From Dulcicalothrix desertica PCC 7102 (GTDB lineage: Bacteria; Cyanobacteriota; Cyanobacteriia; Cyanobacteriales; Nostocaceae): 64,000 nucleotides of DNA. The stretch spans positions 1 through 64,000 of the forward strand of contig NZ_RSCL01000015.1 of the NCBI RefSeq assembly GCF_003991905.1, read 5' to 3'. The first letter of the stretch is position 1; each line of letters begins with the position of its first letter. Positions 1 through 64,000 of the stretch are shown piece by piece. The translations under genes were made by a program, and so were the position numbers. Below the pieces are notes generated by a model. That model saw only the letters and a program-made list of their open reading frames with translations, was not told the origin of the DNA and made no database searches.

Positions 1-250
1 TATTAGTATGTTTATTTACTAATGCCAGTACGTATTTATGTAATATTTTATGCGACATTCTGAAGTGCGGAATATGGGTTGTAACCTTCATAAAGTGCAA
101 ATGTCAGCTGTAACATGTTAAAAATTTTTTATAGTACTAATGAATTAAAATTACTTAAACAAACGGTTTATTTATTTTTGTGAATAATTGTAAAATATTG
201 TATATGGGTAATAATGCCCGATTTGACTATACTTATATAATTAATCACCT

Positions 251-700
251 ATGTCATCACTAAGTACAAAAACATCTGACTGGAAAATTAAGCTGTTATA
301 TGACGGTGAATGTCCCTTATGTGTACGCGAAGTCAACTTTTTAAAAAAGCGAGATGCTGGTAGAGGGTTAGTTGCTTTTGTAGATATTGCGGATGAAAAC
401 TATAACCCTTCGGCAAACGGTGGGGTTGACTTTGAAACTGCGATGGGTCGTATTCACGCAGTATTACCTGATGGAACACTAGTCAAAAATGTTGAAGTGT
501 TTCGCCGTATTTACGAAACTTTGGGGATGGGATGGGTTTATGCTGTAACGAAGTTGCCCGTTATCGGCGCCATAGCTGATTTTATATATGGTATTTGGGC
601 AGACTGGCGCCTTGCTTTGACAGCAAGACCAAATTTGGCAACAGTTGTGCGAGAGCGTCAAGAGCGGGCAGAGTGTACAGAGCGCTGCCGCATTGATTGA
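251..700 (+). CDS. DCC1-like thiol-disulfide oxidoreductase family protein (DUF393)
   Basis: 149 aa; N-terminal YDGECPLC motif typical of the DUF393/DCC family; ATG start, clean ORF. Confidence 0.6.
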   Translation: MSSLSTKTSDWKIKLLYDGECPLCVREVNFLKKRDAGRGLVAFVDIADENYNPSANGGVDFETAMGRIHAVLPDGTLVKNVEVFRRIYETLGMGWVYAVTKLPVIGAIADFIYGIWADWRLALTARPNLATVVRERQERAECTERCRID

Positions 701-710
701 TTAGTGTAAG

Positions 711-817
711 AGTGGGATGGGCATCTTGTGGGATGGGCATCTTGTGGGATGGGCATCCTTGCCCGTCCCTACAATATTAAACATGATAAACGGGCAGGGA
801 TGCCCGTTCCACAAGAG
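711..817. repeat. Palindromic MITE-like dispersed repeat (full copy) with internal 16-bp tandem (GGGATGGGCATCTTGT x2.5); core arms CTTGTGGGATGGGCATCCTTGCCCGTCCC / GGGCAGGGATGCCCGTTCCACAAG
   Basis: Inverted repeat read directly; related copies at 12745-12834, 13751-13767, 23706-23735, 56791-56878. Confidence 0.7.
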
Positions 818-823
818 TGATTG

Positions 824-1858
824 TTATTGCCAAGATAAATTTAGAAAGTTTGCTAGCTTTAGAACAATTCTGGCGCCAACATTACCATCCCACTCAGCAT
901 CACCAACTTCGCACAAGTCAAAGCCAATAATTTTTCTACCACTGTTTACTAGTTCTCTAAATAAACAATAAGCTTGTTCTAGTTCTAAACCACCTGGTAC
1001 TGGTGTTCCTGTTTTTGAACAAAGTTTAGGGTCTAAACCGTCAACATCGAAGCTAATATGGACGTGTTGGGGTAGATTATTAATGATTTCTCGACATAAG
1101 TCTATCCAGGTGGCGCCAGAATATTGTCTTTGCTTGATTAGTGAGTCGTAGTAGGCGACTATACGATTGTTTGAGTTGTTAATGAAATCAACTTCTTCAT
1201 GACAAATATCGCGTAAAGCTACTTGAACTAACTTAGAGATTTGCGGAATTTTCATGGCGTTAAACATAATTGACGCATGAGAATATTTAAATCCCTCATA
1301 TGCATCACGTAAGTCAGCATGTGCGTCAATATGTAAAATTCCAAAATCAGGATACTTTGCTGCTAATGCTTGGAAGTAACCTAGTGGAACACTGTGGTCT
1401 CCACCGATAACACCAACTCGCTTACCTTTATTGAGTGCTTCTTGACAGTTTTCAAATAACCATTGATTTACATTGGCGCCTGCCTGGTTAATTTCTGTAA
1501 CAACAGGTGTTAAGTCTGGTGTTTCTGTGAGTGACTTACCTTGTTCTAATCTTTCAATAATGGATGCTGCGCGCGTGCGGTAATATTCGTTTTTTTCCAA
1601 TATATCTTGGGGAATCTCTTGCATAAAAATTCCCTGTTTCCACCCATCAGGATTATCAAAATCAAACAAATCTAACTGGGGTGATGCTTCTAAAACTCTT
1701 TGTGGTCCTGAAGCTGTGCCGGCGCCGTAAGATACAGTTACCTCCCACGGAACCCCAAAAACAATCAAATTCGCCGACTCATAATCGAATGGTAAACCAA
1801 AAAGATTCCCATTCGCTTGGCCTACTCCACTAGGGTTGTAGTCTTGGAGATTACCCAT
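824..1858 (-). CDS. Arginase-family ureohydrolase (agmatinase/guanidino-acid hydrolase-like)
   Basis: 344 aa; Mn-binding motifs GGDHSV and DAHADL characteristic of the arginase/agmatinase fold. Confidence 0.7.
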   Translation of the reverse strand: MGNLQDYNPSGVGQANGNLFGLPFDYESANLIVFGVPWEVTVSYGAGTASGPQRVLEASPQLDLFDFDNPDGWKQGIFMQEIPQDILEKNEYYRTRAASIIERLEQGKSLTETPDLTPVVTEINQAGANVNQWLFENCQEALNKGKRVGVIGGDHSVPLGYFQALAAKYPDFGILHIDAHADLRDAYEGFKYSHASIMFNAMKIPQISKLVQVALRDICHEEVDFINNSNNRIVAYYDSLIKQRQYSGATWIDLCREIINNLPQHVHISFDVDGLDPKLCSKTGTPVPGGLELEQAYCLFRELVNSGRKIIGFDLCEVGDAEWDGNVGARIVLKLANFLNLSWQ

Positions 1859-1954
1859 AATACGCTTCCAGCATTCTGAACTAAACCATTACTATGTTAA
1901 AGGTTTAACGTAGAAAGGGTTATTATATAGAGTGTGTGTACCAGCGTGTAACTT

Positions 1955-2704
1955 ATGGTTCTACAAGCTCCACCCCAGAAGAAACAGCCAAGCATCACTT
2001 GGGAAGCACTTCCTCCCGACTTTGCTCTACCAGATGACCCTGTGGAAAACATTCAACAACCCCCTCTCGCTGCTGGACTTACTGATGCGTTAGGTGCAGC
2101 TGGACGTATTCAACCGCAGATGCTAATTGGTTCCAATTTTGGGCTGGTTGCAAACGTTAACAAAAAAACAGTTGTAAAAGCACCAGATTGGTTTTATGTG
2201 CCAAATGTGCAACCTGTGGCATCCGATGTAATTCGTCGTAGCTACACTCAGAATTTAGAGGGCGACCCCATTGCAGTTGTAATGGAATTTCTCTCGAATG
2301 AAGATAATGGAGAACTTTCTGTACGTGCGACTCCACCATATGGAAAACTTTACTTTTACGAACAAGTTCTCGCTGTTCCCACATATGTAACTTATGACCC
2401 TTACGAACTAATTTTAGAAGTACGGCGCCTGCAAAATAAACAGTACGTACTACAGCAACCATCCGAGCAGGGGCGCCACTGGATTGCTGAGTTAGAGTTA
2501 TTTCTAGGAATTTGGCAAGGTGAGCGACTGTGCCAAACAATGAATTGGCTACGATGGTGGGATGCAGATGGCAATATGTTGTTATGGAGTAGCGAGCAAG
2601 CTGTCCAAGAACGTCAGCGCGCGGAGCAAGAACGCCAACGCGCGGACAAGCTAGCCGCAAAATTACGCGAATTAGGTTTAGACCCTGATGAAATAGGTTC
2701 ATAA
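1955..2704 (+). CDS. Uma2 family (DUF820) putative endonuclease
   Basis: 249 aa; PDWFYVPNV-type core and ERQRAEQERQRAD coiled C-terminal tail typical of cyanobacterial Uma2 proteins. Confidence 0.5.
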   Translation: MVLQAPPQKKQPSITWEALPPDFALPDDPVENIQQPPLAAGLTDALGAAGRIQPQMLIGSNFGLVANVNKKTVVKAPDWFYVPNVQPVASDVIRRSYTQNLEGDPIAVVMEFLSNEDNGELSVRATPPYGKLYFYEQVLAVPTYVTYDPYELILEVRRLQNKQYVLQQPSEQGRHWIAELELFLGIWQGERLCQTMNWLRWWDADGNMLLWSSEQAVQERQRAEQERQRADKLAAKLRELGLDPDEIGS

Positions 2705-2762
2705 TTATGGCGCCTCTTAAATAATTAGGAGGCGCACACAAGTTTATTTATAAAGTAAACAT

Positions 2763-2797
2763 TAATATCCGTAGGTTGGGTGGAGGCTTTGCGGAAC
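2763..2797. repeat. Short hairpin repeat GTTGGGTGGAGGCTTTGCGGAACCCAAC (second copy at 12701-12728)
   Basis: 8-bp inverted arms GTTGGGT/ACCCAAC; identical sequence immediately after the leuC stop. Confidence 0.6.
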
Positions 2798-3334
2798 CCA
2801 ACTAATATAACTATTTTTTATTGTATAAAACTTACCTTATAAATAGTATTTATCTTATATCTCAAAATTTTAATCTGTAATCGACTATTTATACTTGTAT
2901 TTTTAACATCGCAATTTAACTAAAATAGTCAAATTTTAAGAATAATTTATATTAAATATAAATCCAAAATAATAATTCAAAAATTATTGGTACAAACTCA
3001 TGCTTATAATGGTACAGTGATGGTACTAAAAAATCTTTGGAAAGGTTATATTCCCGTCGATTTTTGGTATTGTACCACGGTACCGTACCACTATTTTTAT
3101 GGTAAAAACAAGAGTTTTAGTTAGTTTCAAAAAGATGTTGAGTCATATTATTAAGCTATTATTGACAAATAATTTTATGTTAGTACCAATAATTTTTGAT
3201 TTGGTACTATATTTAATAGCTAACTTTAAGTTTATAAGTTTTAATATATACAAGTAGTAGGCAGTGGGATTCAGAAACAACCCACTGTAAAATGTATTTA
3301 GCAGTACTTAAAAACTATTACGAAATCTTTAGCA

Positions 3335-4159
3335 TCAATATTGGTTCGGACTACTAGTTTTTCCCAGCATGATACTTTCTACTAGAGACCTCCATAACTG
3401 ATCAGGTAATATGGTATGTAAGAAAAATATTGCTTCACCGTAAGGGGAATAACGTAGTTTACCTGATTTATCGTTTGCTGCTCTATATATAACTTTGGCG
3501 ACTCCTTCAGGTTTTGCTAGGGAGTCATTTATCATATCCATGAAGTTTCTGACATGATTTTCCATCTCAGTATAAGCTGGGTGAGGCGCCCATAATGCTC
3601 CATGATTAATAAAATTTGTTTTAATTCCACCAGGTTCAATAATTTTGACACGAATGTTAAAGCGACGCAGTTCGTAACGCATAGCTTCTGAAAGTCCTTC
3701 TACTGCCCATTTTGTTGCATGGTAAGAAGACGTAAACGGAAAACCTATACGCCCACCTATCGATGCAACATTAATAATTGTGCCCCCACCAGATGAGCGG
3801 AAGATTGGCAGGATTGTTTGAATAGTTGATACAAGTCCGAAAAAGTTGGTTTGAAATTGCTGGTGTAATTGCTCTGGTGTGACACCCTCGACTGAACCCA
3901 TGAGCGCATACCCAGCATTATTAATCAATACGTCTATACTGCCAAAGTATTCTAAGGTTTCATGGATTGCGGATGTAATTGTCTCTGGTTTGGTTACATC
4001 AAGTTGAGGACAAATAACTTTGTTTGTTTTCGTCCAATCAAGTGCTTTATTTGGTGTTCGCATTGTGGCTGCAACATTCCAACCTTTTTGGATAAAATAT
4101 TTTCCTGTTGCTTCGCCAATACCACTTGAGGCGCCTGTTATCAAAACTGTCTTACTCAT
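3335..4159 (-). CDS. SDR family short-chain dehydrogenase/reductase
   Basis: 274 aa; TGASSGIGEA Rossmann motif, YxxxK region (SSYHATKWAVEG). Confidence 0.85.
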   Translation of the reverse strand: MSKTVLITGASSGIGEATGKYFIQKGWNVAATMRTPNKALDWTKTNKVICPQLDVTKPETITSAIHETLEYFGSIDVLINNAGYALMGSVEGVTPEQLHQQFQTNFFGLVSTIQTILPIFRSSGGGTIINVASIGGRIGFPFTSSYHATKWAVEGLSEAMRYELRRFNIRVKIIEPGGIKTNFINHGALWAPHPAYTEMENHVRNFMDMINDSLAKPEGVAKVIYRAANDKSGKLRYSPYGEAIFFLHTILPDQLWRSLVESIMLGKTSSPNQY

Positions 4160-4252
4160 TGCTTGCTTCCAAATGTCGTTATGAAGCAGCGTAAACTATG
4201 GAGTATACTCCACAGTCAAGTGGTATTTATTCAAAATTTTTTGGTTACTGTA

Positions 4253-4609
4253 ATGCTAATTGGTCAACTATCGAAGAAAACTGGTTTGTCGAAGGACACT
4301 ATCCGCTTTTATGAAAAAATCGGGCTAATCACTGCAACTGACAAGCAAGCAGGAACCAGAATTTATAAAGAGTATGACGAAGAGATGGTAGAACGTCTTT
4401 CGATGATTAATCAAGGTAAGGGGTTAGGTTTTACTCTCGGCGAAATGAAGCAATTGCTCGACGAATGGGGAAATGGCTCTATTCCTAAAAGCGAACAAAT
4501 ACGAATCATTGAGCGTAAACTCGAAGAAGTTGCGACTAAGATGCAACAACTTCATCAAGTGGAAAATTATCTAATAAATAAGTTAGGCAAATTGAAAGAT
4601 GATTTCTAA
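4253..4609 (+). CDS. MerR family transcriptional regulator
   Basis: N-terminal HTH LIGQLSKKTGLSKDTIRFYEKIGLI; the track ORF begins at an upstream TTG, the first ATG is at 4253; divergent from the SDR gene. Confidence 0.7.
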   Translation: MLIGQLSKKTGLSKDTIRFYEKIGLITATDKQAGTRIYKEYDEEMVERLSMINQGKGLGFTLGEMKQLLDEWGNGSIPKSEQIRIIERKLEEVATKMQQLHQVENYLINKLGKLKDDF

Positions 4610-4670
4610 AAATAGGTGTTGCATTCAGAGGTGCCTTCTGTTTCTAACACTTGATGATTTGCAATAATTA

Positions 4671-4822
4671 GAGATGCTTCGTACCTCAGCATGACAGGAG
4701 GAGATGCTTCGTACCTCAGTATCACAGGAGATGCTTCGTACCTCAGTATCACAGGAGATGCTTCGTACCTCAGTATCACAGGAGATGCTTCGTACCTCAG
4801 TATCACAGAGGATGCTTTGTTT
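4671..4822. repeat. Tandem repeat, 27-bp unit GGAGATGCTTCGTACCTCAGTATCACA, about 5.5 copies
   Basis: Read directly; it generates the artefactual repetitive ORFs at 4606-4873 on both strands. Confidence 0.9.
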
Positions 4823-4979
4823 TTTAGCATGATGTGGTTGGCGCCTCACAAATTTTTGTGTTACAGTGTGTAGTAAGGCAGTAATACAAAGCGATGCTAT
4901 GGTTTGGGTTCTGTATGCCCAACTGGTGCGCTCTTAAGATTTAATTGTGCGTATGCCGCATTATTGTAGCTGTCTTATC

Positions 4980-5052
4980 GTGTGATTAGCTCAGTTGGCA
5001 GAGCATCCGAAGAATCGGCTGGACGAAGGTTCGAGTCCTTTATCATACACCA
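4980..5052 (+). tRNA. tRNA-like gene with defective anticodon arm (possible tRNA pseudogene), CCA encoded
   Basis: Perfect 7-bp acceptor stem GTGTGAT/ATCATAC, D-arm GCTCAGTTGGCAGAGC, T-arm GAAGGTTCGAGTCCTTT, ACCA 3' end. Only 20 nt lie between the D and T arms, with a 4-bp stem and 4-nt loop (CCGA-AGAA-TCGG), so no normal anticodon loop. Confidence 0.4.
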
Positions 5053-5125
5053 AAAAAGTTAGCTCATTAGGTAGAGCGGTCGGCGTTTAACCGATTGGTA
5101 GTAGGTTCGATTCCTACACTTTTAC
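5053..5125 (+). tRNA. tRNA-like gene abutting the previous one; anticodon loop CGTTTAA (TTT, Lys-like) but atypical (G33, A1:A72 mismatch, no CCA)
   Basis: D-arm GCTCATTAGGTAGAGC, anticodon stem GTCGG/CCGAT, T-arm GTAGGTTCGATTCCTAC; acceptor AAAAAGT/ACTTTTA has a first-pair mismatch. Confidence 0.35.
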
Positions 5126-5547
5126 CAACCCTGTCCGGGTCAAAAGACACTACTTTGAGGAAGTAGCTCCTACAAAAATGGAAAAAGGGAGAAATCCCAA
5201 AACGGTTCGATTCCGTTATTTTACAAACTCTGTGGTGCAGGTGCGCGTTTTTGCTTGTCATTCGTGGTGAGCTTTAATGCAACAGTGAAGGCGCCTGTGC
5301 GTTTACATTTTATCTGACTTGAGTATGCCCTTCATTTGTAACATCTAAGTTCTTTACAGAATTTGGAATTAGCAAATTGAACGGTATATGTGAGCGTTGT
5401 TTTCTTAACTGCCGAAAGGTACTTGAGTGACAATAATCTTAATCCAGTAGATAAATATGTATTTGTCCGCACCTTAACTGTAGACACTTGCACTTGCGGA
5501 GTTTATAATTATTTTTCATGTAGTATATATGCTACAAGTTATAAATT

Positions 5548-7128
5548 ATGGCTTTATTTAATTTTGACTGGGTAAAAATACCCAAATTATCTATCAATAT
5601 CACTATGTGGAAAACTTTTTATATCAAACCTAATGAGCTTGGAATTTTGTATCATCGCAGCGATTTTAAGAAAATTTTGCAGCCTGGTACTTATACTTAT
5701 TTTGGTAGTCACTGGCAAGTTAAAGCATATGACCTGAATGTGCCAGAAGCTAAGATTGAAAACTTAGAATTGTTGCTGCGAAACCACGGTTCTGAGTTGG
5801 AAGATTATCTATTAATTGTGCGAACTGCATTTAACCAAACTGCTTTGGTTCGTTTGGGTCAAAACTGGTTGAGCGTTGCACCAAATCAACTACGTGCGTT
5901 TTGGCGTGGTTTTATTGAAGTGGAAGCACATGTCTTTAATTTGGAGGAAAGCTTAGAGTTACCATCTGAGTTTGTTCAACAAACGCGCAGTCTGGTTTTG
6001 GGTGGAATTAGAAAGTTCCAAATTTCTGAGTCTGAGATTGGTTTATTGTATGTGCAAAATAACTTTGTTCGACCTTTAGAACCAGGTGAGTATGCATTTT
6101 GGACTTTTGATAGAGATGTGGCTGTTCGTACTCTTAGTCGAATTATCCCAAATCCAGATTTTCCTCTTGAAGATGTTTTGATTCAAAGACATCCTGATTT
6201 TGTTGCTGCTTATTGTGAGGTCGTGCAACTGCTGAGTACTGAAGTCGCTATTGTACGATATCAAGGTAAAGCTATTTCTATACTGGCGCCATCTAGTCGC
6301 AAGCTGTTTTGGCAAGGTGTGGAAGTTGAAGTTATTGATATCAGCACAGATGCTAAGTTATCACCTCGCTTGGTAGCTGAGTTAAACTCTGGTTTACCTG
6401 AAGTAACTTATCTTGCTTGCAAGAGTTTGCATTTATGCGAGGTTAAGGCACAGCACATTGGTCTACTATATATTAACCAAGAGTTCAAGAACGAACTTCA
6501 ACCGGGTGTCCACGCTTGGTGGATATTTGGACGGTCTTTCCAAACTGAAGTTTTTGACTTGCGTCAACAAGCAATGGAAGTATCGGGTCAAGATATCCTT
6601 TCTAAAGATAAAGTGCCTTTGCGGTTAAACTTGACGGCTGGTTATCGTATTCTAGACCCATTACGAGCAAAAAATGCTTTGTCAGATATAAGTAATTTCT
6701 TGTACAAAGAATTACAGTTTGCTTTACGCGGGGCTGTTGGTGAAAAGACTCTTGATGCTTTGCTCGAAGATAAAGGCGCCGTTGATACGAGTATTTCTGA
6801 GTACATTCGCGCGAAGACAGCAGAGTACGGAATTGAAGTTGCTTCTGTGGGAGTTAAGGATATTATTTTACCTGGTGAGATTAAGACTATTTTGAGTAAG
6901 GTAGTCGAAGCTGAAAAAGCTGCTCAAGCTAACGTAGTACGGCGCCGTGAAGAAACTGCCGCAACTCGTAGTATGTTAAATACCGCTAAAGTGATGGAAG
7001 ATAATCCTGTTGCTTTACGATTAAAGGAACTTGAAGTGCTAGAACGAATTGCCGAGAAAATTGAGAAAATTCAAGTAAACGGTAGCTTAGACAGCATTTT
7101 AACCGAGTTAATTAGCATTAATAGATAG
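5548..7128 (+). CDS. SPFH/band-7 (stomatin/prohibitin-like) domain protein with N-terminal triplicated repeat
   Basis: 526 aa; C-terminal SPFH region (GYRILDP...VVEAEKAAQANVVRRREETAAT...LRLKELEVLERIAE). Three N-terminal copies of about 35 aa (IGLLYxxxxFxxxLxPGxYxxW). Confidence 0.7.
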   Translation: MALFNFDWVKIPKLSINITMWKTFYIKPNELGILYHRSDFKKILQPGTYTYFGSHWQVKAYDLNVPEAKIENLELLLRNHGSELEDYLLIVRTAFNQTALVRLGQNWLSVAPNQLRAFWRGFIEVEAHVFNLEESLELPSEFVQQTRSLVLGGIRKFQISESEIGLLYVQNNFVRPLEPGEYAFWTFDRDVAVRTLSRIIPNPDFPLEDVLIQRHPDFVAAYCEVVQLLSTEVAIVRYQGKAISILAPSSRKLFWQGVEVEVIDISTDAKLSPRLVAELNSGLPEVTYLACKSLHLCEVKAQHIGLLYINQEFKNELQPGVHAWWIFGRSFQTEVFDLRQQAMEVSGQDILSKDKVPLRLNLTAGYRILDPLRAKNALSDISNFLYKELQFALRGAVGEKTLDALLEDKGAVDTSISEYIRAKTAEYGIEVASVGVKDIILPGEIKTILSKVVEAEKAAQANVVRRREETAATRSMLNTAKVMEDNPVALRLKELEVLERIAEKIEKIQVNGSLDSILTELISINR

Positions 7129-7210
7129 TAAAGTTTTGAGAGGTTGTATGGTGGGCAATGCCCACCTTACTGCACAGTTCGTATGCCTGTGCTATGAGTA
7201 ACGTAGGGTG

Positions 7211-9277
7211 TTAGTTTGTTTCTCCAAGTAAGATGAATGAAGTTTTTAGTTGTTTAATTACTTGCGTTGTAACTTCACTGACTGCTAATCCTCCAGCAGT
7301 ACGGTAGCGCACGGAACGCAAAATTACTATATCGGTATTTAATGCTTCTTGAGTAATTATTCTGGCTATATCATTACCTTTTACTGTTTTAATAATAGTG
7401 TTTATTTTTGATTGGTTTTTTGAGGCTATATCTAATATTTTTGATTCAAAAACTTCAACTTGAATTTGCGTTGTTTTTGGGTTACGAATGTGTAATAAAA
7501 TTATTTCTGCTTGATTTCCTTCTGCTAGTATTTGAGCAAACCTAATGGCGCCTGTTGTTTGAGATGTTAAATCTCCGACGGGTACGAGAATTTTTTTGAA
7601 CTCTGTTGGACTTTTTAAAAGACGAGTTACGGCAACTGGGCAGTGAGACGACCAAAAGATACTATCGATTATATTACCGAATACTTTTGCCTTTAAACCG
7701 ATGTTTTGTGACCAACCTAATATTAACAGGTTAGCGTCTTGCTCTCGACTAACACGACTAATACCTAAAGCTATATCATCATCTATCCGAATTGCTGGCG
7801 CCACTTCTATATCAAATTCTTTGCTTATATCTGTGGCTAAATCTAATCTTTCTCTAGCTTGTACAAGTTCCGTTTTCAATTGAGGATTATCCATTTGGAT
7901 ATGTCCTTTTGTTATTGCTAATGGCACCAGTCTTCCTGACTCATAACGAGCTAAAATTGCTGCCATTTCTAGTAAATAACGTTGGGTTTGCGGGTTATAA
8001 ATTGGAACTACTACAGTGAATGTTTGATGAATTGTATCTACCACATCATCGCGGTAATTACTCCACCAAGTTGAGAGAGGTTCAGAAGCTAAATCTGCTT
8101 GGGGAATAGTCAGGGAAGTGGCAGACCTCGCTGTTATTACTGGGCCAAGAATAGCTGTGATTAGCATTAAAACTATAACACTATTTAAAACACCACTATT
8201 AATTAGTCTTTCATTGTTGGCATTTACAGTTTCATAGGCAACTAATGCAGCAGCGAGTGTGGCAGCTACTTGTGGTAAAGATAATGACCACATTGTTAAT
8301 AGTTCTGCATTATTATAACGGTAAAAAACTTTAGCTAGATATGCGGCAATAAATTTACTACCTATTAAACCTATGACTATTGCTGCTGTTAAACCTATTG
8401 AGCTTAAAGTTTTAATAAATGCTGGTATATCAATTAGTAATCCCATGTCTATGAAAAAACAAGGGATAAATAATGCACTGCCAATAAACTCTATTTTCTC
8501 TTTGACTGGACTACGTCCTAAAACATCATTTACCGCTAAACCCGCTAAAAAGGCGCCAACTATTTTTTCTACTCCAATAAGTTGGGCACCTACCGATGCT
8601 AAAAACAATGCTAATAAAATGAATAAAAATTGGTTACTTTGCTCATCGCCTGTACGTTTAAAAAATTCTTTTCCTGCCCAATCAAATCCAAACAAAACAA
8701 TTACTGAATAAATAGCTAATCCACCCAGTAAAGTAATTAAACTCAAAGGTGTAAATTCTCCACCATGAATCCCTACACATACTGCTAGTACTAATAAAGC
8801 ACCTGTATCTGTAAAAATGGTGGCGCCGATAGTAACTGTTACCGCTTCATTTGCTACCACTCCTAAGCGACTGACGATTGGATATGCTAAAAGGGTATGT
8901 GAAGCTAGTAGAGAGCCAATTAAAACAGAGCTATTCCAACCAAAATTAAATATTCTACCAACTAAAATACCCGCAATCATTGGAACTATAAATGTTAAAA
9001 ATCCAAATCCTATCGAACGGTTTTTTGTTTTACGAAATTGTTCTAAGTCTATTTCTAACCCTGCCACGAACATTAAATATATTTTGCCAATTTCAGATAA
9101 TAATTTGATGCTTTCTGACTCAGGATTGAGAAGTTTTAATCCGCTATCACCTAAAAGTACACCTGCTACAAGCAAACCTACTAGTCCAGGCAGCTTTAGC
9201 CGCTCGAAGAGTGGTGGAATTGTAAATATTACTATTAAAAGAATGGTAAATGCAATGATTGGGCTATTTATAAGCAC
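7211..9277 (-). CDS. Cation:proton antiporter (CPA family Na+/H+ exchanger) fused to two C-terminal universal stress protein (UspA) domains
   Basis: 688 aa; 11-12 TM helices in the first 400 aa. Two USP-like alpha/beta modules (VVVPIYNPQTQRY... and ILVPVGDLTSQ...). Confidence 0.7.
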   Translation of the reverse strand: MLINSPIIAFTILLIVIFTIPPLFERLKLPGLVGLLVAGVLLGDSGLKLLNPESESIKLLSEIGKIYLMFVAGLEIDLEQFRKTKNRSIGFGFLTFIVPMIAGILVGRIFNFGWNSSVLIGSLLASHTLLAYPIVSRLGVVANEAVTVTIGATIFTDTGALLVLAVCVGIHGGEFTPLSLITLLGGLAIYSVIVLFGFDWAGKEFFKRTGDEQSNQFLFILLALFLASVGAQLIGVEKIVGAFLAGLAVNDVLGRSPVKEKIEFIGSALFIPCFFIDMGLLIDIPAFIKTLSSIGLTAAIVIGLIGSKFIAAYLAKVFYRYNNAELLTMWSLSLPQVAATLAAALVAYETVNANNERLINSGVLNSVIVLMLITAILGPVITARSATSLTIPQADLASEPLSTWWSNYRDDVVDTIHQTFTVVVPIYNPQTQRYLLEMAAILARYESGRLVPLAITKGHIQMDNPQLKTELVQARERLDLATDISKEFDIEVAPAIRIDDDIALGISRVSREQDANLLILGWSQNIGLKAKVFGNIIDSIFWSSHCPVAVTRLLKSPTEFKKILVPVGDLTSQTTGAIRFAQILAEGNQAEIILLHIRNPKTTQIQVEVFESKILDIASKNQSKINTIIKTVKGNDIARIITQEALNTDIVILRSVRYRTAGGLAVSEVTTQVIKQLKTSFILLGETN

Positions 9278-9577
9278 TTTGTGTATCCTTTTGATTAGTT
9301 TTTGACGAGTAAAAAAACAATTGCTAGTAGGATAAGGGTTATCTTCTATTTACAGTTCTACCTTTAGATGGGATTTTAATTATTCAATATTATCATTAAT
9401 TAACTTTGTGTATAAATTAGTTCTATTGTGGTAATAATAATGTTCAGTAGCGGAGCCACCTGGTTAAATTATCCAATACCTGAAGCTTTGATGATTTTGG
9501 TGATGTTAGGGGTAGGCGCCGTTTGCTGGATACGTAGGAATTTCTATGTCCTTTGGCTCGAATAGGCAAGACTGGCA

Positions 9578-9603
9578 ACGGATGTAACGGATGTAACGGA
9601 TAA
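9578..9603. repeat. Short tandem repeat (CGGATGTAA)n
   Basis: Read directly. Confidence 0.8.
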
Positions 9604-9653
9604 GTACTTGGTAACAACTGCAACAAAAATTGTAAATCAGCGTCTAAGCCTCT

Positions 9654-9740
9654 AGAAACCGGGTTTCTTTGTTAAGATATTGTAATAAAAACGATGATTT
9701 GTCTGCGACAATGAATGCATAGAAAGCCGGTTTCTTTACG
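9654..9740. repeat. Dispersed element about 85 bp long with terminal GAAACCGGGTTTC palindromes (family copy 1)
   Basis: AGAAACCGGGTTTCTTTG...TGTAATAAAAACGATGATTTG...AGAAAGCCGGTTTCTTT; homologous copies at 26918-26985, 34783-34826, 51151-51225. Confidence 0.65.
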
Positions 9741-9767
9741 TTATTATATGCACGAGAGTTATTTAAG

Positions 9768-10253
9768 ATGTTGAAGTTATTAAGTAATGATAAAGACTTT
9801 AGATATTGGTTCGTAAAATCAAAACTAGTAGGAGTCAGCTTTTTTGTATCTATTATTTTAGGTGTAATTTTATCACAACCTGCAAGTGCTTGTAGACCCG
9901 CACCAGGAAGCACGCCCGCTACTTTAGCGGCAAGAGTGGATAATACTCCTTATGTTTTTGATGGTACTGTCATTCGAGTGAATGAAGATAAAGTGACAGT
10001 TCGAGTCAAGCGGTATTTTAAGGGTAAAGGTTCAAGAATTGTTACCTTAACGGGGTTTAATAGAACTTCTTGCGATAATTTTATTACTACTACTGGCACC
10101 CGCTATTTATTTTTTGCTAAACCCGCAGAAAAAAAGATTTTGACTGCGGTTTATGATGGCGCCTTTGGTTCGGTGCGTGAGTGGTCTAATGATACTGAAA
10201 GTGAGTTAAGGCAGTTGGGTTTACTAGGTAAAAGTAAAAAACGTACATTGTAG
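9768..10253 (+). CDS. Hypothetical secreted/membrane-anchored protein
   Basis: 161 aa; N-terminal hydrophobic segment then a Cys-containing soluble domain; no recognizable family. Confidence 0.3.
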   Translation: MLKLLSNDKDFRYWFVKSKLVGVSFFVSIILGVILSQPASACRPAPGSTPATLAARVDNTPYVFDGTVIRVNEDKVTVRVKRYFKGKGSRIVTLTGFNRTSCDNFITTTGTRYLFFAKPAEKKILTAVYDGAFGSVREWSNDTESELRQLGLLGKSKKRTL

Positions 10254-10277
10254 AGACCGAATTAATTCGGTCTCTAC
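10250..10277. terminator. Bidirectional hairpin terminator GTAGAGACCGAAT-TAA-TTCGGTCTCTAC between convergent genes
   Basis: Perfect 12-bp inverted repeat overlapping the stop codon of the upstream ORF. Confidence 0.55.
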
Positions 10278-11166
10278 GTGGATATAATTTTTTGTTGAAT
10301 ATAACCAGGTAGCGCAAACGCTGCTTGATGAATATCTGGGTTGTAGTAGCGCAGGTTATGTAATGCCGTAAATTGCGTTGAAGAGTCACGGTCAAAATTA
10401 TTAACTGGGTGTTGTCCTTGTTTAGAGCAATATGTCAAACTCCACATTCCCGTGGGGTACATGGGTATAAATACTAAATACGGATGTACAAAGTCGGCGC
10501 CGAAAACTTCTTTAAGACATTTATTTAAGTCTACGAATGCGTCGGGATGGAATAGTGGTGACTCGCTCTGTATTGTTACTACTCCACCTGGACGCAAGCA
10601 ACGGTATACGTCTTCGTAAAATGATTTGCTGAAAAGTCCTTCTGATGGGCCTACTGGGTCGGAGGAGTCGATAATGACTAAATCATAAGATGCATTGGCG
10701 GCATCTTTGACAAATTTAATGCCATCGTCGATGAGCAAATTCAATTTGGGATGTTCTAGGGCTGATGATATTGTGGGTAAAAATTGCTTTGATGCGCGTA
10801 CTACAACTTCGTCAATTTCTACCATTGTGACTTTTTCGATACCTGGATGACGCATTAGTTCCCGAATTGTACCACCATCTCCGGCGCCGATTACTAATAC
10901 ATCTTTGATACTGGAATTAGCAAACATTGGTACATGAACAATCATCTCATGATAGTTTGCTTCATCTGATTCGGTACACATAACCATGCGGTCAATAGTC
11001 AGCATTTTCCCTCGGTCGTATGTATCAAATACTTCTACTACTTGAAATGGTGATTGCTCTTTAAAAAGACATTCTCCTTTGACGCGAATTGACAGCGCGC
11101 TTTTATTGTTATGGTCTATTACCCATTCGTCTTGGTTAAATTCTGCTCCGGTCTCAGGTGTAGTCA
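10274..11166 (-). CDS. speE: Spermidine synthase (polyamine aminopropyltransferase)
   Basis: VIGAGDGGTIRELMRH and DLVIIDSSDPVGP motifs; the track start at 11197 is a TTG, the first ATG (MTTPETG) is at 11166. Confidence 0.85.
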
Positions 11167-11296
11167 TTTTAAAGGGCGCCCTTATCAAATAAATCAAATG
11201 CCAGTGGATTAGTATACATCAAGAAGGCGCCTCTACATATATACCTATTTTTTGCTAATATTTAAGATTCGAGAGATAAGAACACGGATTTGAGAT

Positions 11297-12700
11297 ATGA
11301 GCAAGGGCACGCTGTTTGATAAAGTTTGGGAATTGCACACTGTTGGTACGCTTCCATCAGGGCAAACACAATTATTTATAGGACTTCACCTTATTCACGA
11401 AGTTACTAGTCCCCAAGCTTTTGCGATGCTACGCGAACGGGGTTTGAAGGTATTATTTCCAGAACGGACTGTGGCAACGGTTGACCATATTGTTCCTACT
11501 GACAACCAAGTGCGTCCATTTGTTGATACTCTTGCTGAAGAGATGATGCAGGCGCTGGAGGATAACGCTTCATCTAATAATATTACTTTTTATAATATTG
11601 GTTCGGGCAATCAGGGAATAGTTCACGTTATTGCACCTGAACAAGGTTTGACTCAACCGGGTATGACTATTGCTTGCGGTGATAGTCATACTTCCACACA
11701 TGGCGCCTTTGGTGCTATTGCTTTTGGTATTGGGACTAGCCAAGTTCGTGATGTTCTCGCTTCGCAAACGTTGGCTTTGGCAAAACTCAAAGTTCGTAAA
11801 ATCGAAGTTAACGGCGCCTTAAAGCCAGGTGTATACGCTAAAGATATTATTTTGCATGTTATTCGCACTCTTGGTGTTAAGGGTGGGGTTGGGTATGCAT
11901 ACGAATTTGCTGGAACTACCTTTGATGCGATGAACATGGAAGAACGAATGACCGTTTGTAACATGGCTATTGAAGGTGGCGCCCGTTGTGGTTATGTTAA
12001 TCCTGATAAAATAACTTACGATTATCTCAAAGGACGCGACTTTGCTCCTAAAGCTCTTGACTGGGATAAAGCTGTTGCATGGTGGGACTCGATAAAAAGT
12101 GATGATAACGCTGAATATGATGATGTAGTTGTTTTTAAAGCCGAAGATATTCCTCCTACTGTCACTTGGGGAATTACACCTGGTCAAGGTATTGGAGTTG
12201 ACCAACAAGTACCAACTCCCGAACAGTTGAGCGAAGATGACCGTGTAATCGCTCAAGAAGCATATAAATATATGGATTTGGCGCCAGGTCAATCTATCGA
12301 AGGCACTAAAATAGACGTATGTTTCATTGGTAGCTGTACGAACGGACGTATTAGCGACCTTCGCGAAGCTGCAAAAATTGCGAAAGGGCGCCAAGTTGCT
12401 TCTGGAATAAAAGCCTTTGTTGTTCCAGGTTCTGAACGAGTCAAAAAACAAGCAGAAGAAGAAGGACTCGATAAAATTTTTGTGGAAGCGGGTTTTGAAT
12501 GGCGTGAAGCTGGATGTTCAATGTGTCTAGCAATGAACCCCGATAAATTAGAAGGACGACAAATAAGTGCTTCTTCTTCTAACCGTAACTTTAAAGGGCG
12601 CCAGGGTTCTGCAAGTGGTCGCACTTTATTAATGAGTCCCGCAATGGTTGCTGCTGCTGCTGTTAAAGGTGAGGTCTTTGATGTGCGTGAGTTAGTGTAG
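11297..12700 (+). CDS. leuC: 3-isopropylmalate dehydratase large subunit
   Basis: 467 aa aconitase-family protein; Fe-S ligands region [11 protein letters not shown] and [14 protein letters not shown] motif. Confidence 0.92.
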
Positions 12701-12834
12701 GTTGGGTGGAGGCTTTGCGGAACCCAACATTATCTATATATAAGGGACGGGCAAGGATGCCCATCCCACAAGATTTCCACAAGATTTCCACAAGATTTCC
12801 ACAAGATTTCCAGTTAAAAATATCTAGAATTTAT
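12701..12834. repeat. leuC-leuD spacer made of three repeat types: hairpin GTTGGGTGGAGGCTTTGCGGAACCCAAC, a half-copy of the GGGACGGGCAAGGATGCCCATCCCACAAG palindromic element, and an 11-bp tandem (CACAAGATTTC)x4
   Basis: Read directly. Confidence 0.8.
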
Positions 12835-13428
12835 ATGCCAAGTGAAGTAAAATCAGTTTCTGGTCGCGGTATTCCTTTAGTAGGTAATGACATCGACACC
12901 GACCGCATTATTCCTGCGCGTTTTTTACGTTGTGTTACCTTTGACGGGTTAGGCGCCCATGCTTTTGAAGATGACCGTATTGCCCTTAAAGGTCAACATC
13001 CTTTCGACCAACCGCAATATCAAGGCGCCAATATATTAGTAGTCAACCGTAACTTTGGCTGTGGTTCATCGCGCGAACACGCACCGCAAGCTTTAGCAAA
13101 ATGGGGTATTACTGCGGTAGTTGGTGAAAGCTTTGCCGAAATATTCTTCGGCAATTGCGTAGCTATGGGAGTACCCTGTTTAACAGCCGATAGCGAAACA
13201 GTAAAACAACTCCAAGACCTAATTACCGCAAATCCAGAAATATCAGTAACAGTAAACCTAGAAACAATGCAAGTTCAATGTAATGACTTTACAGGCGCCG
13301 TCTCAATAAATGAAGGAGCAAGAAACATGTTTGTCTCCGGTTCCTGGGACGCATGTGGACAACTAGTAGCGCAAGCAGAACAAGTCAGAGCCACCGCAGC
13401 AAAATTACCCTACATAGCTTGGAAGTAA
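12835..13428 (+). CDS. leuD: 3-isopropylmalate dehydratase small subunit
   Basis: Begins [31 protein letters not shown] (LeuD signature); the track ORF from 12706 is an artefactual upstream extension across the repeats. Confidence 0.9.
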
Positions 13429-13919
13429 AGTAGGGTGCGTGATGCCTACAACTTTTCATCAACAAACATTACAATCAAATGGCATCACGCACCATCTAAC
13501 ATATAAAACCACCAAATTACGATAATTCAAGAAAACCGTTGCAGGAAAAACCGCTTAGTAACTACAGGTTCAACAGTGCCAAACGATACATAGGGTTTGC
13601 TTAAATGCACTTTCAATGATAATATATATATAGTTAAAAAAGTTTTGCGGCGCAGAACAGAGTTTGTCAAGGTGCTTTTACAAAAATTTCTAAATAGAAA
13701 AATATTCAAAATTTGATTGTGGGGTGTCGCGAGCCACCCTAAATTTGAAATGGGCAGGGATGCTGATTTTAGATTGCAGGAAAATTATTAATTTTTATAA
13801 TCTCCTGATAGTACTGCATAAAGTTACGTTGATTACCCCTATAAGATACTAGAAAATCATTTACGTTGACCTCGGATTACCGATTCCCAGTTTAATTATA
13901 ATAATTTAAGGGTAAAAAA

Positions 13920-14375
13920 ATGTCTTGTGATGCACTCAAAGCAATTTATACTATACAACCAGATTTGCTGACAGAGGCTGCTAAGATTGCAGCTTTAGTT
14001 TTCCCTGATACTGAGTACAAGTTATTGTATCGGCAAGCTAGCTGTTTCGATGCTGCTTTTATTTTTCCAAAAAATCAATATCATTTGTTAGGTCAAAAAA
14101 TTGGCAATAATAACTTGTCTATAACTTTCAAAAAAGAAAAACATATTGGCAAAAATGTAAATTTCAGTGTGTGCTTTTTCCCAAAAATTAATACTATGAC
14201 TTTATCTGGGTACTATTCTGAAGGAATGGCTCACCTTATTTATACACCATTTAATAATTATAACTGGTTAAATGGAAAAGGGTATAAAATTACTACTCCT
14301 GATTGTGTTGGAGAGAAATTTGAGTTGTTGGCGCCGAAGTTTTATACTTTTTTTGAAGAATTTTTTATAGACTAA
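13920..14375 (+). CDS. Hypothetical protein (AT-rich, possibly acquired)
   Basis: 151 aa ORF preceded by an AAGGG-rich RBS-like stretch; no recognizable domain. Confidence 0.3.
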   Translation: MSCDALKAIYTIQPDLLTEAAKIAALVFPDTEYKLLYRQASCFDAAFIFPKNQYHLLGQKIGNNNLSITFKKEKHIGKNVNFSVCFFPKINTMTLSGYYSEGMAHLIYTPFNNYNWLNGKGYKITTPDCVGEKFELLAPKFYTFFEEFFID

Positions 14376-14391
14376 TGGTGTCCATTGGTGC

Positions 14392-14913
14392 GTGATGCTT
14401 TATTGTATTACGCATCTAATATTACATGTGTATGTGATGACGAGTGATACAGCATTATATTTACGTCAAGCAGCAACTGAATTTCTGGAACAGGATGCTC
14501 AACAGCGTTTACATATACTTAAGCAATATGGAATCGCACGCTATACGTTTTTGTTACAAATGCGTTTGAATGAAGCGAATATAATTTGTGTAACGAGATA
14601 TTTACAAAATCCTAGAGGATTAAAGTTTCCAAATTTGATCGGAGCAGATTTATCTGGTTTAAACTTGGATGGAGCTAATTTGATTCGCGGTAATTTGTCT
14701 GGCGCCAATTTAAGCAATACTAGTTTAGTTAAAGCTGACATGATATTTGTTAATTTTACTGGCGCCGATTTAAGTAACACTAATTTATCGGGCGCCACGC
14801 TTAATGAAACAATATGGCAAGATACATTAGTTACAGGATGTCAACTTGATAATACTATTGGTCTAACTTTAGCACAACGTCAAAATTTACTTTCGCTGGG
14901 CGCCAGATTGTAA
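14392..14913 (+). CDS. Pentapeptide repeat protein
   Basis: Tandem A(D/N)LSGxNLxG pentapeptide repeats (ADLSGLNLDGANLIRGNLSGANLSNTSL...); the true start may be the internal ATG near 14437. Confidence 0.7.
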   Translation: MMLYCITHLILHVYVMTSDTALYLRQAATEFLEQDAQQRLHILKQYGIARYTFLLQMRLNEANIICVTRYLQNPRGLKFPNLIGADLSGLNLDGANLIRGNLSGANLSNTSLVKADMIFVNFTGADLSNTNLSGATLNETIWQDTLVTGCQLDNTIGLTLAQRQNLLSLGARL

Positions 14914-15081
14914 GTTGTACTCAGTATTTATACGACTAACATGCGATGGTACCAAGCTTGATATTTACATCACAACAGCATTAGTGCGTTAAAAAACTAG
15001 CAATTACCACACCCCTAGATAATTTAAATATGGGTCAAAATAGAGGAAGATAATTCTTCTGTTAATAAGATTGTTTCAAAT

Positions 15082-15810
15082 ATGAGTAGTAGCAGCAACT
15101 TCCGCGAAGCCATTAACCAGGCGAAAAATCAAGCCCTGGTTGGTCCAAACGTAATTGCTAACGCCCTTCCTTTTGTGGGTGGGGGTCTTGTGTTGACTGC
15201 TGTCGGCACATATGGTGGTTTGTTTGTGCGCGCGAATAACCCAGGAATCTTTTTTCCTACGTTTATTGCGGCGTTTGTCCTAGAACTGATACTTTTCTTC
15301 GTTGCCCAGAACGTTGCAGAGAAAGCGAATAATAAAGTCGCATTACCTTTATTGGCAACATATAGTCTGTTATCTGGCTATACACTTTCGGGTATTGTGG
15401 CAGTTGCCTTGGGTACCACAGGTGTAGGCATTGCAGGAATTGGGTTTGCAGCACTTGGTTGTGGAGTCACCTTTATTGGCGCCCGTCAAATTGGCTCTAA
15501 CCTCTCTGAGTCTGATGGGATGGCGCTAAGTAAAACAATTGGCTTAGGGTTAATTGCTTTACTTGTTGTGATGCTAGTCCAAGTAGTTTTCCGTATGTTT
15601 GGTGTATACACACCAGGTTGGTTAGAAATTGGAATTTCGGGTATCGGAGTATTTTTGTTCGTAGGAGCAGCAGTTGTTGACTTCTATATATTACCGCGCG
15701 CTTATCGTGATAACCAGTATTTAAGCGCTGCTTTATCAATGTACCTAACCTACATCAATTTGTTTATTTTCATTTTGCGGTTACTAATTGCAATAAATAG
15801 CCGTGATTAA
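15082..15810 (+). CDS. Bax inhibitor-1/YccA-like multi-pass membrane protein
   Basis: 242 aa, about 7 predicted TM helices; family assignment tentative. Confidence 0.45.
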   Translation: MSSSSNFREAINQAKNQALVGPNVIANALPFVGGGLVLTAVGTYGGLFVRANNPGIFFPTFIAAFVLELILFFVAQNVAEKANNKVALPLLATYSLLSGYTLSGIVAVALGTTGVGIAGIGFAALGCGVTFIGARQIGSNLSESDGMALSKTIGLGLIALLVVMLVQVVFRMFGVYTPGWLEIGISGIGVFLFVGAAVVDFYILPRAYRDNQYLSAALSMYLTYINLFIFILRLLIAINSRD

Positions 15811-16534
15811 TCTCTACCTGAATATTAATAAGGTGTTCTAGATTGATGAGATAAAATATTCAATTTTGTCCAGATTAGCTCAAGCCCGCAGCGAATACAA
15901 ATTCTAGATGCACCCTGATTAATCTTTGCCTCAGCCCCTAGTGGGTTGAGGTTTTTATTATTTATATGTAAAGATAAAAAATCAAGAAATGAAATAAATT
16001 TTAAAGCAATTTAAATTTATTTACAAATAATTTTAAATATATAAAATTTACGCTTCATTTTCAAAATCACGGAGATAACGGTTAAAGTAAATTTCGCGTG
16101 AACTCATATCTTGCACTTACATTTTTTATGTAAGATTAATTGCTCAATTTGTAACTACGCTCATACCCGCCTAGGAATAGAAGTTCCTAGGCTAATAGCC
16201 AAAGTCCATTAAAATGGACTGAATAAATAGTCATATTAAACACATACTTTTTGAAAATTAATAATTTATTTCCATAAGTGAAAGATGTGAATAAATGTAT
16301 TGATTTAAATTGTTTCTGAAGTATCAAGTTAAGTAATCCTGGCTAACTTCAAAGTTGTTAGCTGGGATTATGCAATAGCACCACTAATTTGCCCTGTAAA
16401 AAAGGCTATCGCCATTAAGGGTAGTGATGAATTTAGAATGCTTTGGTATATATTTCATATATATCTATCTTAGGAGGAATTGTTACTCAAGCTACGCTTG
16501 TATATTGTAAGAAATCACTGATTGGAGGTTTATT

Positions 16535-16783
16535 ATGAACATAGAATTTTCTCTCTGTCCTATTGGTCGTATCTACATTCCACGTCCAGGTAACTTGCCC
16601 TCTGAGTTAGAGGACTTATTGAAATTAGTTGATGTTATGCATCGTCATAGGAATGTTACTTGGTTTAGAACTAAAGACTACTCTGTGTATAGAAGGTTAT
16701 CAGAATGGTATCCTCATCCTAGGTACTCTTTTACTTCCCAGATATACTTTCATGGTATTTCTACGTCAGATAACAGGTTCTAA
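16535..16783 (+). CDS. Hypothetical small protein (82 aa)
   Basis: Strong SD (GGAGG) 8 bp upstream of the ATG; no recognizable domain. Confidence 0.35.
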   Translation: MNIEFSLCPIGRIYIPRPGNLPSELEDLLKLVDVMHRHRNVTWFRTKDYSVYRRLSEWYPHPRYSFTSQIYFHGISTSDNRF

Positions 16784-17032
16784 TTATTACCGTTAATAGG
16801 TTACAATCTATTCTACTGACCGACAATACGCCTCTACTATAAATAAGTATATTTCTCCATCCTCTTCTGCCAGGTAAAACATAAGCTCTCCTCTTCATTT
16901 TTTTGTACCTGTTCGGTCTCATTGACTAGTTCTTGGCTTATACCTTCTAAATCTTGCATATATTCTCTTAATATTCCTCCAACGGAAATACCTCTAGTTT
17001 TGTGTAACTGTCGGGTTAACTCTAAAAACCAC

Positions 17033-17782
17033 TTAGCGTCTGCTACCAGGTCTGACTCTTATTACCTGATACTTAAGAATTTCTGGGATGATAATTTTAG
17101 GGTCTTGATGCTTTGCTATAGCACTGACATGAACAACAGGTTGATAGTTGACTCTTAAACATTGTTGCCATGTGTCTACCCACTTGGCTTGTGTAATGTA
17201 ACCATGACTAAAGTACGATGGGGGCGCCATTGCTAAAATGTGTAGGTGTGGGTGTGCTGATACTCCATCTTGCCCTCTAGTTACTTCGACTGACTTTATC
17301 CAACCTTTAAAACGCCAAATTTTTAACTCTGTTAAGCGTTTAAAGCTTTTGTTGATAAGATTTAAGGTTGACCGCAATTCTTTAATATCGCAGTTTTTTA
17401 GAGTTAATGTTATAAACAGCCACCGATGCTTAGGGTAATCACTTATAATCTGTGGAAGGATTTTACAGATTTTTGCTTTCCACATTAGACTACGGCGCCA
17501 CTGACAAACTGGACAATGACGAACCCTACAGAAGCGCGCGTCTGTTAGCTGTAGTTGAACTGTGCCTTCATCATCGTCTAACAAGTTAAACTCTAACCAT
17601 TTAGAGCAATTTTTTACTCGCCAAGCGTAACGAGCAAAACCATCTTCTTCTGCATCAGCATAATATTCAGAGATTTTTTGCGCGCTAGCTCTGTGCTTGT
17701 CCCAAATTTTACCAGCAACAGAGACATTAGAAAGCTTAAGTTTATTTTTTGTTTTTATTATAAGTTCTGGAGATAAGTCCAT
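17033..17782 (-). CDS. rep: Rolling-circle replication initiator protein, Rep_1 (pC194/pUB110) family HUH endonuclease
   Basis: Motif I WLFITLTLKNC (FxTLT), motif II AHPHLHILA (HUH), motif III EILKYQV (catalytic Tyr), plus CxxC (RHCPVCQW) upstream. Confidence 0.65.
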   Translation of the reverse strand: MDLSPELIIKTKNKLKLSNVSVAGKIWDKHRASAQKISEYYADAEEDGFARYAWRVKNCSKWLEFNLLDDDEGTVQLQLTDARFCRVRHCPVCQWRRSLMWKAKICKILPQIISDYPKHRWLFITLTLKNCDIKELRSTLNLINKSFKRLTELKIWRFKGWIKSVEVTRGQDGVSAHPHLHILAMAPPSYFSHGYITQAKWVDTWQQCLRVNYQPVVHVSAIAKHQDPKIIIPEILKYQVIRVRPGSRR

Positions 17783-18343
17783 CTATGAGATATATATGAT
17801 TACAATATATCTTCCTCTAAAATTTACTTACTGATTGCAGTATAATTACTGAAATTTAGATTATAAATAATCTAACATTGTCTAATTAAAGGACTTTATA
17901 ATACGATAGGCGCCAATTTCCAAATTTAATGACATGAAGCACGCTTTGGTCTGTGTTATTAGTTTTGCCAGGTTGGCGTATATCGTAAGGAGGGCATTGC
18001 CCACCCCACAACCGTCCAAAACTTATGACATATACCACTAGTAATAGCACTGAGTTTTTTTCAAGATGATAAAATTTATTGTTTGCCATATTACTTTAAT
18101 TTAAGTTGATTGAAAACCAGACTGTTCACTGTAGCGATATCTGTAAATATTATTATTTTTAAAAGTATTAAATAATCGTTGCCAGTGGACAATTATATCG
18201 TTATCTTGTGAGTTACTCTTTAATTGCAAGCCGATGAGAGATTCTATATTCCCGCGACTGTAAGACGCAGAAGTTGGAGGTTGATGTCTAGAATTAGCAA
18301 GAATTTCTACAAAAGTCGGCCATGCTTTTGTGACTCTAATAAA

Positions 18344-21300
18344 TTATTGTGGTGTACCTTGATTATGGCTTATTATTAATAGCTCATAATTATCTCCATA
18401 ATTAACCATTTTTTGCCATTCGTTTTTTGTAACATGTATGTAGTGTTTGTGATACGTAATTGCCTTAGCTTCTACTCTAATATTTTCTGCACCTTCTTGA
18501 GAGTAAAGTAAATCAAAGCCACTGCCATCGCGTGCTAGAATAGTGTATTCTAAAAATTCTTCATACAAACGTCTTGCCCAAAGTTCACCTATTTGACCGT
18601 ATCTTTCCGCATTTTCCCCAGAGCTTGGGCTATCATCGTTTTGATTTGGAATAGATATTAAAGAATTAGTAACCAAATTTTCGGTAACAGAATAGTTATC
18701 AGGTTCTTCAACTAAAGAATAATCTTCAGGATTTTCAATTAAGCTCGTAGAATTATCGTTTATATAAATAACTCCTTGATTGGTAACTGGCAGAACGCAA
18801 TTAATACCAAGTTCTGCAAGTAATGAAACAACTATTTCAGTCTCTACGTTTGATTCTCCTTTTAAATTTTCTAATGCTTTATAAGTATCAATCTTTTCAG
18901 CGAGTTGATTTAGGTCATTAGCTGTGATATAAGGTTTGCGAGCAATATTAGCTATAGCATCAAGTTTATCCGGAGGAGCTTGCAAAACATCAAAAATATT
19001 ATTTCTAACTTCGTCATTGCCCAAGGTTTGCAAAACTAATTCAGCCCGACGTTGAAAGAAGTAAGTAAATAATTTTTCAAATTTTTTTTCTACTATCGAA
19101 TTAGACCAATGCAAGAGTTGTTGTACAACTTGCCTAAAATTGTTATCTTCCTTATCACCTTCATAATCACGGATGGCATTATCAATTTCATTAGCAATAT
19201 CTTCAAGTGTTACAATCTCTTTTACGTCAATTATCTGTCGTGCTTTTGTGAATGAATCGTTTTTTAATAGAAGGAAATCATTCCAATCCTGTAACCTTAG
19301 ATAACGTGCAATTTCTTTCAGTTCTTCTGGTATACCTCCATCTCTTTTTAAAGATTTTTTTAATTTAAAATCTTCGTTTTGAGTTGGAAGAATTGCATAT
19401 TTATCAAATAGTGTATAATCAATTGTATTAACGAAACATAGGAAATTATTGAGCCAACTTGTTGTTAGCTCTTTAGTTTGGGATAAAAAGCTTGCAAGAG
19501 TAGTTAACCTGCTTGCTTGTGCTACCTCTTCAACAATAGCAATTATTATCCATTTGTTACATTCCTCCCAGTCAAATTCTTCTAAATTATCTATTTCTAC
19601 TTTGTCTGGAATCGCTTGATTATAGATATCGCGCGCAAATTGCCAAATTTTTAAGCGATTTACTTCTCTACTGCCAAATTGAAAGTAGCTAATTAAGTTA
19701 TAAATAGCTCGTTTAAAGTCTTCGCTTTGGTCTCTACCTTTACCTCTAATAATATCGTTAATTTCCTTCGAGTTGTTAGCAACACGATATTGCTCTAAGC
19801 TTTTATCAAAATTTAATATATTTCGATGTAAAAGTCTACTTCTGCAAGAAGCGTTTAATCTTTCCAAAACATCTTTTAACTGTTCAGGTACGTTTTTATC
19901 AAAAAGTAATTCTGCTTTTTTACGAAAAACTCCTTGTTGGTTAGGGAAGATAGCTATTTCGCTATACAGTGATTGTTTTTTATTAGCTTTAAGAAAGTTA
20001 ATAAAACTGCTTAACCAATTAATACTTTCTAACTCTGTAGTTTTTCCTAAATTTGTGTGTAATGTAATAACATCTTGGTACTGGGCGATATCTTGAATTA
20101 AAGTATTTAAAAGCCACTCGTCATTAATATCCCAGAGAGAAGGAGTCCAATCAAATAATTTCTTAATTTCAGGCACATTATTATCTAAAGCTTTTGCAAA
20201 CTGCCAAATTTGGATTCTCTTTTCTAAGAAATCAGTTTTAATAGCTTTTTTGTTGCTTTCGCTGTTGGGAAGATAACTAGCTAATAGGTAAGCTGCATCT
20301 CTTAAATTGGGATGTGCTTTTTCTGTAAAAATGGCGCCGATACGTTCGGATATATTACGTGTGCTGTAACTTCTTTCTAGTTTAGAATTTACATTTAAGT
20401 GTAATAGTTCCTGCTTCCAATCTTCGCCAAGTATAAAAAGAACTTCTTTTAACCCATCAGGAATATTTTCATCTAATCGCAATTGAGTTCTTAATTGGAA
20501 TACTCCGTACTGGTTTGGTAAGATAGCATACTTGTTATCCAAAAGTTCAAGTTGCTTAGATTCAATAATAAAGCTGATAACCCTGTTTAACCAAGTTAGA
20601 GTATTAGTATCTCTCAAACCGAGCCGAGCAGATAAATTTTCTAAAGTTTTTTGTTCGCTAATCTCAGCGAGCAACCTTTGTAAATTATATCGCAGTTCTT
20701 TTGGATAACGATTATCAAGCCCAATAACTTCGCTCCATTCTTTTATATCCTGTCTTTGAGGTAACTTAGAAGAATGAAGGAATGCTGTAATTTCCCAAAA
20801 TTCTAAAAGATTTTTATTGTTATATTCGGGAATTAAAGCATCTTTCAACTTGATATTTACCCCCTCATTGGTACGAACAATTTTACTTTCAAGTACTTTA
20901 GCTCTAATAAAACTTTGAATATGTGATTCATACCATTCGGAATCAATATTTTTTGGTAATTCTGCCAAAGCCAATAAGTGAGGGTTTAACCAATTTTGTG
21001 CTGCGTAATCTAATAAAATACCGTAAAGTGATATGGTTTCTTCAAAAATTGCTCTATTTTTTTTACCACCAGTCTCATTTCTATCGTCAAGCAATATACT
21101 GTCTCTAGGTTCAGTTGGCTCCAATAATGGACTGTTAATTACTACCGGATACTTGAATTTAGTTTCAGAGCCAATTAAAGGGAAATCGCAAAATAGAAGT
21201 GGTGCAGAGGAATTAAGCTTAACAACAGAATATTGATTATTTATTTGTTCTAGCTGAATGGCGATACTTATCTCACCTTGTTCATCGGCTAAGTTAATGG

Positions 21301-22138
21301 TTTTTGAGCAATTTGCAATAATTATTTTTTCTATTTGGTCATCAACGTGCTTTTCTATATGCGATATTGTTATTTCTTCTAGTTTTTCGCGATTTTGAAT
21401 ATAATAAGATGTCTTTGTTGATTTTGTTTCATCTTTAACTATTACAGATTCTAGTTCAGGGATGAAAACAAGGGTATATATAATTGCATTGTGTAAATCT
21501 TCAATTCCTTTTTGAGCAACTTTAAATCCTTCTTTATTAAGCCGGTAACGAAATGATGTATCACAAGTTTGGTATAGCTGATAATCAGGAGGTAAAGTAG
21601 GACATATGTTTTTATCGTCTAGATGGCGCCGAATATCAGAAGCTTTTTTGACTGCTTCAATCATTTCTTCGATTGTTGCAGCACTTCTATCTAAATTTAA
21701 ATTAAATCGCTTATAAATTTTACATTTTGGATCTTCAAATATACTACTTAACTGAACTACTTTAGATAGTAAGTGGGTGGTCATAAAACCTGTACCAAAC
21801 TTACCAGTAGTTCTGACTTTATTACTATCGCTTTGATTTTCTGTAGGTTTATTACTATTTCTATCTTTTGTTGAAACTTGTTCAATTAAATATGTAATAT
21901 TTTTCATCAAGAACGGCTTACCGTTATGCTTGAACTCAAGATAGTCTTGATTCAAAATTATTTCTACTTTAACCTGATTATGAGCAACATCTTTAGCGTT
22001 TTGTAAAAGCTCCCAAATCCAACGCCGGGGTGATGACTCGCTACTATATAACCTACGAATACCGTCAAATAGTTTAGTTGCTGTTTGCTGTCGGTGAGCA
22101 TTTTCTAACTCGTCACGATACTCTTGTTCGTAAGTCAT
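18344..22138 (-). CDS. Large multidomain protein: N-terminal sacsin/GHKL-like ATPase, three internal repeat modules, C-terminal PD-(D/E)xK nuclease-like (DUF3883-type) domain
   Basis: 1264 aa; ELLQNAKDV and GKFGTGFMTTH motifs (Bergerat fold as in sacsin). Three paralogous modules (YAILPNQYGVFQLR...IPDGLKEVL / IAIFPNQQGVFRKK...VPEQLKDVL / YAILPTQNEDFKLK...IPEELKEIA). C-terminus GFDLLYSQEG...IRVEAK fits D...(E)xK. Confidence 0.6.
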   Translation of the reverse strand: MTYEQEYRDELENAHRQQTATKLFDGIRRLYSSESSPRRWIWELLQNAKDVAHNQVKVEIILNQDYLEFKHNGKPFLMKNITYLIEQVSTKDRNSNKPTENQSDSNKVRTTGKFGTGFMTTHLLSKVVQLSSIFEDPKCKIYKRFNLNLDRSAATIEEMIEAVKKASDIRRHLDDKNICPTLPPDYQLYQTCDTSFRYRLNKEGFKVAQKGIEDLHNAIIYTLVFIPELESVIVKDETKSTKTSYYIQNREKLEEITISHIEKHVDDQIEKIIIANCSKTINLADEQGEISIAIQLEQINNQYSVVKLNSSAPLLFCDFPLIGSETKFKYPVVINSPLLEPTEPRDSILLDDRNETGGKKNRAIFEETISLYGILLDYAAQNWLNPHLLALAELPKNIDSEWYESHIQSFIRAKVLESKIVRTNEGVNIKLKDALIPEYNNKNLLEFWEITAFLHSSKLPQRQDIKEWSEVIGLDNRYPKELRYNLQRLLAEISEQKTLENLSARLGLRDTNTLTWLNRVISFIIESKQLELLDNKYAILPNQYGVFQLRTQLRLDENIPDGLKEVLFILGEDWKQELLHLNVNSKLERSYSTRNISERIGAIFTEKAHPNLRDAAYLLASYLPNSESNKKAIKTDFLEKRIQIWQFAKALDNNVPEIKKLFDWTPSLWDINDEWLLNTLIQDIAQYQDVITLHTNLGKTTELESINWLSSFINFLKANKKQSLYSEIAIFPNQQGVFRKKAELLFDKNVPEQLKDVLERLNASCRSRLLHRNILNFDKSLEQYRVANNSKEINDIIRGKGRDQSEDFKRAIYNLISYFQFGSREVNRLKIWQFARDIYNQAIPDKVEIDNLEEFDWEECNKWIIIAIVEEVAQASRLTTLASFLSQTKELTTSWLNNFLCFVNTIDYTLFDKYAILPTQNEDFKLKKSLKRDGGIPEELKEIARYLRLQDWNDFLLLKNDSFTKARQIIDVKEIVTLEDIANEIDNAIRDYEGDKEDNNFRQVVQQLLHWSNSIVEKKFEKLFTYFFQRRAELVLQTLGNDEVRNNIFDVLQAPPDKLDAIANIARKPYITANDLNQLAEKIDTYKALENLKGESNVETEIVVSLLAELGINCVLPVTNQGVIYINDNSTSLIENPEDYSLVEEPDNYSVTENLVTNSLISIPNQNDDSPSSGENAERYGQIGELWARRLYEEFLEYTILARDGSGFDLLYSQEGAENIRVEAKAITYHKHYIHVTKNEWQKMVNYGDNYELLIISHNQGTPQ

Positions 22139-22578
22139 AGTATTTTACCCTGTTTATGCTAAAAGTACTGGTAATTATTTTCGCTATGCTTAGTATTCCC
22201 AGAAATATGTAGAAACTAAACCTGGGCAGAGCAACTTTATCGAAATTAATGTTATTAATGTCAATTCTTCTCTAGCTTGGTCGCGACAGTATGTTGGCAT
22301 ATATTCCTGTATAAGTTTTAACTTAAAATCATTATTCCATACAGTTAGGATACCCACGATTAGAACGAAACTAACCTTGTGATAAGAAGCGGCGCCTTTG
22401 TAGCAAGTGTATGATTTCTAAGACTTGCTTTCTATAAATGATTTAATTTCACTTACCGTTTTATGACTGTTAATCATTGCCTGTACTGCCGTTACTTTAT
22501 TCCTGGGTATTGACAACGAGCGTCCTTTCCATTCGCCGTTTTCTGAAACCTCATATGAATATGCCCAATACTAGTGTT

Positions 22579-23031
22579 CTAATTTGTTTGGGTCACGTTC
22601 ACCTTAAGAGCATCTACAGTTATGAATCTTACGCCAACAATAGGAGCGATTTCTGTTGCAACGTACTCCAGTGCCCATTCTACTAAGCAGCGACCAACTC
22701 CTTTTGCCCTTTGGTCAGCAGCTAACAAGCCTATTTTTATCGCTGGGAAAGTTTGATACTGCACGCCTTCTTGAATCAAGATTTGCTCGTCAACTTCTAG
22801 CTTATCTGCCAGTAAAGTTATATATCCAGCTAGCGCATCACCAACACGAATAATCCAACACTGGCTAATTAAAGCATTTACTTCACGTTGTACTCGTCCC
22901 TGTCGCCAGTAGGTTACAAACTCACCTCGCAAACACCTAAAACCCTGACCAGGAACATCCAAATCAGGGGTTAGCTTTTCGACATCAATCTGAGAGAAGT
23001 CAACTCCGGCAAATTTACTGCTGGCTGCCAT
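22579..23031 (-). CDS. GNAT family N-acetyltransferase, toxin-like (TacT/AtaT/KacT-type)
   Basis: About 150 aa from MAASSKF; acetyl-CoA binding region QRAKGVGRCLVEWALEY; its start ATG overlaps the stop of a small upstream ORF (ATGGCAGCCAGCAGTAA). Confidence 0.55.
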   Translation of the reverse strand: MAASSKFAGVDFSQIDVEKLTPDLDVPGQGFRCLRGEFVTYWRQGRVQREVNALISQCWIIRVGDALAGYITLLADKLEVDEQILIQEGVQYQTFPAIKIGLLAADQRAKGVGRCLVEWALEYVATEIAPIVGVRFITVDALKVNVTQTN

Positions 23032-23188
23032 TAGCTGCTTGTTTCTGACGACGACGCTCGGCAATCTTTTTTGATAAAGCAATAGCTGTTTCATTTGCTA
23101 CATAGCCACCTGACATAATCGCATGAGCTATTTTTCTAGCTTCATCACCAGTTACCCGTTGAGATACAGTACCAAGAGGATAATCCAT
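23015..23188 (-). CDS. Putative antitoxin (small RHH/DUF1778-like protein, 57 aa) translationally coupled to the GNAT toxin
   Basis: ORF MDYPLGTVSQRVTGDEARKIAHAIMSGGYVANETAIALSKKIAERRRQKQAANGSQQ found by hand on the minus strand (below the 60-aa track cutoff); 4-codon overlap with the GNAT gene. Confidence 0.4.
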   Translation of the reverse strand: MDYPLGTVSQRVTGDEARKIAHAIMSGGYVANETAIALSKKIAERRRQKQAANGSQQ

Positions 23189-23337
23189 ATAAGCTTGATA
23201 TACACTTTTTCTAGTATAACAGTTTTGTAAATGGTTATAATGCTAACAAATATAAATTTACAGGTGCCTTTAATAGTTCTAGTTTTTATAAAAGAAATGC
23301 TGAAAACCCTGTCCTTTTAAGGCAGGGATGAAAGCTG

Positions 23338-23372
23338 TATGAAGCCTTTTAAAGCTTCATATTTTTTTTTAA
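23338..23372 (+). terminator. Rho-independent terminator-like hairpin TATGAAGC-CTTTTAAA-GCTTCATA followed by T9
   Basis: Read directly; no annotated plus-strand gene upstream, which suggests an unannotated small RNA or an orphan terminator. Confidence 0.4.
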
Positions 23373-23761
23373 TTCTGTGGTAAGATTTTATAGTCAGTAC
23401 AAGACGTTAAAACCTACCCCTGGACTGAGGGAAAGTAGACGCCTGTTCGCGAAGCGTGCCGAAGGCATAAAACCTTGAGGAGACATCAGCACGCTCAATT
23501 TTGAGCAAACGTGTTGAGCCTGGGAACCCAAAATACAAGGCAAGTCCCTGAATCTGGGATACGGCACAAGATAGACTGAAATGAGCCGTGAATCTCTGCT
23601 CCTAAAGGACACCGAGAGTCAAAAGCGAGAAAAGAGTGTTTTTCATTGCTTAACTTTTCGCGCTTAATTTCTGATTTATTCGCGCTTAACTTTTTCTTGT
23701 GTTGAGGCAGGCAGGGATGCATGCTCCACAAGATTGTTAATTGTTAATTGTGATGTTGCTG

Positions 23762-25414
23762 TTAGACGTTACATGTTAGGTCGCCGGCTTTTTGGGAGAA
23801 GCGTGCGTTTTCGCGGTAGTCTACTGGGCAGTCTATTACTGCGGGTACGTCTTGGGCTAGTGCTTCTTTGAGGACGGGTATAAAGTCGGTAGCGGATGTG
23901 ACTCTGTAGCCTTTTAATCCCATGCTTTCGGCGAATTTTACGAAGTCGGGGTTGCCGAAGTGGACGAAGGATGAGCGACCTTTACCGAAGTGGTTTTCTT
24001 GTTTCCATTCGATTAGTCCGTAACCTCCGTCGTTGAATATTAAGGTTACAAATGGTGTGCCTACTCGCAGTGCGGTTTCTAGTTCTTGACAGTTCATCAT
24101 GAACCCTCCGTCTCCTGTGGCTGCGATGACTTTGCGGTTAGGATGTACTAGTTTGGCTGCTAGGGCGCCTGGTATGGCTATACCCATTGCTGCGAAGCCG
24201 TTAGATATTATACAGGTGTTGGGACTGTGGGCATGATAGTGACGGGCTATCCACATTTTGTGGGCGCCTACGTCTGATATTACGATGTCTTCTGGCCCCA
24301 TTACTTGCCGCATGTCGTAAATTAATTTTTGCGGTTTTATTGGGAAACCGTCATCGGATGCATATTGTTCGTAGTCTTCGCGGATGTTGTCACGTAGGGT
24401 GAGTGAGTAGGGTTTTGCTTTGCCGTGTCTGTCGGCTACTTTTAATATTTCGTTTAATGAGTCTGATATGTCACCAACTACTTCAACTGTTGGTATATAA
24501 CTGCTGTCTATTTCTGCTGAGTTGGCGCCTATATGTATGATGGGTATCTTACCGTTGGGATTCCATTTTTTGGGTGAGAATTCGATTAAGTCGTAACCAA
24601 TGCAAATTACTAGGTCTGTGTTATCAAAACCGCAGCTTACAAAGTCGCGTTGCTGTAACCCAACTGCCCATAATGCTAATGGATGAGTATAAGGTATTAC
24701 ACCTTTACCCATGAATGTATTGGCTGTAGGGATATTTAGTTGAGTGGCAAATTGTGTTACTGCATCACTCGCTAACGCGCGGATTGCTCCGTTTCCTACT
24801 AAAATAATTGGGTTTACTGCTTGAGATATTGCTGCTGCTGCTGCGCGGATACTAGCAAAAGAAGCAAAAGTTCTATCGGGTTTGTCGATGCGTAAGGGTT
24901 CACCTTCTACTGGCATCGCTGCGATGTTTTCGGGTAAGTCGATATGCACTGCACCAGGTTTTTCGCTTTGCGATTTTTTGAACGCTTTACGTACTAGTTC
25001 GGGTGTGATGCTTGGTCGAACTATTTGTTTACTCCATTTGGTGACTGGGGCAAACATTGCTACTAAGTCTAAGTACTGGTGCGATTCTATGTGCATTCTG
25101 TCAGTACCAACTTGTCCGGTTATTGCTACTAACGGCGCCCCATCTAAGTTAGCGTCGGCAACACCTGTCATTAAGTTGGTTGCACCGGGACCAAGTGTAG
25201 AAAGACACACGCCTGCTTTGCCGGTTAGGCGCCCGTATACGTCAGCCATGAAGGCTGCACCTTGTTCATGACGGGTAGTAATGAATTGAATCGAAGAATT
25301 TTTAAGTGCTTCGAGTACGTGTAAATTTTCTTCTCCAGGAAGACCGAATACGTACTGTACGCCTTCGTTTTCCAAACATTTTACTAATAATTCTGCTGTA
25401 TTCATTGTATTCAT
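23762..25414 (-). CDS. Thiamine-diphosphate enzyme of the acetolactate-synthase family; likely 2-oxoglutarate decarboxylase of the cyanobacterial TCA bypass
   Basis: 550 aa; TPP-binding GDGGFMMN...NDGGYG motif. Sits directly upstream of, and co-oriented with, an SSADH-like ALDH, as in the Synechococcus PCC 7002 2-OGDC/SSADH pair. Confidence 0.7.
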   Translation of the reverse strand: MNTMNTAELLVKCLENEGVQYVFGLPGEENLHVLEALKNSSIQFITTRHEQGAAFMADVYGRLTGKAGVCLSTLGPGATNLMTGVADANLDGAPLVAITGQVGTDRMHIESHQYLDLVAMFAPVTKWSKQIVRPSITPELVRKAFKKSQSEKPGAVHIDLPENIAAMPVEGEPLRIDKPDRTFASFASIRAAAAAISQAVNPIILVGNGAIRALASDAVTQFATQLNIPTANTFMGKGVIPYTHPLALWAVGLQQRDFVSCGFDNTDLVICIGYDLIEFSPKKWNPNGKIPIIHIGANSAEIDSSYIPTVEVVGDISDSLNEILKVADRHGKAKPYSLTLRDNIREDYEQYASDDGFPIKPQKLIYDMRQVMGPEDIVISDVGAHKMWIARHYHAHSPNTCIISNGFAAMGIAIPGALAAKLVHPNRKVIAATGDGGFMMNCQELETALRVGTPFVTLIFNDGGYGLIEWKQENHFGKGRSSFVHFGNPDFVKFAESMGLKGYRVTSATDFIPVLKEALAQDVPAVIDCPVDYRENARFSQKAGDLTCNV

Positions 25415-25437
25415 AATCTATTGCCCCTGTTCTCTAA

Positions 25438-26811
25438 TTATTTCTGCCACACTGTTTTAACATTTACAAACTCATGTATCCCCTGGATACTTAGTTCGCG
25501 ACCGTAACCAGAATGTTTAATGCCCCCGAAAGGTAAGCGGGGGTCTGATTTTACCATGCCGTTTATAAATACTGAACCTGCTTCGATTTCGTTGATGAAA
25601 CGTTTTTGCTCGCTTTCATCGTTACTCCAAGCACTGGCGCCTAAGCCAAAGGGTGTATCATTGGCAAGTTCAATAGCTGCGTTGATATCTTTGACTCGAA
25701 ACAACATTGCTACTGGTCCAAAGAATTCTTCTTTGGCAATGGGGTTTTCTTTGGAAATTTTTAAGATTGTTGGTGGATAAAAGTTACCAGGACGGTCATC
25801 GATAGGATTACCACCTGTTAATACTTTTGCACCGTTGTTGACGGCAGCTTTGACTTGCGAGTCTATATCTTGGAGGATGTTTGGTGTCGCGAGTGGGCCA
25901 ATGTCGGTGTCGGTTGACATGGGGTCGCCGATTTTTAATGCTTGGAATTTTTGTAGGAGTAATTGTTCAAATTTATCTGCTATTGTTTCAGTGACTATAA
26001 ATCGTTTGGCTGCGATGCATGATTGTCCGTTGTTTAACATGCGCGCGCTTGTGGCTGTTGTTGCTGCTAGCTCTAGGTCTGCACTCTCCATTACTATAAA
26101 TGGGTCGCTTCCACCTAGTTCTAATACGACTTTTTTAATTTCTTTGCCTGCTGTTGCTGCTAGTGAGGCGCCTGCTGGCTCGCTACCTGTTAGGGTTGCC
26201 GCTTTTACGCGGTCGTCGGTTATAATGTCAGCGACTTTGTTGGCGCCGATGAGGAAAGTTTGAAATACACCTGCTTCAAACCCTGCTTTTTGGAAAATTT
26301 CTTCGATGGCTATGGCACACTGAGGTACGTTTGAGGCATGTTTTAATATACCAACATTACCTGCCATTAAAGCTGGTGCCGCAAAGCGAAAGACTTGCCA
26401 AAACGGGAAATTCCACGGCATCACAGCAAGAATAATACCTAATGGCTGGTAGCGAATAAAACTAGCGCTCGCATCTGTTTCGACACTTTTATCAGCTAGA
26501 AATTGCGGTGCCGTTTCGGCATAATAACGACACACTAGAGCACATTTTTCGACTTCAGCAATAGCACTTTTATAAGTTTTGCCCATTTCTAAAGTCATCA
26601 AAGCTGCAAATTTAGCTTTGTCTTGTTCTAAAATTTCTGCTGAAGAATTGAGTAAATGCGAGCGCGTATCGAAACTTGTGTGACGATATTTCAAAAATAC
26701 CTGCTGTGCCAAATCTATTTTGGCGCCTATTTCACTATCATTGAGCGGCTCGAAAGTCCTGAGTAGTTCCCCGGTAGCGGGATTTATGGTGGCTATTGCC
26801 ATGACAAACAC
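25438..26811 (-). CDS. NAD(P)-dependent aldehyde dehydrogenase, succinate-semialdehyde dehydrogenase-like
   Basis: 457 aa; ALDH catalytic region ELGGSDP (Glu) and NNGQSCIAAKR (Cys). Confidence 0.75.
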   Translation of the reverse strand: MFVMAIATINPATGELLRTFEPLNDSEIGAKIDLAQQVFLKYRHTSFDTRSHLLNSSAEILEQDKAKFAALMTLEMGKTYKSAIAEVEKCALVCRYYAETAPQFLADKSVETDASASFIRYQPLGIILAVMPWNFPFWQVFRFAAPALMAGNVGILKHASNVPQCAIAIEEIFQKAGFEAGVFQTFLIGANKVADIITDDRVKAATLTGSEPAGASLAATAGKEIKKVVLELGGSDPFIVMESADLELAATTATSARMLNNGQSCIAAKRFIVTETIADKFEQLLLQKFQALKIGDPMSTDTDIGPLATPNILQDIDSQVKAAVNNGAKVLTGGNPIDDRPGNFYPPTILKISKENPIAKEEFFGPVAMLFRVKDINAAIELANDTPFGLGASAWSNDESEQKRFINEIEAGSVFINGMVKSDPRLPFGGIKHSGYGRELSIQGIHEFVNVKTVWQK

Positions 26812-26917
26812 CTCCCGTTAAATACACCTATAGATAACATTGATTTTTGACTTAACCATTATGGTAAAGAGCAAAAATTAATTATGTATAACACTATTAT
26901 AATTTTAGTGTCTGCTA

Positions 26918-26985
26918 TAGAAACCGGTTTTTTTTATTAGATTGCAATAAAAATGACAATTTTGCTTAAAAACCCGGTTTATTGC
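26918..26985. repeat. GAAACCGGGTTTC-family dispersed element (copy 2)
   Basis: AGAAACCGGTTTTTTTTATTAGATTGCAATAAAAATGACAATTTTGCTTAAAAACCCGGTTTATTGC. Confidence 0.6.
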
Positions 26986-27092
26986 ATTTTAGATTTAAAA
27001 TTTACAATGTTAATTAGTATATATATTTAAAACAATCACTTTTGTATTTACTTATTCAGTATTTATACTGATGAAATTAATATAATTATAAA

Positions 27093-28730
27093 TTAGTGCA
27101 TCCTTGTTTGATATACTTTTACTAGACGGTCAATACCTTTAAAGCGGTACTCACCCATTTCGTAAAATGAAGAATTGGAATTAAGAAGTTGGTAAGTTGC
27201 TTCACTTATGACGCATTCACCTGGTGGACATACACTTTCTAAACGTGATGCTAAATTAATTGTTGCTCCTAATGCAGTGTATTCTACCCGTTGTGAACTG
27301 CCAACATCACCTACAACGGCTTTACCACTGTTAATTGCTATTCGTAATTGTAAAGGTTCTTGCCAGAAGTTATTGGCATTTAGATTCTCTAACCGAATTA
27401 ACATTCCTTGTGCAGCAGCAACCGCACGTTCTGCGTGGTCGGGCTGTAGTTCGGGGGCGCCGAAAAAAGCCATGATACAATCACCGATATATTTATCTAA
27501 AGTGCCACCGTAGGCAAAAACCTCTTGAAGCATTTCTTCAAATAAATTATTGAGCATTTCGGCAATTTGCGTTGGTGTCATCCGTTCGGAAATAGCTGTA
27601 AATCCAACGATATCGGCGAATAAAATGCTAATTTCGCTTTCTTTGGGTGGTAAACGTCCATCGGGTAAAGCACCAACCTCGATTAATTGCTGAACAACTG
27701 CTGGTGAATGATATCGTTCTAAACGCTGACGTATTACTTCTTCGCTTTTGAGTTTTTCTGCTAACAACCAACGTTGAACGCTCGATGCTACAATATTTGC
27801 TAGCGCTGAGAAAAAACTTAACTCTTGCTCTCCTTCTGCTTCCCAATGGTATGAAGAAAGATGCGCGTCTGCATATAAAACGCCAACTACTTTATTTTCA
27901 TCCCATAGAGGTACAGCCATTGCGCTGCGTATATCGTTCATTAATATGCTATGTTCGCTTGCAAATCTTTCGTCGTTTTGTGCGTCAGCAATTTGAATCG
28001 CTATTTTTTCTTCAAATACTTTTTGGCAAATACTGCGACTTACCCAACTGCCATCTGCTGAGAGTTTTTTTTCTTTAGCAGAAATTCGTACTGCTGCACT
28101 TATTAATTCTAGCTTGCCACAGCCTTTAACATCGATTAATAGGGCTAAACGGTCGATGCTGTCTAAGTAGCGAAATACAACTTCTTGCACTTGTAAAAAA
28201 ATTTCTTCTATTGACGCTGCTGCTGAGAGATTTTTCGCGATGTTTACTAAATCCTTAAGACGTGCAATTGTTTTATCTTTGTTACTATCGCTACCTGAGT
28301 TTCCTTGTGCTTCTATCCAGCTTTCTTGTAACTGCTTGACGTTTCGCAAGATAGTTCGCTGTTCTCCTGCTTCTGGGAACCCCGGCGCCTGAAGACGAAA
28401 ATTATTATCTTTGAGAATAACGAGCAGGCTGATGTTTCCCAACCATATTACATCGCCATGATGGAATTGTTGTGGTGCCGTAATCATTTTATCATTAACG
28501 TGTGTCCCGTTTTTGCTTCCCAAATCCTCAACTGTCCATGTGTCGTCAGGTGCTTTTACTAAACGAGCATGATAGCGAGAAATTCCGCCAAACGGTAAAT
28601 ATAAGTCGCATTCCGGTAGACGACCAATTGTAAACACATCTTGATGCACTTCTACCGTTTTTTCAGTATTTCCCTCTTTGAGTCGTAGCTTCAGGTGGGT
28701 CATGGGTGACGAAAACTCCATCCAGGGCAA
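27093..28730 (-). CDS. FHA-GAF-adenylate/guanylate cyclase (class III nucleotidyl cyclase)
   Basis: 545 aa; N-terminal FHA (TIGRLPECDLYL...ISRYHARL...GSKNGTHVN), central GAF-like, C-terminal cyclase core ILFADIVGFTAISERM...GDCIMAFFGAPE. Confidence 0.8.
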   Translation of the reverse strand: MPWMEFSSPMTHLKLRLKEGNTEKTVEVHQDVFTIGRLPECDLYLPFGGISRYHARLVKAPDDTWTVEDLGSKNGTHVNDKMITAPQQFHHGDVIWLGNISLLVILKDNNFRLQAPGFPEAGEQRTILRNVKQLQESWIEAQGNSGSDSNKDKTIARLKDLVNIAKNLSAAASIEEIFLQVQEVVFRYLDSIDRLALLIDVKGCGKLELISAAVRISAKEKKLSADGSWVSRSICQKVFEEKIAIQIADAQNDERFASEHSILMNDIRSAMAVPLWDENKVVGVLYADAHLSSYHWEAEGEQELSFFSALANIVASSVQRWLLAEKLKSEEVIRQRLERYHSPAVVQQLIEVGALPDGRLPPKESEISILFADIVGFTAISERMTPTQIAEMLNNLFEEMLQEVFAYGGTLDKYIGDCIMAFFGAPELQPDHAERAVAAAQGMLIRLENLNANNFWQEPLQLRIAINSGKAVVGDVGSSQRVEYTALGATINLASRLESVCPPGECVISEATYQLLNSNSSFYEMGEYRFKGIDRLVKVYQTRMH

Positions 28731-29109
28731 AGTTGTGCTAGCATCTTAACTCAGCAGCCTGTTGGCTTGGTAATTGATTAGTCATTTTTAGCCCACACTC
28801 CTTGATATGAGTAATATAAAGCACATAATATTTTCGCAATCTAATTCCAGAAACGCAAGGTTAAAAGTACTGGATAGCTTAGACAAAAAATTTAATCTGA
28901 GTAATTTCAACTAGAGTATAGCTTATTGGCATAGGTCAGGCGAGTGCTGTAGGTCAGGTGAGATGCCTCATTTACGGTTATTTTTTATACAAATACAAAT
29001 ACAAATAAGTATTTTTGCATATTCTTTACAACGGCTTTATTCTATCTTGACCTTTTTTTAGTCAATATTATATAGACAAAATATTTTAGCGACTAGATAT
29101 TAATAAATA

Positions 29110-30609
29110 ATGAAACGAGACAAAGCATCTTCCGTATTACTAATTTGGGGTTTTCCAGCAGATTTATTGTTGGTGTTTGTTGGTATTGCAGCAGTCGCAA
29201 TTGCAACATTATACCCGTTTAATTTTTCAGTACCAGATAATTTTTCGCTTGGCGCCATTTTTGAGCGATTTGACAACACGAGTTTTTTTAATGATCAAGT
29301 AAATAATATTTTACTGTTTATGCCGCTTGGTTTCGGTGTTGCAAGTATTTTACTTAGAAAAAATGTTTCGCCATTAATTCAAATACTTGCTGTGATTGCC
29401 ACTGGCGCCTGTTTATCTTTTACGGTAGAATTTTTACAATCGTTTTTACCTTCACGAGACCCTACTCCTGCTGATATTTTTAATAACACGCTGGGTAGTT
29501 TTGTTGGGTTGCTTAGTTTTTATATATTAGACACACGTCAATTCCGTTCTACGCTTGATTATATCCAAAATAGCCGCATTAGTAATTCTCGTGCTGGTAT
29601 TGTAGGATTTTTGACTGGATATATTATTTTGGCGTTTTTTGTTGGTATTTCCTGGGAAAACAATATTAGTTTAAACCAATGGAACACAAATTTCCCTTTG
29701 GTGATTGGTAATGAACGAACTGGTGATAGGCCTTGGCAAGGAAGTGTATCGCAAATAGCTATTGCTGATAAGGCTTTTTCAGATAGCGAAATTGAAAAAG
29801 TTTTCTCTAACCCTAATTATTTAGCTAGTACAAATGATGCGATATTAGCAAAATATGAATTTGATGGGAAAGATAGCTATCGTGATATTACAGGGAAACA
29901 ACCTGATTTATTATGGCAAGGACAAGTATCTAACGGTTCAAGCAGCAATCAAAAAGGTATATCTGTTGATTCGAGTCGCTGGTTAAAGACAGAAGAACCA
30001 GTTAAATTAATTAATCAAAGAATTAGTGAAACTTCAGAGTTTACGATTATTACTACTGTAGCGTCTGCTAATCTTTTGCAGAAAGGACCTGCACGGATAA
30101 TTTCTGTTTCTGGTGACCCGATGCATCGAAATTTTACTATTGGTCAAGATAATACTAATTTATCGCTGCGTTTGCGAACTCCTATAACTGGACAAAATGG
30201 TTCGGATATTAACTTGTCGGTGCCTAATGTGTTCTCTGATACTAGTCCACGTCGTATAATTATTAGTTATGCGAAGGGTAAAATTCAGGTAAATGTAGAT
30301 AAACCAGAAAATGTTTATTTGTTTAACTTGTTAGAACTGTATCCTAATAATCTAAAAGTTTTTGCCTATGCAATTACTTTTATTCCGTTAGGATTGTATT
30401 TAACAGTGTTGATTATTATGGTTAAGCGCAAAGCGTTTAATTTGATTCTACTTATTTGTGGTGCCGTTTTACCTTCTTTGATAATTGAAAGCATTTTAAT
30501 TCATGCTAGTGATAAGAGTTTTAGCTTGGTGAATTTAATGCTGGGAGTATTTTTTACTGCTTGTACAGCATTGATGTTTAAAGCACGAACTTTGATATTG
30601 AGTAATTAA
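29110..30609 (+). CDS. Membrane protein with N-terminal VanZ-like domain and a large extracytoplasmic domain
   Basis: 499 aa; about 4 TM helices at the N-terminus, 2 at the C-terminus; family assignment tentative. Confidence 0.4.
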   Translation: MKRDKASSVLLIWGFPADLLLVFVGIAAVAIATLYPFNFSVPDNFSLGAIFERFDNTSFFNDQVNNILLFMPLGFGVASILLRKNVSPLIQILAVIATGACLSFTVEFLQSFLPSRDPTPADIFNNTLGSFVGLLSFYILDTRQFRSTLDYIQNSRISNSRAGIVGFLTGYIILAFFVGISWENNISLNQWNTNFPLVIGNERTGDRPWQGSVSQIAIADKAFSDSEIEKVFSNPNYLASTNDAILAKYEFDGKDSYRDITGKQPDLLWQGQVSNGSSSNQKGISVDSSRWLKTEEPVKLINQRISETSEFTIITTVASANLLQKGPARIISVSGDPMHRNFTIGQDNTNLSLRLRTPITGQNGSDINLSVPNVFSDTSPRRIIISYAKGKIQVNVDKPENVYLFNLLELYPNNLKVFAYAITFIPLGLYLTVLIIMVKRKAFNLILLICGAVLPSLIIESILIHASDKSFSLVNLMLGVFFTACTALMFKARTLILSN

Positions 30610-30640
30610 TTAGTAAGGTTGGGGTTATACCCAACCGAAG

Positions 30641-31537
30641 TTATTCGTCACCGCTAAATTGAGTGGGTATTTCTAGGGGTATTTGACCTAAAAATCCTTT
30701 GCGATAGTCTGTGAGTAGCTGACGAGCGGTACGTTCGACATCTCCTTTGTAACGATGTTCTGCTAGAGCATGAAGATAACCTTCACCTGTATGCTCTGTT
30801 GGGTCTAGCTTATAACGCTCGTTTAATGCTTGTTTTGGTAGTAGTTCTGGCGCCACTGCTTCTAAGTAACTAATTATATCAAGAAAAGCAGCAGCGACTA
30901 ACTGATTATCATACGACGCATCACCGATATCATCGCAAATCGCTAATTTGACGGCAGCATCTTGATTTTGTAGTTTTAAAGGAATTACTCCGGGTGCATC
31001 GAGTAATTCTAATTCATCAGAAATTCTGACCCAGCGTAGCGAACGTGTTACACCAGGACGTGCGGCACTTTCAACTACACGCTTTCCTAATATACGGTTA
31101 ATTAATGCCGATTTTCCAACATTGGGAAAACCAATTACAACCGCACGGACAGGACGTGGTAGCATTCCTCTGCTTTTGCGACGTTCATTTAATTGTACAC
31201 CCTCTGCTTGAGCGGCTTTGAGTACAGCTGGTACACCTTGCCCATGTTGAGCATTGGTATAGTAGGGAACTTCGCCTTGTCGCTTAAACCAGTTTATCCA
31301 GGCTTGCTTCGTTTGCGGTAAAATCATGTCGAAGCGGTTGATTACTAAAACGCGGGATTTGTTTCCTATCCATTCTTGTAATTGTGGGTGATGGGTAGAT
31401 ACTGGGATACGCGCATCACGCACCTCTAATACCACGTCAACAAGCTTTAGCTGCTCTTTTAGTTGCTTTTCTGCTTTGGCTATGTGACCTGGGTACCACT
31501 GGATAGTATTTAATTTATAGTTTTGTGTTATTCCCAT
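30641..31537 (-). CDS. rbgA: Ribosome biogenesis GTPase A (YlqF/RbgA)
   Basis: Circularly permuted GTPase: NRFDMI (G4) precedes GFPNVGKSALIN (G1) and DAPG (G3). Confidence 0.85.
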   Translation of the reverse strand: MGITQNYKLNTIQWYPGHIAKAEKQLKEQLKLVDVVLEVRDARIPVSTHHPQLQEWIGNKSRVLVINRFDMILPQTKQAWINWFKRQGEVPYYTNAQHGQGVPAVLKAAQAEGVQLNERRKSRGMLPRPVRAVVIGFPNVGKSALINRILGKRVVESAARPGVTRSLRWVRISDELELLDAPGVIPLKLQNQDAAVKLAICDDIGDASYDNQLVAAAFLDIISYLEAVAPELLPKQALNERYKLDPTEHTGEGYLHALAEHRYKGDVERTARQLLTDYRKGFLGQIPLEIPTQFSGDE

Positions 31538-31544
31538 TGATTTA

Positions 31545-31578
31545 AGTTAGGAGTTAGGAGTTAGGAGTTGGGAGTTAA
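31545..31578. repeat. Heptanucleotide tandem repeat (TTAGGAG)x4, STRR-like
   Basis: Read directly. Confidence 0.85.
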
Positions 31579-31593
31579 GCTAGATTTATAATA

Positions 31594-32799
31594 CTACTTT
31601 GTGGTGTTTTTGATTGCGGTTGCGGTTTGTTCTGGTTTGCCTTCTAGGGGGAATACTAAAATGCTTTTGATTTTGGGGTTGTCAACTAATTGTTTTAAGC
31701 GATTTAATTGTTTATCTAGAATTGCGACTCCTGCGTAATTTTCTGCGTAGTCTAATTCTTCGTTAAAGTTGGCATCGTTATATGATTGAATAAAAACTCT
31801 ATCTACACCCCAATTTTTCCAATCAGCGGCAAAATAACGTTTCGCCCAATAAGGGTTATGATGACATATGTCGAAACTAACTTTGGAATTAGCTTTTTTC
31901 ATGTCTGTTATCATTTGCCGCACAAAGTTGGTTAGATGAGCAGTACGGTCTACTTGACCTGGTAGTTCTGCATGATAGCCTAAATAATCATCCCATTGGA
32001 CTGCATCTATGTTGGGATATTTTTGAACAAATTCTGTTAAGGTTCTTTTAAATAAATTACCTACTTCTGGAATTTCTACATCTAATACATAGTGGTCAAT
32101 TCCTGCATAGGTTCTATCGACTCCAGGGACAATCCACTTTTTAGATATTGCTAAGTCAAATATTGGGCTGTTTTTATCTATTTTAATGCCTTTCTCAAAA
32201 TAGGCGTGAACTTGCATTCTTTGTTTATGTGCTTCATCTATTAACCAATTTAACCATTGGTCTTGAAACTGGTTGGGGCAACTTTTATAACCAAGAATTT
32301 GCTGTGTCACTTCACTATTATACATTGTACAACCATTACCCCATACTCCATGAATAATGGTGTTGATTCCTTGGGCGCGATAATTACGAACTCGTTGACG
32401 AATTGTTTGCTCGTCTGCATTATTCGTTATTTGATATCTACTTAAATAAATTCCTCTAATTACTTTTTTATCCCAAGCTGTTTGAGGTAATGCTTGTCGA
32501 GTGCTTTTTGGTGTACTATTTGAAACAATCGGCGCCTTTGGTAGAGGGGTAGTAACTGTATGATTCACTATAGGCGCATGAAGCAAAGTCGGAGCAGTTA
32601 TTTGCTGGTTATTAGGTAAGAATTTGCTGAGATTAAAATTGCCTAAATGAATAAACCACCAATAACCACCGCCAAGAGCAGCTAAAATTACTGAGATTGG
32701 AATACTCCCGCATCCACACCCACTTTCTTTTTTGCGCGACATATTTACAAAAGAGAGCAATATATAGTTACTACAACCTGGCTCTCTCGTATTCCGCAA
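31594..32799 (-). CDS. Glycoside-hydrolase-like TIM-barrel protein (GHL10/DUF4015-like), membrane-anchored
   Basis: 401 aa; N-terminal TM, C-terminal about 300 aa with W/Y-rich barrel-like pattern; tentative. Confidence 0.35.
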   Translation of the reverse strand: MRNTREPGCSNYILLSFVNMSRKKESGCGCGSIPISVILAALGGGYWWFIHLGNFNLSKFLPNNQQITAPTLLHAPIVNHTVTTPLPKAPIVSNSTPKSTRQALPQTAWDKKVIRGIYLSRYQITNNADEQTIRQRVRNYRAQGINTIIHGVWGNGCTMYNSEVTQQILGYKSCPNQFQDQWLNWLIDEAHKQRMQVHAYFEKGIKIDKNSPIFDLAISKKWIVPGVDRTYAGIDHYVLDVEIPEVGNLFKRTLTEFVQKYPNIDAVQWDDYLGYHAELPGQVDRTAHLTNFVRQMITDMKKANSKVSFDICHHNPYWAKRYFAADWKNWGVDRVFIQSYNDANFNEELDYAENYAGVAILDKQLNRLKQLVDNPKIKSILVFPLEGKPEQTATAIKNTTK

Positions 32800-33577
32800 T
32801 AGTATTAGCAGAAATATTCGGGTCTGCTGACCAAGGGTTTTTATAGAATCTAAATTTTTGTTTAAGAACTAACCAGAAGAATGGCGCCACATCGAGCAAA
32901 TACCTCTTCCAGAGTCGCTGGGGTTCAGCGGAAAGTCTATATAACCACTCTAGACCAGCTTGACTCATCCACCTTGGCGCCCGTGTTATTGTTCCTGCTT
33001 CAAAATTGATGGTGGCGCCTATTGCTAAGAAAATTTTGATGTTATTTAATTTATGTCTATACTTATAAATCCACATTTCTTGCTTAGGGGCGCCTACTCC
33101 AATTGCTAGAACTGTTGCTCCTGAGTCATTAATTAACTCTATTATATTTTGACATTCTTCTTCGTTTTTCTCAAATCCCATTGGTGGGGAATAAGTTTCA
33201 ATAACGATATTACGCCCTACCTTGGAGTTGATATTACGCTGGGCAGTATATCCAACTTCTCCAATTCCTCCTAACAAAAATATTTTGATATCATCGTCAT
33301 CTCTATAATAATTATAGAAAGCTGGAAATAAATCTGAACCTGAGATTTTTTCTCGAATGGGTATACCTAAAAACTTAGATGTGAACATCAAAATTTTACT
33401 ATCGCAAACTATGTAATCTGCTTTTTGATAAGCATGATAAAAATCTAAGTTTTTTTGTAGCTTAATTAGATGGTCTACATTAGGAGTAAATACAATACCA
33501 CCAAATTTTAGTTTTTTGAGTAACTGATACATTGTTATGTTATCAATAGTCAAATTAAATAGTTGAACTCGATTCAT
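32771..33577 (-). CDS. WecB/TagA/CpsF family glycosyltransferase (N-acetylmannosaminyltransferase-like)
   Basis: 268 aa; C-terminal GLEWLYRLSAEPQRLWKRYL signature of the family. Confidence 0.8.
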   Translation of the reverse strand: MNRVQLFNLTIDNITMYQLLKKLKFGGIVFTPNVDHLIKLQKNLDFYHAYQKADYIVCDSKILMFTSKFLGIPIREKISGSDLFPAFYNYYRDDDDIKIFLLGGIGEVGYTAQRNINSKVGRNIVIETYSPPMGFEKNEEECQNIIELINDSGATVLAIGVGAPKQEMWIYKYRHKLNNIKIFLAIGATINFEAGTITRAPRWMSQAGLEWLYRLSAEPQRLWKRYLLDVAPFFWLVLKQKFRFYKNPWSADPNISANTIAEYERARL

Positions 33578-33756
33578 TGCCTTATTATATAATTAAGTAG
33601 TTATTTGAGAAAGCAAAAGACAGAGAGCAGTAGCGAATCATTATGAACTTTAAAGGGTTCAATCAGCAGGCTTTATTTCTAAGCTTTGTGTATTGATTGT
33701 GGGGTGGGCAAAAATGCCCACCCATATTTGTTTGAGCTTAAAAAATGTTCATATTT

Positions 33757-34716
33757 CTACTTTTGTTTGGTAAAATGAGTTATCATATTAAGTTTTACCA
33801 ACATTGTTTGGTCTAAAATGTCTAAAATAGTGCTATCAGTGTTCATATCAAATTTACGTGCAAAATAATATTTATTTTGTTGTATCAAAGTATAATCATC
33901 CTTGGTTAGGGTTGCAGGGCTACCATAACGAGATTGAGAAAAATCTATGTAATGTTTAGATTCATTCGATAACTTGAACAGTTGATTGTTGACTAGTACA
34001 GTATGAATAAAAGATTCTTCAGGGTTGATTACATATTTATAATGCTCAAGAAGATCGGGATGCTTTTGAGTAAAATCATGTATATATTTAAGGCATTTTT
34101 TAGACAGAATACAAAAATAAGAACCTCCATAACAAATAAATTCATCATTAAATGGAGATTTAACTCTGCTTCCTATCATCAAACCATAAAAGAAATGAAT
34201 TCGCAAAACAGGTTGTAAGTAATTCAAAAATTTTAATGGTTTTAATAGTGATAGAAACCATTTAGGTAAAATTTTTGAAAGTGTATAATATTTATACAAG
34301 TATCTATCACACCCTTGTCGAATATTCCATAAAGCTTCTTTAGAAAATACTTTAAAGTATTGTATGTAAGCATCATAACTAGTTCTAGATAATAGGTTTT
34401 CTAACTCTGAAATAGGTTGAGTTGGATAATCTTGTCCAGTTAGATTCACAAACCAGTCAAACTCTAGATTATTACTTAATATCCACTTAACAGTTGATAG
34501 ATATTCTCTTAAAATCGAAAAATCTCCTCTTCCTGTTATTACATTGAATAAATGAATTTCTGAATATTCTTTTAATCTAGACATATCTAAAGTACAAGAA
34601 ACCGGATTGTGACTTAATATAATTATCGAGTTCGGGCTAGTACTTTTGATATTGCGAACAAGGCGATATATTTGCTCTGGGTTTTTGTAAGTTTGAATTA
34701 AGAAACAGATTTTCAT
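33757..34716 (-). CDS. Glycosyltransferase family 14-like (core-2/I-branching enzyme type)
   Basis: Begins MKICFLIQTYKNPEQIYRLVRNI, the hallmark GT14 N-terminus. Confidence 0.5.
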   Translation of the reverse strand: MKICFLIQTYKNPEQIYRLVRNIKSTSPNSIIILSHNPVSCTLDMSRLKEYSEIHLFNVITGRGDFSILREYLSTVKWILSNNLEFDWFVNLTGQDYPTQPISELENLLSRTSYDAYIQYFKVFSKEALWNIRQGCDRYLYKYYTLSKILPKWFLSLLKPLKFLNYLQPVLRIHFFYGLMIGSRVKSPFNDEFICYGGSYFCILSKKCLKYIHDFTQKHPDLLEHYKYVINPEESFIHTVLVNNQLFKLSNESKHYIDFSQSRYGSPATLTKDDYTLIQQNKYYFARKFDMNTDSTILDILDQTMLVKLNMITHFTKQK

Positions 34717-34782
34717 ACTCTAAACGTCTTGTGATTGATGAAAAATTAATAGGGAAGTAAAGAAAATCAGATATTAATATAA

Positions 34783-34826
34783 AGAAACCGGGTTTTTTTA
34801 AAGATTTTGCATAAAAACCCGGCTTC
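34783..34826. repeat. GAAACCGGGTTTC-family element (short copy 3)
   Basis: AAGAAACCGGGTTTTTTTAAAGATTTTGCATAAAAACCCGGCTTCTGG. Confidence 0.55.
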
Positions 34827-34835
34827 TGGCTAAGG

Positions 34836-35813
34836 TCAAGTTGATAATTCTGGTTTACGGAAAGTGGCTTTTAGAGGGTTTAAGAACCAGAGCAGATAAG
34901 CTGCAACACCAGTTAATAAAGTCTTACCTGGTTCTTCTAACAGAATGTGCCAATGATTAATCAGAACAAGGTTAAATAGTTTGGCGGCAGTTATTCCGTC
35001 ACCTAAGCTCACTAGACGACGCACTGTATAACGCATATGATAAGCCTTTGCAGCTTTTTCACAGTGCGCGATGATATCTGGAGCATAGGAACGAGTTTTT
35101 TCTACTACTGTTTCTAATGCTTCTAGTTGTTGTAAAGCGTTTGCAGAGAGTCCGGACGTAGTTATCCGGTACAAAGTCAACACTTCTGGAATTCCTTCGT
35201 GGCGCCAGTGAGTCAGAATAGAGATTCGTAACCAACATTCGATATCTTCAGCACGACGCAAACGCTCATCAAAATAATAGTTTTCGGCGATGCCATACAC
35301 ATCGTCTTGAAACTCAATACCTTGAAATACTTCACGTCTGATTACGGCAGCTGAACCATTACCAACAGGATTACGACAAAGTACATATGATGGTGTAATG
35401 TCATAGAGTTTTCGCGGTTTCTGATAAAGTCCTGTAAGATTACCTTCTTCATTAATAAACGCGGAATAGCAAAAACTAATTCCTACAGTTGGTGAATTAT
35501 CCAAATGATTGACATGTTTTTCCAGCTTGGTGGGCAACCAGATATCATCAGCATCTAAAAAAGCTAAATAATCTCCTTGAGCATGACGAATACCTGTATT
35601 CCTAGCTCCTGGTAATCCCCTATTCGCTTGATGGATAATCTTGATTCTTGGGTCAGTAAACTGCTGACACACTTCTACGCTACGGTCTGGAGAACCATCA
35701 TCGATAATTAAAATTTCAAAATCCTTATAAGTTTGTGCTAGTACAGACTCAATCGTAGCTGCAATATATTTTTCAGCATTGTAGAGGGGAATAATTACCG
35801 ATACTTTTTTCAT
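34836..35813 (-). CDS. Glycosyltransferase family 2 (paralog 1)
   Basis: MKKVSVIIPLYNAEKYI...IIDDGSPD...DADD GT-A motifs. Confidence 0.8.
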   Translation of the reverse strand: MKKVSVIIPLYNAEKYIAATIESVLAQTYKDFEILIIDDGSPDRSVEVCQQFTDPRIKIIHQANRGLPGARNTGIRHAQGDYLAFLDADDIWLPTKLEKHVNHLDNSPTVGISFCYSAFINEEGNLTGLYQKPRKLYDITPSYVLCRNPVGNGSAAVIRREVFQGIEFQDDVYGIAENYYFDERLRRAEDIECWLRISILTHWRHEGIPEVLTLYRITTSGLSANALQQLEALETVVEKTRSYAPDIIAHCEKAAKAYHMRYTVRRLVSLGDGITAAKLFNLVLINHWHILLEEPGKTLLTGVAAYLLWFLNPLKATFRKPELST

Positions 35814-35871
35814 CTTAAGGAACCTGTGTAAACTTCTAATAGCTGCAAAAATTCGTAATTTAGTGATTAAT

Positions 35872-36801
35872 TCATAATTTACTCATATTCAAATTGGGTA
35901 TAAAATATCTTGAATATACGGCGAGCAAAGTTAAAAGAGTTCTACGAGGTTCTTTAAAAATCAATTTCCATTCTGAACGAAGCGCACGATTCATAAAATT
36001 GATGCCAATTTCAGACGAAAGGTGTAAACGCAGTGTTCTTCTGGCTAAATAGCGTAGAAGTAAAGCTTTTGCATGGTTATAATGTGTCTTCACTAATTCA
36101 GGTGCATAAGCTTGTACTTTGGAATTGACTCGACTCCATTCTTCTTCCATTCGGTAAAGCTGGGAAGACATTCCTCCTAAATTGGTTCGGTAAAGTACTA
36201 ATACTTTGTCAATACCTTCTACTTGCCAACCATGACAGCAAACTCGTAAAAACAACTCAGCATCCGCAAATCCACTTAAATCTAGATCAAAACCTCCTAC
36301 TTGCTGTAAAGCGACTCGACGAATTACAGCATTTGATGGAGTTACAGCAGGATTCTCTTCATATAATTTTTTGGAGGTAAGGTCTTTAAAGCAAGGATTT
36401 GAATACTGTCCAGTCGGTGTGCCATCAAAATTCATAAATTCAACTCTTCCAAAGCTCATACCAAGAGTTGGGTTTGCGCTTAAATGTTGAACATGAATTG
36501 CAAGCTTTTGTGGCAACCATAGATCATCTGCATCAAGAAACGCAATAAATTCTCCTTGAGCCATTTTGATTCCTGTATTTCTTGCTGCTGAGACTCCTTG
36601 GTTTTCCTGTCGAATTATTTGAATTCTAGAATCATTAAATTGCTGACAAATTTGTATACTCTGGTCAGGAGAACCATCGTCAATAATCAAAACCTCAATA
36701 TTTTTATAGGTTTGCAATAATACAGATTCAACTGTTGTCGCAATATACTGTTCCGCATTATACACGGGAATGATTATGGAAACTTTTTTCATTTTTTGCA
36801 C
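35872..36801 (-). CDS. Glycosyltransferase family 2 (paralog 2)
   Basis: VSIIIPVYNAEQYI...IDDGSPD...LDADD; C-terminus NFMNRALRSEWKLIFKEPRRTLLT shared with paralog 4. Confidence 0.8.
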   Translation of the reverse strand: MQKMKKVSIIIPVYNAEQYIATTVESVLLQTYKNIEVLIIDDGSPDQSIQICQQFNDSRIQIIRQENQGVSAARNTGIKMAQGEFIAFLDADDLWLPQKLAIHVQHLSANPTLGMSFGRVEFMNFDGTPTGQYSNPCFKDLTSKKLYEENPAVTPSNAVIRRVALQQVGGFDLDLSGFADAELFLRVCCHGWQVEGIDKVLVLYRTNLGGMSSQLYRMEEEWSRVNSKVQAYAPELVKTHYNHAKALLLRYLARRTLRLHLSSEIGINFMNRALRSEWKLIFKEPRRTLLTLLAVYSRYFIPNLNMSKL

Positions 36802-36817
36802 TATTAAAAAATTGAAA

Positions 36818-37753
36818 TTAGTTCTTTAAAGATATAAGCTTTTTGACAATTTGAGGTGTGAACAATTTCATGATTGACCATTTGAAAATGTAGAATATTG
36901 TAACTGTATCTAGAAGATACTTTGGGTTTAAAGATATCGCTGTCCATAGCTTTTGACCAACTATATTAATATGACTGCTGTTTTTAACATGTGCAAAGTA
37001 TGTTGCCGCTAGGTAATGATATAAGGCTGCTAATGTTTGATTTTTGAGGTATTGTAAATGTGATGGCACAGATTGGTAGATAATTTCTAATGTCATTAAA
37101 AGATTTTGTTCCATGACGGCAACTTTTGATGTTGCTGATGATGGTGATTGACGGTAAAAAACTTGTTGTTTAGGAATGACAGCAAACTTGTATTTTGCAG
37201 CTAATCTAATGTAAAATTCCCAGTCTTCGCCATATTTTAAGTTAACGTTGAATCCTCCTATTTCATCGACACATTCTTTACGCATAAGGGGAGTTGAACC
37301 ATTCTCTAAAAAGTTTACGATGAGTAAATCTTGATAAACGTTTCCTTCTATAAATACGCGGGCGCCGGAATGAAACTTTTTTCCGGTTTCATCCATTTGT
37401 GAAGTCCAACTGTAAACTACCCCAATATCGGGGTTTGCTTTGATGGCAGCGAGTTGAAGTTCTAGTTTATCGTTTGTCCATAGGTCATCTGCATCTATAA
37501 ATGCTATGTATTCGCTTTGTGCAGCTTTTATTCCTTTGTTACGAGCGGCTGATACTCCTTCATTTTGGGATGAAATAATTTTTAATCGCGGTTCTTTTAT
37601 TTTTTCAAGGACTAATTGAGTGTCATCGGTCGAGCCATCGTTGATGACGATAATTTCAAAGTTGCTGAAGGTTTGCTCTTGAATAGATTTAATTGTTTCT
37701 AAAATTGTTTTTTCTGCATTGTAAGCAGGAATAATTACTGTTATTTCTGGCAT
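36818..37753 (-). CDS. Glycosyltransferase family 2 (paralog 3)
   Basis: ITVIIPAYNAEKTI...INDGSTD...IDADD; tail LNPKYLLDT shared with paralog 5. Confidence 0.8.
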   Translation of the reverse strand: MPEITVIIPAYNAEKTILETIKSIQEQTFSNFEIIVINDGSTDDTQLVLEKIKEPRLKIISSQNEGVSAARNKGIKAAQSEYIAFIDADDLWTNDKLELQLAAIKANPDIGVVYSWTSQMDETGKKFHSGARVFIEGNVYQDLLIVNFLENGSTPLMRKECVDEIGGFNVNLKYGEDWEFYIRLAAKYKFAVIPKQQVFYRQSPSSATSKVAVMEQNLLMTLEIIYQSVPSHLQYLKNQTLAALYHYLAATYFAHVKNSSHINIVGQKLWTAISLNPKYLLDTVTIFYIFKWSIMKLFTPQIVKKLISLKN

Positions 37754-37892
37754 CTTTTATTATTCAATTTACTATTATTTTGCTACTCACACCTGAACTG
37801 TAAACAATAATACTATAGAAATCCTAAATTCTTTTTGAAAAAATCTAGTATATGTAAGGTGGGCACTGCCCACCCTACGTGGTGTTCAAAAA

Positions 37893-38837
37893 TCAAATAG
37901 GAATTCTATAGTTAGTTGAAACAATAATATTTGAGATAACATTTTTAATGTAAACAGCTAACATCGTTAAAATTGTTCTTCGAGGTTCTTTGTAAATAAT
38001 TTTCCAATCAGTTTTTAACGCACGGTTCATAAAATTAACTCCCATATGTGAAGAAATTTGATTACGCAATGTCCTCCTTGCCAAATAACGTAAGAAGAAA
38101 GCTCTTGCTCGTTGATAATGTTTATTAACAAGCTCTGGAGCATACGTTTCAACTTTAGCGTTGAATTTTTTCCAATCTTCTTCCATACGGTAAAGATTTG
38201 ATGACACACCGGCTGGATTTGTACGATAGCGTACTAAAGCTTTATTGATTCCTTCAACCTTCCAACCTTTGTATGCAACTCGCAAGAATAATTCAGCGTC
38301 TTCTGTTCCACTCAGGTTTGAATCAAAATTTCCAACGCTGTCAATAACAGTACGACGAACTACGGTATTAGATGGAGTAACTATTAAATTTTCATAATAC
38401 AAATCTTTGGGCGTAATTTGGAACAGTTGTGAATTTGATAATTTACCAGTAGGTTTTCCATTAAAACTCATAAACTCTATTCTTCCAAAACTAATACCCA
38501 AATTTGAAGATTTTGCAAAATGCTGCATGTGTACCTCCAATTTATTAGGTAACCATTGGTCATCGGAATCTAAAAAAGCAATATATTCTCCTTTTGCAAT
38601 TTGAAGACCTTGATTCCTAGCATAAGAAACTCCCTGGTTTTTTTGGCAGAATAATGTAATACGAGTATCTAGTTTGCAGTAATGGTTCACAATTTCAGAA
38701 GTATTATCTGTAGAACCATCATCAATGATAAGTAATTCAAAGTCATTAAAGGTCTGAGCTAAAACAGATTCTATGGTTGTAGCTATGTACTTAGATGAAT
38801 TGAATGCGGGCATGATAATGCTAATAGTGACGCTCAT
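37893..38837 (-). CDS. Glycosyltransferase family 2 (paralog 4)
   Basis: ISIIMPAFNSSKYI...IDDGSTD...LDSDD. Confidence 0.8.
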   Translation of the reverse strand: MSVTISIIMPAFNSSKYIATTIESVLAQTFNDFELLIIDDGSTDNTSEIVNHYCKLDTRITLFCQKNQGVSYARNQGLQIAKGEYIAFLDSDDQWLPNKLEVHMQHFAKSSNLGISFGRIEFMSFNGKPTGKLSNSQLFQITPKDLYYENLIVTPSNTVVRRTVIDSVGNFDSNLSGTEDAELFLRVAYKGWKVEGINKALVRYRTNPAGVSSNLYRMEEDWKKFNAKVETYAPELVNKHYQRARAFFLRYLARRTLRNQISSHMGVNFMNRALKTDWKIIYKEPRRTILTMLAVYIKNVISNIIVSTNYRIPI

Positions 38838-38873
38838 AGATATTTCGATATAGTAGTGATACGGTGATAAATT

Positions 38874-39863
38874 TTAAGAGTTTCTTAATCTTGGGTCGCT
38901 GATTGCTTTTACACTACTAATAAATTTCATAATGTTTGAAGCATTTTTAGGAGTGAGTAGCCATATTAAAAGTAATTTAACTACTAATACTTGAGTATTC
39001 TTTCGCAATAGATTAAGTGGATTTAAGCAAATACCTTTCCATAATCTAATACTTGCTTTTTGAACTGCATTTTCAGTATTGATTTGATTGAAATATAGTT
39101 TACTTGTATATTGATATATATTAGAAATACCTTGACTTTTCAGGTATTGTAGTTCTAGAGGCGCCGATATAAAGGCTCTTTCCAATACTAAAAGTAAATA
39201 TTTTTCCATCACATCAACTTTGCTAGACATACCACCTAAAGACAAGCGATAGATGATTTGTGGTTTGGGTACAACGACGAATTTCCAGTTAGGTGCCAGT
39301 CTTAACCAGTAATCCCAATCCTCACAAGATTTAAGAGTGATATCAAATTCACCAACTGATTTTACTGCTTCAGTACGTATTAATACATTTGAGCCACTAG
39401 CAATAAAATTATTGACTAGCAAATGCTTATAAACATTACCTTCAAAACTGGCTTTGACACCCTGATGAAAATGCTTTCCTGCATTATCTACGCATATAGT
39501 CCAACTGTATGCGACACCTGCTTCCGGTGACTTTTTAAAAGCTTCTAGTTGTAATTCTAACTTATCATATGTCCATAAGTCATCTGCATCAATAAATGAA
39601 ATATACTCACCTGTCGCATGAGTTATACCTCTATTACGAGCCATTGATAAACCGCCATTTGGGTAAGAAAAAACTTGCAACCGAGAATCTTTTACTTCAT
39701 TTATAAGTTCTAATGTTTCATCTGTAGAACCATCGTTAATAAGAATTAATTCTAGATTAGAATAGGTCTGTTCTAGAACTGAATTTATTGTTTCTCTAAT
39801 TGTTTTCTCAGCATTGTAAGCAGGAATAATAACAGAGACTTTTGGTGTGGTTGTAATGTTCAT
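38874..39863 (-). CDS. Glycosyltransferase family 2 (paralog 5)
   Basis: VSVIIPAYNAEKTI...INDGSTD...IDADD. Confidence 0.8.
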   Translation of the reverse strand: MNITTTPKVSVIIPAYNAEKTIRETINSVLEQTYSNLELILINDGSTDETLELINEVKDSRLQVFSYPNGGLSMARNRGITHATGEYISFIDADDLWTYDKLELQLEAFKKSPEAGVAYSWTICVDNAGKHFHQGVKASFEGNVYKHLLVNNFIASGSNVLIRTEAVKSVGEFDITLKSCEDWDYWLRLAPNWKFVVVPKPQIIYRLSLGGMSSKVDVMEKYLLLVLERAFISAPLELQYLKSQGISNIYQYTSKLYFNQINTENAVQKASIRLWKGICLNPLNLLRKNTQVLVVKLLLIWLLTPKNASNIMKFISSVKAISDPRLRNS

Positions 39864-39898
39864 ATATATTGAAATTAAATTGATTATTGTTTAATTAC

Positions 39899-41191
39899 TT
39901 AGACTCTTTTGTAGAAAACATATTTACTAGACCAGACTGCAAATCCTGACATAAAAACTATATGAGTTACTAAGACAGATACAGCGACCCAAAAAATTCC
40001 CCAGTTGACAGCAATTAGTAATCCAAGAACAAAAACAACAGTAAACAAAAGATTAAAATATAAATCAACCCTAGGTTTGCCAATTGCTTTAAGCAAATGA
40101 CCAGCAGCTTCTCCAAAAGGTCTTGGAATAGCAGAAAGACAAACAACTACCAAAATTGGTATTGCATTTAGCCATTTTTGACCAAAAATAATTGGGACAT
40201 AAAAAGGAGCTAAAAACGATTGCAATAGAACCAAAGGAATAATTATGTAAGCCATTGTTTTGAGACTATTGAAATATCGTTTCCGTAGCTCTAATATATT
40301 TGCTCTTACTTCACAAAGATGAGGATATAATGACCATACTAGCGAGTTAATTACATTTAAACTAATTCCAATTCCAGCATTGAAAGCAAAATAATACATA
40401 CCTAAAATATCTATTCCTAAAAAACGTCCAATTATTAAATAATCTAAATTAGCTCGAAGTTTAGTCAATACTTCAACACCTAACACATTAAAAGAGAAAC
40501 TTGCGATTTCTTTCCAACGATATAACGTAAAAGACTTTTGTGGTCTCCATTTATGATTTTTTAAAGTAACAATAGCCCAAATAGGACTAGTTAAAATAAT
40601 TGGTATAATTATAGCCCACATTCCAAATCCGAGGAAAGCAAACACTATAGTTAAAAAATTTCCAAAGAACGATTGTAAAAGGTTACATAATGCGGAAACA
40701 GAAAATCTATTATCGCGTAGTATTAATGCTCCTTGAATTGAATAAATTGGTAGTATTAAATAACTTATAGAAATAACGCAAATTGGTAATATAACTCGAT
40801 TATCTCCATAAAACCAAGCTATAGGGAAAGCTACACAGCACTGAATAATCATCAATGCAATAGATAAAATCCAATTCATCCAGTAAGATGTGTCACATAA
40901 TATATCTAGTTCTTCATCAGTAGCTTGAATTAACTTGGAACCTATTCCTGCTCTTAAGGTAAAAACATTAGCAATTTCGTTAGTAGTTAAAACTACCGCA
41001 ACTAATCCATAGTCGTATGAATTAAAAATACGTGCGAGAACAACGGTTGTTCCTAAACGAAATATTCTATTTGCTAATTCTGTTCCTCCCATCCAGCCAA
41101 TATTCCGTATATATTGACCGGATAACTTGTGCTTGAATTTACTAAGTAACATAAAAAAAATAAATGTAATTGCTAAAGACTTTGTGAACAA
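39899..41191 (-). CDS. Polysaccharide flippase (Wzx-like, MOP superfamily)
   Basis: 430 aa, about 12 TM helices, typical oligosaccharide flippase topology and position in the cluster. Confidence 0.6.
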   Translation of the reverse strand: MFTKSLAITFIFFMLLSKFKHKLSGQYIRNIGWMGGTELANRIFRLGTTVVLARIFNSYDYGLVAVVLTTNEIANVFTLRAGIGSKLIQATDEELDILCDTSYWMNWILSIALMIIQCCVAFPIAWFYGDNRVILPICVISISYLILPIYSIQGALILRDNRFSVSALCNLLQSFFGNFLTIVFAFLGFGMWAIIIPIILTSPIWAIVTLKNHKWRPQKSFTLYRWKEIASFSFNVLGVEVLTKLRANLDYLIIGRFLGIDILGMYYFAFNAGIGISLNVINSLVWSLYPHLCEVRANILELRKRYFNSLKTMAYIIIPLVLLQSFLAPFYVPIIFGQKWLNAIPILVVVCLSAIPRPFGEAAGHLLKAIGKPRVDLYFNLLFTVVFVLGLLIAVNWGIFWVAVSVLVTHIVFMSGFAVWSSKYVFYKRV

Positions 41192-41199
41192 TACTTTTG

Positions 41200-42501
41200 T
41201 TAATTCATATAGACGCTTTGAAAACTTTCAGATTTAAATGTCAGGTGTTTTGGTTGACTTTGAAATGCAATTCCCATAAGAATTAATCCAGGGTAATATA
41301 AATAAGCTAATAAATCTAAGTTTTCAGCGAAGGAAAATACCATTAATATTAGTATAAAACTTAATGCCGCTCTAGCAATTTCACTTTTTTGGGCTATAAC
41401 TAATAGATATAAAAAAGTGCTAGTTATTGGTATTAAAAAAGCGAAAAAACCTACTAATCCTTTTATAAATAGTAAACCAACCCAGTTATGGTGTGAACCT
41501 ATTGGCATATTTGCTGTTCCAACAAAACCTTTTTCTGGCTGACTATGACCCCATATAGGAGCATCTTTAAAACGCTCAAGTGCCATTCTCGTTAAAACTG
41601 ATCTTACCCGTGAAGAACCTTGTCTAGAACTTACAAATTTATCTTCAAAGTCTCTATATAATCCAATAATAAAGCTCGAAGATATTCCTGATATAAAGCA
41701 GGTAGCACTACAGAGAATTTGTGTGTATGGACGATAAAAGTTAGTAAATAACCACATCAAGATTGCTACAGTTGGAAAACAAACAATAGATGTTCTAGCT
41801 GCTGTTAAATAACTTATAATAAGGCTTGCGATTATACCTATCCATCGCCATTTTTGAGTTTTTTCTTGAAGTGCAAAGAAAAAATACATTACAGCTAGTA
41901 AAGCTAATGCAGGAGACCAAGGTGCAAATAAAGTCAGACGAAAACCTTCTCCAAAATCAGCTTCTTTAAAATAAAGTACTACATCAAAATACATTTGACC
42001 ATTTTGAGTTATTCTTTCCAACGGTGAAGAGTAGATTAAGTTAGGAATTTTTAATAAGTAAGCTCCAACACTAATTGGTATAACAAATAGACTTTGTAAG
42101 CAGAGTATACAAACTGCTCGGTAAATTAATTGTGGACGAATTTTGAGACAGCAACCAGCTAACGGGAATAATGCAAATAATGCCCATTCTCTAGTCCAGT
42201 TTAGTACTCCTCGAATAATTGATCTAATGTCCTGACCAGAATTAATAGAACCTATATACCCACCAACTACCATTACAAGCATACAGATAATCCAAAGCCA
42301 TATAATCCAGGGTATTTTTATTTTTTCTTCCGCAGGAGTATCTGGTTTTTGATACCAAAGTTTTACACATAAGTAAAAAAGTAGTATCCAAGCAATTGTT
42401 GAGTTAACAATGTACAGCAAACCAGAAACATATAGAACATAAGTACCGACCATTGGATACCATATTAATCGTTCTTCAAAGTTCTGGGGTTTCATAACCA
42501 A
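41200..42501 (-). CDS. O-antigen ligase/polymerase family membrane protein (Wzy-like)
   Basis: 433 aa polytopic; periplasmic loop with HNWVGLLFIKG-type motif. Confidence 0.5.
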   Translation of the reverse strand: MVMKPQNFEERLIWYPMVGTYVLYVSGLLYIVNSTIAWILLFYLCVKLWYQKPDTPAEEKIKIPWIIWLWIICMLVMVVGGYIGSINSGQDIRSIIRGVLNWTREWALFALFPLAGCCLKIRPQLIYRAVCILCLQSLFVIPISVGAYLLKIPNLIYSSPLERITQNGQMYFDVVLYFKEADFGEGFRLTLFAPWSPALALLAVMYFFFALQEKTQKWRWIGIIASLIISYLTAARTSIVCFPTVAILMWLFTNFYRPYTQILCSATCFISGISSSFIIGLYRDFEDKFVSSRQGSSRVRSVLTRMALERFKDAPIWGHSQPEKGFVGTANMPIGSHHNWVGLLFIKGLVGFFAFLIPITSTFLYLLVIAQKSEIARAALSFILILMVFSFAENLDLLAYLYYPGLILMGIAFQSQPKHLTFKSESFQSVYMN

Positions 42502-42530
42502 TTTATTACCTCTTTATTAGTAGTTAATAT

Positions 42531-43931
42531 TTACTGCTCTTTTGCTGAAATTGTTGCCGGCACCAATTTCAACTTGCTTGACCGTGAATACATTGTTAAT
42601 ATTGCCGTCATCGATAAGATTGAAGCTAATCCTGTGCCCAGTAAAACAAGATTTTTTTGTGGTGAATTAGGTTCATCTGGCAAGCTTGGGTCTGTTAAAA
42701 GTTGAACTTCTGGATAAGAACCGTAAAAATTAGATTTATTTACATCCAAACTTGCAAGGCTTGATGAATAAACAGCTTCAGCTATTTGCATTTCTCTTTT
42801 TAGAGCTTCTAACGTGGATTTATGCTTTGCTAAAGTTTCTACTCTTGTTTGTAGTTGAGCAATTTGACCATCTAACTCCTGAATGGTCGCTTTAGATTCT
42901 TGTTGGTCTACACCAGCTGTTACTATTCCTTCCACAAAAGTTTGCTGGGCGCCATCACCACTAAGTTTATTTAGCAACTGCTGGCCAATAGGATAGCCTA
43001 AAAGAGATTGGCTACGGCTTAATAAAGCAGATTTTGCTAAGTCTTGTTTGCCTTGTGCGTCAATAATAAGAGGATGCCTAGTAAGAAATTTAGATTGTAG
43101 AAGTACTAAATTTGATGTTGCTTCACTATAGTCTTTAAGATGCTGTCTGAATACTTGGTCTGATTGTAAAATAAAAGATTGAGTAGCTTCTGGAGTTGAT
43201 ATTTTAAAATTGCTCGATAATTCGCGTAAACGGGCGCCACTTTGTTGTTGTTTAACCGCAGCTCCATCCCTTTCTTTACGTAATATTTCTAAATTAGTCG
43301 CTAAATCTTCAAGCTGTTTATCGGTTACCAACCCAGACTTATTTCTATAATCAAAAAATCTTTTTTGAGCTACTTCTAATTTGCGCTGAGAATCTCTAAG
43401 AGAAGTTTGTATTTTACCTTCTTTCTGCGCTGATTCTTTACGTCTAAGCAAAGTAAGCCTTTCTTGGAAAGCCTGATAAAATGCCCATGACTTCGCTTGT
43501 GCTTGCTGTGGTTCATCTCCTTTGAACTCCAAGTTCATGACTGTTGTTTTGTCTATTATTTTGAATCTTGGCTTGCCAAATTTTTCTAAAGTCATATTGA
43601 CTTTAGCCGCTGCCGCTTTGTGAACTACAGGACTTTCTATAATTATTTTGTAATTCTCTCTTGGATCTTGAATAGTATTTTCGTAAGGAGATACAGCTTG
43701 AGAAGATGCGGTTCCACGTTCAGGAAGATTGATGTTTGTATATGAAATAGTTCCAGGAAGAGAAAGGGATAACTTACTTGTATAACTAGGCTTGGCATTA
43801 TTTAAATAAAATAAAGCTGCACCCCACATTGCACAGTTGGTAATAATTATTAGCAACAAGTAATTTACCCAACGCTTTGGAGCTTTTGGCAATTCTAGAG
43901 AACTTGCATTTTTAGAAATTAGCTGTGTCAT
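42531..43931 (-). CDS. Polysaccharide chain-length determinant (Wzz/GumC family, no kinase domain)
   Basis: 466 aa; TM1 near the N-terminus, long coiled-coil periplasmic region, C-terminal TM (GLASILSMTAILTMY). Confidence 0.55.
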   Translation of the reverse strand: MTQLISKNASSLELPKAPKRWVNYLLLIIITNCAMWGAALFYLNNAKPSYTSKLSLSLPGTISYTNINLPERGTASSQAVSPYENTIQDPRENYKIIIESPVVHKAAAAKVNMTLEKFGKPRFKIIDKTTVMNLEFKGDEPQQAQAKSWAFYQAFQERLTLLRRKESAQKEGKIQTSLRDSQRKLEVAQKRFFDYRNKSGLVTDKQLEDLATNLEILRKERDGAAVKQQQSGARLRELSSNFKISTPEATQSFILQSDQVFRQHLKDYSEATSNLVLLQSKFLTRHPLIIDAQGKQDLAKSALLSRSQSLLGYPIGQQLLNKLSGDGAQQTFVEGIVTAGVDQQESKATIQELDGQIAQLQTRVETLAKHKSTLEALKREMQIAEAVYSSSLASLDVNKSNFYGSYPEVQLLTDPSLPDEPNSPQKNLVLLGTGLASILSMTAILTMYSRSSKLKLVPATISAKEQ

Positions 43932-44790
43932 ACGGCATTAATGAAGAATATATTATTTTCGAGTCAAAATATTGGTGATGCTGTTATCAAAAAACTTAAA
44001 AATTATCTTAATTCTAATAGAAACCCTCATTACTTGCTCTCTTCGTATTGTTTTGATATTTTAAATTTATGACAGTATCTGCCAATGATTTACTAAAGTT
44101 TCAATCAATAAGCGCTTTAAACTTTTAAATAATACTCAGAAGATATCCATGCCAACGCGGTTTTTGGAACAACTGTGCAGTTATCCAAGAATGCTATTTC
44201 TGTCACTTCTTTGCGCGTATATATTGATTAAGTTTATTGCCTTTTTTGAGCAACTCAAATTAGATCAAAATTATTACTATGCTGGGTCAAACTACAAAAC
44301 TTTAATCAGTCTTGTTCATTTTTTTAAACACGATTCGATGCACTTAAGCGTTGTGTAAACTCTAACTAATGACTAACAGTATGCTTTCAGCTACATAAGC
44401 CTTCGGTAAATACACTTCTTAGTTGCTAGCAGCTGACAAAAACTGACATACCTGCTCTTCCTGATGTATAAAACATGATTTAACTTTGTCTAACTTTAAT
44501 TAGTGTATAACTTATTCACCGTAAGTCAACTGTGTGTAACATTTTGACGGTAAAAACTTTATACTCTTTACATTTGATTTGTAAATTCTTTACAATTCTG
44601 TCTCCGTCTTACAGAAACTACGAAAAGCTAACACGAAAATTTTAGTGTTATGTATATGAATAGACATTTTTCCTAAAATTTCTGCTTAAAACATTAGTTA
44701 TAGTTTATACTTTCTTTCTACGTAGTATTTAGGTTAAAGCAAGGATAAACTTTAATATTAATTAGTTTTATAAACAGTTCAGTATTAATT

Positions 44791-45375
44791 ATGCCTGATA
44801 AAGTACAACTACGCTCTTCTCTACTTCAAGCACGTACGGCACTACCAGTAATTGAATGGCGCCAGAAAAGCGATGATATTTGTAGTCACCTCACTAATTC
44901 GCAATTACTAACGAACGCCAAAACCATTCTTGCGTATTTTAGCTTTCGTACTGAACCTGATTTAAGTTCTTTATTTTATGACTCTAACTACCGTTGGGGA
45001 TTTCCGAGCTGTGTTGGTAAAACTATGTCTTGGCATGTTTGGAAACCTGGAGATTCTACGAACACAGGCGCCTATGGTATTACCGAACCAAACAGCGATG
45101 CCCCTATAATTGAACCAAACGAAGTTGACTTGATTTTAGTACCCTGTGTTGCTTGCGACCAATTAGGATACCGTTTAGGCTACGGTGGCGGCTATTATGA
45201 CCGAATGCTAAGTCAACCTAAGTGGCAATCTATACCAACTATTGGAATAGTGTTTGAATTTGCTTACTTGCCACAATTGCCTATTGAAACTTGGGATAAA
45301 CCATTACAAAATATCTGTACAGAAAACAAGTGTAGAGACGCGATTAATCGCGTCTCTACATTAAATTACGTCTAA
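44791..45375 (+). CDS. 5-formyltetrahydrofolate cyclo-ligase
   Basis: 194 aa; GYGGGYYDR motif and LRSSLLQAR N-terminus typical of MTHFS. Confidence 0.8.
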   Translation: MPDKVQLRSSLLQARTALPVIEWRQKSDDICSHLTNSQLLTNAKTILAYFSFRTEPDLSSLFYDSNYRWGFPSCVGKTMSWHVWKPGDSTNTGAYGITEPNSDAPIIEPNEVDLILVPCVACDQLGYRLGYGGGYYDRMLSQPKWQSIPTIGIVFEFAYLPQLPIETWDKPLQNICTENKCRDAINRVSTLNYV

Positions 45376-45383
45376 AATCTAAA

Positions 45384-46217
45384 ATGCTACTAAAAAACCC
45401 TACAATAAAAACTTTATTGATGTATGGAGTGCTGACTTCCACTGCACTCGTAACACTCTTTCCATTACTATGGCTGGTTGGTACCGCTTTTAAATCGCAA
45501 ACAGAGAATATATTTCAATCTCCACCACAATTATTGCCTGCCCAACCTACTTTTGATAACTTTGTCACTGTTTGGCAAACTAACCCTTTTGGGCAATACC
45601 TGTTCAATAGTACTATCGTGGCGGTCTTGACTGTTTGCTTGAATTTAATATTTTGTGCTTTAGCTGCTTACCCATTAGCCAGATTATCTTTTCCAGGACG
45701 TGACTGGATATTTACTGCCATAGTCACGACAATCATGATTCCTTTTCAAATTGTCATGATTCCACTATATATATTGACGGTGCAAATTGGGCTGCGGAAT
45801 ACCTACTTGGGAATGATTTTCCCAAGTTTGGCTTCCGCATTTGGTATATTTCTGTTGAGACAAGCTTTTTTGGGTGTTCCTAAAGAACTTGAAGAAGCAG
45901 CGCGGATGGACGGATGTTCAGAATTGGGACTGTGGTGGAATATTATGTTGCCAGCAATCCGTCCGGCACTTGTTACCCTGGCTATTTTTGTATTTATTGG
46001 AGCTTGGAGTGATTTTCTATGGCCCCTCATCGTTATTCAAGATGAGAGTTTATATACATTGCCGCTTGGAGTGGCAAAATTAGCGGGAACGTTCTCACTC
46101 GACTGGCGTTTGGTAGCTGCGGGTTCTGTAATTTCGATTGCCCCTGTGATGATATTATTTTTATTTCTACAACGATATATTGTACCCACTGATGCTGGCA
46201 GCGGAGTCAAAGGGTAA
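45384..46217 (+). CDS. Carbohydrate ABC transporter permease (MalG-like), orphan
   Basis: EAA loop EAARMDGCSELGLWWNIMLPAIRPAL; no cognate ATPase or binding protein adjacent. Confidence 0.8.
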   Translation: MLLKNPTIKTLLMYGVLTSTALVTLFPLLWLVGTAFKSQTENIFQSPPQLLPAQPTFDNFVTVWQTNPFGQYLFNSTIVAVLTVCLNLIFCALAAYPLARLSFPGRDWIFTAIVTTIMIPFQIVMIPLYILTVQIGLRNTYLGMIFPSLASAFGIFLLRQAFLGVPKELEEAARMDGCSELGLWWNIMLPAIRPALVTLAIFVFIGAWSDFLWPLIVIQDESLYTLPLGVAKLAGTFSLDWRLVAAGSVISIAPVMILFLFLQRYIVPTDAGSGVKG

Positions 46218-46218
46218 G

Positions 46219-46968
46219 TTAATATGCCCCTGAAGCTTTTATCACAACCCAAATGGTTTTGATAATTAACTTCAAATCGTACATTGCTGTCCATTTCTGT
46301 TGATAGTCAATGTCCATTTGAACGATTTGCTCAAAATCTTTAATGCTAGAACGTCCGTTTGCTTGCCACTCTCCGGTCATTCCGGGTTTGACTTGCAAGC
46401 GTACATAATGATGACCTTGGTAATTTTTTACTTCATCAACTGTAGGTGGACGGGTACCAACTAAACTCATTTCTCCTTTTAAAACATTCCAAAATTGTGG
46501 AAGTTCATCTAAACTCGAACGTCTTAGTAACCGACCAATGGGAGTAATACGAGGGTCATTGGCACACTTAAATATGTGCCCCTGAGCCTCATTTTTAACT
46601 AAATGCTTGAGTTTGTCGGCATTTACGACCATCGAACGAAACTTCCATATTTGAAAAGTTTGCCCATGTAGACCACAACGAGTTTGCTTGTAAAATACTG
46701 GCCCTCGGTCGTAGGAAAAGTTTGCTATTGCAATGGGTATTGCTAAGAAAGCTGTTATTATCAGCCCAACGATGGCGCCGATAATATCAACTAGCCTTTT
46801 TGTTCTACTTTGTACAGAAGGGTGTATTGGCTGTTGTAAATACTGACTCAAGTACTGATTATTCAGTACTGACTCGCGAGTATAGGGACTCGTATCGGGA
46901 ATATATGCAGACACAGTTTTCAATTCGGTTCTTACGTAGGTTTTGTCGTACTTCACCATCATAGTCAA
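46219..46968 (-). CDS. Polyprenyl-phosphate sugar phosphotransferase (bacterial sugar transferase family, short type)
   Basis: PVFYKQTRCG...FWKFRSM...DELPQFWNVLKGEMSLVGTRP signature of PF02397. Confidence 0.85.
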   Translation of the reverse strand: MTMMVKYDKTYVRTELKTVSAYIPDTSPYTRESVLNNQYLSQYLQQPIHPSVQSRTKRLVDIIGAIVGLIITAFLAIPIAIANFSYDRGPVFYKQTRCGLHGQTFQIWKFRSMVVNADKLKHLVKNEAQGHIFKCANDPRITPIGRLLRRSSLDELPQFWNVLKGEMSLVGTRPPTVDEVKNYQGHHYVRLQVKPGMTGEWQANGRSSIKDFEQIVQMDIDYQQKWTAMYDLKLIIKTIWVVIKASGAY

Positions 46969-47157
46969 GTGAATTTACTACTCAACACCTAAAATCCAAA
47001 ATTTTATCTAATCTTTGGATAAAGCAACAGAAAAGTAAACTTTCAGTATTTCTATTTGTAAAGCTTGTATGAAGAAAGATAACGATATATGTAAATTACA
47101 TAGAAAGAAAATAGGGAAAGGGAAAGATTAAATTAACATTCCTTTCCCCTTTCTGCT

Positions 47158-50100
47158 TTACAAAGGTACACCAACCGCAAAGTTAACGGTGTAAGGTTCT
47201 TCTAGTGATTGTTGAGTACTAGCTTTTACTGCATCAAGTAAACGACGCAAGGTGTTTATTTGCTGAATATTGGGACGATATGTAAGACTACCTTGTTTTT
47301 CAAATAACTCGGCTTCTTTTGCTGCTTTGTAATCAAAATTTTCTAACGAAGCTTGAGTTAACCACATTGACTCGGTGTTGCCAGGTACCAAACCTGCGGG
47401 TAGTTCACCTTCTAAAAATGCCAGTAGTCTTTGTTGGCAGTTACGGGTGTTAATACCGCGTTCCTCAAACAGTGCAATGACTTCGCCAAATGTTAAAGCA
47501 TGTTCTGGTAATACGCGCAATAATTCTGTAAACAAGAAATAATCTGTATATTGCTGTCTTGACACTTCTAAAACTTGGGGATGAAGTGGTAGTAAGCTTA
47601 ACCCATAAGCTACACGACTACATGTAGGGGCACCATTTTCGCCAAGATACAAATCTTGAATTATTCTGGCATTTGGAAGTTTTTGGCGTAACCACCTACT
47701 AACGGCGCCAAGTGTTGCAACTCCACCTGTTAAAATCGCTTGGTTAATAGCTTCGGTAGGAATACCACGTGCTACCAATAAACGATTTAGTTCACGGTTG
47801 AGACGACGGACAAACGGCACAAACACTTGTCCCTCTAAATCGCGCCGTTGCAAAACCCAGCGTTGGTCAGCTAATTCAAATGAGAATGATTCTTGATGCT
47901 GCAAAATTAGTTTCATCGCAGTTGCCGCATCTAACAGTGCGTGTCCTAAACGTGAACTTTCAAGTCGCTGTAACAAGCGAATGCGCTCCATAATATCTGG
48001 TTCACCTGGTCGCGGTAAGGTTAACTCTTCCCATTTCAAACTAGATAGTCGTGTTGCTTCTAATCCTTGTATGTTTGGTTGCCAGTGTAAAGCATTACTT
48101 GCTATTGGCTCAGAAGAAGGCTTTTCGGATAAAGGTTGACGCCATTTTGGTGGTAGTAATAACTGACATAAAATGTCTATTTCGATACCTTTACCACCGT
48201 ATGCAAAACTATGAAGCATGAAGTCATTGTGAGACAACTCCAATAAGTTTTCGGGCAACTCAACCAGTCCCATTTCCGTAGCACTGGCGCCGATATTCAT
48301 GATTAAGGTGTTACCTTGTAGTGATTGTTCACTACTTTTGGCACTGCGAAAACCATTTCGAGTATTTAGTTTAACTTCCTCACTGTTGGCGCCGTCAAGT
48401 TCGCTAAGTAAACTAGCAACTGCTTCTTCAACAAAAAATACTTGCTGAGGATGAACAATTAATTTTGAAAGCAGCAAAGCTTCACGAATATTAAAGCGAT
48501 ATTGCTCTGACCAGTTCGACGGACACGAGCAAACAACACCAGATATATTATCGACAATACGACGGAAGCTTTCTTGGTTAATACCCATAGCAGTTGCCGT
48601 TAACCCCAAAGTCGTGCTATTACGGTCAGATTTGAGAGTTAACAGTAACTTTGAAAGTGAGCGTACCATCCATACTAAAGGTACCGTCGCAACTTCATTT
48701 AATTGCAGTACAGGTTCCCATTTATGTGAAGTTTTTGCTACCGACTGATCTAAAGGCAAATCTTGGTCTTCATTTGATTGAATTTGCTTTTCGCTTCTAT
48801 AAGGTAAAGCTATTTGTAAATAAGGCTTGAGTTCGGCAGAAAACAGATTTTGCGTGCTTTGTGTGCTATCTTGGCTACCAATTGGTAAACCAGCACTTGC
48901 AGGTAAGTAAACTTCTGCGGGTAATCGAAACGAACGTTTGGCGCCGTTTGTATTAATATCATCTGTTGACCAGTAAAGGGGATAGACTTCTGCTGTTAAA
49001 CGATTTAATAAAGCAGCAGAAATTCCAGTTGTTCCTAAATCTATGCCCAAATACCACGCTGAGTCTACTGTATCAGGTATGTCTTCATAGTTATCAATAG
49101 ATGGAGTTGCAAGTTTTTCTTCGGGTTTTTCTTCGGGTTTTTCTTCGGGTTTTTCTTCGTTTTGTTGAGGAGAAGGATTTATATATTGCTCACCATCAAA
49201 CTGTCTTAAATCTTGGTCTAATCGCTGTATCTGCTCTTCATCAAGCGAAATATTGGGCATTGCCGCATCAACTTGAGCTGATGCTTCAGAAAGCAATGCT
49301 TCTTTTGGCAAAGTTGTAATAAGGTTATTTGTTTGATTTATGTGATTTTCGGGTATCTCAATACCAATTAAAGCAGATGCATCTTCAAAAACTAAATCTG
49401 TTAATGAGGTAATTGTATCAGCAGCAGTTAGTTCATAATGTGTCGAATCTTGGTCAATGCGAACAAATGTTTCCCATGCATTTGATGTTTGCCCTGCAAT
49501 GCTTGTTTCTTGTGGAGCTTGAAAGTCTTGTAAATCTAGTAGTCCCGCATCTGCGCTATCGAGCCAAGGGTCTGGTACAAATGTTGTTTCTGTCTCTGGC
49601 GCCGAGGATGTTTCTACTATTTCTTCTGTTTCTTGTAACTCAGCGGCTGCTGATGGTGTAATAAATGTAGTAGATGTAATATAGATGGTTTCTTCAGAAG
49701 TTGGTGATTGTAAGGCACTTTCTATAGAAATGCTAGAAATAATTTTTTCGTCTTGGCTTGGAGAAGAAGTTAGAGAATCTAAATTAGCAGCAACATCAAC
49801 TGTATCAAATATATCAACTGTATCTGGAGTGACTTCTGGCTCAGTTGGAGTTAAAGGCGCCTCTAAATTTACTGGCGATGGGATAACACTGATGGGGTTT
49901 GAAAGAGGTAAGCTAACTTGCTGATAGGATGTTGGTGTATCTGAGGCGCCGAATAAGCTCGCATAAAGTAAGTCAACTTCATCAACAGTAGATTGAGTAT
50001 TGATTTTAGTTGTTTGTAATGATTGAATGTTTGAGTTTGTACTAAAACTATTTACATTCGGATTTAATTCCAAAAGTAAAGCATCTAAATCGGGAGTAAC

Positions 50101-51048
50101 GTTAGCATCACCGACTAAAGCAGTGTCAATATCTGGTAGCGAAACCGCGTTTTGAGCTTCTTGTTGCGTTTGGTGTTGCAATGACTGTGACTTGTTAGCA
50201 AGCTCTGACAAAAACATATTTACAGACTGCAATTGCTGCATTAAATTGTCAATCCAATTTTTGAGCAGTTGCTCACTTTGCACACCCTCGTTTTGCATAC
50301 TCACGAGTGCTTCTGTCAAAGACGAGCGGTAATTATTTAAATTACGTTGTAAAGTCTCAAACGAAAGATTTACATTGCCATCGAACTCAACTATTTTTTG
50401 GTCTAACTCATTATAAGAGCGCGAAATACGTTCTAATAGTTCGGCTGATTGCGCTTCGATAACAGAAGGCGCCTCACTTGTTTTAATTAATGGTGGGGCA
50501 GTTGCTAATCTAGCATACATTTGCTCTGGTGTTGAGAGCGGTTGTACAGGATCAGGTAGTTGTGGTGCGGTAGTGGAAACTCTGTTTGCTAGCACCTGTA
50601 AAAATTCGGCAATCATTTGCTCTTGGTTTGCCATTTGGTTAGCCAAGGAGTAATTATGCATCCGTTGCTGTTCAAGCTGGCGAATTTCTTCAACCAGATT
50701 TTTTCGCTCTTGTTGCATGGTTTGAATTTCAACGCGCAACGGCTCAATTAACGTTCTTAAGTCGTTTATTTGAGAGTTCGTAGAATTGATCTGTTGAGAT
50801 TGAGACTCATTATCGGGTAAGTCATCGCTGCCAATGTACTTAGCTAGTAAGGGAGATAGTAACGCTGCCTGGGAGGACTGCGGTTCGGTTTCGATTGAAA
50901 CTAAAAAGTCACGCACTCGCTCTAATACCTGTCTGGGTTCTTGTCCTTGATTAGCGAGAACTCTAACCAAGCGCTTACCTTTATTATTGGCGAGCAAGTT
51001 ATCAATATCTGCAATTAGCGTTTGAATTTCGGTTGAGCGGGAAGTCAC
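47158..51048 (-). CDS. Very large Hsp70/actin-fold ATPase domain protein with N-terminal coiled coil and Ser/Thr/Pro/Glu-rich low-complexity linker
   Basis: 1296 aa (GTG start); YLGIDLGTTGISAAL phosphate-1 motif and ILTGGVATLGAV connect-2-like motif; (EEKPE)x4 encoded by a 15-bp tandem at 49100-49160. Confidence 0.5.
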   Translation of the reverse strand: MTSRSTEIQTLIADIDNLLANNKGKRLVRVLANQGQEPRQVLERVRDFLVSIETEPQSSQAALLSPLLAKYIGSDDLPDNESQSQQINSTNSQINDLRTLIEPLRVEIQTMQQERKNLVEEIRQLEQQRMHNYSLANQMANQEQMIAEFLQVLANRVSTTAPQLPDPVQPLSTPEQMYARLATAPPLIKTSEAPSVIEAQSAELLERISRSYNELDQKIVEFDGNVNLSFETLQRNLNNYRSSLTEALVSMQNEGVQSEQLLKNWIDNLMQQLQSVNMFLSELANKSQSLQHQTQQEAQNAVSLPDIDTALVGDANVTPDLDALLLELNPNVNSFSTNSNIQSLQTTKINTQSTVDEVDLLYASLFGASDTPTSYQQVSLPLSNPISVIPSPVNLEAPLTPTEPEVTPDTVDIFDTVDVAANLDSLTSSPSQDEKIISSISIESALQSPTSEETIYITSTTFITPSAAAELQETEEIVETSSAPETETTFVPDPWLDSADAGLLDLQDFQAPQETSIAGQTSNAWETFVRIDQDSTHYELTAADTITSLTDLVFEDASALIGIEIPENHINQTNNLITTLPKEALLSEASAQVDAAMPNISLDEEQIQRLDQDLRQFDGEQYINPSPQQNEEKPEEKPEEKPEEKLATPSIDNYEDIPDTVDSAWYLGIDLGTTGISAALLNRLTAEVYPLYWSTDDINTNGAKRSFRLPAEVYLPASAGLPIGSQDSTQSTQNLFSAELKPYLQIALPYRSEKQIQSNEDQDLPLDQSVAKTSHKWEPVLQLNEVATVPLVWMVRSLSKLLLTLKSDRNSTTLGLTATAMGINQESFRRIVDNISGVVCSCPSNWSEQYRFNIREALLLSKLIVHPQQVFFVEEAVASLLSELDGANSEEVKLNTRNGFRSAKSSEQSLQGNTLIMNIGASATEMGLVELPENLLELSHNDFMLHSFAYGGKGIEIDILCQLLLPPKWRQPLSEKPSSEPIASNALHWQPNIQGLEATRLSSLKWEELTLPRPGEPDIMERIRLLQRLESSRLGHALLDAATAMKLILQHQESFSFELADQRWVLQRRDLEGQVFVPFVRRLNRELNRLLVARGIPTEAINQAILTGGVATLGAVSRWLRQKLPNARIIQDLYLGENGAPTCSRVAYGLSLLPLHPQVLEVSRQQYTDYFLFTELLRVLPEHALTFGEVIALFEERGINTRNCQQRLLAFLEGELPAGLVPGNTESMWLTQASLENFDYKAAKEAELFEKQGSLTYRPNIQQINTLRRLLDAVKASTQQSLEEPYTVNFAVGVPL

Positions 51049-51150
51049 AGTAATTTACCTAAGCTATAACTGGGCGAGGGTTTGCTAATCGCTACTAGGG
51101 TACAGCATTATTTACAAAATTTCCGCTCTTATCGCCAAAATTATATTTGA

Positions 51151-51225
51151 GAAACCAGAAACTGGGTTTCTTGATTAAAATCTTTGATCAAAATGATGAT
51201 TTTGGATAGAAACCCGGTTTCTTAT
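51151..51225. repeat. GAAACCGGGTTTC-family element (copy 4)
   Basis: GAAACCAGAAACTGGGTTTCTTGATTAAAATCTTTGATCAAAATGATGATTTTGGATAGAAACCCGGTTTCTTATG. Confidence 0.6.
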
Positions 51226-51511
51226 GCTACGGGTATCATTAGTGTAATGCGTGTAAGTAGTTTGGTGATTATATTTGCAATATGTTGTTTGCTGAAAAGG
51301 CATTACACTAGACTAAGAGCTAATTAGAGTCAGAGCTTTATCTTTTTATACCCCTAGATAAAATTTGTATCGGAAAAGCAACTCGATTTCAGTTCTTTGT
51401 TATAAACTTTTCGCTTTATCTTTGAAAGCAGTTATGCTTTGATAGCGTAGGGTTAAGTTTAACTTTTTAGGTTTATTAACGCTTGTTGCTGCAATATTTA
51501 AAAATATTCTA

Positions 51512-52213
51512 ATGGAAGACCGATATAGCTTAATCAGCCCAGCCAATCCTACGATAGTCACCTCGTCACCCTTTTTTCAAGGGTTGCCACAAACTGCTAT
51601 CGATTTGGCACTTACACATCTTGTTACCCGTACCCATCCGGCAAATCAGGTTATTTTACTCGAAAATGACTGGGGAGGTTCAGTATATTTTATTGCTCAG
51701 GGTTGGGTTAAAATTCGGACTTACAATCTTGAAGGTAAGGAAGTAACGCTGAATATTTTAGGAAAAGGTGAATTATTTGGTGAAATGGCGGCACTTGATG
51801 AAGTTCCCCGTTCAACCGATGTAATTACTTTAACGGGTACTATTATAGGTAGTATGCCTTCTCAAGATTTTGTTAAGTTACTTCAAACTGAACCAATGGC
51901 AGGAGTGCGGTTGTCTCAACTAATGGCACGAAGATTACGACAAGTAAATCGGCGCCTGCGGTTGCGCGAATCGGACAGTCAGTCTAGAGTAGCAGATACA
52001 TTAATATTTCTAGCTGAGGGGCAGGGAATTAAAGGAGATTTTGGTATGGAAATACCCATCCTACCGCATCGGGAGTTAAGCAGTTTGAGTGGATTAGCGC
52101 GCGAAACTGTAACAAGAGTTTTAAATAGGTTAGAAAAGAAAGGACTAATCAAGCGTGACCAAGATTCAATATGCATTCCTGATTTGTCAGCATTAGAAAG
52201 GATGATTGTTTAA
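51512..52213 (+). CDS. Crp/Fnr family transcriptional regulator
   Basis: cNMP-binding beta-roll (GELFGEMAAL) and C-terminal HTH (RELSSLSGLARETVTRVLNRLEKKGLI); not NtcA by sequence. Confidence 0.7.
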   Translation: MEDRYSLISPANPTIVTSSPFFQGLPQTAIDLALTHLVTRTHPANQVILLENDWGGSVYFIAQGWVKIRTYNLEGKEVTLNILGKGELFGEMAALDEVPRSTDVITLTGTIIGSMPSQDFVKLLQTEPMAGVRLSQLMARRLRQVNRRLRLRESDSQSRVADTLIFLAEGQGIKGDFGMEIPILPHRELSSLSGLARETVTRVLNRLEKKGLIKRDQDSICIPDLSALERMIV

Positions 52214-52230
52214 ACTGAGCGCGAAAAATC

Positions 52231-52911
52231 ATGGTTCCAGAGAAAGAATGGGCTGAAAAAAAAGAAGTATTAACATCTCCAGAGATAAAAGTAGATGCAC
52301 CACTACGAATGGTAGAAACTGCCTTTTTAGCTAGTACAGGCAGTTTGATTTGGTTTATTAGCTTATATTTTCCGGCGTTTGCACCTGTTTTGCGGATATT
52401 TTTTCCGGTTCCAATTGCGTTAGTTTACCTGCGTCGAGGCAAACGTGCAGCTTGGATGGCAGCTGTTGTATCTGGGTTGCTGTTATCGGTACTAATGGGG
52501 CCGATTCGCAGCTTACAGTTTGTAATGCCGTTCGCGTTGATGGGAGTATTACTAGGTGTCACATGGAATCGCCGTGTTCCTTGGATTGTTTCGATTAGTC
52601 TAGGAGCGCTGTTAGGGACGATTGGTGTATTTTTTAGAATTTGGTTTATATCTATATTAACCGATGAAGATTTATGGATTTATATAATTAATCAAGTCAC
52701 TGGTATAATTGACTGGATTTTTCTAAGGATAGGTATTCTATCGACTCCAAGCCCATTTTATATTCAAATCGGCGCCCTTATATTTGTTCTATTGAATAAT
52801 TTTCTATATTTATTTTTAGTTCACATTGGAGCATGGCTATTATTAGACCGTCTTGGTAATCCTATACCTCGTCCTCCGCATTGGGTACAAGTTTTACTCG
52901 ATTATGATTAA
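52231..52911 (+). CDS. DUF2232 family membrane protein
   Basis: 226 aa, 6-7 TM helices; overlaps the next gene by 8 nt. Confidence 0.5.
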   Translation: MVPEKEWAEKKEVLTSPEIKVDAPLRMVETAFLASTGSLIWFISLYFPAFAPVLRIFFPVPIALVYLRRGKRAAWMAAVVSGLLLSVLMGPIRSLQFVMPFALMGVLLGVTWNRRVPWIVSISLGALLGTIGVFFRIWFISILTDEDLWIYIINQVTGIIDWIFLRIGILSTPSPFYIQIGALIFVLLNNFLYLFLVHIGAWLLLDRLGNPIPRPPHWVQVLLDYD

Positions 52912-54019
52912 TATCTATACTCAGATTCAATCCGGAAAAGCCTGGGTAAGTAAGCATTGCGGGTTGCCAATATTTGTTTGCGTATTAGGATTTACTGAGA
53001 CAGCGTTGATACCAGGTATATCCGCCGCTGGTCTAACTCCAGAAGACCGTATGTACACCGCTTGCGCTGATGCAGAATTTTTATATCACGGTGCCTCACA
53101 TAACCCTGAGTATCCTTTACCACCACTGACCGCAGGAGCATCACCTGTAGTTATTTCGCGTGCCGTTGTCGAAGAACTAAAGTTACCTGTTTATATTTTT
53201 AATGCTGGATTAATTAAGGCGCCGCCTTTAAGTATTAATGCAATTGATTTAAAAGGTACACATGCTCTATGTGTAAGTAGTGGTAATGCAATAAAATTAT
53301 CTGTAGTGCGTCACTTATTCCAGCAAGGATTAGAGTGGGGAGAGAAGCTAGGACGTGGAGCTTCTTTAAGTCAAGATTGTTCTAATCAAAGATATGTAAT
53401 TTTAAGCGAGTGCGTTGTTGGTGGAACGACGACAGCTTTGGCGATTTTAACAGCTTTAGGAATTAATGCTGCGGGAAAAGTGAATAGTAGTCATCCTGTT
53501 TGTAATCACACCCAAAAATTAGCGGTAGTGCAAACAGGACTACAGAGAATGGGTAAAATTTCTGATGACCCACTAGAATTAGTTGCATCGCTTGGAGACC
53601 CAATGCAAGTAGTGGTAGCTGGAATGGCGATAGCTGCGAGTCGTTTTTGTGGGGTAATGCTTGCCGGGGGTACTCAAATGCTGGCAGTGTATGCTTTATC
53701 CCGTGCTTGTGCGAATTTTTATGGCTTAGAGTGGCAACCAACCCAAATTGTAGTAGGTACTACTCGTTGGGTTGCATCCGATACTTCTGGCGCCACAATT
53801 GAATTAGCTTCTTTAATCGGCGATGTTCCGCTAATTGCTACCCAACTTAATCTTACTAACTCTCGTTACGAACAATTGCGTGTATACGAGCAAGGCTTTG
53901 TTAAAGAAGGTGTAGGTGCTGGTGCAGCTTGCATTGCTGCGTATTTATACCAAAACTGGCAACAAGAGCAGCTACTAATGGCAATAGAAAAACAAATTGA
54001 TAAATTGAAACAAAATTAA
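52904..54019 (+). CDS. CobT-like nicotinate-nucleotide-dimethylbenzimidazole phosphoribosyltransferase homolog (TIGR00303-type)
   Basis: Starts MINIYTQIQSG; ECVVGGTTTALAIL core; the track ORF from 52853 is an upstream extension. Confidence 0.45.
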   Translation: MINIYTQIQSGKAWVSKHCGLPIFVCVLGFTETALIPGISAAGLTPEDRMYTACADAEFLYHGASHNPEYPLPPLTAGASPVVISRAVVEELKLPVYIFNAGLIKAPPLSINAIDLKGTHALCVSSGNAIKLSVVRHLFQQGLEWGEKLGRGASLSQDCSNQRYVILSECVVGGTTTALAILTALGINAAGKVNSSHPVCNHTQKLAVVQTGLQRMGKISDDPLELVASLGDPMQVVVAGMAIAASRFCGVMLAGGTQMLAVYALSRACANFYGLEWQPTQIVVGTTRWVASDTSGATIELASLIGDVPLIATQLNLTNSRYEQLRVYEQGFVKEGVGAGAACIAAYLYQNWQQEQLLMAIEKQIDKLKQN

Positions 54020-54020
54020 T

Positions 54021-54049
54021 GTAGAGACCGTACATGGACGGTCTCTACA
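54021..54049. terminator. Bidirectional hairpin GTAGAGACCGT-ACATGG-ACGGTCTCTAC between convergent genes
   Basis: Perfect 11-bp arms; the same GTAGAGACCG core as the hairpin at 10250. Confidence 0.55.
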
Positions 54050-54055
54050 GGTTTA

Positions 54056-54433
54056 TTAATAATTGATTCGTTTGAGTAATAGTTGCTCTTCTAAAGCGGC
54101 AATGCGATTGTATGCTGCGGTTAGTTGTGCAGTTAACCGTTGAATTTGAATTTCGGGTGTTAAATGCCGATCTCCCCCTTGAAAATTAATGTCCGTAAAA
54201 ATTCCATCAGTTAAAACGTCTTTATGCTCTAGTTCTGAATTAGAGAGTGTATATCCTTTTAACTGGTAGCTACCAGTTTCGCTTGACTCGTGCAAACTGC
54301 CTCTAACGGTGGTTTTCTCTGTATTACACGTCGATAAAGCTTGAGAGACTTTATGCTCAAGTTGCTGAATAACCTGGTAGAGGGCATCGACTTTATGGCT
54401 TAAAGTCAAGACCTGTTTCTGCAATGGCTCCAT
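54056..54433 (-). CDS. Hypothetical coiled-coil protein
   Basis: 125 aa ORF; no recognizable domain. Confidence 0.3.
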   Translation of the reverse strand: MEPLQKQVLTLSHKVDALYQVIQQLEHKVSQALSTCNTEKTTVRGSLHESSETGSYQLKGYTLSNSELEHKDVLTDGIFTDINFQGGDRHLTPEIQIQRLTAQLTAAYNRIAALEEQLLLKRINY

Positions 54434-54901
54434 TTAATACCCTCAGCGGTATGTTTACTCTATATTATTCAATTTCAAGTCAATGTTAACTATACTTATG
54501 AATTATTTAATTATTACTACTCTTTGATTGAATACTATACAGAATTTAATTAAATAAAAATACTTCTAAAGATTTAATAAAGTCCCTGCTCAGTTAGATG
54601 TTTCGTTAAGTAAAGCCATAAAAACAAGAAATAACGATAAAAAAGAAGATATCTAACCTTTATTCGCTGTTTTAAACATAAAAATCCTAAAATGACTCCA
54701 TATTGTAGGTTGGCTTTAGGAACGCAACCCAACACCCAGAGTATTAATACTTTAGTGTAAAATCTGACCGACGATAAATTACTTACATGTATTTACGTAT
54801 TATCACTATACATGTCTTAAAGCTTTCAAATTGAATAAAGATGTTACTAATTAGAAAATTGTGGGCATCCTAAGTAAGAATGGAAAGCTGCAAAATATAC
54901 A

Positions 54902-56662
54902 ATGTTATTACTTAATAAACGAATAAATTATTATCTTTTAGCGACTTGTACATGCTTATCCTATTTAGGATTGCAATCTCAAGCAAACGGGCAAATAAGT
55001 ACAGAACCAGTTGATAAGAATGAAATTACACAAATGCCTGATTTGGCGCCGTTTCAGCTAAAGCAAGAAGCATCTGATGCAAAGCCAGTTTTAGAGTATA
55101 CAAGTCGTGCAGAACTGATACGTAGGTTACAGCGTCGGATAGCTGCATCAGATTTAGTGTCTTCACCAGCAATTGCTACAGGTACACAAGAGACATTTCC
55201 CATTAAAGACGTGCAAATTTTAGGTAGTACAGTCTTTAAAAAATCGGAGATTGCGGAAATCGTTAAACCTTATATTGGTAGACAAGCTCGTTTTGAAGAA
55301 CTGCTAGCAATTCGGAGCGCGGTTACAGACTATTACACTAAGCGTGGTTACACAACTTCAGGCGCCTTTTTACCACCGCAAGATGTTTCAAGTGGAGTTG
55401 TGAATGTTCAAGTAGTAGAAGGTGAGCTTGAAAGGGTAGAAATTCAGGGACTAAGACGGTTACGTCCTAGTTATGTGCGCGACCGAATTCGTGATAAAGC
55501 AGGCGCCCCAATTAACTTACGTCGTTTAGAAACCGCGCTTCAATTACTTCAAGTAGACCCTTTGTTTACTTCAGTACAAGCAGAACTAAAAGCTGGAAGC
55601 ACACCAGGACGAAGTATTTTAGCGCTAAATCTTAGAGAAGCACGACCAATAACAACTTCGTTTACAGTGGAAAACCGTGATTCCCCCAGCGTTGGTTCGG
55701 TTCGTGGTACTTCGTCGTTAAGCTATCAAAACTTACTAGGTTTTGGCGATAAATTTACTGCCCAAGTTGGTTATACAAGTGGCGCCAATAGTTATGACCT
55801 TGGTTACAGTTTTCCTATCAATGCACGGGATGGGTCTATAAGCTTTCGTTATGCAGACGGCAACAGTAAAATTATCGAAGAACCATTTTCACCGCTTGAT
55901 ATTCTTGGTCGTACAAAAACCTTTTCACTTGGCTACCGTCAACCAATAGTAAACACTCCAAGTAGCGAATTTACACTCGGTTTCTCAGCAGATTTACGCG
56001 AAAGTCAAACTTATTTGCTCAAAGATATTCCCTTTTCATTCTCAACAGGGCCAGAAGATGGAAACTCAAGAGTAACCGTATTACGATTTAGTCAAGATTG
56101 GATTAACCGCACACCAAACCGCGTATTAGCTGCACGCTCACAATTTAGTTTAGGAATAGGCGCATTAGGAGCAACAGTAAATGATATTGGTGTTGATGGT
56201 AGGTTTATGAGTTGGGTTGGTCAATTTCAGTGGGTACAGAATTTAGGAAGAAATTTTATTGGGGTTGCACGAGTTGCTACTCAGCTAACCCCAGACTCGC
56301 TATTGCCTTTGGAGCAATTTAGTATTGGAGGTGTTGATACAATTCGCGGTTATCGCCAAAACCAATTTGTCGCTGATAACGGTATTACAAGCTCGTTTGA
56401 ACTACGAATTCCAGTAGTAAATCAGCCTGGTGGGTTTGGTAATATTCAGGTGGCGCCGTTTGTGGATGTTGGTAAAGTCTGGAATAATAGTGGTCAATCT
56501 GTTGATACTAGTATTTTTGCCAGCACTGGTTTAGGTTTACGTTGGCAAATCGGTGGCTTCGTGACTCGTTTAGACTGGGGTATTCCTTTAACCTCTATTT
56601 CTCGACAAGGTGACTCACTCCAAGACAATGGTTTATTCTTTTCTTTGATGTATCAGCCGTAA
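54902..56662 (+). CDS. ShlB/FhaC/HecB family two-partner-secretion outer-membrane transporter (TpsB)
   Basis: 586 aa; signal peptide, POTRA region, C-terminal beta-barrel ending in an aromatic residue (MYQP); no TpsA substrate gene adjacent. Confidence 0.65.
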   Translation: MLLLNKRINYYLLATCTCLSYLGLQSQANGQISTEPVDKNEITQMPDLAPFQLKQEASDAKPVLEYTSRAELIRRLQRRIAASDLVSSPAIATGTQETFPIKDVQILGSTVFKKSEIAEIVKPYIGRQARFEELLAIRSAVTDYYTKRGYTTSGAFLPPQDVSSGVVNVQVVEGELERVEIQGLRRLRPSYVRDRIRDKAGAPINLRRLETALQLLQVDPLFTSVQAELKAGSTPGRSILALNLREARPITTSFTVENRDSPSVGSVRGTSSLSYQNLLGFGDKFTAQVGYTSGANSYDLGYSFPINARDGSISFRYADGNSKIIEEPFSPLDILGRTKTFSLGYRQPIVNTPSSEFTLGFSADLRESQTYLLKDIPFSFSTGPEDGNSRVTVLRFSQDWINRTPNRVLAARSQFSLGIGALGATVNDIGVDGRFMSWVGQFQWVQNLGRNFIGVARVATQLTPDSLLPLEQFSIGGVDTIRGYRQNQFVADNGITSSFELRIPVVNQPGGFGNIQVAPFVDVGKVWNNSGQSVDTSIFASTGLGLRWQIGGFVTRLDWGIPLTSISRQGDSLQDNGLFFSLMYQP

Positions 56663-56735
56663 ATTTATTGTGATGAGACTTTAGGCGCCTGCCTAATCGT
56701 TAAAAAGAGGTTAAGATTTAAGTCTTAGCTTGCAT

Positions 56736-56772
56736 AGCGCGTTCTCACCAGAGAGCGCGCCTTTTGTATTTG
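56736..56772 (+). terminator. Rho-independent terminator AGCGCGTTCTC-ACCA-GAGAGCGCGC + CTTTTGTATTTG
   Basis: Read directly, downstream of the TpsB gene. Confidence 0.55.
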
Positions 56773-56790
56773 TATAATTTAATAAACTCT

Positions 56791-56878
56791 CTTGTGGAAT
56801 GTCTTGTGGAATGGGCATCCTTGCCCGTTTCAAATTTAAGACGGGCAGGGATGCCCGCTCCACAAGAGTTTTTTAATA
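56791..56878. repeat. Palindromic MITE-like element (full copy 2) with 12-bp tandem TCTTGTGGAATG x2
   Basis: CTTGTGGAATGGGCATCCTTGCCCGT...ACGGGCAGGGATGCCCGCTCCACAAG. Confidence 0.7.
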
Positions 56879-56892
56879 CTTTTACAAAATAT

Positions 56893-56930
56893 CGGAACGT
56901 TGGGATTTGAACCCAAGACCTCCACTACCC
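56893..56930 (-). other. 3' fragment of a tRNA gene (T-arm TTGGGTTCAAATCCCAA + acceptor 3' strand), att-like junction
   Basis: The reverse complement reads GGAGGTCTTGGGTTCAAATCCCAACGTTCCG; no D-arm or 5' half is present upstream. Confidence 0.5.
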
Positions 56931-57060
56931 CAAGGACAATCGCTGATGACCTGCGACCAAACCCGAAGCTTTTTCTTCTTAGCTTTTTACCTTTGCCAAC
57001 CTTTCAATAAAAATACCAACGTATACCATTATCGTACCATGAGATGTCTTTTACAAGCAT

Positions 57061-57205
57061 TAGTCAATAGTTTGTTTCTAGATAATAGTCAATAGTTAAT
57101 CATGAGTAATAGTCAATAGTAGTGCCTTGATTCCCAGGTAATAGTTAAGGGTTAATTATGAGTAACAGTCAATAGTTTATTACTATATAATAGTCAAGAG
57201 TTATT
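57061..57205. repeat. Iteron-like direct repeats, five copies of about TAATAGTCAATAGTT
   Basis: TAGTCAATAGTTTG / AATAGTCAATAGTTAATC / TAATAGTCAATAGTAGTG / TAACAGTCAATAGTTTAT / TAATAGTCAAGAGTTAT. Confidence 0.7.
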
Positions 57206-57395
57206 TTTTTAGATAAAAGCAATGTTTGTGTGTAAACAAAGTCCGCGCATAAAAACCGCACATACATTGTCGCAGACAAACCCATTGATTAACTGTTAAT
57301 TATTTTTTATGGCGCAATACTCAAAAGTATCATTGTTTATACTGAAAAACTGATAGTATCGCGTATAACTATAAAGTCTTTCAGTAGAAAACTTT

Positions 57396-57881
57396 ATGAG
57401 CTTAACCCAAGATACAGAAATTAGAGGTTTGTCAATCGCTGGATGCTACGCTTTATTAATCGCTGAAGGAACCAAAACTATTGAGTTACGGGTATGGCAA
57501 GAAAAAACTTACAGAGGTTTGGTAATGCTGCACTGTAGCAGTGGTTCCGGGTATGATTTTTCGTATGAGCATTGGGAAATATCAAAGGATGAATGTCCTA
57601 AAAGTTCAATCATTGGTGTAGCTACGCTGGTTGATTGCATAAAATACGACACTGCTAAAAAATGGGATGCTGACCGAGAGAAGTTTCAATGGGATATTTC
57701 CTACAAACAAGCTTTAGAAGAATATCAAGGTAAACCAATCTACGGTCATGTTTTTGAAAATCCCTGTGTTTTTGACCCTCCAATATTAAATATTAAAGGA
57801 ACATTTCGTTATTGGGAACCAAAAACAGACCCACAGATTGAAGCGGCAGAACAAGTAAAGTTTTTGATTAGCAATATTTAA
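57396..57881 (+). CDS. ASCH (PUA-like) domain protein
   Basis: 161 aa; N-terminal KTIELRVW beta-barrel motif typical of the ASCH fold; tentative. Confidence 0.4.
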   Translation: MSLTQDTEIRGLSIAGCYALLIAEGTKTIELRVWQEKTYRGLVMLHCSSGSGYDFSYEHWEISKDECPKSSIIGVATLVDCIKYDTAKKWDADREKFQWDISYKQALEEYQGKPIYGHVFENPCVFDPPILNIKGTFRYWEPKTDPQIEAAEQVKFLISNI

Positions 57882-57884
57882 CCG

Positions 57885-58193
57885 TTAGTTTTCTCCGGGT
57901 TTTATCCTATCAATGCCTCGATGATAACCGCGATTATAACCTTGACGATAAACCTTTAAAATTTCTTCGCTACAATCTTTTGGCAAGTCCACAGAAACAT
58001 CTTCCTCGAAATGTTCACCGCAATAATCGCTACTTACATACTGCGATAATAAATCTGGGTTACTAAAGATTCTACTAGCGAAGTCACCTGGTAGATGTCG
58101 TACTTGTGCGTAAATCCATTTTTTAAAACTGTGTTCTTTTACTAGATTATTCACTATTTGTTGCAGGTTTTCCATTGTTCTTACCCTGGTCAA
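57885..58193 (-). CDS. Hypothetical protein (102 aa)
   Basis: ORF only. Confidence 0.3.
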   Translation of the reverse strand: MTRVRTMENLQQIVNNLVKEHSFKKWIYAQVRHLPGDFASRIFSNPDLLSQYVSSDYCGEHFEEDVSVDLPKDCSEEILKVYRQGYNRGYHRGIDRIKPGEN

Positions 58194-58444
58194 ATTTAAA
58201 AAACAATACCCTCGAAGAATATTATTCTACGACAAAACCAAAAAAAACATAAGCCCAGAGTTACAGTCGCAGCAAAGCTGCTTCTGGGGCATACCTGCCG
58301 CAGTCGTAGATATCCCACGAAAAAACCATGAGAATTTCTCATGGAATTTCATTGGTTTCTACGAAACTCCGCTAATTTATCACCAAATTCCACGAAGTTT
58401 CACAGACCTATCATCGATATCCCATTGGGCTTTTATCGAGGCTT

Positions 58445-58801
58445 TTAGCGATTGTTTTTGGTATAAGCCAAGATAACAGCTAAAGCTTCATCCTCGGTTT
58501 CGTAACTGGAACGCCAATCAAGGAAAAGGAGCGCTGGATGTTTCTTTTGGTGACTTCGATAGCGAGTTGGTCGTTGAATAGGCGTATGAGTTACTTCCCA
58601 GATTTGTCCTGCGTAGGGAAAAAGTTCACCGATTTGTGGCACAAAGTTAAAGCTAAGAAGGTGAACGCCAACGCACTTTTGAACAATATCCTGGGGTGTT
58701 TTATTGCGAACATCTTCGGGTAATCTGAGGACGCACCCAATCGTTATCCGCTGTTGGTTTAAAACAACCTTTTCATAAACCTTTCCTAGATTCTCAAGCA
58801 T
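58445..58801 (-). CDS. Hypothetical protein (118 aa)
   Basis: ORF only; last gene of the minus-strand array. Confidence 0.35.
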   Translation of the reverse strand: MLENLGKVYEKVVLNQQRITIGCVLRLPEDVRNKTPQDIVQKCVGVHLLSFNFVPQIGELFPYAGQIWEVTHTPIQRPTRYRSHQKKHPALLFLDWRSSYETEDEALAVILAYTKNNR

Positions 58802-58870
58802 TGATAGACTCCTTAGTTAATATTTATTAATTTAACAGAAAAGCATTTTGTAAAAGCTAAAATGCCTATT

Positions 58871-59031
58871 GCCCCGCCATCGCCCCAGTTTTTATCTATT
58901 ATTTAATATTTTTGGGGCGGAACAGTGATTTTTCTGGGGCGGAACCTTCGGGCGGACTGGGGCGGAGCCTGTAATGCTTATCGCCCCGTTGTACCCCTGT
59001 CTGTTTTTGAGTTTTCGCCCCAGGTAAAAGC
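58871..59031. promoter_or_regulatory. Cluster of 7-8 GGGGCGG (or complement CGCCCC) motifs in 160 bp of otherwise AT-rich DNA, including direct repeats TGGGGCGGAAC x2, GGGGCGGAGC, GGGCGGACTG
   Basis: Read directly; lies between two co-oriented minus-strand genes. Confidence 0.5.
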
Positions 59032-59037
59032 AAGGTC

Positions 59038-60879
59038 TTATCCTTTGTACGAAATTGTGTAAGTATCAGCGGATATTTCTATTAAGAAGTTGGTCAAGGA
59101 AAGTAGCTTAAGTATTTCTCGAACATCCTGTACTGATAATCTATTGCCATCATTAGTAAAATCCATAAAGTACCGACTCTTGCGAATATGTTCCACGGTA
59201 ACTTCCGATAATTCTTTTTGAATTAAATAACCTTTGACTGCATCTGCGAGTTTAATAATGTAATCAAAATGGCTGGCTTCATGGTTAGGTTGAGAGCTTG
59301 GTTTAAGAATTTCTTCGGTAAATTCCTCATCATGTAATATGTCAGAGGAAGTTTCGCTAATAACAGGTTCGTTGGTGGTTTTATTGGATTCCCAAAGCTT
59401 TCTATAATTTTGATATTCAGCGTAGACAGAACTAGGGACAACTCCCAAAGTCCAATTATTATAGTTACCAAGCACTATTGGTTCATCGGTGGCAACGTCT
59501 ATTGAATCAAGCTGAGATTTCAACAATGAGCGTTTACCATTGTCGCTAATCAAGAAATTATTTCCTAGGGCTAGTTCGATAAATTCTCTCTTGCCATTCT
59601 TCGCTAAGAATATCATATCACCCACAGAACGAGCAGAGGCACTGCCCATGAAAGGTAAATCTTGGACGTTTGATGAATGGCTACTGACAAAAACAGCGCT
59701 ATTATATTCTCGACCCACAAGCCAATATTCGTTAAGTAAAGTCATCAAGTGTTCGTACAGCGGTAAACAATCAAAAGACGCTTCGCTGGCTTCTTTCTTG
59801 CTGTCAAACACTGCATAATTTTCGGGGTTAATGAATTTACCTTTAGTACCAGTCTCAAGGTATTTTTGCATTGTTAGAAAATCATCCAAGAATAATCTGC
59901 TGATATTTCCTGTGTGACTTGTTGAACCATCAATGAATTTAATGATTTCAACAGCAGCGGTAACAGCACCAGATTTAACACTAATACATTTGTCAGATAC
60001 TCCGCGAAAAGCTTCTATATCGCTTTTCTTGACTACTACAGCTAGGCTTTTAAACTTTGACCCATATCGTTGTTTTAAAGCACCCCAAGCTGTACCAAGA
60101 AACGTTGTTTTACCGCTTCCTGGTGCAGCTAATATTACACAACCTCCAAGGACAGAATCATCGGCACGGTTAACTAGTGAATCTCTAATAGAGATTGCAT
60201 TAGCGAATAAATCAGTGTTGCATACCGGATTATTAGCGTTGAAACTATCTTTAGGACTATTTGCAGTAGATGTTAATATATTTGTTTTTTGAGCATCACC
60301 CACTGTTTGCTTCCCTTGAATTAAATCTAGTATTTGCAGCGGTTTTAATCGTAATGCACTAGCACAGTAAGTAAGTGCTGCATCCCAAGAATCCACACTT
60401 CGACCAATCAATTTATTTTCAAAAAGTTGTCCTGTAGATGCTTCATATAAACTTTCTAAGAAAATGTCAGTGCTGGTGCAATGCCATAACCCAGCCCAAT
60501 TATCGAGTGGTGCCTTGGATAAAGCAATCTCATATTTTTTCAATATTTCAATTACAGGTGTCTCAAGTTTATTCTTAAAAACAGAACCACCGACAGTTGC
60601 CAAAGTAAAAACACCAAGGATAGGTATCGCCACTGGTGTAATCATCAAACTAGCTGTTGCAAAAATTGCTGATGCAATCGATGTCCAACTCGTGAAATTT
60701 TTTGCGTTTTCTGCATCATTCTCGCGTTCGCTGATATTTCTACAAAGCTCACCTAAAAACTTTCTCTTTGATTCAAGCGAATCAACATCGTTAAATTGTA
60801 GCCCAGATTTAAATAATAGTTCAAAAGAATTTTTTCCTGATTCAGTCAGTGCCAGCGTTTTTACTGTTAAATTAGTCAT
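59038..60879 (-). CDS. P-loop NTPase with RecA/DnaB-like (AAA_25/RepA-like) core and N-terminal membrane-anchoring segment
   Basis: 613 aa; Walker A ILAAPGSGKTTFLG, Walker B RLFLDDF, downstream AVFVSSHSS (DnaB H3-like); hydrophobic stretch at residues 60-100. Confidence 0.45.
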   Translation of the reverse strand: MTNLTVKTLALTESGKNSFELLFKSGLQFNDVDSLESKRKFLGELCRNISERENDAENAKNFTSWTSIASAIFATASLMITPVAIPILGVFTLATVGGSVFKNKLETPVIEILKKYEIALSKAPLDNWAGLWHCTSTDIFLESLYEASTGQLFENKLIGRSVDSWDAALTYCASALRLKPLQILDLIQGKQTVGDAQKTNILTSTANSPKDSFNANNPVCNTDLFANAISIRDSLVNRADDSVLGGCVILAAPGSGKTTFLGTAWGALKQRYGSKFKSLAVVVKKSDIEAFRGVSDKCISVKSGAVTAAVEIIKFIDGSTSHTGNISRLFLDDFLTMQKYLETGTKGKFINPENYAVFDSKKEASEASFDCLPLYEHLMTLLNEYWLVGREYNSAVFVSSHSSNVQDLPFMGSASARSVGDMIFLAKNGKREFIELALGNNFLISDNGKRSLLKSQLDSIDVATDEPIVLGNYNNWTLGVVPSSVYAEYQNYRKLWESNKTTNEPVISETSSDILHDEEFTEEILKPSSQPNHEASHFDYIIKLADAVKGYLIQKELSEVTVEHIRKSRYFMDFTNDGNRLSVQDVREILKLLSLTNFLIEISADTYTISYKG

Positions 60880-60979
60880 ATGTTTATTTTTTTATAATTT
60901 CAAAGGTAGATATTTACGAATCTACCTTGATTTTTTATCTCAATGTATGATATATTAGGAATAAGCAACAGAATAAAGC

Positions 60980-61717
60980 CTAGAGCTTATATTTTTGTTC
61001 GGGTTCTTCGGAATCGCCTTCAATATTACCAAGCAAAGATATTGTGCTGGCAACAAACTTTAAAGCAAACTCAGGAGCAAACAAAGAAAGTACTCCAAGT
61101 ATTAAACCAAAAGGGTTAAAGTTACCGAGCAAAGTATAGGTAATCATCAGTGTCGTTTCGACAATGTAACTGATTCTACGCGCTGCTTTAAGGTTTTTGT
61201 GGTCATGAGACAACCATTGAGTTAAGCGCTGTTTTACAGAAACATCAGCGTCGGTTTCAAGGTTAGGATTCACGTTATTTTTTGAGTAATATTCCGCAAA
61301 TTGTCTGCTGATTTTCCACATCTCAGAACTAAGCTGAAAAGCATTCACGCAAACCCCGAAGAATAAACCAATAAAACCTGCCGAATAACCACCAATGGAA
61401 GATAACCCAAATAATCTACCGAACCATAACCCTAGTGCGTACCATTGACCAGTAGTCACGATTAAAACCACGCCAAATATAATGATTGACAGCAAACATG
61501 GCGTTGATGGTGAGCTAATAAATTTAATTGCGATAGAAAACAAGAAGACAGCAGTGTGTAAGCATTCGTGAAGAATCTCTGATAAAAGCGTTAGTAGTTT
61601 TCGGAGAATTCTAAATATTTTCTTGACAATTGCTGTAACTCCATCCCAGAATGTTTTTTTGGTTTTCTTTGCTGTATCACTTGATGAATTAGAACCAGGT
61701 TTATAATTTTGTTGCAT
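60980..61717 (-). CDS. Hypothetical integral membrane protein (245 aa, about 5 TM)
   Basis: ATG overlaps the stop of the upstream gene (TAATG). Confidence 0.4.
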   Translation of the reverse strand: MQQNYKPGSNSSSDTAKKTKKTFWDGVTAIVKKIFRILRKLLTLLSEILHECLHTAVFLFSIAIKFISSPSTPCLLSIIIFGVVLIVTTGQWYALGLWFGRLFGLSSIGGYSAGFIGLFFGVCVNAFQLSSEMWKISRQFAEYYSKNNVNPNLETDADVSVKQRLTQWLSHDHKNLKAARRISYIVETTLMITYTLLGNFNPFGLILGVLSLFAPEFALKFVASTISLLGNIEGDSEEPEQKYKL

Positions 61718-62220
61718 TAGTTGTCACCTTTCATTGATAATTGATTTTGAACTTCTTTTATACTGAAAATCCGTGTAACAGTTACCTCGCCATTCGAGTA
61801 AACAACATTAAGGAATTGTTTTGTTTTTGGTACGTAGACGCAACTTGTAGGAATCTTCCCGGTTTCTGTACCTTCGACTGCGATAACATCGTTTATTTTC
61901 AGCGGATAATTAGCTTTATTCTGCCAGCAGGTATCGCTCTTAACATGTTTCGCGATATTAACCAGCGCTCTCTGCCGTGAACTTATCGCTGTTTGCGAAG
62001 AAACATTCGCTGATATTTGCTGGGTCATTCCATAACTAAATATTGAGAAATTACCTAGCACTCCCACCAGAATAATTGTATTGAGATGTTTTTTTAAAGT
62101 TTGAATCATTGCGCTTATTCTTCGGTTAATTGATGGATTATTTTTTACATGTTCAAGAAACATCTGTGAACTGGTTACAGCCCCGCCAACAAATCCAACT
62201 TCGCTAGCGGCTGTAACCAT
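61717..62220 (-). CDS. Hypothetical membrane-anchored protein (167 aa)
   Basis: One TM helix (IILVGVLGNFSIFSY); translationally coupled to the next gene. Confidence 0.4.
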   Translation of the reverse strand: MVTAASEVGFVGGAVTSSQMFLEHVKNNPSINRRISAMIQTLKKHLNTIILVGVLGNFSIFSYGMTQQISANVSSQTAISSRQRALVNIAKHVKSDTCWQNKANYPLKINDVIAVEGTETGKIPTSCVYVPKTKQFLNVVYSNGEVTVTRIFSIKEVQNQLSMKGDN

Positions 62221-62231
62221 ATCTATAGACT

Positions 62232-62750
62232 TTAAGCAATGAGCTTTTTCTTGAACACTTGCATAAAAACCGCGAGTTCATCCTTGGCTGCAACTCCATC
62301 AGCTTGTAGTTTTACATCGTCGCCTAACAGCCCAGATACTTCTTGCAAAATGCCGCGTAATGTTTCACGCTCGTTTCTGTGTTCTTGCTGGAAATGTGCC
62401 GCTAGTTCTTTTTTCTTCTGATTGTGTATATGGATTATTGCTTGGTTTTCTACTTCAGCGATTGTTTCGTGGTACTGTAACCGCTCGACAATACTAAGCT
62501 TGATTTGATGCTCTAACACCTCGCTAGCAGTCAATACAATAGCCTTCTGATGTTCCAATGGCATATCTACTACATGTTCTATTGCAGTGGCTCCAATGCG
62601 CTTTGCATTAACTAGTTTGGTGATAATCTCGAACTCCGCATCAGTTAATTCTTTGACTGAATCCCAGTGATTGTTGGTTTCGGATAATATCATGCGGATT
62701 TCTTCAATAGATAACCCTGTTTCTGTCGAGACTTGATTAATGTTTTTCAT
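62232..62750 (-). CDS. Hypothetical helical protein (172 aa)
   Basis: ORF, acidic, coiled-coil-like. Confidence 0.35.
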   Translation of the reverse strand: MKNINQVSTETGLSIEEIRMILSETNNHWDSVKELTDAEFEIITKLVNAKRIGATAIEHVVDMPLEHQKAIVLTASEVLEHQIKLSIVERLQYHETIAEVENQAIIHIHNQKKKELAAHFQQEHRNERETLRGILQEVSGLLGDDVKLQADGVAAKDELAVFMQVFKKKLIA

Positions 62751-62786
62751 TTTGTAAAATCCTTTTTAGTAAATTTATTGAATGTT

Positions 62787-63107
62787 TTAGTGTTTGAACC
62801 CGGTTTGCTTCCGGTAAGCATACTTTGAAAAATCCGCTGGACTAGCTTTGATTTTGTCAACGATGAATTTCTTGTTCTTAAAAACTTTGAAGGCATCGTT
62901 AATTTGAATTAAAACCCAACATTGGTAGCGAGTCAGCGGTAAACGTTCTGTGTGAGTTTCGCGGTAATCCTCAATTAATATTTTTGCCATCCGCTGATAA
63001 CGATGCAAGGTAGCTGCACCCACGTTTAATATTTGTGATAAATCTTTACCGAGCGTAAACTCTGGTAAACTTGTAATGTCAAACTGTAATAAATCTGTTG
63101 ATAACAC
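62787..63107 (-). CDS. Putative HTH DNA-binding protein (Xis/MerR-like), first gene of the minus-strand array
   Basis: 106 aa; GKDLSQILNVGAATLHRYQRMA resembles an HTH; directly downstream of the operator-like repeats. Confidence 0.35.
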   Translation of the reverse strand: MLSTDLLQFDITSLPEFTLGKDLSQILNVGAATLHRYQRMAKILIEDYRETHTERLPLTRYQCWVLIQINDAFKVFKNKKFIVDKIKASPADFSKYAYRKQTGFKH

Positions 63108-63134
63108 CTGTGTTTTTTCTCCTGTGATTGTTTG

Positions 63135-63200
63135 ATGGAAGTTCGTGGAAGTTCGTGAAAGTTCGTGAGATATTCTCTTGGTTTATCCGTGAGATATTTA
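63135..63200. promoter_or_regulatory. Operator-like direct repeats GGAAGTTCGTG x3 and CGTGAGATATT x2
   Basis: Read directly, immediately upstream of the HTH gene start (63107). Confidence 0.5.
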
Positions 63201-63291
63201 ACAGTAAAAAAAACGAGATTTGATAATCGGTAATTGTTTGAAATGCGTCTCTGTTGTTTTTACGCTTCTGTTATTAGTTTACCACATTTAA

Positions 63292-63520
63292 GATGCAATG
63301 TGCAACTTAATAGAGATTTTTTTTGGCTAAAACCTTTGTTATTTAAAGGTTTTAGCAGTGATGCAATCAGCACATCAAAACTAAGTTTTTATTTAGAATA
63401 TAGCCATAGTAAAGGTTTCACCGATTAACCCACTGGGAAAATGCTAAGATTAATGCACTGATGCAAACTGCACATCAAAACTAAGGTTTACTTTTTTAGC
63501 TGATGCACAATGCTCACTTT
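63292..63520. promoter_or_regulatory. Divergent control region with two full copies of TGATGCAAnCnGCACATCAAAACTAAG plus two half-sites (GATGCAATGTGCAAC, TGATGCACAATGCTCAC)
   Basis: Read directly between the minus-strand array and the plus-strand RHH gene. Confidence 0.5.
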
Positions 63521-63760
63521 AAGGAAAACTATCTTGTAGATAAACCTATTAAAAATCTTATGTCTAATCAAAACACTGTTAAAAGAAGCACCATCAATAT
63601 ACCCACGAAAATCTACGGATTAATCCTTAGCCTATCCGCAAACCAAATTAGTTTTAGTTCCACAGTTGTCATGCTACTGACTGAAGCTCTAGAAGCCCGT
63701 GGTCTTATCGTTGATAAAATCGAACCAATCACTAAGGATGAACTTAAAGAAAAACCGTAA
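63503..63760 (+). CDS. Putative ribbon-helix-helix (CopG/Arc-like) DNA-binding protein
   Basis: KRSTINIPTKIYGLILSLSANQISFSSTVVMLLTEAL fits the beta-alpha-alpha RHH pattern; the start may be the internal Met (MSNQN). Confidence 0.35.
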   Translation: MHNAHFKENYLVDKPIKNLMSNQNTVKRSTINIPTKIYGLILSLSANQISFSSTVVMLLTEALEARGLIVDKIEPITKDELKEKP

Positions 63761-64000
63761 GCTTACTAAAAATGTTTATATATAAACAATAGCTGCGTAT
63801 TTACGGAGTTATTTTAGTATCTTTTTAGACATGTTTTCTCAAACCTTAATAGCTGCTTAGAATTTCGATACGGGGGGTTCCAAAACCCGTCCATAGCCCC
63901 CCTACTTTTTAAAGACTAATATAGTTGCTATGGACGGATTTTTTGCTTACTGTATAAGGCTTTCAGCGATTTAGCCCCTTGCAACGCTTGCAAGCTTTTT

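Follow-up and report, generated by a model that had tools for sequence, protein, structure and literature searches.

Organization of the locus

The window, meaning the whole 64,000-nucleotide stretch of Dulcicalothrix desertica PCC 7102 DNA analysed here, consists of core regions with many copies of the hexamer GGCGCC and of segments with few or none. Strand is given for leuC only; the other features are unstranded regions.

1..15900: core region A, 41 GGCGCC sites, 2.58/kb (566, 606, 872, 1112, 1475, 1721, 2424, 2472, 2709, 3585, 4130, 4840, 5290, 6285, 6775, 6941, 7547, 7797, 8552, 8822, 9515, 10158, 10496, 10883, 11175, 11226, 11702, 11813, 11978, 12280, 12387, 12597, 12952, 13024, 13294, 14330, 14701, 14761, 14791, 14899, 15478)
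11297..12700, + strand: leuC, six of these sites (11702, 11813, 11978, 12280, 12387, 12597), the best-resolved case of synonymous recoding
15901..23300: strain-variable insertion with a Rep_1 gene and a 1264-aa sacsin/NOV_C-like gene (Pfam and NCBIfam matches), 6 sites, 0.81/kb (17223, 17494, 17909, 20333, 21625, 22391)
23301..33600: core region B, 19 sites, 1.84/kb (24164, 24263, 24524, 25134, 25228, 25636, 26167, 26242, 26722, 27456, 28384, 29251, 29404, 30849, 32531, 32883, 32976, 33014, 33089)
33601..44000: low-GC (0.337) polysaccharide-synthesis cluster with five family-2 glycosyltransferases, a flippase and a Wzy-like protein (Pfam), 5 sites, 0.48/kb (35201, 37361, 39160, 42948, 43233)
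44001..56700: core region C, 21 sites, 1.65/kb (44858, 45067, 46774, 47704, 48286, 48388, 48940, 49598, 49856, 49945, 50468, 51951, 52771, 53218, 53789, 55045, 55361, 55502, 55781, 56452, 56684)
56940..64000: element of genes without known relatives, no GGCGCC, extending past the window end

Core region A is syntenic with PCC 7103, HK-06, FI2-JRJ7, IAM M-261 and NIES-4105/4071, and core region C shows partial synteny with the clade contigs L100 (C42_A2020_038) and L101 (JGI 3300083027). The homology of L101 ends at about 56.93 kb, beyond which L101 carries DUF1818 and rpoZ. In PCC 7103 and FI2-JRJ7, the Bax1-I and acetolactate synthase genes adjoin, with no counterpart of the 15901..23300 insertion between them. 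Within this insertion, the 3.8-kb strain-specific gene contains two sites only, and both sites of the Rep_1 gene are common to HK-06 and NIES-4105/4071. For the terminal element, Pfam yields an ASCH domain only, just two PHROG families of unknown function are matched, and no relative is found among viral contigs. Among the genes of the window there is none for a methyltransferase, a Vsr endonuclease or another repair protein.

GGCGCC density over core DNA is 2.1/kb, whereas strain-specific DNA carries few or no sites. Specifically, the terminal element has none where about 15 are expected at core density (Poisson P = 2.5e-7), despite a GC content of 0.373, and, as in the host, it lacks GATC (24.9 expected) and GGCC (8.9 expected). 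The original remark that AT-rich islets appear to contain fewer copies stands for copy number at 15.9-23.3 kb (0.81/kb) and at 56.7-64 kb (none), but the latter segment is not AT-rich, and the low-density segment at 33.6-44 kb had been missed. With coordinates so corrected, the comparison of core and island densities upholds the idea that recently acquired DNA carries fewer copies.

GGCGCC is over-represented and dispersed

By exact count, the window contains 92 copies of GGCGCC (1,437 per Mb), not the well over 100 first proposed, and the copies whose positions had been given lie within about 10 bp of those positions. Markov models of order 0, 1, 2 and 3 predict 2.7, 4.6, 3.9 and 11.6 copies, respectively, giving observed/expected ratios of 8-34; set against the 2.7-4.6 copies expected from composition, the excess is about 30-fold, which confirms the over-representation first noticed. 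Among all 4096 hexamers in the window, GGCGCC ranks first by over-representation (observed/expected 33.7) and the runners-up are its own overlaps, while the second-best palindromic hexamer reaches only 4.4. With 100% GC, GGCGCC belongs among the words that qualify as highly iterated palindromes (HIPs), being palindromic, at least 75% GC and an outlier for its length, and its dispersal and abundance also fall within the range of this class, about 1,000-2,000 per Mb (Elhai 2015, PMC4390886).

Such an excess might be a by-product of base composition, of codon or dipeptide usage, or of dispersed repeat copies. Gly-Ala is indeed a common dipeptide, and the observed/expected ratio falls to just 1.8 under an order-4 Markov model. 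This ratio does not refute the excess, because the pentamers from which that model is built occur almost only within GGCGCC: 92 of the 100 copies of GGCGC and 92 of the 94 copies of GCGCC sit inside the hexamer itself. Under a stricter null, in which synonymous codons were shuffled per gene with the proteins and each gene's codon usage preserved (200 shuffles), 6.8±2.5 coding sites are expected (maximum 14), compared with 84 observed. The sites occupy all three reading frames as well as DNA between genes (8 intergenic sites), and outgroup orthologues with the same residues lack the motif. Spacing has a mean of 617 bp, a median of 408 bp, a minimum of 30 bp and a coefficient of variation of 1.04, and the flanks are unrelated, a 10-mer being common to 10 of 4186 site pairs, which is estimated to be about chance. 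The copies, therefore, share nothing beyond the core, which rejects a REP- or MITE-like repeat element and agrees with the dispersal first noticed. Taken together, the shuffle, the frame distribution and the outgroup orthologues refute an origin in composition, codons or repeats, to which we give practically no credence. Avoidance of a restriction-modification target of the NarI/KasI/SfoI or AcyI type is likewise contradicted by a hexamer that is 34-fold enriched.

The excess acts on DNA, not protein

Codon choice in the window is strongly bent towards the motif. GGC-GCC encodes 52 of 96 Gly-Ala dipeptides (24 of 35 in core region A), although elsewhere Gly is written GGC in 12.6% of cases and Ala is written GCC in 11.4%. 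Against these 52, only 4 are GGT-GCC, even though GGT outnumbers GGC 3.6-fold elsewhere. In the other frames, 20 of 43 X-Ala-Pro tripeptides able to form the site synonymously carry GGCGCC, as do 12 of 32 [G/W/R]-Arg-[L/P/H/Q/R] tripeptides.

The LeuC protein encoded in the window has 100% identity to that of D. desertica PCC 7102. In leuC, the residues under five of the sites (Gly-Ala twice, Leu-Ala-Pro once and Gly-Arg-Gln twice) recur in most if not all of nine outgroups of HIP1 type, with Tyr replacing Ala in three outgroups and a few outgroups differing at a flanking residue. At these residues the outgroups use varied synonymous codons, and GGCGCC is never formed. Synonymous changes of various types gave rise to the leuC sites, transversions towards G/C among them, and this genome has a third-codon-position GC of about 0.3; the site at 11813 also involves a Thr/Asn/Lys to Ala replacement. 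Additionally, a leuC HIP1 site encoding Ala-Ile-Ala (GCGATCGC), kept in nine of nine outgroups, reads GCWATTGC across the Dulcicalothrix clade. Because the coding sites far exceed the synonymous shuffle, Gly-Ala dipeptides are recoded, sites occur between genes and leuC changes in this way, we conclude that the GGCGCC excess acts on DNA and not on protein.

GGCGCC marks one clade in which HIP1 is rare or absent

Neither HIP1, whose absence had been noticed before, nor CGATCG has a single copy in the window by exact count, and GATC is depleted 14-fold (16 versus 218 expected). GRCGYC words other than GGCGCC are avoided too, with GACGTC at 0 versus 7.6 expected and GACGCC plus GGCGTC at 2 versus 9.2. 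One-off neighbours of GGCGCC have a mean observed/expected of about 0.5, against 0.96 for comparable hexamers, all-GC hexamers being generally rare; the depletion that a ratchet predicts is weak in these 64 kb, a point against such a model. The only neighbour pair above expectation is GGTGCC/GGCACC, at 1.6 times in the window and 3.7 times on a clade plasmid.

All clade relatives that were sampled, about nine further sources, carry the GGCGCC trait. Calothrix PCC 7103 (GCA_000331305) has a syntenic locus with 94.5% DNA identity to PCC 7102, and every clade locus around leuC holds 1.5-2.3 GGCGCC per kb. Two further clade contigs from another locus hold 0.8-1.8 per kb, and a 395-kb clade plasmid holds 71 copies in 50 kb. 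Nearly all other Nostocales-type relatives (LeuC identity at most 90%) have no GGCGCC and 11-33 copies of HIP1, and a few HIP1-type loci have a single GGCGCC at chance level. For the HIP class of Elhai 2015, an alternative HIP is expected only where HIP1 is low or absent; in agreement with this, the window lacks HIP1 and clade loci contain 0-1 copies of it per 21 kb. The switch between the two words is sharp at the next relatives, and the trait is confined to one clade, whose DNA divergence is about 14% and whose third-codon-position divergence between the deepest branches is about 0.3.

Sites are conserved in position and turn over at the central CpG

In NIES-4105/4071, 84% of the GGCGCC sites of the window are intact, compared with 44% of all hexamers, and GGC and GCC codons are 86-95% conserved within sites but 42% conserved outside them. 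The positions are, therefore, conserved far beyond the same codons elsewhere, as positional conservation of HIP1 was measured by Xu et al. 2018. Substitutions at the outer positions (1, 2, 5 and 6) affect 1.2-3.6% of comparisons, where the background is 5-14%.

Site turnover consists almost only of C-to-T change at the central CpG. Among single-substitution alternative alleles, 26 of 31 are GGTGCC or GGCACC, and where the site is read as GGC-GCC, C3 changed synonymously to T 13 times and position 6 changed synonymously twice; these figures come from 31 variable sites, a small sample, and the kinship of the strains makes the events partly dependent on one another. For comparison, T is the product of about 67% of all changes at four-fold C sites in general, and CpG transitions are the commonest synonymous change overall. 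At two sites, different strains carry the products of opposite strands, and parsimony yields 8-23 gains and 18-33 losses of GGCGCC. This substitution spectrum points to the inner C, and 5-methylcytosine at that position is its most likely explanation.

Discussion

Elhai 2015 (Life 5:921, PMC4390886) described GGCGCC as the HIP that Calothrix sp. PCC 7103 and Calothrix D253 have in place of HIP1, so that its exchange for HIP1 is known for PCC 7103 since 2015 and PCC 7102, absent from the 97 genomes of that study and unreported for this motif in searchable literature, is a further member. In PCC 7103, GATC is extremely depleted, the CGATCG methyltransferase is truncated and two methyltransferases target GRCGYC, and DmtA and DmtC, the cognate enzymes of HIP1, are replaced or lost (Elhai 2015, PMC4390886). 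Its sister strain PCC 7102 resembles it in the hexamer, in similar abundance, in the absence of HIP1 and CGATCG, in GATC depletion and in the under-representation of the remaining GRCGYC words. Exceptional HIPs were, however, regarded as sporadic rather than clade-bound, and the methylated C of the motif was not specified (Elhai 2015, PMC4390886), whereas here the motif is clade-wide and on a megaplasmid, with conserved site positions and a substitution spectrum pointing to the inner C. New here are the clade-wide and plasmid trait, the conservation of site positions, the CpG turnover and the deficit in strain-specific DNA.

Like HIP1, GGCGCC is a palindrome rich in G and C that occurs about 1-2 times per kb, in every reading frame as well as in intergenic DNA. 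Both words arise by synonymous recoding, both are more strongly conserved than codon-level controls (for HIP1, Xu et al. 2018), and GGCGCC, like HIP1, probably contains the target of a cytosine methyltransferase. Unlike HIP1, it has six bases instead of eight and no GATC core, and the two words are mutually exclusive, the leuC HIP1 site of nine outgroups having been erased synonymously in the clade. The uptake sequences (DUS/USS) of Neisseriaceae and Pasteurellaceae are similar in having about one site per kb, in all coding frames, lineage-specific and enriched in the core; they differ in being 9-12 bases long, not palindromic and functional without methylation.

What keeps the sites in place can be explained in several ways. 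Natural selection might keep each site for a cellular function of the motif, the clade having changed its signal word; by analogy with proposals for HIP1, the motif could be a methylation-dependent DNA-uptake signal, a Chi-like recombination signal in transformation or a device of chromosome organisation. Core DNA is site-rich and strain-specific DNA site-poor, as is also the case for the uptake sequences of Neisseria and Haemophilus, and the trait persists over a clade with about 14% DNA divergence. In Synechococcus PCC 7002, transformation is up to 100-fold more efficient with methylated HIP1, the abundance of HIP1 and the DNA-uptake machinery vary together among the genomes of the phylum, and positional conservation, argued to be evidence of selection on HIP1 by Xu et al. 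2018, is found here by the same measure. Yet conversion bias mimics such conservation tests, and about 15,000-20,000 sites genome-wide (extrapolated from the density in the window, guided by two clade relatives whose chromosomes measure roughly 11 Mb) would require selection to be very weak per site. The spacing also appears random rather than regular, and more than half of the cheaply convertible positions are converted, which resembles a per-site bias more than a density requirement. We thus regard selection on individual sites as rather unlikely.

Very-short-patch repair alone would involve a Vsr-type endonuclease and a cytosine methyltransferase that over-correct T:G to C:G in the GGTGCC/GGCGCC context. 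In E. coli, over-correction of this kind enriches CCWGG, a precedent by analogy. Both systems appear to share an exchange dominated by the deamination product of a methylated C (T:G) and biased to the C-word: nearly all turnover here is between GGCGCC and GGTGCC/GGCACC, and GGC-GCC greatly outnumbers GGT-GCC against general usage. However, a Vsr enzyme acts only on the mismatched T, whereas the precursors of the leuC and leuD sites differed from GGCGCC at positions 1, 3, 6 and others, with gains that include A-to-C, T-to-G and AGA-to-CGC. In this small sample, most gains polarised by outgroups are not T-to-C at position 3. GGCGCC enrichment is far larger than that of CCWGG, changes involve all six positions and maintenance is strongest at the outer ones; GGTGCC/GGCACC, at 1.6-3.7 times expectation, is not depleted as CTWGG is in E. 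coli, and the window has no vsr gene. Multi-position gains with transversions and the undepleted T-derivative lead us to reject very-short-patch enrichment, which is very improbable as the sole cause.

We consider it likely that GGCGCC is the HIP of the Dulcicalothrix clade, an ancestral replacement of HIP1 maintained by a directional process on DNA and methylated at the inner C. GGCGCC would have taken the place of HIP1 in the common ancestor of PCC 7102, PCC 7103 and their relatives. The directional process may drive near-matches to the full hexamer wherever coding permits, and between genes, so that resident DNA, plasmids included, would equilibrate at about 1.5-2.5 sites per kb. GRCGYC-type methyltransferases such as those reported for PCC 7103 are the candidates for methylating the inner cytosine (GGmCGCC), and its deamination to GGTGCC/GGCACC would be the main route of loss. 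Newly acquired DNA would arrive without sites and gain them slowly. The directional force is, in our view, more probably a bias of mismatch repair or recombination that depends on methylation, such as Elhai's ratchet or a drive linked to transformation, than selection acting on each site. Core DNA with 2-2.6 sites per kb, some only 30 bp apart, counts against Elhai's model, because saturation is predicted near 1 site per kb (Elhai 2015, PMC4390886), and selection on each site would predict the positional conservation equally well. The DNA-level excess, its restriction to one clade and a decay spectrum like that expected from 5-methylcytosine support the proposed lineage-specific, HIP1-like palindrome with a link to methyltransferase or repair, a view already published for PCC 7103 (Elhai 2015, PMC4390886).

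More tentatively, and with slightly less than even confidence, we propose a stable inherited replacement of HIP1, in which one ancestral swap was followed by retention of site positions in all sampled descendants, with the inner C methylated, plasmids gaining sites and fresh DNA lacking them. If so, the clade would be a natural motif-swap experiment, and the genes gained or lost on that branch should identify the machinery that writes highly iterated palindromes in cyanobacteria, a question dating from the 1990s.

GGCGCC is over-represented throughout the window

By exact count, the window contains 92 copies of GGCGCC at a GC content of 37.4%, against 2.7 copies expected from base composition and 4.6, 3.9 and 11.6 under Markov models of orders 1, 2 and 3, respectively. 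The original prediction of an excess over the whole window thus holds, with listed positions correct to about 10 bp, although its figure of well over 100 copies was a bit too high. Its claim that HIP1, the usual highly iterated palindrome (HIP) of cyanobacteria, is absent was confirmed by a count of 0 copies of the octamer GCGATCGC in the whole 64-kb window. An order-4 Markov model, named in the prediction as a check, expects 51 copies and lowers the observed/expected ratio to 1.8; the excess stands nonetheless, and we rejected this model as a test because its pentamers GGCGC (n = 100) and GCGCC (n = 94) lie nearly all within GGCGCC, so that the expectation is built from the hexamer itself. 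Under a stricter null, within-gene shuffling of synonymous codons, which keeps all proteins and the codon usage of each gene, 6.8 ± 2.5 coding copies (maximum 14) are expected and 84 are observed. Among all 4096 hexamers GGCGCC ranks first, the runners-up are overlaps of GGCGCC, and the next palindromic hexamer reaches 4.4-fold. The copies are dispersed, with a median spacing of 408 bp (coefficient of variation 1.04), and their flanks are unrelated to each other; the sites are therefore not a repeat family. The over-representation of GGCGCC is real and strong.

The same phenomenon has been described for the sister strain, Calothrix PCC 7103, which has no HIP1, shows GATC depletion at its most extreme, carries a CGATCG methyltransferase gene that is truncated and is unique in having two GRCGYC methyltransferases; the remaining GRCGYC words are under-represented (Elhai 2015, PMC4390886). 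The LeuC encoded in the window matches that of Dulcicalothrix desertica PCC 7102 at 100% identity; an exact look-up with this LeuC gave no recorded entry. The corresponding PCC 7103 locus (GCA_000331305) is syntenic with the window at a DNA identity of 94.5%, and the sequence-word features of PCC 7103 all recur in the window: GATC occurs 16 times (218 expected), CGATCG 0 times, GACGTC 0 times (7.6 expected) and GACGCC plus GGCGTC twice (9.2 expected). The predicted nature of GGCGCC, a lineage-specific palindrome analogous to HIP1, agrees with the published interpretation for PCC 7103 and is correct. We found no mention of the motif in PCC 7102 in searchable papers; the window represents a further genome with the phenomenon, which is not new in itself, being published for the sister strain.

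Palindrome avoidance is very broad in the window (1-64000), extending from GATC to GGCC (12 versus 78 expected) and to 17 palindromic hexamers that are wholly absent, including TTCGAA and AGATCT (21 expected each), CTGCAG, GAGCTC, CCATGG and GTCGAC. Such avoidance points to numerous restriction systems in the lineage; for PCC 7103, Elhai (PMC4390886) mentioned a possible restriction enzyme acting on GATC.

Sites are written through synonymous codon choice

Frame counts were taken on a greedy set of 50 open reading frames covering 81% of the window. As predicted, copies occur in every frame and in intergenic DNA: 52 read GGC-GCC, 20 xxG-GCG-CCx and 12 xGG-CGC-Cxx, and 8 are intergenic. Specifically, GGC-GCC encodes 52 of the 96 Gly-Ala dipeptides, where the codon frequencies outside such pairs (GGC, 12.6% for glycine; GCC, 11.4% for alanine) predict about 1.4. 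The site is also carried by 20 of the 43 X-Ala-Pro positions and 12 of the 32 arginine-centred positions able to form GGCGCC synonymously. These counts indicate that the excess is written in the DNA by synonymous choice and is not imposed by the proteins.

The leuC gene illustrates this origin. Five of its six sites lie on residues (Gly-Ala, Leu-Ala-Pro and Gly-Arg-Gln) common to most or all of nine HIP1-type outgroups, the exceptions being three with Tyr instead of Ala and a few that differ at a flanking residue. The outgroups use varied synonymous codons there (e.g., GGT-GCA, GGT-AGA-CAA) and none of the nine has GGCGCC, whereas the clade, comprising PCC 7102, PCC 7103 and their GGCGCC-bearing relatives, uses GGC-GCC, TTG-GCG-CCA or GGG-CGC-CAA; the sixth site goes with a Thr/Asn/Lys to Ala replacement. 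The leuC sites required changes at several positions, transversions to G or C included, and third-codon-position GC of leuC is 0.28-0.31 in the clade versus 0.37-0.45 in the outgroups. Additionally, where all nine outgroups keep a HIP1 site (Ala-Ile-Ala), the whole clade has GCWATTGC, with the amino acids unchanged and both HIP1 and GATC lost.

A whole clade shares the motif

At the leuC locus, clade members carry 1.5-2.3 GGCGCC/kb and 0-1 HIP1, with GATC strongly depleted; the set comprises PCC 7103, HK-06, FI2-JRJ7, NIES-4105/4071, C42_A2020_038 (C42), several metagenome contigs, and Rivularia IAM M-261 with a near-identical assembly. A second locus has 30 sites in 16.5 kb on a JGI contig (L101) and 13 in 15.5 kb on a C42 contig (L100). 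The next relatives (LeuC identity ≤90%), which include, besides two contigs of 88-90% identity, the Nostocales-type genomes represented in the other loci retrieved, have 11-33 HIP1 and either no GGCGCC or, at a few loci, a single chance-level copy. The matches listed in a LeuC scan of the genome collection were all at ≤89% identity and all HIP1-type; the clade genomes were obtained through protein search and exact look-ups. In a neighbour-joining tree rooted on C42, the most distant taxon in every comparison, NIES-4105/4071 branch next, and DNA distances within the clade reach 0.144-0.150. Plasmid 1 of NIES-4105 (395 kb) carries 71 GGCGCC and no HIP1 in the 50 kb examined (1.4/kb), which implies that the process also acts on resident plasmids. 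Exceptional HIPs were held to "occur sporadically, not in clades" (Elhai 2015, PMC4390886), a rule that no longer holds for GGCGCC.

In the IAM M-261 lineage (loci L081-L086), a gene for a 438-aa glycosyltransferase (UDPGT/EryCIII-like) is inserted between leuC and leuD, which are adjacent in the window and the remaining clade genomes.

Sites are conserved individually and decay through the central CpG

Of the window sites, NIES-4105/4071 retain 84% intact, versus 44% for hexamers in general, and C42 retains 67%, versus 41%. Likewise, GGC/GCC codons of the window are 86-95% conserved inside sites and 42% elsewhere relative to NIES-4105/4071, and 68-84% inside and 22-29% elsewhere relative to C42. 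The four outer positions of GGCGCC are changed in 1.2-3.6% of pairwise comparisons, with a background divergence of 5-14% overall and 10-33% at third codon positions. The same conservation pattern has been reported for HIP1 (Xu et al. 2018).

Two tRNA genes lie directly end to end at 4980-5126, between GGCGCC sites at 4840 and 5290 that are conserved across the six clade genomes in the alignment of this region. Of the pair, the second encodes tRNA-Lys(UUU); the first, which scores 50 bits in Rfam and has an encoded CCA end, was assigned no anticodon by ARAGORN (two-base 'ga').

Among the 64 aligned positions with a site in any clade member, 31 are variable, and parsimony assigns 8-23 gains and 18-33 losses, so the sites are in flux. 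Of the single-substitution alternative alleles, 26 of 31 are GGTGCC or GGCACC, i.e., transitions at the central CpG. In the frame GGC-GCC, there are 13 synonymous GGT-GCC alleles versus 2 synonymous changes at position 6 (13/15 at position 3; binomial P ~ 3e-5 by our own estimate, which assumes that positions 3 and 6 are equally free to change and that T accounts for about 67% of changes, its share at four-fold C sites elsewhere). The frame G-GCG-CC has 5 synonymous GCA alleles, and none of 8 sites varies in the frame GG-CGC-C, where either CpG transition changes the amino acid. Two sites read GGTGCC in one strain and GGCACC in another, indicating independent losses on opposite strands. Of the one-off neighbour pairs, GGTGCC/GGCACC alone exceeds expectation (window, 1.6-fold; plasmid, 3.7-fold), the remaining neighbours averaging about half of expectation; in the rest of these genomes, the frequency of CpG transitions is only about 1.5 times that of other C/G transitions. 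These small, partly non-independent counts are most simply read as 5-methylation of the inner cytosine, with sites lost mainly through deamination. The CpG decay pattern would thereby support the inner-cytosine methylation required by Elhai's model (Elhai 2015, PMC4390886).

At sites 11813, 13294 and 14761, within 3 kb, PCC 7103 (L090) reads GGTGCC, as do the deeper-branching NIES-4105/4071 and C42, and its closest relatives read GGCGCC; this trio could reflect a recombined tract or repeated independent deamination.

Newly acquired DNA is poor in GGCGCC

Site density differs between stretches of the window.

GGCGCC density by stretch of the window
Stretch; content; GGCGCC/kb
Core (1-15.9, 23.3-33.6 and 44.0-56.7 kb); syntenic core genes; 2.1 (range 1.65-2.58)
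15.9-23.3 kb; Rep_1 gene and sacsin/NOV_C-like gene; 0.81
33.6-44.0 kb; low-GC glycosyltransferase cluster; 0.48
56.7-64.0 kb; genes without known relatives; 0

The prediction that site-poor islands reflect recent acquisition is supported, after correction of their coordinates and addition of one further island. PCC 7103 and FI2-JRJ7 carry the genes that flank the 15.9-23.3 kb stretch without the stretch between them. Its Rep_1 gene, common to other strains, has two conserved sites, and its strain-specific 3.8-kb gene has two sites. The final stretch has no site against about 15 expected at core density (P = 2.5e-7). Homology to the clade contig L101 ends at ~56.93 kb, beyond which L101 continues with core genes. 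The GC content of this stretch is ordinary (0.373), and its avoidance of GATC (0 versus 25 expected) and GGCC (0 versus 9) is host-like. A viral-contig scan gave no relative of this GGCGCC-free element, and PHROGs gave two families of unknown function. The segment 56940-64000, which runs past the window end, encodes a 613-aa P-loop-like protein, one ASCH-domain protein and several small proteins; it is probably a mobile element of unknown type that arrived recently.

The interval 15901-23300, between the Bax1-I and acetolactate synthase genes (16837-21407 in locus L083, 14982-21416 in L087 and 14897-15832 in L091), is a variable hot spot marked by the plasmid-type Rep_1 gene. Its cargo is a 1264-aa sacsin-ATPase/NOV_C protein in the window, a 1698-aa peptidase-S10 protein in IAM M-261 and a sugar-modification cluster in NIES-4105/4071, and it is empty in PCC 7103 and FI2-JRJ7. 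Searching the Rep_1 protein against the plasmid collection found no clade plasmid.

The gene at 54902-56662, for a ShlB/FhaC-type two-partner-secretion transporter, carries five GGCGCC sites. Close orthologues are missing from the named clade genomes (the best match, at 88% identity, is on a short contig from a read assembly), and the window has no obvious gene for a partner exoprotein next to it. A search with the CobT-like gene, for synteny downstream in the window, matched only C42 and one JGI contig.

Discussion

The shuffles, frame counts and outgroup codons rule out base composition, the usage of codons or dipeptides, and repeat elements as causes. Very-short-patch repair alone is likewise rejected: it cannot turn words with outer-position differences into sites, and it should deplete GGTGCC, which is instead enriched. 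We propose that a methylation-dependent bias in repair or recombination may favour the strand with the complete word, in the form of Elhai's ratchet (PMC4390886) or of a transformation-linked drive as now proposed for HIP1. The other remaining explanation is selection acting on the GGCGCC sites themselves. A per-site bias is suggested, though not decisively, by the conversion of over half of the cheap positions, the random spacing with sites down to 30 bp apart, the spread of the motif onto a megaplasmid and the increase of its density with residence time. Elhai's model predicts saturation at 1 site/kb, which the 2-2.6/kb of core DNA in the window exceeds, and neighbour depletion is too weak over the 64 kb to count as evidence for a ratchet. 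No methyltransferase or repair enzyme is encoded within the 64-kb window.

The function of HIP1-type motifs and the way they are written into genomes have been a question of cyanobacterial biology for 30 years. GGCGCC is an alternative motif that is inherited clade-wide and conserved site by site, decays via its central CpG, and is missing from newly acquired DNA yet present on a resident megaplasmid. What the analysis adds is this inheritance, the conservation of single sites, the CpG decay pattern and the difference from newly acquired DNA; these results correct the earlier view of alternative HIPs as non-persistent. They also point to one particular Nostocales branch, on which a comparison of gene content could reveal the enzymes responsible.

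Follow-up and report, generated by a model that had tools for sequence, protein, structure and literature searches.

A chromosomal Rep_1 gene of Dulcicalothrix desertica PCC 7102 is probably a recently inactivated, origin-less copy rather than an integrated rolling-circle plasmid

The systems closest to the locus described here are the Rep_1 initiators (PF01446) of pC194/pUB110-type plasmids, whose motif layout and nick sequence are described in the literature, and the Reps of small cyanobacterial rolling-circle replicating (RCR) plasmids of the pCYLM02 and pCA2.4 type. HUH enzymes of other families, such as relaxases and the REP-associated tyrosine transposases (RAYTs), are known to persist in chromosomes. 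The latter are domesticated, single-copy and vertically inherited HUH enzymes of IS200/IS605 type; numerous dispersed REP hairpins flank them and are their substrates. Helitron and IS91/ISCR enzymes rely on a pair of catalytic tyrosines and on defined terminal sequences, with a helicase in addition in Helitrons.

The Rep of the window (the whole 64,000-nucleotide stretch analyzed here) differs from each of these. Compared with pC194/pUB110-type initiators, it is chromosomal and frameshifted, and the CTTGATA-type nick region does not exceed chance. It is related to the Reps of the small cyanobacterial plasmids, but the 25-nt motif that those plasmids carry in an inverted repeat is missing at the window and chromosomal loci, and no plasmid accessory genes are held in common. 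Unlike the RAYTs, it belongs to a different HUH family and the hairpins beside it occur once in the 64-kb window. Unlike Helitron and IS91/ISCR enzymes, it has one Tyr plus a Glu, no helicase and no detectable ends. We consider the locus to be, with better than even probability, an origin-less Rep_1 gene of a chromosome-resident kind that has been inactivated recently, and not an integrated plasmid.

The ORF at 17033-17782 (minus strand, 249 aa) matches Pfam Rep_1 in a profile search (E 3.3e-60; 204 bits against a curated cut-off of 33.2). This confirms the family proposed in the preliminary description, with the domain covering only profile positions 2-175 of 253 in the frame of the ORF. Judged from its sequence, the gene is a genuine pC194-superfamily HUH initiator gene. 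The N-terminal and catalytic part (codons 1-241, 17059-17782, minus strand) was delimited by the Pfam match and invariant residues. It encodes a zinc-finger-like CRVRHCPVC, motif 1 (FITLT), the HUH motif (HPHLHIL) and motif 3 (EILKY), and the three motifs named in the preliminary description (FITLT, HPHLHIL and EILKYQV) do occur in the stated order. FITLT, HPHLHIL and E234-I-L-K-Y238 are invariant across 26-36 homologues, and H177, H179, H181, E234 and Y238, invariant in the chromosomal Rep clade, are all kept in the window copy. Motif 3 (EILKYQVK) has a single catalytic Tyr with a Glu four residues before it, and the HUH endonuclease fold can be assigned to the window Rep_1. A conserved intragenic stretch reads TGGTTTCTAGAGTTAACCCGTCAG. 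Searches of Rep against NCBIfam and PADLOC profiles and of its sequence against the PDB returned no match, and Foldseek against the PDB returned nothing significant.

Lacking in the window copy is an uninterrupted full-length Rep_1 reading frame. Two-frame alignments with intact Reps place a one-base insertion (T on the coding strand) at 17061 (minus strand), two codons after the catalytic Tyr, which shifts the reading frame of the final 73 codons. The window reads GTAA[T]AAGAG (inserted base in brackets) where all intact homologues have GTAAAAGAG; the intact homologues all read EILKYQVKESDLVAD, and the window has GTAATAAGAG in place of their GTAAAAGAG. Each of 31 intact Reps aligns to the window in two frames, with the break between 17063 and 17058, and the frame is continuous in intact orthologues that are 96%, 84% and 82% identical. 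The out-of-frame run of the annotated ORF ends at a TAA (17033-17035). The displaced C-terminal 73 codons (ESDLVADAKWFLELTRQLHKTRGISVGG...) and stop codon lie at 16837-17058 (minus strand), and this tail by itself matches Rep_1 profile positions 177-252 in the +1 frame (E 2.1e-10). When both parts are joined, the repaired protein of 314 aa covers profile positions 2-252 of 253 (E 8.2e-77, 258.5 bits). The public annotation likewise splits Rep, into 249 aa and 70 aa. A programmed frameshift was considered and rejected: a +1 shift would be needed exactly at AUA-A, there are +1-frame stops just before, and no slippery motif is present.

The lost tail is conserved and is structured by prediction. 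In the AF2 model of an orthologue of 315 aa (P0001) residues 241-281 are confidently folded (pLDDT 83-88 for 241-280), and the homologue alignment shows D244, L245, W251, L253, Q258, G268 and G269 of the tail to be invariant. Measured against the closest relative, contig L001, Rep has a dN/dS of 0.13 over its whole length and of 0.07 within the tail, and the repaired Rep deviates at only 2 of 114 near-invariant positions; on these comparisons the lesion is recent. The preliminary description had named a disabling mutation as a finding that would overturn its reading, and the frameshift just after the catalytic Tyr is such a mutation.

The Rep clade comprises 203 genome loci. In species-representative genomes it occupies about 200 sites, almost exclusively in Nostocales; its hosts are Nostocales chromosomes and also Coleofasciculus. 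Rep is intact in 77 of the 81 sequences examined and the chromosomal clade is under strong purifying selection (dN/dS about 0.1). In a neighbor-joining tree (drawn without support values), the chromosomal Reps all fall in one clade nested within plasmid Reps. In the conserved pdxA slot, Rep divergence correlates with that of its housekeeping neighbors (pdxA, epimerase and NAD kinase) at r = 0.94, with a slope of 1.56 and an intercept near 0, from pairwise distances that are not independent of one another. A conserved "ter" site at the distal end of this slot's variable DNA was considered and discarded: no common motif is present there, and the variable DNA extends as far as the stop codon of pdxA.

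The nearest plasmid Reps are 45-56% identical and are those of pCYLM02 (EF452232), pCRI9333.08, Planktothrix PLAM_p, a Picosynechococcus 4.6-kb plasmid and pCA2.4. In PLSDB, every plasmid Rep is below 60% identity. The Nostocales plasmid pCYLM02 carries a Rep_1 gene (PMC6933252), and single-stranded DNA intermediates have been shown for pCA2.4 (Yang & McFadden, 1993, as cited in PMC6066503). No plasmid backbone genes were identified at the window locus, and the accessory ORFs o105, o161 and the ~127-aa family were not found on the free plasmids. Apparent "Rep fragments" downstream of Rep, suggested by ORF clustering, were set aside as a false link to the unrelated ~127-aa family. Our literature search found no account of a persistent chromosomal Rep_1 in cyanobacteria.

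Rep lies in an accessory slot (15976-23740) that was delimited by homology breaks and variable contents and extends from the Bax1-I gene (ending at 15810) to the gene for the acetolactate synthase large subunit (23762-25414). Homology to Calothrix HK-06 ends at 15975 and resumes at 23762. The G+C content is 32-39% inside the slot versus 43-44% in the flanking genes, and the housekeeping genes reported for the flanks, leuC/leuD and speE, are indeed there. A tRNA or other classic integration target was considered and set aside, no tRNA being present within 10 kb. Rep occupies the same acetolactate synthase/Bax1-I slot in Calothrix HK-06, whose copy is intact, in NIES-4105 and on the L001 contig. 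The cargo varies: Tiamat in the window and L001, polysaccharide genes (Wzt, GT2, DegT and methyltransferase) in NIES-4105, nothing extra in HK-06, and HicAB without Rep in locus L103. An ORF of 171 aa with no known domain (22579-23094, minus strand) is slot content shared with NIES-4105 and absent in HK-06. The synonymous divergence of Rep from HK-06 (dS 0.92) is far above that of the wider flanks (0.09-0.3), and thus the Rep segment was exchanged horizontally in Calothrix and is not strictly vertical. A recent horizontal arrival is not indicated, given the slot shared by 3 Calothrix genomes and L001, plasmid Reps below 60% identity and co-divergence in the pdxA slot, with the caveat of recombinational exchange in the Calothrix segment.

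The "giant gene" of the preliminary description, at 18344-22138 (minus strand), matches TmtA of PADLOC (E 1.5e-182). We take it to be Tiamat, a putative anti-phage defense gene here, with the name and the defense role as given in the PADLOC library and, reportedly, by Millman et al. 2022. It shares the ATPase and the nuclease-like NOV_C domain of this single-gene system, with a sacsin-like ATPase N-terminus (NCBIfam P_loop_sacsin, E 2.7e-18) and a NOV_C C-terminus (Pfam, E 7e-9). The orthologue in L001 is 87% identical, and the window protein ends 81 codons before it. The former C-terminal tail (18101-18343, minus strand) follows a TAA in the window (18344-18346) where L001 has GAA; the lesion being a substitution, this truncation is unlikely to be an assembly artefact. 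Mobilization of tmtA by Rep had also been suggested. No evidence in its favor was found, and only L001 pairs Tiamat with Rep among 78 other Rep loci.

Directly before the gene, the Rep leader (17783-17867, minus strand) is conserved in L001 and two further loci (L003 and L005). A promoter scan identified promoter-like TTTATA (17867-17862) and TATACT (17844-17839) boxes, the latter being the predicted -10. An inverted repeat, AGATATAT/ATATATCT, forms a hairpin at 17788-17812 directly before the ATG, and in L001 this hairpin differs by one compensatory pair (G>A / C>T).

On the other side of Rep, the stretch 15811-16534 is AT-rich as previously described (30% G+C versus 37% for the window). At the left edge of the variable slot is an intrinsic terminator of the Bax1-I gene (15928-15962, plus strand), found by a terminator scan and conserved in HK-06, NIES-4105 and L001. 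It overlaps a sub-threshold NsiR1-like match (Rfam, 30.2 bits versus a gathering score of 39), and apart from this weak match the hairpin region has no Rfam matches. Inverted-repeat and folding analyses of the AT-rich spacer (15976-16314) revealed two hairpins and several AT-only palindromes. The two adjacent "perfect palindromes" of the preliminary description exist as adjacent hairpins, but they are stem-loops: hairpin 1 (16169-16192) has 9-bp arms and a 6-nt loop, and hairpin 2 (16203-16220) has 8-bp arms and a 2-nt loop. The spacer, which contains several short hairpins, folds better than shuffled sequences (z about -3.6 on both strands). It is 87% identical in L001, in which two uncompensated changes disrupt hairpin 1 and hairpin 2 retains its stem, and no alignable counterpart was found in Calothrix HK-06 or NIES-4105. 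The two palindromes, put forward as a candidate single-strand origin, are not conserved as structures. RAYT-like upkeep of dispersed hairpins by Rep was likewise discarded, each palindrome being present a single time in the 64 kb. Dispersed repeats of other kinds (e.g., ACGGGCAGGGATGCCC...) occur in the window and are unrelated to the two palindromes.

Between spacer and Rep is a short, possibly truncated ORF, orf82 (16535-16783, plus strand). It is a relative of a family of ~105-aa ORFs (BLASTP 30% identity, E 3e-8; tblastn E 4.6e-5), whose members, by neighbor clustering, face Rep in convergent orientation at 19 further loci. The orf82 gene is inside a 460-bp segment (16315-16775) that is absent from L001.

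The preliminary description also pointed to a pC194-like nick core near 18200. The sequence TTATCTTG is present at 18201-18208, but it is at chance frequency (5 occurrences in the window versus 3.9 expected) and within the former coding tail of tmtA, where it represents codons Q-D-N on the minus strand; L001 has TTCTCTTG instead. Allowing up to 3 mismatches, the 14-nt pC194 nick consensus has 11 matches in the window versus 14.3 expected. A CTTGATA at 16322-16328 (minus strand) was rejected as a nick site, since across 78 loci the only clustering of this motif is within the coding sequence of o161, and elsewhere it is at background.

A different element characterizes the free plasmids. Seven of them, from 4 orders, carry the 25-mer CTTCACTTGAATTATGAGGGATAAC with 0-2 mismatches inside the inverted repeat GGGATAACGG/CCGTTATCCC, about 150 nt upstream of rep. 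This 25-mer in a hairpin is a strong candidate origin for pCYLM02/pCRI9333.08-type plasmids and could help in building cyanobacterial vectors. It is absent near chromosomal Reps (80 loci, up to 5 mismatches), its best match in the window has 7 mismatches, and a profile search for the plasmid origin motif at the window and chromosomal loci gave nothing significant. With the pC194 consensus at chance and the plasmid 25-mer and hairpin absent, no double-strand origin of a functional RCR replicon is detectable. Many chromosomal Reps are preceded by a short core, ACTGAGG, that is similar to a portion of the pCA2.4 element. This core falls on a -10-like box, where the window reads ACTGCAATC. The chromosomal Rep clade could use a nick site that differs from that of the plasmids and that these searches would not have recognized.

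Several other explanations deserve weighing. Only one assembly holds this exact sequence, so a consensus error at 17061 is possible. If the frameshift were an assembly error, Rep would be intact in the organism, an origin-less chromosomal gene kept by selection and acting as intact clade members do. The otherwise undecayed gene (2 of 114 near-invariant positions changed, dN/dS about 0.1 including the tail) and the single assembly are consistent with this, but we consider it unlikely: the T is inserted inside a run of A (AAAA to AATAA), unlike the common type of error in homopolymer length, the adjoining tmtA in the same island has a separate nonsense substitution, and three other clade members are genuinely truncated a few codons further on. 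It is highly improbable that the 249-aa protein is still an active nickase, either because it can do without the 73-residue tail or because the downstream ORF of 70 aa provides that tail in trans. The three catalytic motifs are kept, and several other clade members (P0075, P0076, P0108 and L082) that end at residues 253-272 are annotated as proteins; however, the stretch 241-281 has a predicted fold and includes invariant residues, the Pfam domain spans the lost residues, and the tail is under strong selection in relatives (dN/dS 0.07-0.13).

Rep could also be the engine of an IS91/Helitron-like rolling-circle island, nicking upstream and replicating through adjacent DNA so that imprecise termination captures cargo such as Tiamat. 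We regard this as quite unlikely. No repeated ends or ori/ter-like sites were found at the cargo boundaries and the variable DNA extends right to the adjoining coding sequences. Rep has one catalytic Tyr versus two in the IS91/Helitron enzymes, the pdxA-slot Rep co-diverges with its host instead of moving, Tiamat adjoins Rep at no other Rep locus except L001, and in L103 this slot holds HicAB but lacks Rep. The preliminary description favored an integrated small RCR plasmid or satellite with working double-strand and single-strand origins that could become episomal. In its favor, the Rep_1 gene lies in a non-housekeeping stretch that is rich in hairpins and low in G+C, and Nostocales do harbor small free plasmids whose Reps are related. 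Set against it are the frameshifted Rep, the lack of a plasmid-type origin in 25-mer and profile searches, the chance-level TTATCTTG in ex-coding DNA, the non-conserved hairpin 1, the lack of plasmid backbone genes, the same slot occupied in three species, purifying selection on the clade and the identity of all PLSDB plasmid Reps below 60%. We thus consider an integrated plasmid extremely unlikely. One observation, the better-than-chance folding of the AT-rich spacer, does not sit well with the chromosomal, origin-less gene that we favor. Because Rep is here a frameshifted copy of an old chromosome-resident family without a detectable origin, the locus does not represent a plasmid that is active or newly integrated.

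In the tree, the chromosomal Rep clade branches from within the small cyanobacterial RCR plasmids, and it lacks their shared origin motif and hairpin. The intact protein would still be a putative sequence-specific nick-and-join enzyme, retained for a chromosomal function that could be the upkeep or turnover of adjoining DNA, or a host role. This function would just have been lost in the window strain, and because of that loss no rolling-circle replication, excision or mobilization of neighbors is expected from this copy. More tentatively, the Nostocales-wide clade may represent an HUH nickase domesticated from a small RCR plasmid, its origin lost, and retained by selection, over times longer than those of a genus, for a job in the chromosome that the window strain would just have lost. 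Candidate jobs are chromosomal nicking for the turnover or capture of accessory genes, or the priming of DnaA-independent DNA synthesis.

The locus should be left out of any tally of integrated RCR plasmids with potential mobility, and the adjoining Tiamat is not evidently mobilized by it. The role of the Rep clade is experimentally approachable because tractable Nostoc strains should carry the pdxA-slot copy. Of wider interest is that a plasmid-type initiator is intact in Nostocales chromosomes, at a dN/dS of about 0.1, without the origin of its plasmid relatives.

[quoted passage not shown] The fold is, as expected, that of an HUH endonuclease. In the window sequence the gene is split. The match of the ORF ends at profile position 175 of 253, and the remainder (17058-16837, minus strand) lies in the +1 frame and by itself matches positions 177-252 (E 2.1e-10). 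Fused, the two parts form a 314-aa protein that covers positions 2-252 of the 253 in the Pfam profile (E 8.2e-77). Every full-length homologue found in the protein collection (e.g., P0001, the intact orthologue, 315 aa, 96% identical, and P0002 of Calothrix sp. HK-06, 82% identical) carries EILKYQVKESDLVAD. The window has GTAATAAGAG in place of the GTAAAAGAG of these homologues, and thus one extra base at 17061. Each of 31 intact Reps aligned to the window in two frames, with the break between 17063 and 17058, and a public annotation (GCA_007830875.1; VLKB01000010.1, 2.63 Mb) likewise splits the gene, into ORFs of 249 and 70 aa. A programmed frameshift is unlikely, because two +1-frame stops occur right before the point at which homology resumes and a slippery site is absent.

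As to the replication origins suggested earlier, the stretch 15811-16534 is AT-rich as described (30% G+C versus 37% for the window), and two adjoining structures lie within it (16169-16192, with 9-bp arms, and 16203-16220, with 8-bp arms), but these are stem-loops with 6-nt and 2-nt loops, respectively, rather than perfect palindromes. They had been read as a candidate single-strand origin. In L001, the contig of the closest relative, hairpin 1 has two changes within one arm, neither compensated, and hairpin 2 keeps its stem with no covariation seen. The AT-rich spacer forms several short hairpins and folds better than shuffled sequences (z about -3.6), to the same degree on either strand, and no alignable counterpart of it was found in Calothrix sp. 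HK-06 or Calothrix NIES-4105. The sequence TTATCTTG, likened to the pC194 nick core, does occur at 18201. However, it is found five times in the window (3.9 expected), and the copy at 18201 is the reverse of Q-D-N codons in the former C-terminal tail of the Tiamat anti-phage gene tmtA and is replaced by TTCTCTTG in L001. With up to 3 mismatches allowed, the 14-nt pC194/pUB110 consensus has 11 matches in the window, versus 14.3 expected.

Close Rep homologues (55-58% identical) were found on several ~4 kb contigs. The 15 contigs bearing the homologue P0102 are circular permutations of a single molecule, and terminal k-mer overlaps indicate that L087, L092, L095 and L096 are circles. No plasmid in PLSDB encodes a Rep more than 60% identical, the closest being those of Crinalium pCRI9333.08 (55.8%), pCYLM02 (54.9%), Planktothrix PLAM_p (53.2%), a Picosynechococcus 4.6-kb plasmid (50.8%) and pCA2.4 (44.7%). 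We identified CTTCACTTGAATTATGAGGGATAAC, with 0-2 mismatches, in 7 small cyanobacterial plasmids from four orders (L087 1536-1560; L095 1530; L096 1494; L097 3290; L098 1120; L099 991; L100 4418). It shares its strand with rep and is usually ~150 nt upstream of the gene, within the inverted repeat GGGATAACGG/CCGTTATCCC, and is a strong candidate, from its conservation, for the double-strand origin of this plasmid group. Degenerate versions are present in pCA2.4 and a Calothrix NIES-4101 plasmid, and the AGGGATAACGGGC inverted repeat was already noted by the authors of pCYLM02 (PMC6933252). Unlike these free plasmids, the window and 80 chromosomal Rep loci lack the element. The best match in the window has 7 mismatches, and none with 5 or fewer was found near the 80 chromosomal Reps, the sole 4-mismatch match being on the opposite strand, 6 kb from the Rep of L049. 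An nhmmer profile of the 95-nt plasmid origin region gave nothing significant. Many chromosomal Reps are preceded by a short core, ACTGAGG, that is similar to part of the element in pCA2.4 and coincides with a -10-like hexamer; its window equivalent, TATACTGCAATC, is scored as a promoter -10.

Scanning a single genome for each species recovered 203 Rep loci, the best-scoring 80 of which were examined closely. These are almost all from Nostocales and Coleofasciculus, and many are on megabase chromosomes. Counting the window, 77 of 81 Rep sequences are intact and three are truncated, with that of the window frameshifted. At ~40 loci (e.g., L015, L021 and L038, with Rep at 10001) the gene occupies one conserved slot in the order RNase D-like, rhodanese, (response regulator), Rep, (small ORFs), pdxA, epimerase, NAD kinase. 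The taxa include Nostoc, Trichormus, Nodularia, Tolypothrix, Scytonema, Fischerella, Stigonema and even Coleofasciculus H7-2. The protein distance between Reps rises in step with the averaged distance of pdxA, epimerase and NAD kinase (Pearson r 0.94, slope 1.56, intercept ~0; 31 conserved-slot loci, with distance pairs that are not independent), and Rep dN/dS is 0.07-0.31 (13 pairs). In a neighbor-joining tree rooted on pCA2.4 (distance-based, without support values) the chromosomal Reps form one clade inside the plasmid Reps. These comparisons suggest that a plasmid rep was captured once, long ago, and has since been inherited mostly vertically under purifying selection, relocating at times. 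A literature search of limited coverage turned up no description of Rep_1 genes on cyanobacterial chromosomes.

Three families of small ORFs (~105, ~160 and ~110-130 aa) accompany the chromosomal Reps, 0.9-2 kb downstream (L015, L012, L030 and others) or ~1 kb upstream (Coleofasciculus L077-L080); none of the three was found on the free plasmids. The first two are convergent to Rep at many loci. The ~160-aa family has weak cupin/2OG-oxygenase matches, and the ~110-130-aa family ('...YNWYMAVEPESGDYFID...') has no Pfam match. The orf82 of the window (16535-16783) is shorter than members of the ~105-aa family, to which it is weakly related (E 3e-8), and lies within a 460-bp segment absent from L001.

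In four independent broken Reps, homology ends within ~25 nt of codons 250-261 (L081 ~10749, exact against its 95.6% identical relative L038; L082 ~10735; L084 ~10740; an old fragment in L005 (NIES-4105) ~3089; window equivalent ~17000-17030). The DNA of this region, TGGTTTCTAGAGTTAACCCG (GAGTTAAC), is nearly invariant, synonymous sites included, and nowhere else in the 3' half of rep is the nucleotide sequence as well conserved. The breaks may mark a secondary nick site or recombination hot spot, or their clustering may reflect ascertainment bias, as only best-scoring loci were compared. Decayed fragments also lie beside intact Reps. In NIES-4105, residues 203-261 (2913-3089, the catalytic Tyr codon being a stop there) are 7 kb upstream and residues 10-42 (10001-10099) 76 bp upstream; in Nostoc L030, L033, L049 and L075 (~9560-9860), residues ~90-190 are 145 bp upstream. 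Such remnants suggest repeated arrival or duplication at the same site.

In the window, HK-06 (L003) and NIES-4105, Rep is located between the genes for Bax1-I and the acetolactate synthase large subunit. The outer flanks carry leuD, leuC and speE on one side, the housekeeping genes noted previously, and aldehyde dehydrogenase and FHA-GAF-cyclase genes on the other. This slot serves as a common insertion place for accessory genes. It holds tmtA in the window and L001 (the latter with a peptidase S10 gene in addition), Wzt, GT2, DegT and methyltransferase genes together with two old remnants of Rep in NIES-4105, and nothing in HK-06 beyond Rep and 1.3 kb of non-coding DNA. In the more distantly related L103, whose flanking genes are the same, a HicB/HicA toxin-antitoxin pair (10965-11371) was found and neither Rep nor a remnant of it. 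Between the window and HK-06, dS is 0.09-0.3 for flanking genes a few kb away, versus 0.67 for Bax1-I (15082-15810) and 0.92 for Rep; the HK-06 Rep is nearer to that of NIES-4105 (dS 0.47). Thus, the history of the Rep-Bax1-I segment reaches further back than that of the chromosome around it, which fits recombination of the slot and adjoining Bax1-I from a more distant lineage, seemingly via homologous recombination in the flanks.

Directly before the Rep start codon, an 8-bp hairpin (AGATATAT/ATATATCT; 17788-17812, minus strand) is kept in all four Calothrix-type loci, with one compensatory pair in L001 (G>A with C>T), and may act in translation or autoregulation. An Rfam match below threshold to NsiR1, a nitrogen stress-induced sRNA of Nostocales, overlaps the Bax1-I terminator (15902-15959, plus strand; 30.2 bits versus a gathering score of 39, E 0.008). 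A ~29-nt dispersed repeat, ACGGGCAGGGATGCCCGTTCCACAAGAGT, occurs at 790, 12747, 23707 and 56841, the copy at 23707-23735 lying at the right edge of the Rep/Tiamat slot. Elsewhere, five to six tandem 27-nt repeats (AGGAGATGCTTCGTACCTCAGTATCAC; 4672-4833 and 4980-5126) lie directly upstream of an unusual tRNA call, with an undetermined anticodon, that abuts a tRNA-Lys. A run of five to six paralogous genes of ~310-330 aa (35600-39900, minus strand), with conserved blocks at ~1-kb spacing, looks like a putative tandem glycosyltransferase-type array.

The segment lost by the frameshift is one that matters, as judged from the AlphaFold model of P0001 (mean pLDDT 76). Residues 241-281 are predicted to fold as helix-helix-strand-helix (pLDDT 83-88), with 282-315 disordered, and the invariant residues D244, L245, W251, L253, Q258, G268 and G269 lie within the lost part. 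It is therefore improbable that the truncated 249-aa protein is still active. The lesion appears to be either very young or an error: between the window and L001, dN/dS is 0.13 for the whole gene and 0.07 for the out-of-frame tail, and the repaired protein, like intact relatives, deviates from the clade at just 2 of 114 near-invariant positions. An assembly error in a gene that is intact in the organism is unlikely, though the least so of the alternatives, and the exact window sequence is present in one assembly only. Against an error, the change is not a homopolymer length error, and the adjacent tmtA (18344-22138, minus strand) has an independent nonsense codon, TAA where the 87% identical L001 orthologue has GAA. 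The stop and the 81 codons that follow it occupy 18101-18346 (minus strand), and these codons are still in frame and homologous to L001, so that tmtA seems to carry a recent nonsense mutation. On these two grounds we lean, short of proof, toward a true mutation in rep, and both neighbors in the slot would then have acquired late truncating lesions.

A rolling-circle transposon-like island that captures cargo is another reading, which we consider rather improbable. A functional integrated plasmid, as suggested earlier, is very improbable. The reading that we moderately favor is of a frameshifted Rep_1 gene of the chromosome-resident clade, lacking an origin of the plasmid type and located next to a Tiamat gene in a variable accessory slot. 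Because the catalytic residues are invariant and under selection, the intact protein of this clade would still be a site-specific nick-and-join enzyme, an activity that has probably just been lost in this strain.

What the first reader, a model, noticed from the sequence alone, without database searches (positions are those of the whole stretch)
18344..22138. 1264-aa sacsin-like GHKL ATPase with triplicated modules and a C-terminal PD-(D/E)xK nuclease, next to a Rep gene and a toxin-antitoxin pair: candidate uncharacterized defense protein
The N-terminus has ELLQNAKDV and GKFGTGFMTTH, the Bergerat-fold ATP-binding motifs of the sacsin/HATPase_c_3 clade. Three clearly paralogous internal modules follow (YAILPNQYGVFQLR...IPDGLKEVL, IAIFPNQQGVFRKK...VPEQLKDVL, YAILPTQNEDFKLK...IPEELKEIA). 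The last 90 aa (GFDLLYSQEG...IRVEAK) fit a restriction-endonuclease fold of the DUF3883 type. ATPase + nuclease single-protein architectures in islands with plasmid and TA genes are typical of anti-phage or anti-plasmid systems, but I cannot name a characterized system this protein belongs to. It is the single largest ORF in an AT-rich, repeat-flanked islet.
Basis: partly seen in the sequence, partly recalled or inferred. Interest (0 to 1): 0.78.

Follow-up and report, generated by a model that had tools for sequence, protein, structure and literature searches.

The report
Tiamat-type defence gene, recently broken
The large gene belongs to Tiamat, an already named family of single-gene anti-phage defence proteins (an ATP-driven clamp fused to a DNA-cutting domain), and this copy carries a recent premature stop codon inside a decaying plasmid-derived insert, so it is an ordinary and probably disabled example.

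Summary
The ORF at 18344..22138 (-) is real and so is most of its described anatomy. It has a sacsin/Hsp90-type GHKL ATPase, three paralogous ~188-aa modules and a C-terminal NOV_C (DUF3883) PD-(D/E)xK nuclease.

The family already has a name. The PADLOC model TmtA (Tiamat, PDLC03967) matches at E=1.5e-182. The experimentally verified Bacillus cereus TmtA belongs to a different Tiamat model (PDLC03964), so defence by this branch is inferred, not shown.

The frame continues for 80 more conserved codons to 18101. dN/dS after the stop is 0.20, against 0.22 before it, so the mutation is recent. It appears in two deposited assemblies of Dulcicalothrix desertica PCC 7102. It removes the last strand of the nuclease fold and a C-terminal extension.

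The neighbouring Rep_1 gene is frameshifted. The "toxin-antitoxin pair" is not supported by HMMs. A sister genome (Calothrix sp. HK-06) lacks the 5.9-kb segment that carries the gene. The closest orthologue sits next to an intact Rep_1.

Verdict: a new, probably inactivated member of a known defence family whose mechanism is still unknown. The copy-number-variable module and the swappable effectors in this branch are the only moderately novel points.

The parts
18101..22138 (-). Whole TmtA-like (Tiamat family) gene: 1345 codons interrupted by one in-frame stop at codon 1265
   Evidence: It is colinear over 4038 nt, without indels, with the intact 1345-aa orthologue P0002 (locus L090), at 89.7% nt identity. 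PADLOC TmtA PDLC03967 matches at E=1.5e-182.
18344..18346 (-). Premature in-frame TAA (orthologue has GAA, Glu1265)
   Evidence: The same 1264-aa product appears in two deposited assemblies (RUT02694.1 and TWH39072.1).
20699..22138 (-). Residues 1-480: GHKL (Bergerat) ATPase domain plus transducer/middle domain. Motif I ELLQNAKDV is at 21986-22012 and the Gly-rich lid motif GKFGTGFMTTH at 21773-21805
20129..20695 (-). Repeat module 1 (residues 482-670)
   Evidence: It is confidently folded in model 1. It has no Pfam family and no PDB fold match.
19565..20122 (-). Repeat module 2 (residues 673-858)
18989..19561 (-). Repeat module 3 (residues 860-1050)
   Evidence: pLDDT is above 90 in the model of the orthologue.
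18614..18988 (-). Helical and then disordered linker (residues 1051-1175)
   Evidence: In the model of P0002 860-1345, residues 1117-1174 have pLDDT below 50. This region has the highest dN/dS of the gene, 0.40.
18347..18613 (-). NOV_C / DUF3883 PD-(D/E)xK nuclease core (residues 1176-1264; candidate catalytic D1209, E1223, K1225 and E1240)
18104..18343 (-). 80 codons cut off by the stop: last beta-strand and helix of the nuclease domain plus a clade-specific C-terminal extension
   Evidence: The frame stays open and is colinear with the tails of P0002 to P0009. The stop corresponds to model residue 406, just before strand 403-410 and helix 413-423. dN/dS is 0.20, against 0.22 for the body of the gene.
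16837..17782 (-). Rep_1 rolling-circle replication gene, frameshifted (pseudogene)
   Evidence: Pfam Rep_1 at E=3e-60, covering only profile positions 2-175 of 253. tblastn with the Planktothrix plasmid Rep aligns residues 24-241 in frame -1 and residues 245-314 in frame -2. The public annotation gives it as 249-aa and 70-aa pieces. It is intact in HK-06 (311 aa) and in L090 (315 aa).
17859..23761 (.). 5.9-kb segment (TmtA gene plus GNAT-like pair) that the sister genome Calothrix sp. HK-06 lacks; there, 246 nt separate the TPP-enzyme gene from the Rep region
   Evidence: blastn of L010 against the window: the flanks are 90-96% identical and this segment is missing.
22579..23188 (-).
   Evidence: Pfam Acetyltransf_10 at E=0.11, below threshold. 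No NCBIfam hit.

Best explanation
What it is. This is a member of the Tiamat (TmtA) family of single-gene anti-phage defence proteins, in the branch that PADLOC models as PDLC03967. It lies on a small AT-rich, plasmid-derived (Rep_1) islet in the chromosome of Dulcicalothrix desertica PCC 7102.

Shown here. The protein has five parts in order: (1) a sacsin/Hsp90-like GHKL ATPase with its transducer domain; (2) three tandem copies of a ~188-aa module specific to this branch; (3) a flexible linker; (4) a NOV_C PD-(D/E)xK nuclease; (5) a clade-specific C-terminal extension.

Inferred mechanism. GHKL enzymes such as Hsp90, MutL, MORC and Topo VI-B dimerise through their N-terminal domains when they bind ATP. 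Here that clamp closure would bring together the two nuclease domains, which resemble the dimeric Hjc and type II restriction enzymes, and switch on nicking or cleavage of DNA. The repeat modules would be the part that recognises the invader or controls the switch. The outcome would be destruction of phage or plasmid DNA, or abortive infection.

State of this copy (shown). A recent G-to-T change turns Glu1265 into a stop. It removes the final strand and helix of the nuclease domain and the 80-residue tail. The adjacent Rep gene is frameshifted. The element is decaying and the defence gene is probably weakened or dead.
For: Family. PADLOC TmtA PDLC03967 matches at E=1.5e-182, with weaker matches of the ATPase and nuclease ends to three other TmtA models. 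The N-terminal ~400 residues of the verified B. cereus TmtA also match PDLC03967 at E=1e-13, and the pairwise BLASTP to our protein gives 25% identity at E=1e-4. Millman et al. annotate Tiamat as 'Hsp90, DUF3684, DUF3883'.

Single-gene and mobile or defence context. There is no conserved neighbour. Neighbours include an R-M pair, McrBC, integrases, relaxase with ParAB, and PemK or PIN toxins.

Effector swapping within the branch. C-terminal domains include two nuclease types, a non-nuclease tail and a caspase-like domain. This is typical of immune proteins.

NOV_C as an effector. A NOV_C domain is an experimentally shown nickase required for defence in HmaA (PMC11232893).

Pseudogenisation. 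See for the stop, and for Rep.

Islet. See for the GC trough, for absence from HK-06, and for linkage to an intact Rep_1 in the closest orthologue's locus.
Against: No member of the PDLC03967 branch is known to me to have been tested. The only verified Tiamat gene (B. cereus FORC_005, 1590 aa) is a distant relative, and a second Tiamat gene that was tested (Enterobacter, PDLC03968 type) gave no protection.

The PCC 7102 genome was in Millman's database, but this gene is not in their Tiamat list.

Pfam DUF3684 and Pfam HATPase_c_3 do not match.

The adenine-contacting Asp of the canonical DxGxG box is His71 here (sequence H-N-G-K-P), so ATP binding is expected but not certain.

The mechanism (dimerisation, nuclease activation, what is sensed) is wholly inferred. 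I found no paper on Tiamat's mechanism.

The truncated product keeps all candidate catalytic residues, so residual activity cannot be excluded.
Confidence: 0.72

Rival explanations
1. The gene is still a working defence gene. [quoted passage not shown]
For: D1209, E1223, K1225 and E1240 all precede the stop. The Limnospira clade lacks most of the 80-residue tail, so most of the tail is dispensable for the family. The body of the gene shows purifying selection (dN/dS 0.22).
Against: The stop falls just before a beta-strand that all NOV_C-bearing relatives keep, including the short Limnospira forms (LKLLNIKL). The Pfam match stops at profile position 85 of 91. The dN/dS estimate covers the whole divergence from the orthologue and cannot show selection since the mutation. 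The neighbouring Rep gene has also decayed.
Confidence: 0.2
2. The protein is not an immune protein. It would be a plasmid- or element-encoded maintenance or DNA-processing factor, or a sacsin-like chaperone, that travels with the Rep_1 element.
For: It is linked to Rep_1 both here and in the closest orthologue's locus. It is related to sacsin and Hsp90, which are chaperones. This branch has no experimental defence data.
Against: The Rep linkage is limited to the two closest copies. Other orthologues have unrelated neighbours. The sister genome keeps an intact Rep without this gene, so Rep does not need it. The family swaps C-terminal effectors between nucleases and a caspase-like domain, which fits immunity better than maintenance. 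One homologue sits inside an R-M/McrBC cluster.
Confidence: 0.06
3. The stop codon is an assembly or laboratory-culture artefact, and the natural gene is intact.
For: It is a single-base change. The downstream frame is open for 80 codons in 32% GC DNA, and dN/dS there is unchanged.
Against: The same 1264-aa protein is deposited from two assemblies (RUT02694.1 and TWH39072.1). I could not verify that the underlying reads are independent. A mutation fixed in the culture-collection strain would still be real for this genome.
Confidence: 0.08

Closest known systems
Tiamat defence system, TmtA (verified: Bacillus cereus FORC_005, IMG 2641244160; Millman et al. 2022, preprint 10.1101/2022.05.11.491447)
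   Same: Both are single-gene systems with an N-terminal Hsp90/sacsin-type ATPase, a long middle region and a C-terminal DUF3883/NOV_C nuclease. Our protein matches a PADLOC TmtA model at E=1.5e-182, and the verified protein's N-terminus also matches that model at E=1e-13.
   Different: The verified protein is 1590 aa and belongs to PADLOC model PDLC03964. It is only 25% identical to ours over 215 residues. Our branch (PDLC03967) has 2 or 3 copies, and up to 9, of a 188-aa module. It has no detectable Pfam DUF3684 and no experimental test. This copy carries a premature stop.
Sacsin (human SACS; SR1 structure 5V44; SIRPT repeats)
   Different: There is no ubiquitin-like, DnaJ or HEPN domain. 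This protein has one ATPase unit. Its effector is a DNase-type fold. Sacsin is a eukaryotic chaperone, not an immune nuclease.
Dimerising GHKL clamp ATPases (ParE/GyrB, Topo VI-B, MORC, SMCHD1, MutL, Hsp90)
   Different: Sequence identity is only 8-17%. The G1 box reads H-N-G-x-P instead of D-x-G-x-G. The repeat modules and the nuclease have no counterpart in these enzymes. ATP-driven dimerisation is assumed by analogy, not shown.
NOV_C nuclease of HmaA (Hma defence system) and archaeal Hjc resolvase
   Different: In HmaA the domain is fused to a Snf2 helicase rather than a GHKL ATPase. Here the domain is cut before its last strand.
Arabidopsis NO VEIN (source of the NOV_C name)
   Same: [quoted passage not shown] From memory, not tested here, NOV also has a sacsin-like ATPase region, which would give it the same overall architecture.
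   Different: It is a eukaryotic developmental nuclear protein. I made no comparison with it.

Membership tests
Tiamat (TmtA) | Significant match to a curated TmtA HMM | tested here: met
   PADLOC PDLC03967 matches at E=1.5e-182 (607.6 bits). The best stretch is residues 1-617 against profile positions 1-596 of 1063. Weaker hits go to PDLC03968, 03971 and 03965.
Tiamat (TmtA) | Single-gene system with no conserved partner gene | tested here: met
   Nine homologue loci have unrelated neighbours.
Tiamat (TmtA) | N-terminal Hsp90-like ATPase | tested here: met
   NCBIfam NF047352. The model gives Hsp90, sacsin, MORC and MutL fold matches.
Tiamat (TmtA) | Central DUF3684-like region (annotation by Millman et al.) | tested here: not met
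   Pfam PF12449 does not match at E<=1. The central region is three copies of a branch-specific module with no Pfam family. Millman et al. list 'DUF3684' in their domain annotation; a more sensitive profile-profile (HHpred-type) search could not be run here, so the difference may be one of sensitivity.
Tiamat (TmtA) | C-terminal DUF3883/NOV_C nuclease | tested here: met
Tiamat (TmtA) | Demonstrated protection against phage | not testable with these tools
   Only the B. cereus protein (PDLC03964 type) is verified. An Enterobacter protein (PDLC03968 type) gave no protection. I found nothing for the PDLC03967 type.
Tiamat (TmtA) | Intact reading frame | tested here: not met
   In-frame TAA at codon 1265 of 1345.
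GHKL (Bergerat-fold) ATPases | Motif I ExxxNxxD, with the catalytic Glu and the Mg-binding Asn | tested here: met
   E43, N47 and D50 are invariant in 46 homologues.
GHKL (Bergerat-fold) ATPases | Motif II DxGxG, with the adenine-binding Asp | tested here: inconclusive
   The sequence is F-K-H71-N72-G73-K-P-F. The Asp is replaced by an invariant His. The verified TmtA has N-N-G-N-P-F.
GHKL (Bergerat-fold) ATPases | Gly-rich ATP lid GxxGxG and the overall fold with a transducer domain | tested here: met
Sacsin family | Sacsin-type N-terminal ATP-binding domain | tested here: met
Sacsin family | Three SIRPT repeats plus DnaJ and HEPN domains | tested here: not met
   There is one ATPase unit and no DnaJ or HEPN Pfam match.
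PD-(D/E)xK nucleases | [quoted passage not shown] | tested here: met
Type II toxin-antitoxin (GNAT/RHH type) for the neighbouring pair | Significant GNAT toxin and antitoxin domain matches | tested here: not met
   Best match is Acetyltransf_10 at E=0.11. The 57-aa ORF matches nothing.

The most novel reading that the evidence does not exclude
The PDLC03967 branch of Tiamat is built around a previously undescribed ~188-aa module with no Pfam family and no PDB fold match. Its copy number varies from 2 to 9. It is combined with interchangeable C-terminal effectors (two PD-(D/E)xK types, a caspase-like protease and an unknown domain) and, in giant relatives, with two or three ATPase units in a sacsin-like layout. 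On this reading the module is the invader-sensing element of an Hsp90-like immune clamp, and eukaryotic sacsin and NO VEIN descend from such bacterial immune proteins.
Probability: 0.2. Interest if true: 0.6.

Novelty: new member of a known kind. Interest (0 to 1): 0.3.

Why it matters
For this locus it matters little. A standard defence-annotation tool would label the gene as Tiamat, and this copy is probably disabled.

It has some value as a worked example. Tiamat is a heterogeneous collection of nine HMM branches, and only one of them has experimental support. The branch found here has a modular design: an ATPase clamp, a variable number of an unknown module and swappable effectors. That design could guide mechanistic work on a defence system whose mode of action is still unknown.

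The three-way comparison (PCC 7102, Calothrix sp. HK-06 and the metagenomic orthologue locus) also shows a small Rep_1-associated hotspot where defence cargo is gained, lost and decays.

Tried and rejected
- PDB sequence searches with the single protein and with a 46-sequence profile found nothing.
- A search with the 399 N-terminal residues of the verified TmtA returned only fragments of 666 aa or less. Its full sequence is cut off in the stored supplement. A full-length comparison with the verified protein was therefore not possible.
- Literature searches for a Tiamat mechanism found only surveys.
- The Pfam scan of the modules gave only scattered chance-level hits.
- The promoter and terminator scan around the gene was uninformative: fewer sites than in shuffled sequence.
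- No tRNA gene lies near the islet that could serve as an integration site.
- I considered and set aside that the 31-nt direct repeat (17866-17896 and 22849-22879) marks the ends of the insertion. It is barely above chance. Its right copy lies inside the GNAT-like ORF and does not coincide with the breakpoints seen against HK-06 or L090.
- I rejected the TA-pair claim as unsupported, not disproved.
Full report
**Source and ORF.** The window comes from Dulcicalothrix (Calothrix) desertica PCC 7102. The ORF product is 100% identical to the deposited protein 'hypothetical protein DSM106972_056140', which RefSeq calls WP_127083888.1 'DUF3883 domain-containing protein'. The ORF at 18344..22138 (-) exists as described, 1264 aa with an ATG start. 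It lies in a GC trough of 0.31-0.33 between flanks of 0.39-0.45.

**Checks on the described anatomy.**
- The motifs ELLQNAKDV (residues 43-51) and GKFGTGFMTTH (residues 112-122) are present.
- Pfam's HATPase_c_3 does not match. NCBIfam's 'sacsin N-terminal ATP-binding-like domain' does, at E=2.7e-18 and above its cut-off.
- An AlphaFold model of residues 1-670, built on 61 homologues, is confident (pLDDT 88, pTM 0.80).
- Foldseek finds Hsp90, GRP94 and TRAP1 across the N and middle domains (E=4e-8).
- E43, N47, D50, H71, G112, G115, G117, T121 and the middle-domain R345 are invariant in 46 homologues, and N72 is kept in 45 of them.
- The canonical DxGxG box reads H-N-G-K-P, as in the sacsin/TmtA type. 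ATP binding is therefore likely but not certain.

**The triplicated module.** Residues 482-670, 673-858 and 860-1050 align pairwise at 25-34% identity, with E from 4e-11 to 2e-18. Each matches a module HMM at about 1e-60. The module has no Pfam family and no convincing PDB fold match.

Module number explains the two size classes in the family. Proteins of about 1040 aa have two modules, and proteins of about 1260-1345 aa have three. A profile of the module finds 973 cluster representatives among 1.84 billion proteins. These usually have 2-5 copies, and giant proteins have up to 9.

The closest homologues (55-87% identity) are 1311-1345 aa long. They continue past the query's end with '...PQE[F/L]IRV...'. 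In the window, codon 1265 is TAA where the orthologue has GAA. The same frame then runs for 80 more codons (FIRVTKAW...SGFQST) to a stop at 18101-18103. The window gene and the orthologue gene are both 4038 nt, colinear, and 89.7% identical.

dN/dS is 0.216 before the stop and 0.202 after it, so the tail was under selection for almost the whole divergence. The mutation is therefore recent. The truncated product appears in two deposited assemblies.

In the model, the stop falls just before a beta-strand and a helix that complete the nuclease domain. Even the short-tailed Limnospira relatives keep that strand. The catalytic residues are retained, but the fold is clipped. I consider loss or weakening of function more likely than not.

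**Family assignment.** PADLOC's TmtA model PDLC03967 (Tiamat) matches at E=1.5e-182. Table S2 of the Millman et al. preprint lists Tiamat as a single gene annotated 'Hsp90, DUF3684, DUF3883'. It was verified for Bacillus cereus FORC_005 (1590 aa), and an Enterobacter homologue was tested without protection.

PADLOC holds nine TmtA models. The verified protein's N-terminus fits PDLC03964 (E=1e-138) and matches PDLC03967 only at 1e-13. The Enterobacter protein fits PDLC03968. Our protein, its Limnospira relative and a two-module relative all fit PDLC03967. Direct BLASTP of our protein against the verified N-terminus gives 25% identity at E=1e-4.

The PCC 7102 genome was in Millman's database, but this gene is not in their Tiamat table. 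Other cyanobacteria are listed there. So the gene is a Tiamat member by the current HMM definition, but in a branch without experimental support. I found no paper on Tiamat's mechanism.

**Context at this locus.**
- Immediately downstream lies a Rep_1 rolling-circle replication gene. It is 55% identical to the Rep of a 4.5-kb Planktothrix plasmid, but it is frameshifted and annotated in two pieces.
- The sister genome Calothrix sp. HK-06 has flanks that are 90-96% identical. It has an intact 311-aa Rep placed 246 nt from the TPP-enzyme gene. It lacks the whole 5.9-kb segment 17859-23761, which carries the TmtA gene and the two small ORFs.
- The closest orthologue's locus (L090, a metagenome assembly) has an intact TmtA gene, an inserted S10 peptidase gene and an intact Rep_1. 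It has the same continuation towards the Bax1-I side.
- This site is therefore a small variable hotspot tied to a plasmid-derived Rep. In PCC 7102 both the Rep gene and the defence gene are decaying.

**Context of more distant homologues.** They are solo genes in varied mobile or defence settings.
- One is beside an Eco29kI restriction-modification pair, McrBC and a PLD-SNF2 protein, on a contig with ParAB, a relaxase and an integrase.
- One is with an integrase, a PemK toxin and a PriCT_2 primase.
- One is with PIN, DUF29 and DUF4160 genes.
- Others lie among housekeeping genes.

**Unsupported parts of the finding.** The 'TA pair' is unsupported: the best match is GNAT at E=0.11 and there is no NCBIfam hit. 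The 'repeat-flanked' claim rests on one 31-nt repeat with 26 of 31 matches. Simulated sequences of the same composition reached that value once in 30 runs.

**Mechanism (inferred).** GHKL enzymes with this fold dimerise through their N-terminal domains when they bind ATP. PD-(D/E)xK nucleases of the Hjc and type II restriction kind act as dimers. A NOV_C domain is a nickase required for abortive-infection defence in HmaA (PMC11232893). I therefore propose an ATP-gated clamp that brings two nuclease domains together on DNA after a trigger is sensed, most plausibly through the repeat modules.

Three observations support a sensor-plus-effector logic.
- The C-terminal domain varies within the branch: two nuclease types, a non-nuclease tail, and a caspase-like domain in P0189.
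- The ATPase and the modules are conserved.
- The linker between modules and nuclease is disordered and fast-evolving.

**Verdict.** The family is already named, however, and this copy is a recently truncated member on a decaying islet. The novelty is limited to features of the branch: a copy-number-variable unknown module, effector swapping and sacsin-like multi-ATPase giants.

Noticed in passing
window 16837-17782 (-): The Rep_1 rolling-circle replication gene is a pseudogene. Its frame shifts from -1 to -2 near 17058-17069. It is intact in Calothrix sp. HK-06 (311 aa) and in the orthologue locus L090 (315 aa).
   Followed up: yes
window 22254-22375 (to about 22522): A ~122-nt stretch just upstream of the TmtA gene has 82-89% identical copies on three large Calothrix plasmids (AP018291, AP018292 and AP025019). 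No second copy occurs in this window. It may be a small dispersed repeat or mobile-element remnant. Homology with the orthologue locus L090 ends at 22265, inside this stretch.
   Followed up: partly
P0168 (3119 aa), P0193 (3113 aa), P0177 (2265 aa), from the module profile search: Giant relatives carry 6-9 copies of the 188-aa module. P0168 has three sacsin-type ATP-binding domains and P0177 has two, an arrangement that recalls the three SIRPT repeats of eukaryotic sacsin. P0193 was not scanned for ATPase domains.
   Followed up: partly
P0189 (1679 aa): A member of the same TmtA branch carries a caspase-like (EACC1-associated type) C-terminal domain instead of the nuclease. Other members have a different D...ExK nuclease or a non-nuclease 'ELWI...ITLG' tail. 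The effector is therefore swappable.
   Followed up: partly
L010 12977-13958 (Calothrix sp. HK-06): In the sister genome, the space between Rep and the Bax1-I gene holds ORFs of 79 and 232 aa, apparently fragments of one gene, possibly a transposase. I did not scan them. They replace window 15975-16848. This is further evidence that the site is a variable hotspot.
   Followed up: no
L090 4833-6308: In the closest orthologue's locus, a Peptidase_S10 gene (2.4 kb) is inserted between the TmtA gene and Rep. The window has only 205 nt there.
   Followed up: no
P0008 (Calothrix sp. NIES-4071, 1167 aa): This 63%-identical homologue lacks about 160 N-terminal residues, including the ATP-binding motifs; its module positions are shifted by 160. 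It may be another truncated copy or a mis-called start.
   Followed up: no
window 4980-5126 (+): ARAGORN reports a tRNA-like gene with an undetermined two-base anticodon directly abutting a tRNA-Lys(UUU).
   Followed up: no
window 47158-51048 (-): A second very large ORF (1296 aa) has no Pfam match at E<=1e-5. ORFs at 42531-43931, 52853-54019 and 59038-60879 also have none.
   Followed up: no
window 33000-44000: A second AT-rich stretch (GC 0.30-0.35) holds a run of same-strand genes for polysaccharide synthesis: a family 2 glycosyltransferase, a Branch-type enzyme and a Polysacc_synt flippase. It appears to be an ordinary surface-polysaccharide cluster, unrelated to the finding.
   Followed up: partly

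Follow-up and report, generated by a model that had tools for sequence, protein, structure and literature searches.

What is the DNA that follows a truncated tRNA gene near the right end of a 64,000-nt stretch of the Dulcicalothrix desertica PCC 7102 genome (the whole stretch is called the window below), and what might its genes do? Dulcicalothrix desertica is a filamentous cyanobacterium. An initial annotation had taken the DNA as an integrated, plasmid-derived or ICE-like element running past position 64000. This view is backed by a stop in synteny, an empty site in relatives, a 21-gene gap and plasmid-borne relatives, and the best explanation is probably a tRNA-inserted, plasmid-like element, which may carry a DNA-translocation module built around an ATPase and a repeat array.

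The insertion at tRNA-Pro(GGG)

Two features mark the left border:

56892-56933, minus strand: 3' fragment of tRNA-Pro(GGG), the copy of the att core that borders the insertion on its left (identity to intact genes and end of synteny)
57058-57202, plus strand: six direct 15-bp repeats TAATAGTCAATAGTT (repeat search of the window)

The fragment comprises the last 42 nt of the tRNA, from the anticodon loop to the discriminator; it contains the anticodon loop TTGGGGT, the 3' half of the anticodon stem, the variable loop, the T-arm, the 3' half of the acceptor stem and the discriminator A. Over 42-43 nt it matches the intact tRNA-Pro(GGG) genes of 26 cyanobacterial loci without a single difference, and neither ARAGORN nor Rfam found a complete tRNA at this site. 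A minus-strand tRNA 3' fragment, read as an att duplication, had already been proposed here; the fragment was correctly recognised, and its extent, given as 56893-56930, was too short.

Synteny of the left flank with five Calothrix genomes (88-95% identity) ends exactly at 56933, inside the anticodon loop. In Calothrix PCC 7103, HK-06, FI2-JRJ7 and NIES-4105, the left flank is followed by an intact tRNA-Pro and then by DUF1818, rpoZ and fasciclin genes, the full order of the right flank in relatives being DUF1818, a 182-aa gene, rpoZ, fasciclin and halogenase. Calothrix PCC 7716 matches over the left flank and the tRNA, its locus being cut about 240 nt past the tRNA. No integrase gene was found in the Calothrix right-flank gene run after the intact tRNA-Pro, and this uninterrupted locus is the empty site (attB). 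Comparison with relatives lacking the insertion had been suggested from the outset, and the Calothrix genomes supply exactly such a site. In D. desertica, the orthologues of the right-flank genes are found on the same 2.63-Mb contig under locus tags 056630-056670, and ShlB, on the left side, has tag 056410. Locus tags thus place 21 protein genes between ShlB and DUF1818, 9 of them in the window and 12 past 64000. Because relatives have an empty site and D. desertica has this 21-gene gap, the insertion is discrete, and we are highly confident that a discrete element has entered the tRNA gene. The initial annotation thus largely holds, and we take the segment to be the left 7 kb, or left third, of an approximately 21-gene plasmid-like mobile element of D. 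desertica PCC 7102.

No tyrosine or serine recombinase was found within 56893-64000 among the ORFs or by Pfam, and homology searches from two related integrases returned no D. desertica protein. Tyrosine recombinases are encoded by the related loci L035 and L046; by analogy with other tRNA-integrating elements, a tyrosine integrase and a complete tRNA re-formed with element DNA would be expected about 12 genes past 64000, next to DUF1818. One might instead suppose that nothing was inserted: the tRNA fragment would be a pseudogene in decay, or mark where a rearrangement broke the DNA, and the genes rightward of it would be ordinary chromosome. Neither an integrase nor a second att copy is seen in the stretch read (to 64000), which would suit this idea, as would the base composition: the initial annotation had described the DNA as AT-rich from the border to the end of the window, a switch that does not exist, since the GC content of 56-64 kb (0.365-0.39) falls inside the range of the remaining window (0.32-0.44). 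Against it, the fragment matches a functional tRNA gene at 42 of 42 positions without decay, and the same tRNA is broken at the identical base by another, integrase-bearing element. Moreover, the flanking gene order is otherwise kept, with exactly one 21-gene block in between, and homologues of the block's genes occur solely on plasmids and integrative elements. We therefore attach next to no probability to the absence of an insertion.

The TAATAGTCAATAGTT array begins 125 nt inside the att core. The five iterons noted initially were all recovered as copies with 0-2 mismatches, together with one degenerate copy, at a spacing of 24-32 nt; all matches with up to two mismatches in the 64-kb window fall in 57058-57202. 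Iteron origins typically have several direct repeats of 15-22 bp, phased at about 22 bp, beside a rep gene and an AT-rich unwinding region. No rep gene adjoins the array in the window. The repeats could be either origin iterons or recombinase/excisionase arm sites, and the latter reading is equally good since related integrases have an Arm-DNA-bind_2 domain. Most likely, they are binding sites of a replication or recombination protein predicted to be encoded past the window.

Gene array, repeats and a conserved triad

The rest of the segment contains the following features:

57396-57881, plus strand: ASCH-domain protein of 161 aa, DSM106972_056420 (Pfam PF04266, E 4e-6; phrog_3193, E 8e-16)
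57885-58193, minus strand: 102-aa protein, function unassigned; Calothrix NIES-4101 has a homologue downstream of its ATPase gene
58326-58344, minus strand: terminator-like hairpin followed by a T-run, after the 118-aa gene (from sequence)
58357-58399, minus strand: two AAnTTCGTrGAA copies upstream of the 102-aa gene (motif and inverted repeat)
58445-58801, minus strand: 118-aa protein, function unassigned; homologues come after the repeat array in loci L006 and L044
58867-59021, no strand assigned: about nine GGGGCG(A/G)/CGCCCC motifs, beginning 16 nt past the ATPase stop codon
59038-60879, minus strand: 613-aa ATPase, DSM106972_056450
60980-61717, minus strand: 245-aa polytopic membrane protein, its gene always directly upstream of the ATPase gene
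61717-62220, minus strand: 167-aa protein whose C-terminal domain, about 100 aa long, is conserved; the gene's stop overlaps the next gene's start (TAATG)
62232-62750, minus strand: 172-aa protein without family match, with its sole homologue in Calothrix FI2-JRJ7
62787-63107, minus strand: 106-aa HTH-like protein, first gene of the operon (from its sequence pattern)
63137-63167, plus strand: three tandem GGAAGTTCGTG copies, operator-like, 30 nt upstream of the HTH-like gene
63359-63516, plus strand: two 27-nt repeats TGATGCA..GCACATCAAAACTAAG, operator-like, between the divergent genes
63560-63760, plus strand: divergent RHH-like protein of 66 aa, or 85 aa from an upstream ATG (sequence pattern; phrog_8682, E 4e-5)

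The nine element genes in the window correspond to DSM106972_056420-056500. They include a co-directional minus-strand run of seven ORFs and a small divergent ORF, all annotated, in the order HTH-like protein, two unknowns, membrane protein, NTPase and two small proteins. The initial annotation had described this run and the divergent gene correctly, and had counted three unknowns after the HTH-like gene where there are two. Its claim of tight coupling through TAATG overlaps applies to one junction (61715-61719, between the 167-aa and 245-aa genes), the others having gaps of 11-100 nt. The ASCH assignment was borne out by a Pfam match above the cut-off, as were the three distinct repeat sets annotated as operator-like, namely those containing GGGGCGGA, GGAAGTTCGTG and GCACATCAAAACTAAG.

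The labels 'HTH' and 'RHH' found no confirmation in Pfam, PHROGs or PADLOC; in particular, neither the 106-aa nor the 66-aa protein matched a Pfam family. Their basis is the sequence pattern together with RHH_5 proteins at the same position in relatives, specifically the same divergent position in L001 and L004. Homologues of the HTH-like protein head the equivalent arrays in L004, L041 and L043, and we regard it as a candidate regulator. The 27-nt copies start at 63359 and 63459, 100 nt apart, with a weaker third copy at 63500. The AAnTTCGTrGAA motif at 58357-58399 is the same as that of the tandem repeats upstream of the HTH-like gene, and may constitute a shared operator in front of the 102-aa gene.

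Comparison of related loci identified a conserved core, the triad of the 167-aa protein, the 245-aa membrane protein and the 613-aa ATPase. The 245-aa protein, polytopic as first described, has relatives of 31-55% identity in 10 loci, Fischerella plasmid5 included. In the ATPase, a helical N-terminal region bearing a hydrophobic hairpin (a 37-residue stretch at 66-102) precedes a P-loop domain of FtsK/HerA fold (about 245-500) with Walker A PGSGKT and Walker B FLDD; residues 502-532 form a disordered linker to the winged helix at the C terminus (534-613). It had been annotated as a TM-anchored, RecA/DnaB-like P-loop NTPase. The Walker motifs and the hydrophobic stretch are indeed present, and the fold is FtsK/HerA-like, this class ranking above helicases in the fold comparison; the further description as replication-like gives way to that of a translocase-type ATPase. 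Neither the ATPase nor 20 distant relatives matched Pfam FtsK_SpoIIIE, and the profile of the ATPase's own family matched no PDB sequence.

Directly behind the ATPase gene, GGGGCGGA occurs in three exact copies, found nowhere else in the window, as part of the roughly nine-copy GGGGCG/CGCCCC array. Element-specific arrays of 7-9-bp repeats follow the ATPase gene directly at 11 of 15 loci by an exact 7-mer test (14 of 15 by eye), and in the L007/L042 pair the array motif is co-conserved with the winged helix. The sequence thus suggests that the GGGGCG array is a candidate clt-like cis site recognised by the ATPase winged helix. This membrane-anchored, FtsK-like protein, which comes with a DNA repeat array of its own, has not been described before; it resembles the system by which Streptomyces plasmids pump themselves from cell to cell.

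The triad was found only on mobile elements of filamentous cyanobacteria, including circular plasmids and one integrase/PrimPol/D5 element. Its closest full relative, the Richelia contig L035, has the order integrase, 84-aa protein, Prim-Pol and D5_N helicase, with iterons at the end of the helicase gene, followed by small genes. Carriers encode their own replication proteins (PrimPol/D5 with its own iterons, DnaB or DUF3987) and also bear ParA or actin-like partition genes, and MOB-suite typed the triad-carrying plasmids as non-mobilizable. Among the nine window proteins there were no Pfam matches to relaxase, VirB4 or VirD4 families, and none to capsid, portal, terminase or tail families in Pfam or PHROGs. 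Similarly, neither the window nor the complete Fischerella plasmid contained a relaxase, an oriT or T4SS partners.

Possible function of the triad

These results show that the element entered the chromosomal tRNA-Pro(GGG) gene by recombination within the anticodon loop, leaving the displaced 42-nt 3' end at 56892-56933. The element genes inside the window would form an operon under the small HTH-like and RHH-like regulators, each acting through its own operators. On the excised, double-stranded element the winged helix would bind the repeat array, and the ATPase, held at the membrane with its two partners, would pump DNA across the septum or the cell envelope. We infer a DNA-translocation role for the ATPase, and the assignment of the triad as a DNA-translocation or transfer module is plausible, if tentative.

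Other functions can be imagined for the same proteins. If the ATPase were a replication initiator or helicase and the adjacent repeats origin iterons, the triad would tether replication to the membrane, and a model for this is offered by the P4 alpha protein, which binds ori/crr repeats through its C-terminal domain. Such a role is unlikely given the FtsK/HerA fold, the hydrophobic hairpin, the constant pairing with a polytopic membrane protein and the replication proteins that carriers already have. Closer to our preferred reading is a segregation device, in which a septum-anchored FtsK-like pump would read an array resembling a centromere and, as the septum closes at division, clear or pull copies of the element through it, serving partition and not horizontal transfer. 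It draws on the same architectural evidence as transfer and on the presence of the triad on plasmids, and FtsK and SpoIIIE do exactly this for chromosomes. Segregation and intercellular spreading are hard to tell apart because both amount to DNA translocation across the septum. The partition genes already in the carriers speak against this role, to which we likewise give a low probability.

A viral origin would make the locus a prophage or membrane-containing virus, its ATPase an FtsK/HerA-type packaging motor (PRD1 P9, STIV2 B204 or A32-like) accompanied by small membrane proteins. However, tblastn with the ATPase gave no match in 50,697 phage genomes, no relative was found in 2.9 million IMG/VR contigs by protein or by profile, and capsid or tail families were absent from all triad-proximal genes. 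Since the triad is on records deposited as plasmids, and such packaging ATPases are without a sequence-specific winged helix plus cognate array, we consider this very unlikely. Slimmer still is the chance that the mobile elements carry the triad for defence or exclusion, in the manner of a DptH/DndH-like membrane sensor ATPase or of an NTPase of the KAP type. PADLOC returned nothing significant, the triad sits in a conserved backbone position rather than a variable cargo spot, and an element-specific cis array co-conserved with the winged helix would be left unexplained.

Comparison with known systems

To our knowledge, TdtA, the transjugation DNA-donation ATPase of Thermus thermophilus ICETh1, has no winged helix paired with a cognate array. 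TdtA is proposed to push double-stranded DNA from the donor without a T4SS (PMC5365140). By its description, it resembles the present protein as a mobile-element-encoded, membrane-associated ATPase of the HerA/FtsK family (PMC5365140). Integrase-PrimPol/D5 islands, that is P4-like satellites and integrative plasmids, share the gene set of the Richelia relative and, with the window element, insertion in a tRNA gene. Unlike our element, they have no membrane ATPase triad, and a search of limited sensitivity found no P4-type modules in the readable part of D. desertica. TcpA of Clostridium perfringens pCW3 and the FtsK-like/VirD4-type coupling proteins (TrwB, Cag-beta) differ in that they work alongside a relaxase, an oriT and a T4SS of several proteins, and in having no sequence-specific winged helix. 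FtsK and SpoIIIE themselves read KOPS/SRS motifs through a gamma winged helix. In contrast, the ATPase described here is encoded by a mobile element, is much smaller without sequence homology, and has a single hydrophobic hairpin where those proteins have four or more transmembrane helices; its motifs lie in one array beside the gene and are not spread with polarity over the chromosome.

In function, the module might correspond to TraB/clt/Spd of Streptomyces or to FtsK acting on KOPS sites. There is no detectable sequence similarity to TraB or to the Tra proteins of AICEs: all AICEs by definition encode a Tra protein with an FtsK/SpoIIIE domain (PMC3429521), and the Pfam family FtsK_SpoIIIE that defines these proteins is unmatched here. 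The two partners show no relation to Spd proteins. The clt locus, a cis-acting set of short repeats (about 8 bp) that differs between elements and is read by each element's own Tra protein, is described as made of direct repeats, whereas the present repeats occur in both orientations. The cyanobacterial host is of Gram-negative type, having an outer membrane and septal junctions. Nevertheless, the likeness to TraB/clt/Spd and the AICEs (pSAM2, SLP1, pMEA300) extends over several levels (PMC4447253, PMC3429521). In both, insertion is site-specific and targets the 3' portion of a tRNA gene; both have a plasmid-type replication module, which in the Richelia relative includes Prim-Pol; both rely on a single membrane-associated FtsK-fold ATPase with a C-terminal winged helix and the same domain order (PMC4447253, PMC3429521). 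Short repeats particular to each element adjoin the ATPase gene, which is co-transcribed and translationally coupled with genes for small membrane proteins; relaxase and T4SS are lacking, and the host is multicellular and filamentous (PMC4447253, PMC3429521).

It is conceivable, though on balance doubtful, that filamentous multicellular cyanobacteria own a counterpart of TraB/clt: a three-protein membrane apparatus whose sequence-unrelated FtsK-fold ATPase would read an element-specific array through its winged helix and pump double-stranded plasmids, integrative elements and perhaps temperate-phage genomes between cells, along or between filaments, without relaxase or T4SS. Reports of FtsK-like conjugation or spreading systems come almost exclusively from hyphal Actinomycetales (PMC3429521). 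If correct, the cyanobacterial module would represent a second, independently evolved system of this kind tied to multicellular growth.

Insertion into a tRNA-Pro(GGG) gene

The initial annotation had read the right end of the window as an integrated element bordered by a tRNA 3' fragment, and comparison with related genomes supports this main reading. The features concerned are as follows.

54902-56662, ShlB/FhaC-family gene, left of the tRNA fragment
56802-56867, near-perfect hairpin (arms of 33 nt), immediately 3' of the tRNA fragment
56892-56933, leftward, 3' fragment of tRNA-Pro(GGG)
57058-57202, 15-bp repeats
58326-58344, hairpin
58867-59021, repeat array after the ATPase gene
59038-60879, minus strand, gene for the 613-aa ATPase
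61715-61719, stop-start overlap

Over 42-43 nt, from the anticodon loop TTGGGGT to the discriminator A, the window is 100% identical to intact tRNA-Pro(GGG) genes, a little longer than the fragment first described; beyond this it diverges from them completely. A 29-mer from the fragment, GGTCTTGGGTTCAAATCCCAACGTTCCGA, has a single occurrence in the window and none in shuffled sequence. It was found in 27 stretches from GTDB, searched at one genome per species, and in 26 of these it forms the 3' end of an intact tRNA-Pro(GGG). Neither ARAGORN nor Rfam at its gathering threshold called a complete tRNA at the fragment, and the window's two tRNAs both lie near 5 kb. Those two genes abut at 4980-5126; ARAGORN reported the first as 'tRNA-???' with a two-base anticodon read-out, and both are normal by Rfam (~50 bits each).

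The left flank aligns to Calothrix PCC 7716, HK-06, PCC 7103, FI2-JRJ7 and NIES-4105 at 88-95% identity. All five alignments end at 56933, and in all five genomes, which lack the insertion, an intact tRNA stands there at an uninterrupted site. A conserved upstream region follows it in four of the five loci, those extending past the tRNA (the PCC 7716 locus ends ~240 nt past it). Next, in the two loci examined (PCC 7103 and FI2-JRJ7), come DUF1818, a 182-aa gene, rpoZ and fasciclin, with a halogenase also in FI2-JRJ7 and no recombinase among these right-flank genes. None of them is present in the window; their D. desertica orthologues (DSM106972_056630, 056640, RUT02746 and RUT02747) lie on the same contig. 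Locus-tag bookkeeping via protein-cluster look-ups gave the size of the insertion: exactly 21 protein genes separate ShlB (056410, RUT02721) from DUF1818 (056630, RUT02743), nine in the window and 12 beyond it, the latter listed as proteins RUT02731-RUT02742 and WP_127083919-929. The synteny break at 56933 and this 21-gene block support a discrete, plasmid-like integrative element recombined into tRNA-Pro(GGG).

Since the tRNA reads leftward, its restored, complete gene is expected at the element's far right, adjoining DUF1818, and it is here that we infer an integrase and the second att copy. Searching by homology with the integrase of a Phormidesmis element at the same att site returned 126 matches, none from D. 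desertica; a concatenated query of the Richelia integrase C-terminus, PrimPol and D5 gave five matches only, a weak negative because concatenation probably harmed the word filter. At the DNA level, the whole region has no similarity to plasmids. AT-richness was rejected as a boundary signal: the DNA from the fragment to the window end had been described as AT-rich, but its GC content (0.365-0.39 over 56-64 kb) falls within the 0.32-0.44 of the rest. The lowest values, 0.32-0.35, below both the element and the remainder of the window, occur at 16000-22000 and 32000-46000, which may be other islands or foreign gene clusters.

Insertion into a tRNA gene is as such routine for an ordinary type of element. 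A Phormidesmis contig (JBHYED010000002.1; L016 1-5846 and L022 1423-8000 among the compared loci) records the same event with an unrelated element: an intact tRNA-Pro adjoins genes for a tyrosine integrase of 385 aa, which has an arm-binding domain, and for a primase-helicase of 772 aa; a repetitive, alanine-rich protein of 559 aa is encoded at the far end, and the contig also bears a tRNA fragment starting at the identical anticodon-loop position. The anticodon-loop site of tRNA-Pro(GGG) is therefore a recurrent integration hotspot in cyanobacteria.

The chromosomal side of the locus is also variable, since presence of the ShlB/FhaC-family gene differs among relatives: it occurs in D. desertica and Calothrix NIES-4105, is missing (alignment gap ~54963-56655) in Calothrix PCC 7716, HK-06 and PCC 7103, and is partly missing in FI2-JRJ7. 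The hairpin beside the fragment is chromosomal, being common to Calothrix PCC 7716; it probably either terminates the tRNA transcript or belongs to the palindromic repeats of cyanobacteria. MicroRNA-family matches at 56700-57400 (Rfam, relaxed threshold) fall on this palindrome and are spurious; the only other match from that scan was to a tmRNA fragment the size of a T-arm. Another short palindromic repeat, at 45328-45374, matches, in either orientation, the right flank of the Calothrix PCC 7103 tRNA (L033, ~7803-7849); it is probably a repeat dispersed in cyanobacterial genomes.

Genes and repeats of the element within the window

Exact look-ups showed locus tags rising consecutively rightward from ShlB/FhaC (056410) and the ASCH gene (056420) to the small divergent gene (056500); the 613-aa ORF is 100% identical to DSM106972_056450 on a 2.63-Mb contig of D. 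desertica PCC 7102. None of the nine element proteins shares its 90%-identity cluster with any other protein. The ASCH assignment holds above the Pfam threshold. All the others gave nothing above noise in Pfam, PHROGs, PADLOC or a PDB sequence search, and matches to DO-GTPase1, GajB, DUF334 and UPF0154 were discarded as sub-threshold noise. The HTH and RHH labels given earlier found no confirmation in any library, although relatives have RHH_5 proteins at the equivalent divergent position. Similarly, the tight TAATG coupling ascribed to the array of genes comes down to one stop-start overlap, with no further overlaps.

The three operator-like repeat sets are real. Copies of AAnTTCGTrGAA lie also upstream of the 102-aa gene, and the shared motif suggests that a single regulator serves two promoters. 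Promoter and terminator consensus scans performed no better than on shuffled sequence; the one feature retained from them was the hairpin at 58326-58344. The iterons are likewise genuine: five copies have at most two mismatches and a sixth is degenerate, their spacing is 24-32 nt, and no good match to the 15-bp repeat lies elsewhere in the window. Their motif differs from that of the array after the ATPase gene, so that a different protein would read them: a replication initiator encoded beyond the window, or the arm-binding functions of an integrase/excisionase.

The ATPase, its partners and the downstream array

The interest of the element lies in its conserved core rather than in the tRNA insertion. 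The P-loop NTPase, initially labelled RecA/DnaB-like, instead has an FtsK/HerA fold, with the corresponding domain order and a membrane segment. Its Walker A lysine is K257, and residues 534-613 make up the C-terminal domain, a winged helix. Its 77 homologues all belong to Nostocales genera (Calothrix, Rivularia, Richelia, Nostoc and Tolypothrix), and a profile search of 1.84 billion protein cluster representatives recovered only 102 family members. No Pfam domain exceeded threshold in 20 distant relatives. A phage origin was tested with negative outcome, there being no match in 50,697 phage genomes (INPHARED) or in IMG/VR. As far as traced, the family occurs on mobile elements of filamentous cyanobacteria and nowhere else.

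The best structural match to the ATPase model in a viral library (BFVD) was A0A482MIE7, a 712-aa protein of Nodularia phage vB_NspS-kac65v161, aligned over the full length of the model (E 4e-10, 14% identity). A protein with the architecture of the ATPase may therefore exist in one or more phages that infect Nostocales; P0258, considered as a candidate, is not that protein.

Three genes travel together across contexts, encoding the ATPase, the 245-aa membrane protein and a homologue of the 167-aa protein (C-terminal 100 aa).

Carriers of the three genes
Richelia chromosomal island: integrase, 84-aa protein, Prim-Pol, D5_N helicase and actin-like protein, then the three genes
Fischerella NIES-4106 plasmid5: circular, 24.5-kb; tyrosine recombinase, ParA-like protein, helicase
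Nostoc: plasmid pNLP3
Further elements: ParM-like, DUF3987, resolvase or DnaB genes
Two further contexts: phage-type neighbours

In one metagenomic locus (L007 17488-19782), such an element with a small serine resolvase adjoins the genes for the NiFe hydrogenase small and large subunits. The arrangement is reminiscent of hupL in heterocyst-forming cyanobacteria, a gene interrupted by elements that a recombinase excises.

Approximately nine GGGGCG/CGCCCC motifs follow the ATPase gene, beginning 16 nt past its stop codon. Apart from pNLP3, wherever a relative's locus has enough downstream sequence, a similar array occupies the same place, each with its own motif.

Examples of array motifs in relatives
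Richelia: GGGTGACA
Fischerella plasmid: CGCCACAC
Other relatives: CCAACA, CCGTTAACGG, GCGTCAACG, GGTGTAGAG, AGGAAC, GCGGTCAG and TTGCGGCA

In an exact 7-mer test of 15 loci, the 200 nt after the gene gave the maximum of the whole locus, or tied for it, in 11; the arrays were degenerate in three, and pNLP3 had none after its ATPase gene. The position of the array, its specificity and its conservation are direct observations. A second repeat type occurs in Richelia (L035 11693-12059, JAAUTV010000099.1), where GGTTACATG iterons run from the 3' end of the gene for the D5_N primase-helicase into the sequence that follows; these look like a P4-style origin, separate from the array after the ATPase gene.

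The loci L007 and L042 share the motif GGTGTAGAG; their ATPases are only 45% identical, whereas the winged-helix segments are 66% identical. Joint conservation of motif and winged helix suggests that a protein and its site have been selected as a pair, but the motif may have been kept for another binding protein.

A predicted DNA-transfer system

The most economical reading of the three genes, in our analysis, is that the ATPase, anchored in the membrane and probably forming a ring, would dock through its winged helix onto the array once the element is excised as double-stranded DNA. Its motor would then translocate this DNA, with both partner proteins contributing to the passage; the direction of movement and its biological purpose, namely transfer, are likewise predicted. 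A role in replication or partition of the element is less favoured, because genes for both functions are already present on the carriers and the plasmids bearing the three genes are without a known relaxase; both points favour transfer.

If the family does move DNA, it would explain the spread of many 'non-mobilizable' plasmids and islands of Nostocales, and would open a new route for gene transfer in cyanobacteria and perhaps yield a tool for their genetics. Single-ATPase transfer of double-stranded DNA would then have arisen more than once in multicellular bacteria.

In Streptomyces, TraB binds 8-bp direct repeats in clt and forms a hexameric pore; together with translationally coupled Spd membrane proteins it spreads plasmids through the mycelium, and SpdB2 homologues are found on actinophages too (PMC4447253). 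In AICEs, which are reported almost only from hyphal Actinomycetales, this mode of transfer is coupled to integration at tRNA genes and, in some of them, to replication genes of Prim-Pol type (PMC3429521). In the literature searched, mostly outside subscription journals, no comparable cyanobacterial system is described. In fold, domain order and cognate-looking array, the ATPase family matches the logic of FtsK/KOPS and Streptomyces TraB/clt. The ATPase, its two partners and the array are an undescribed family with an architecture parallel to FtsK/TraB and a predicted function.
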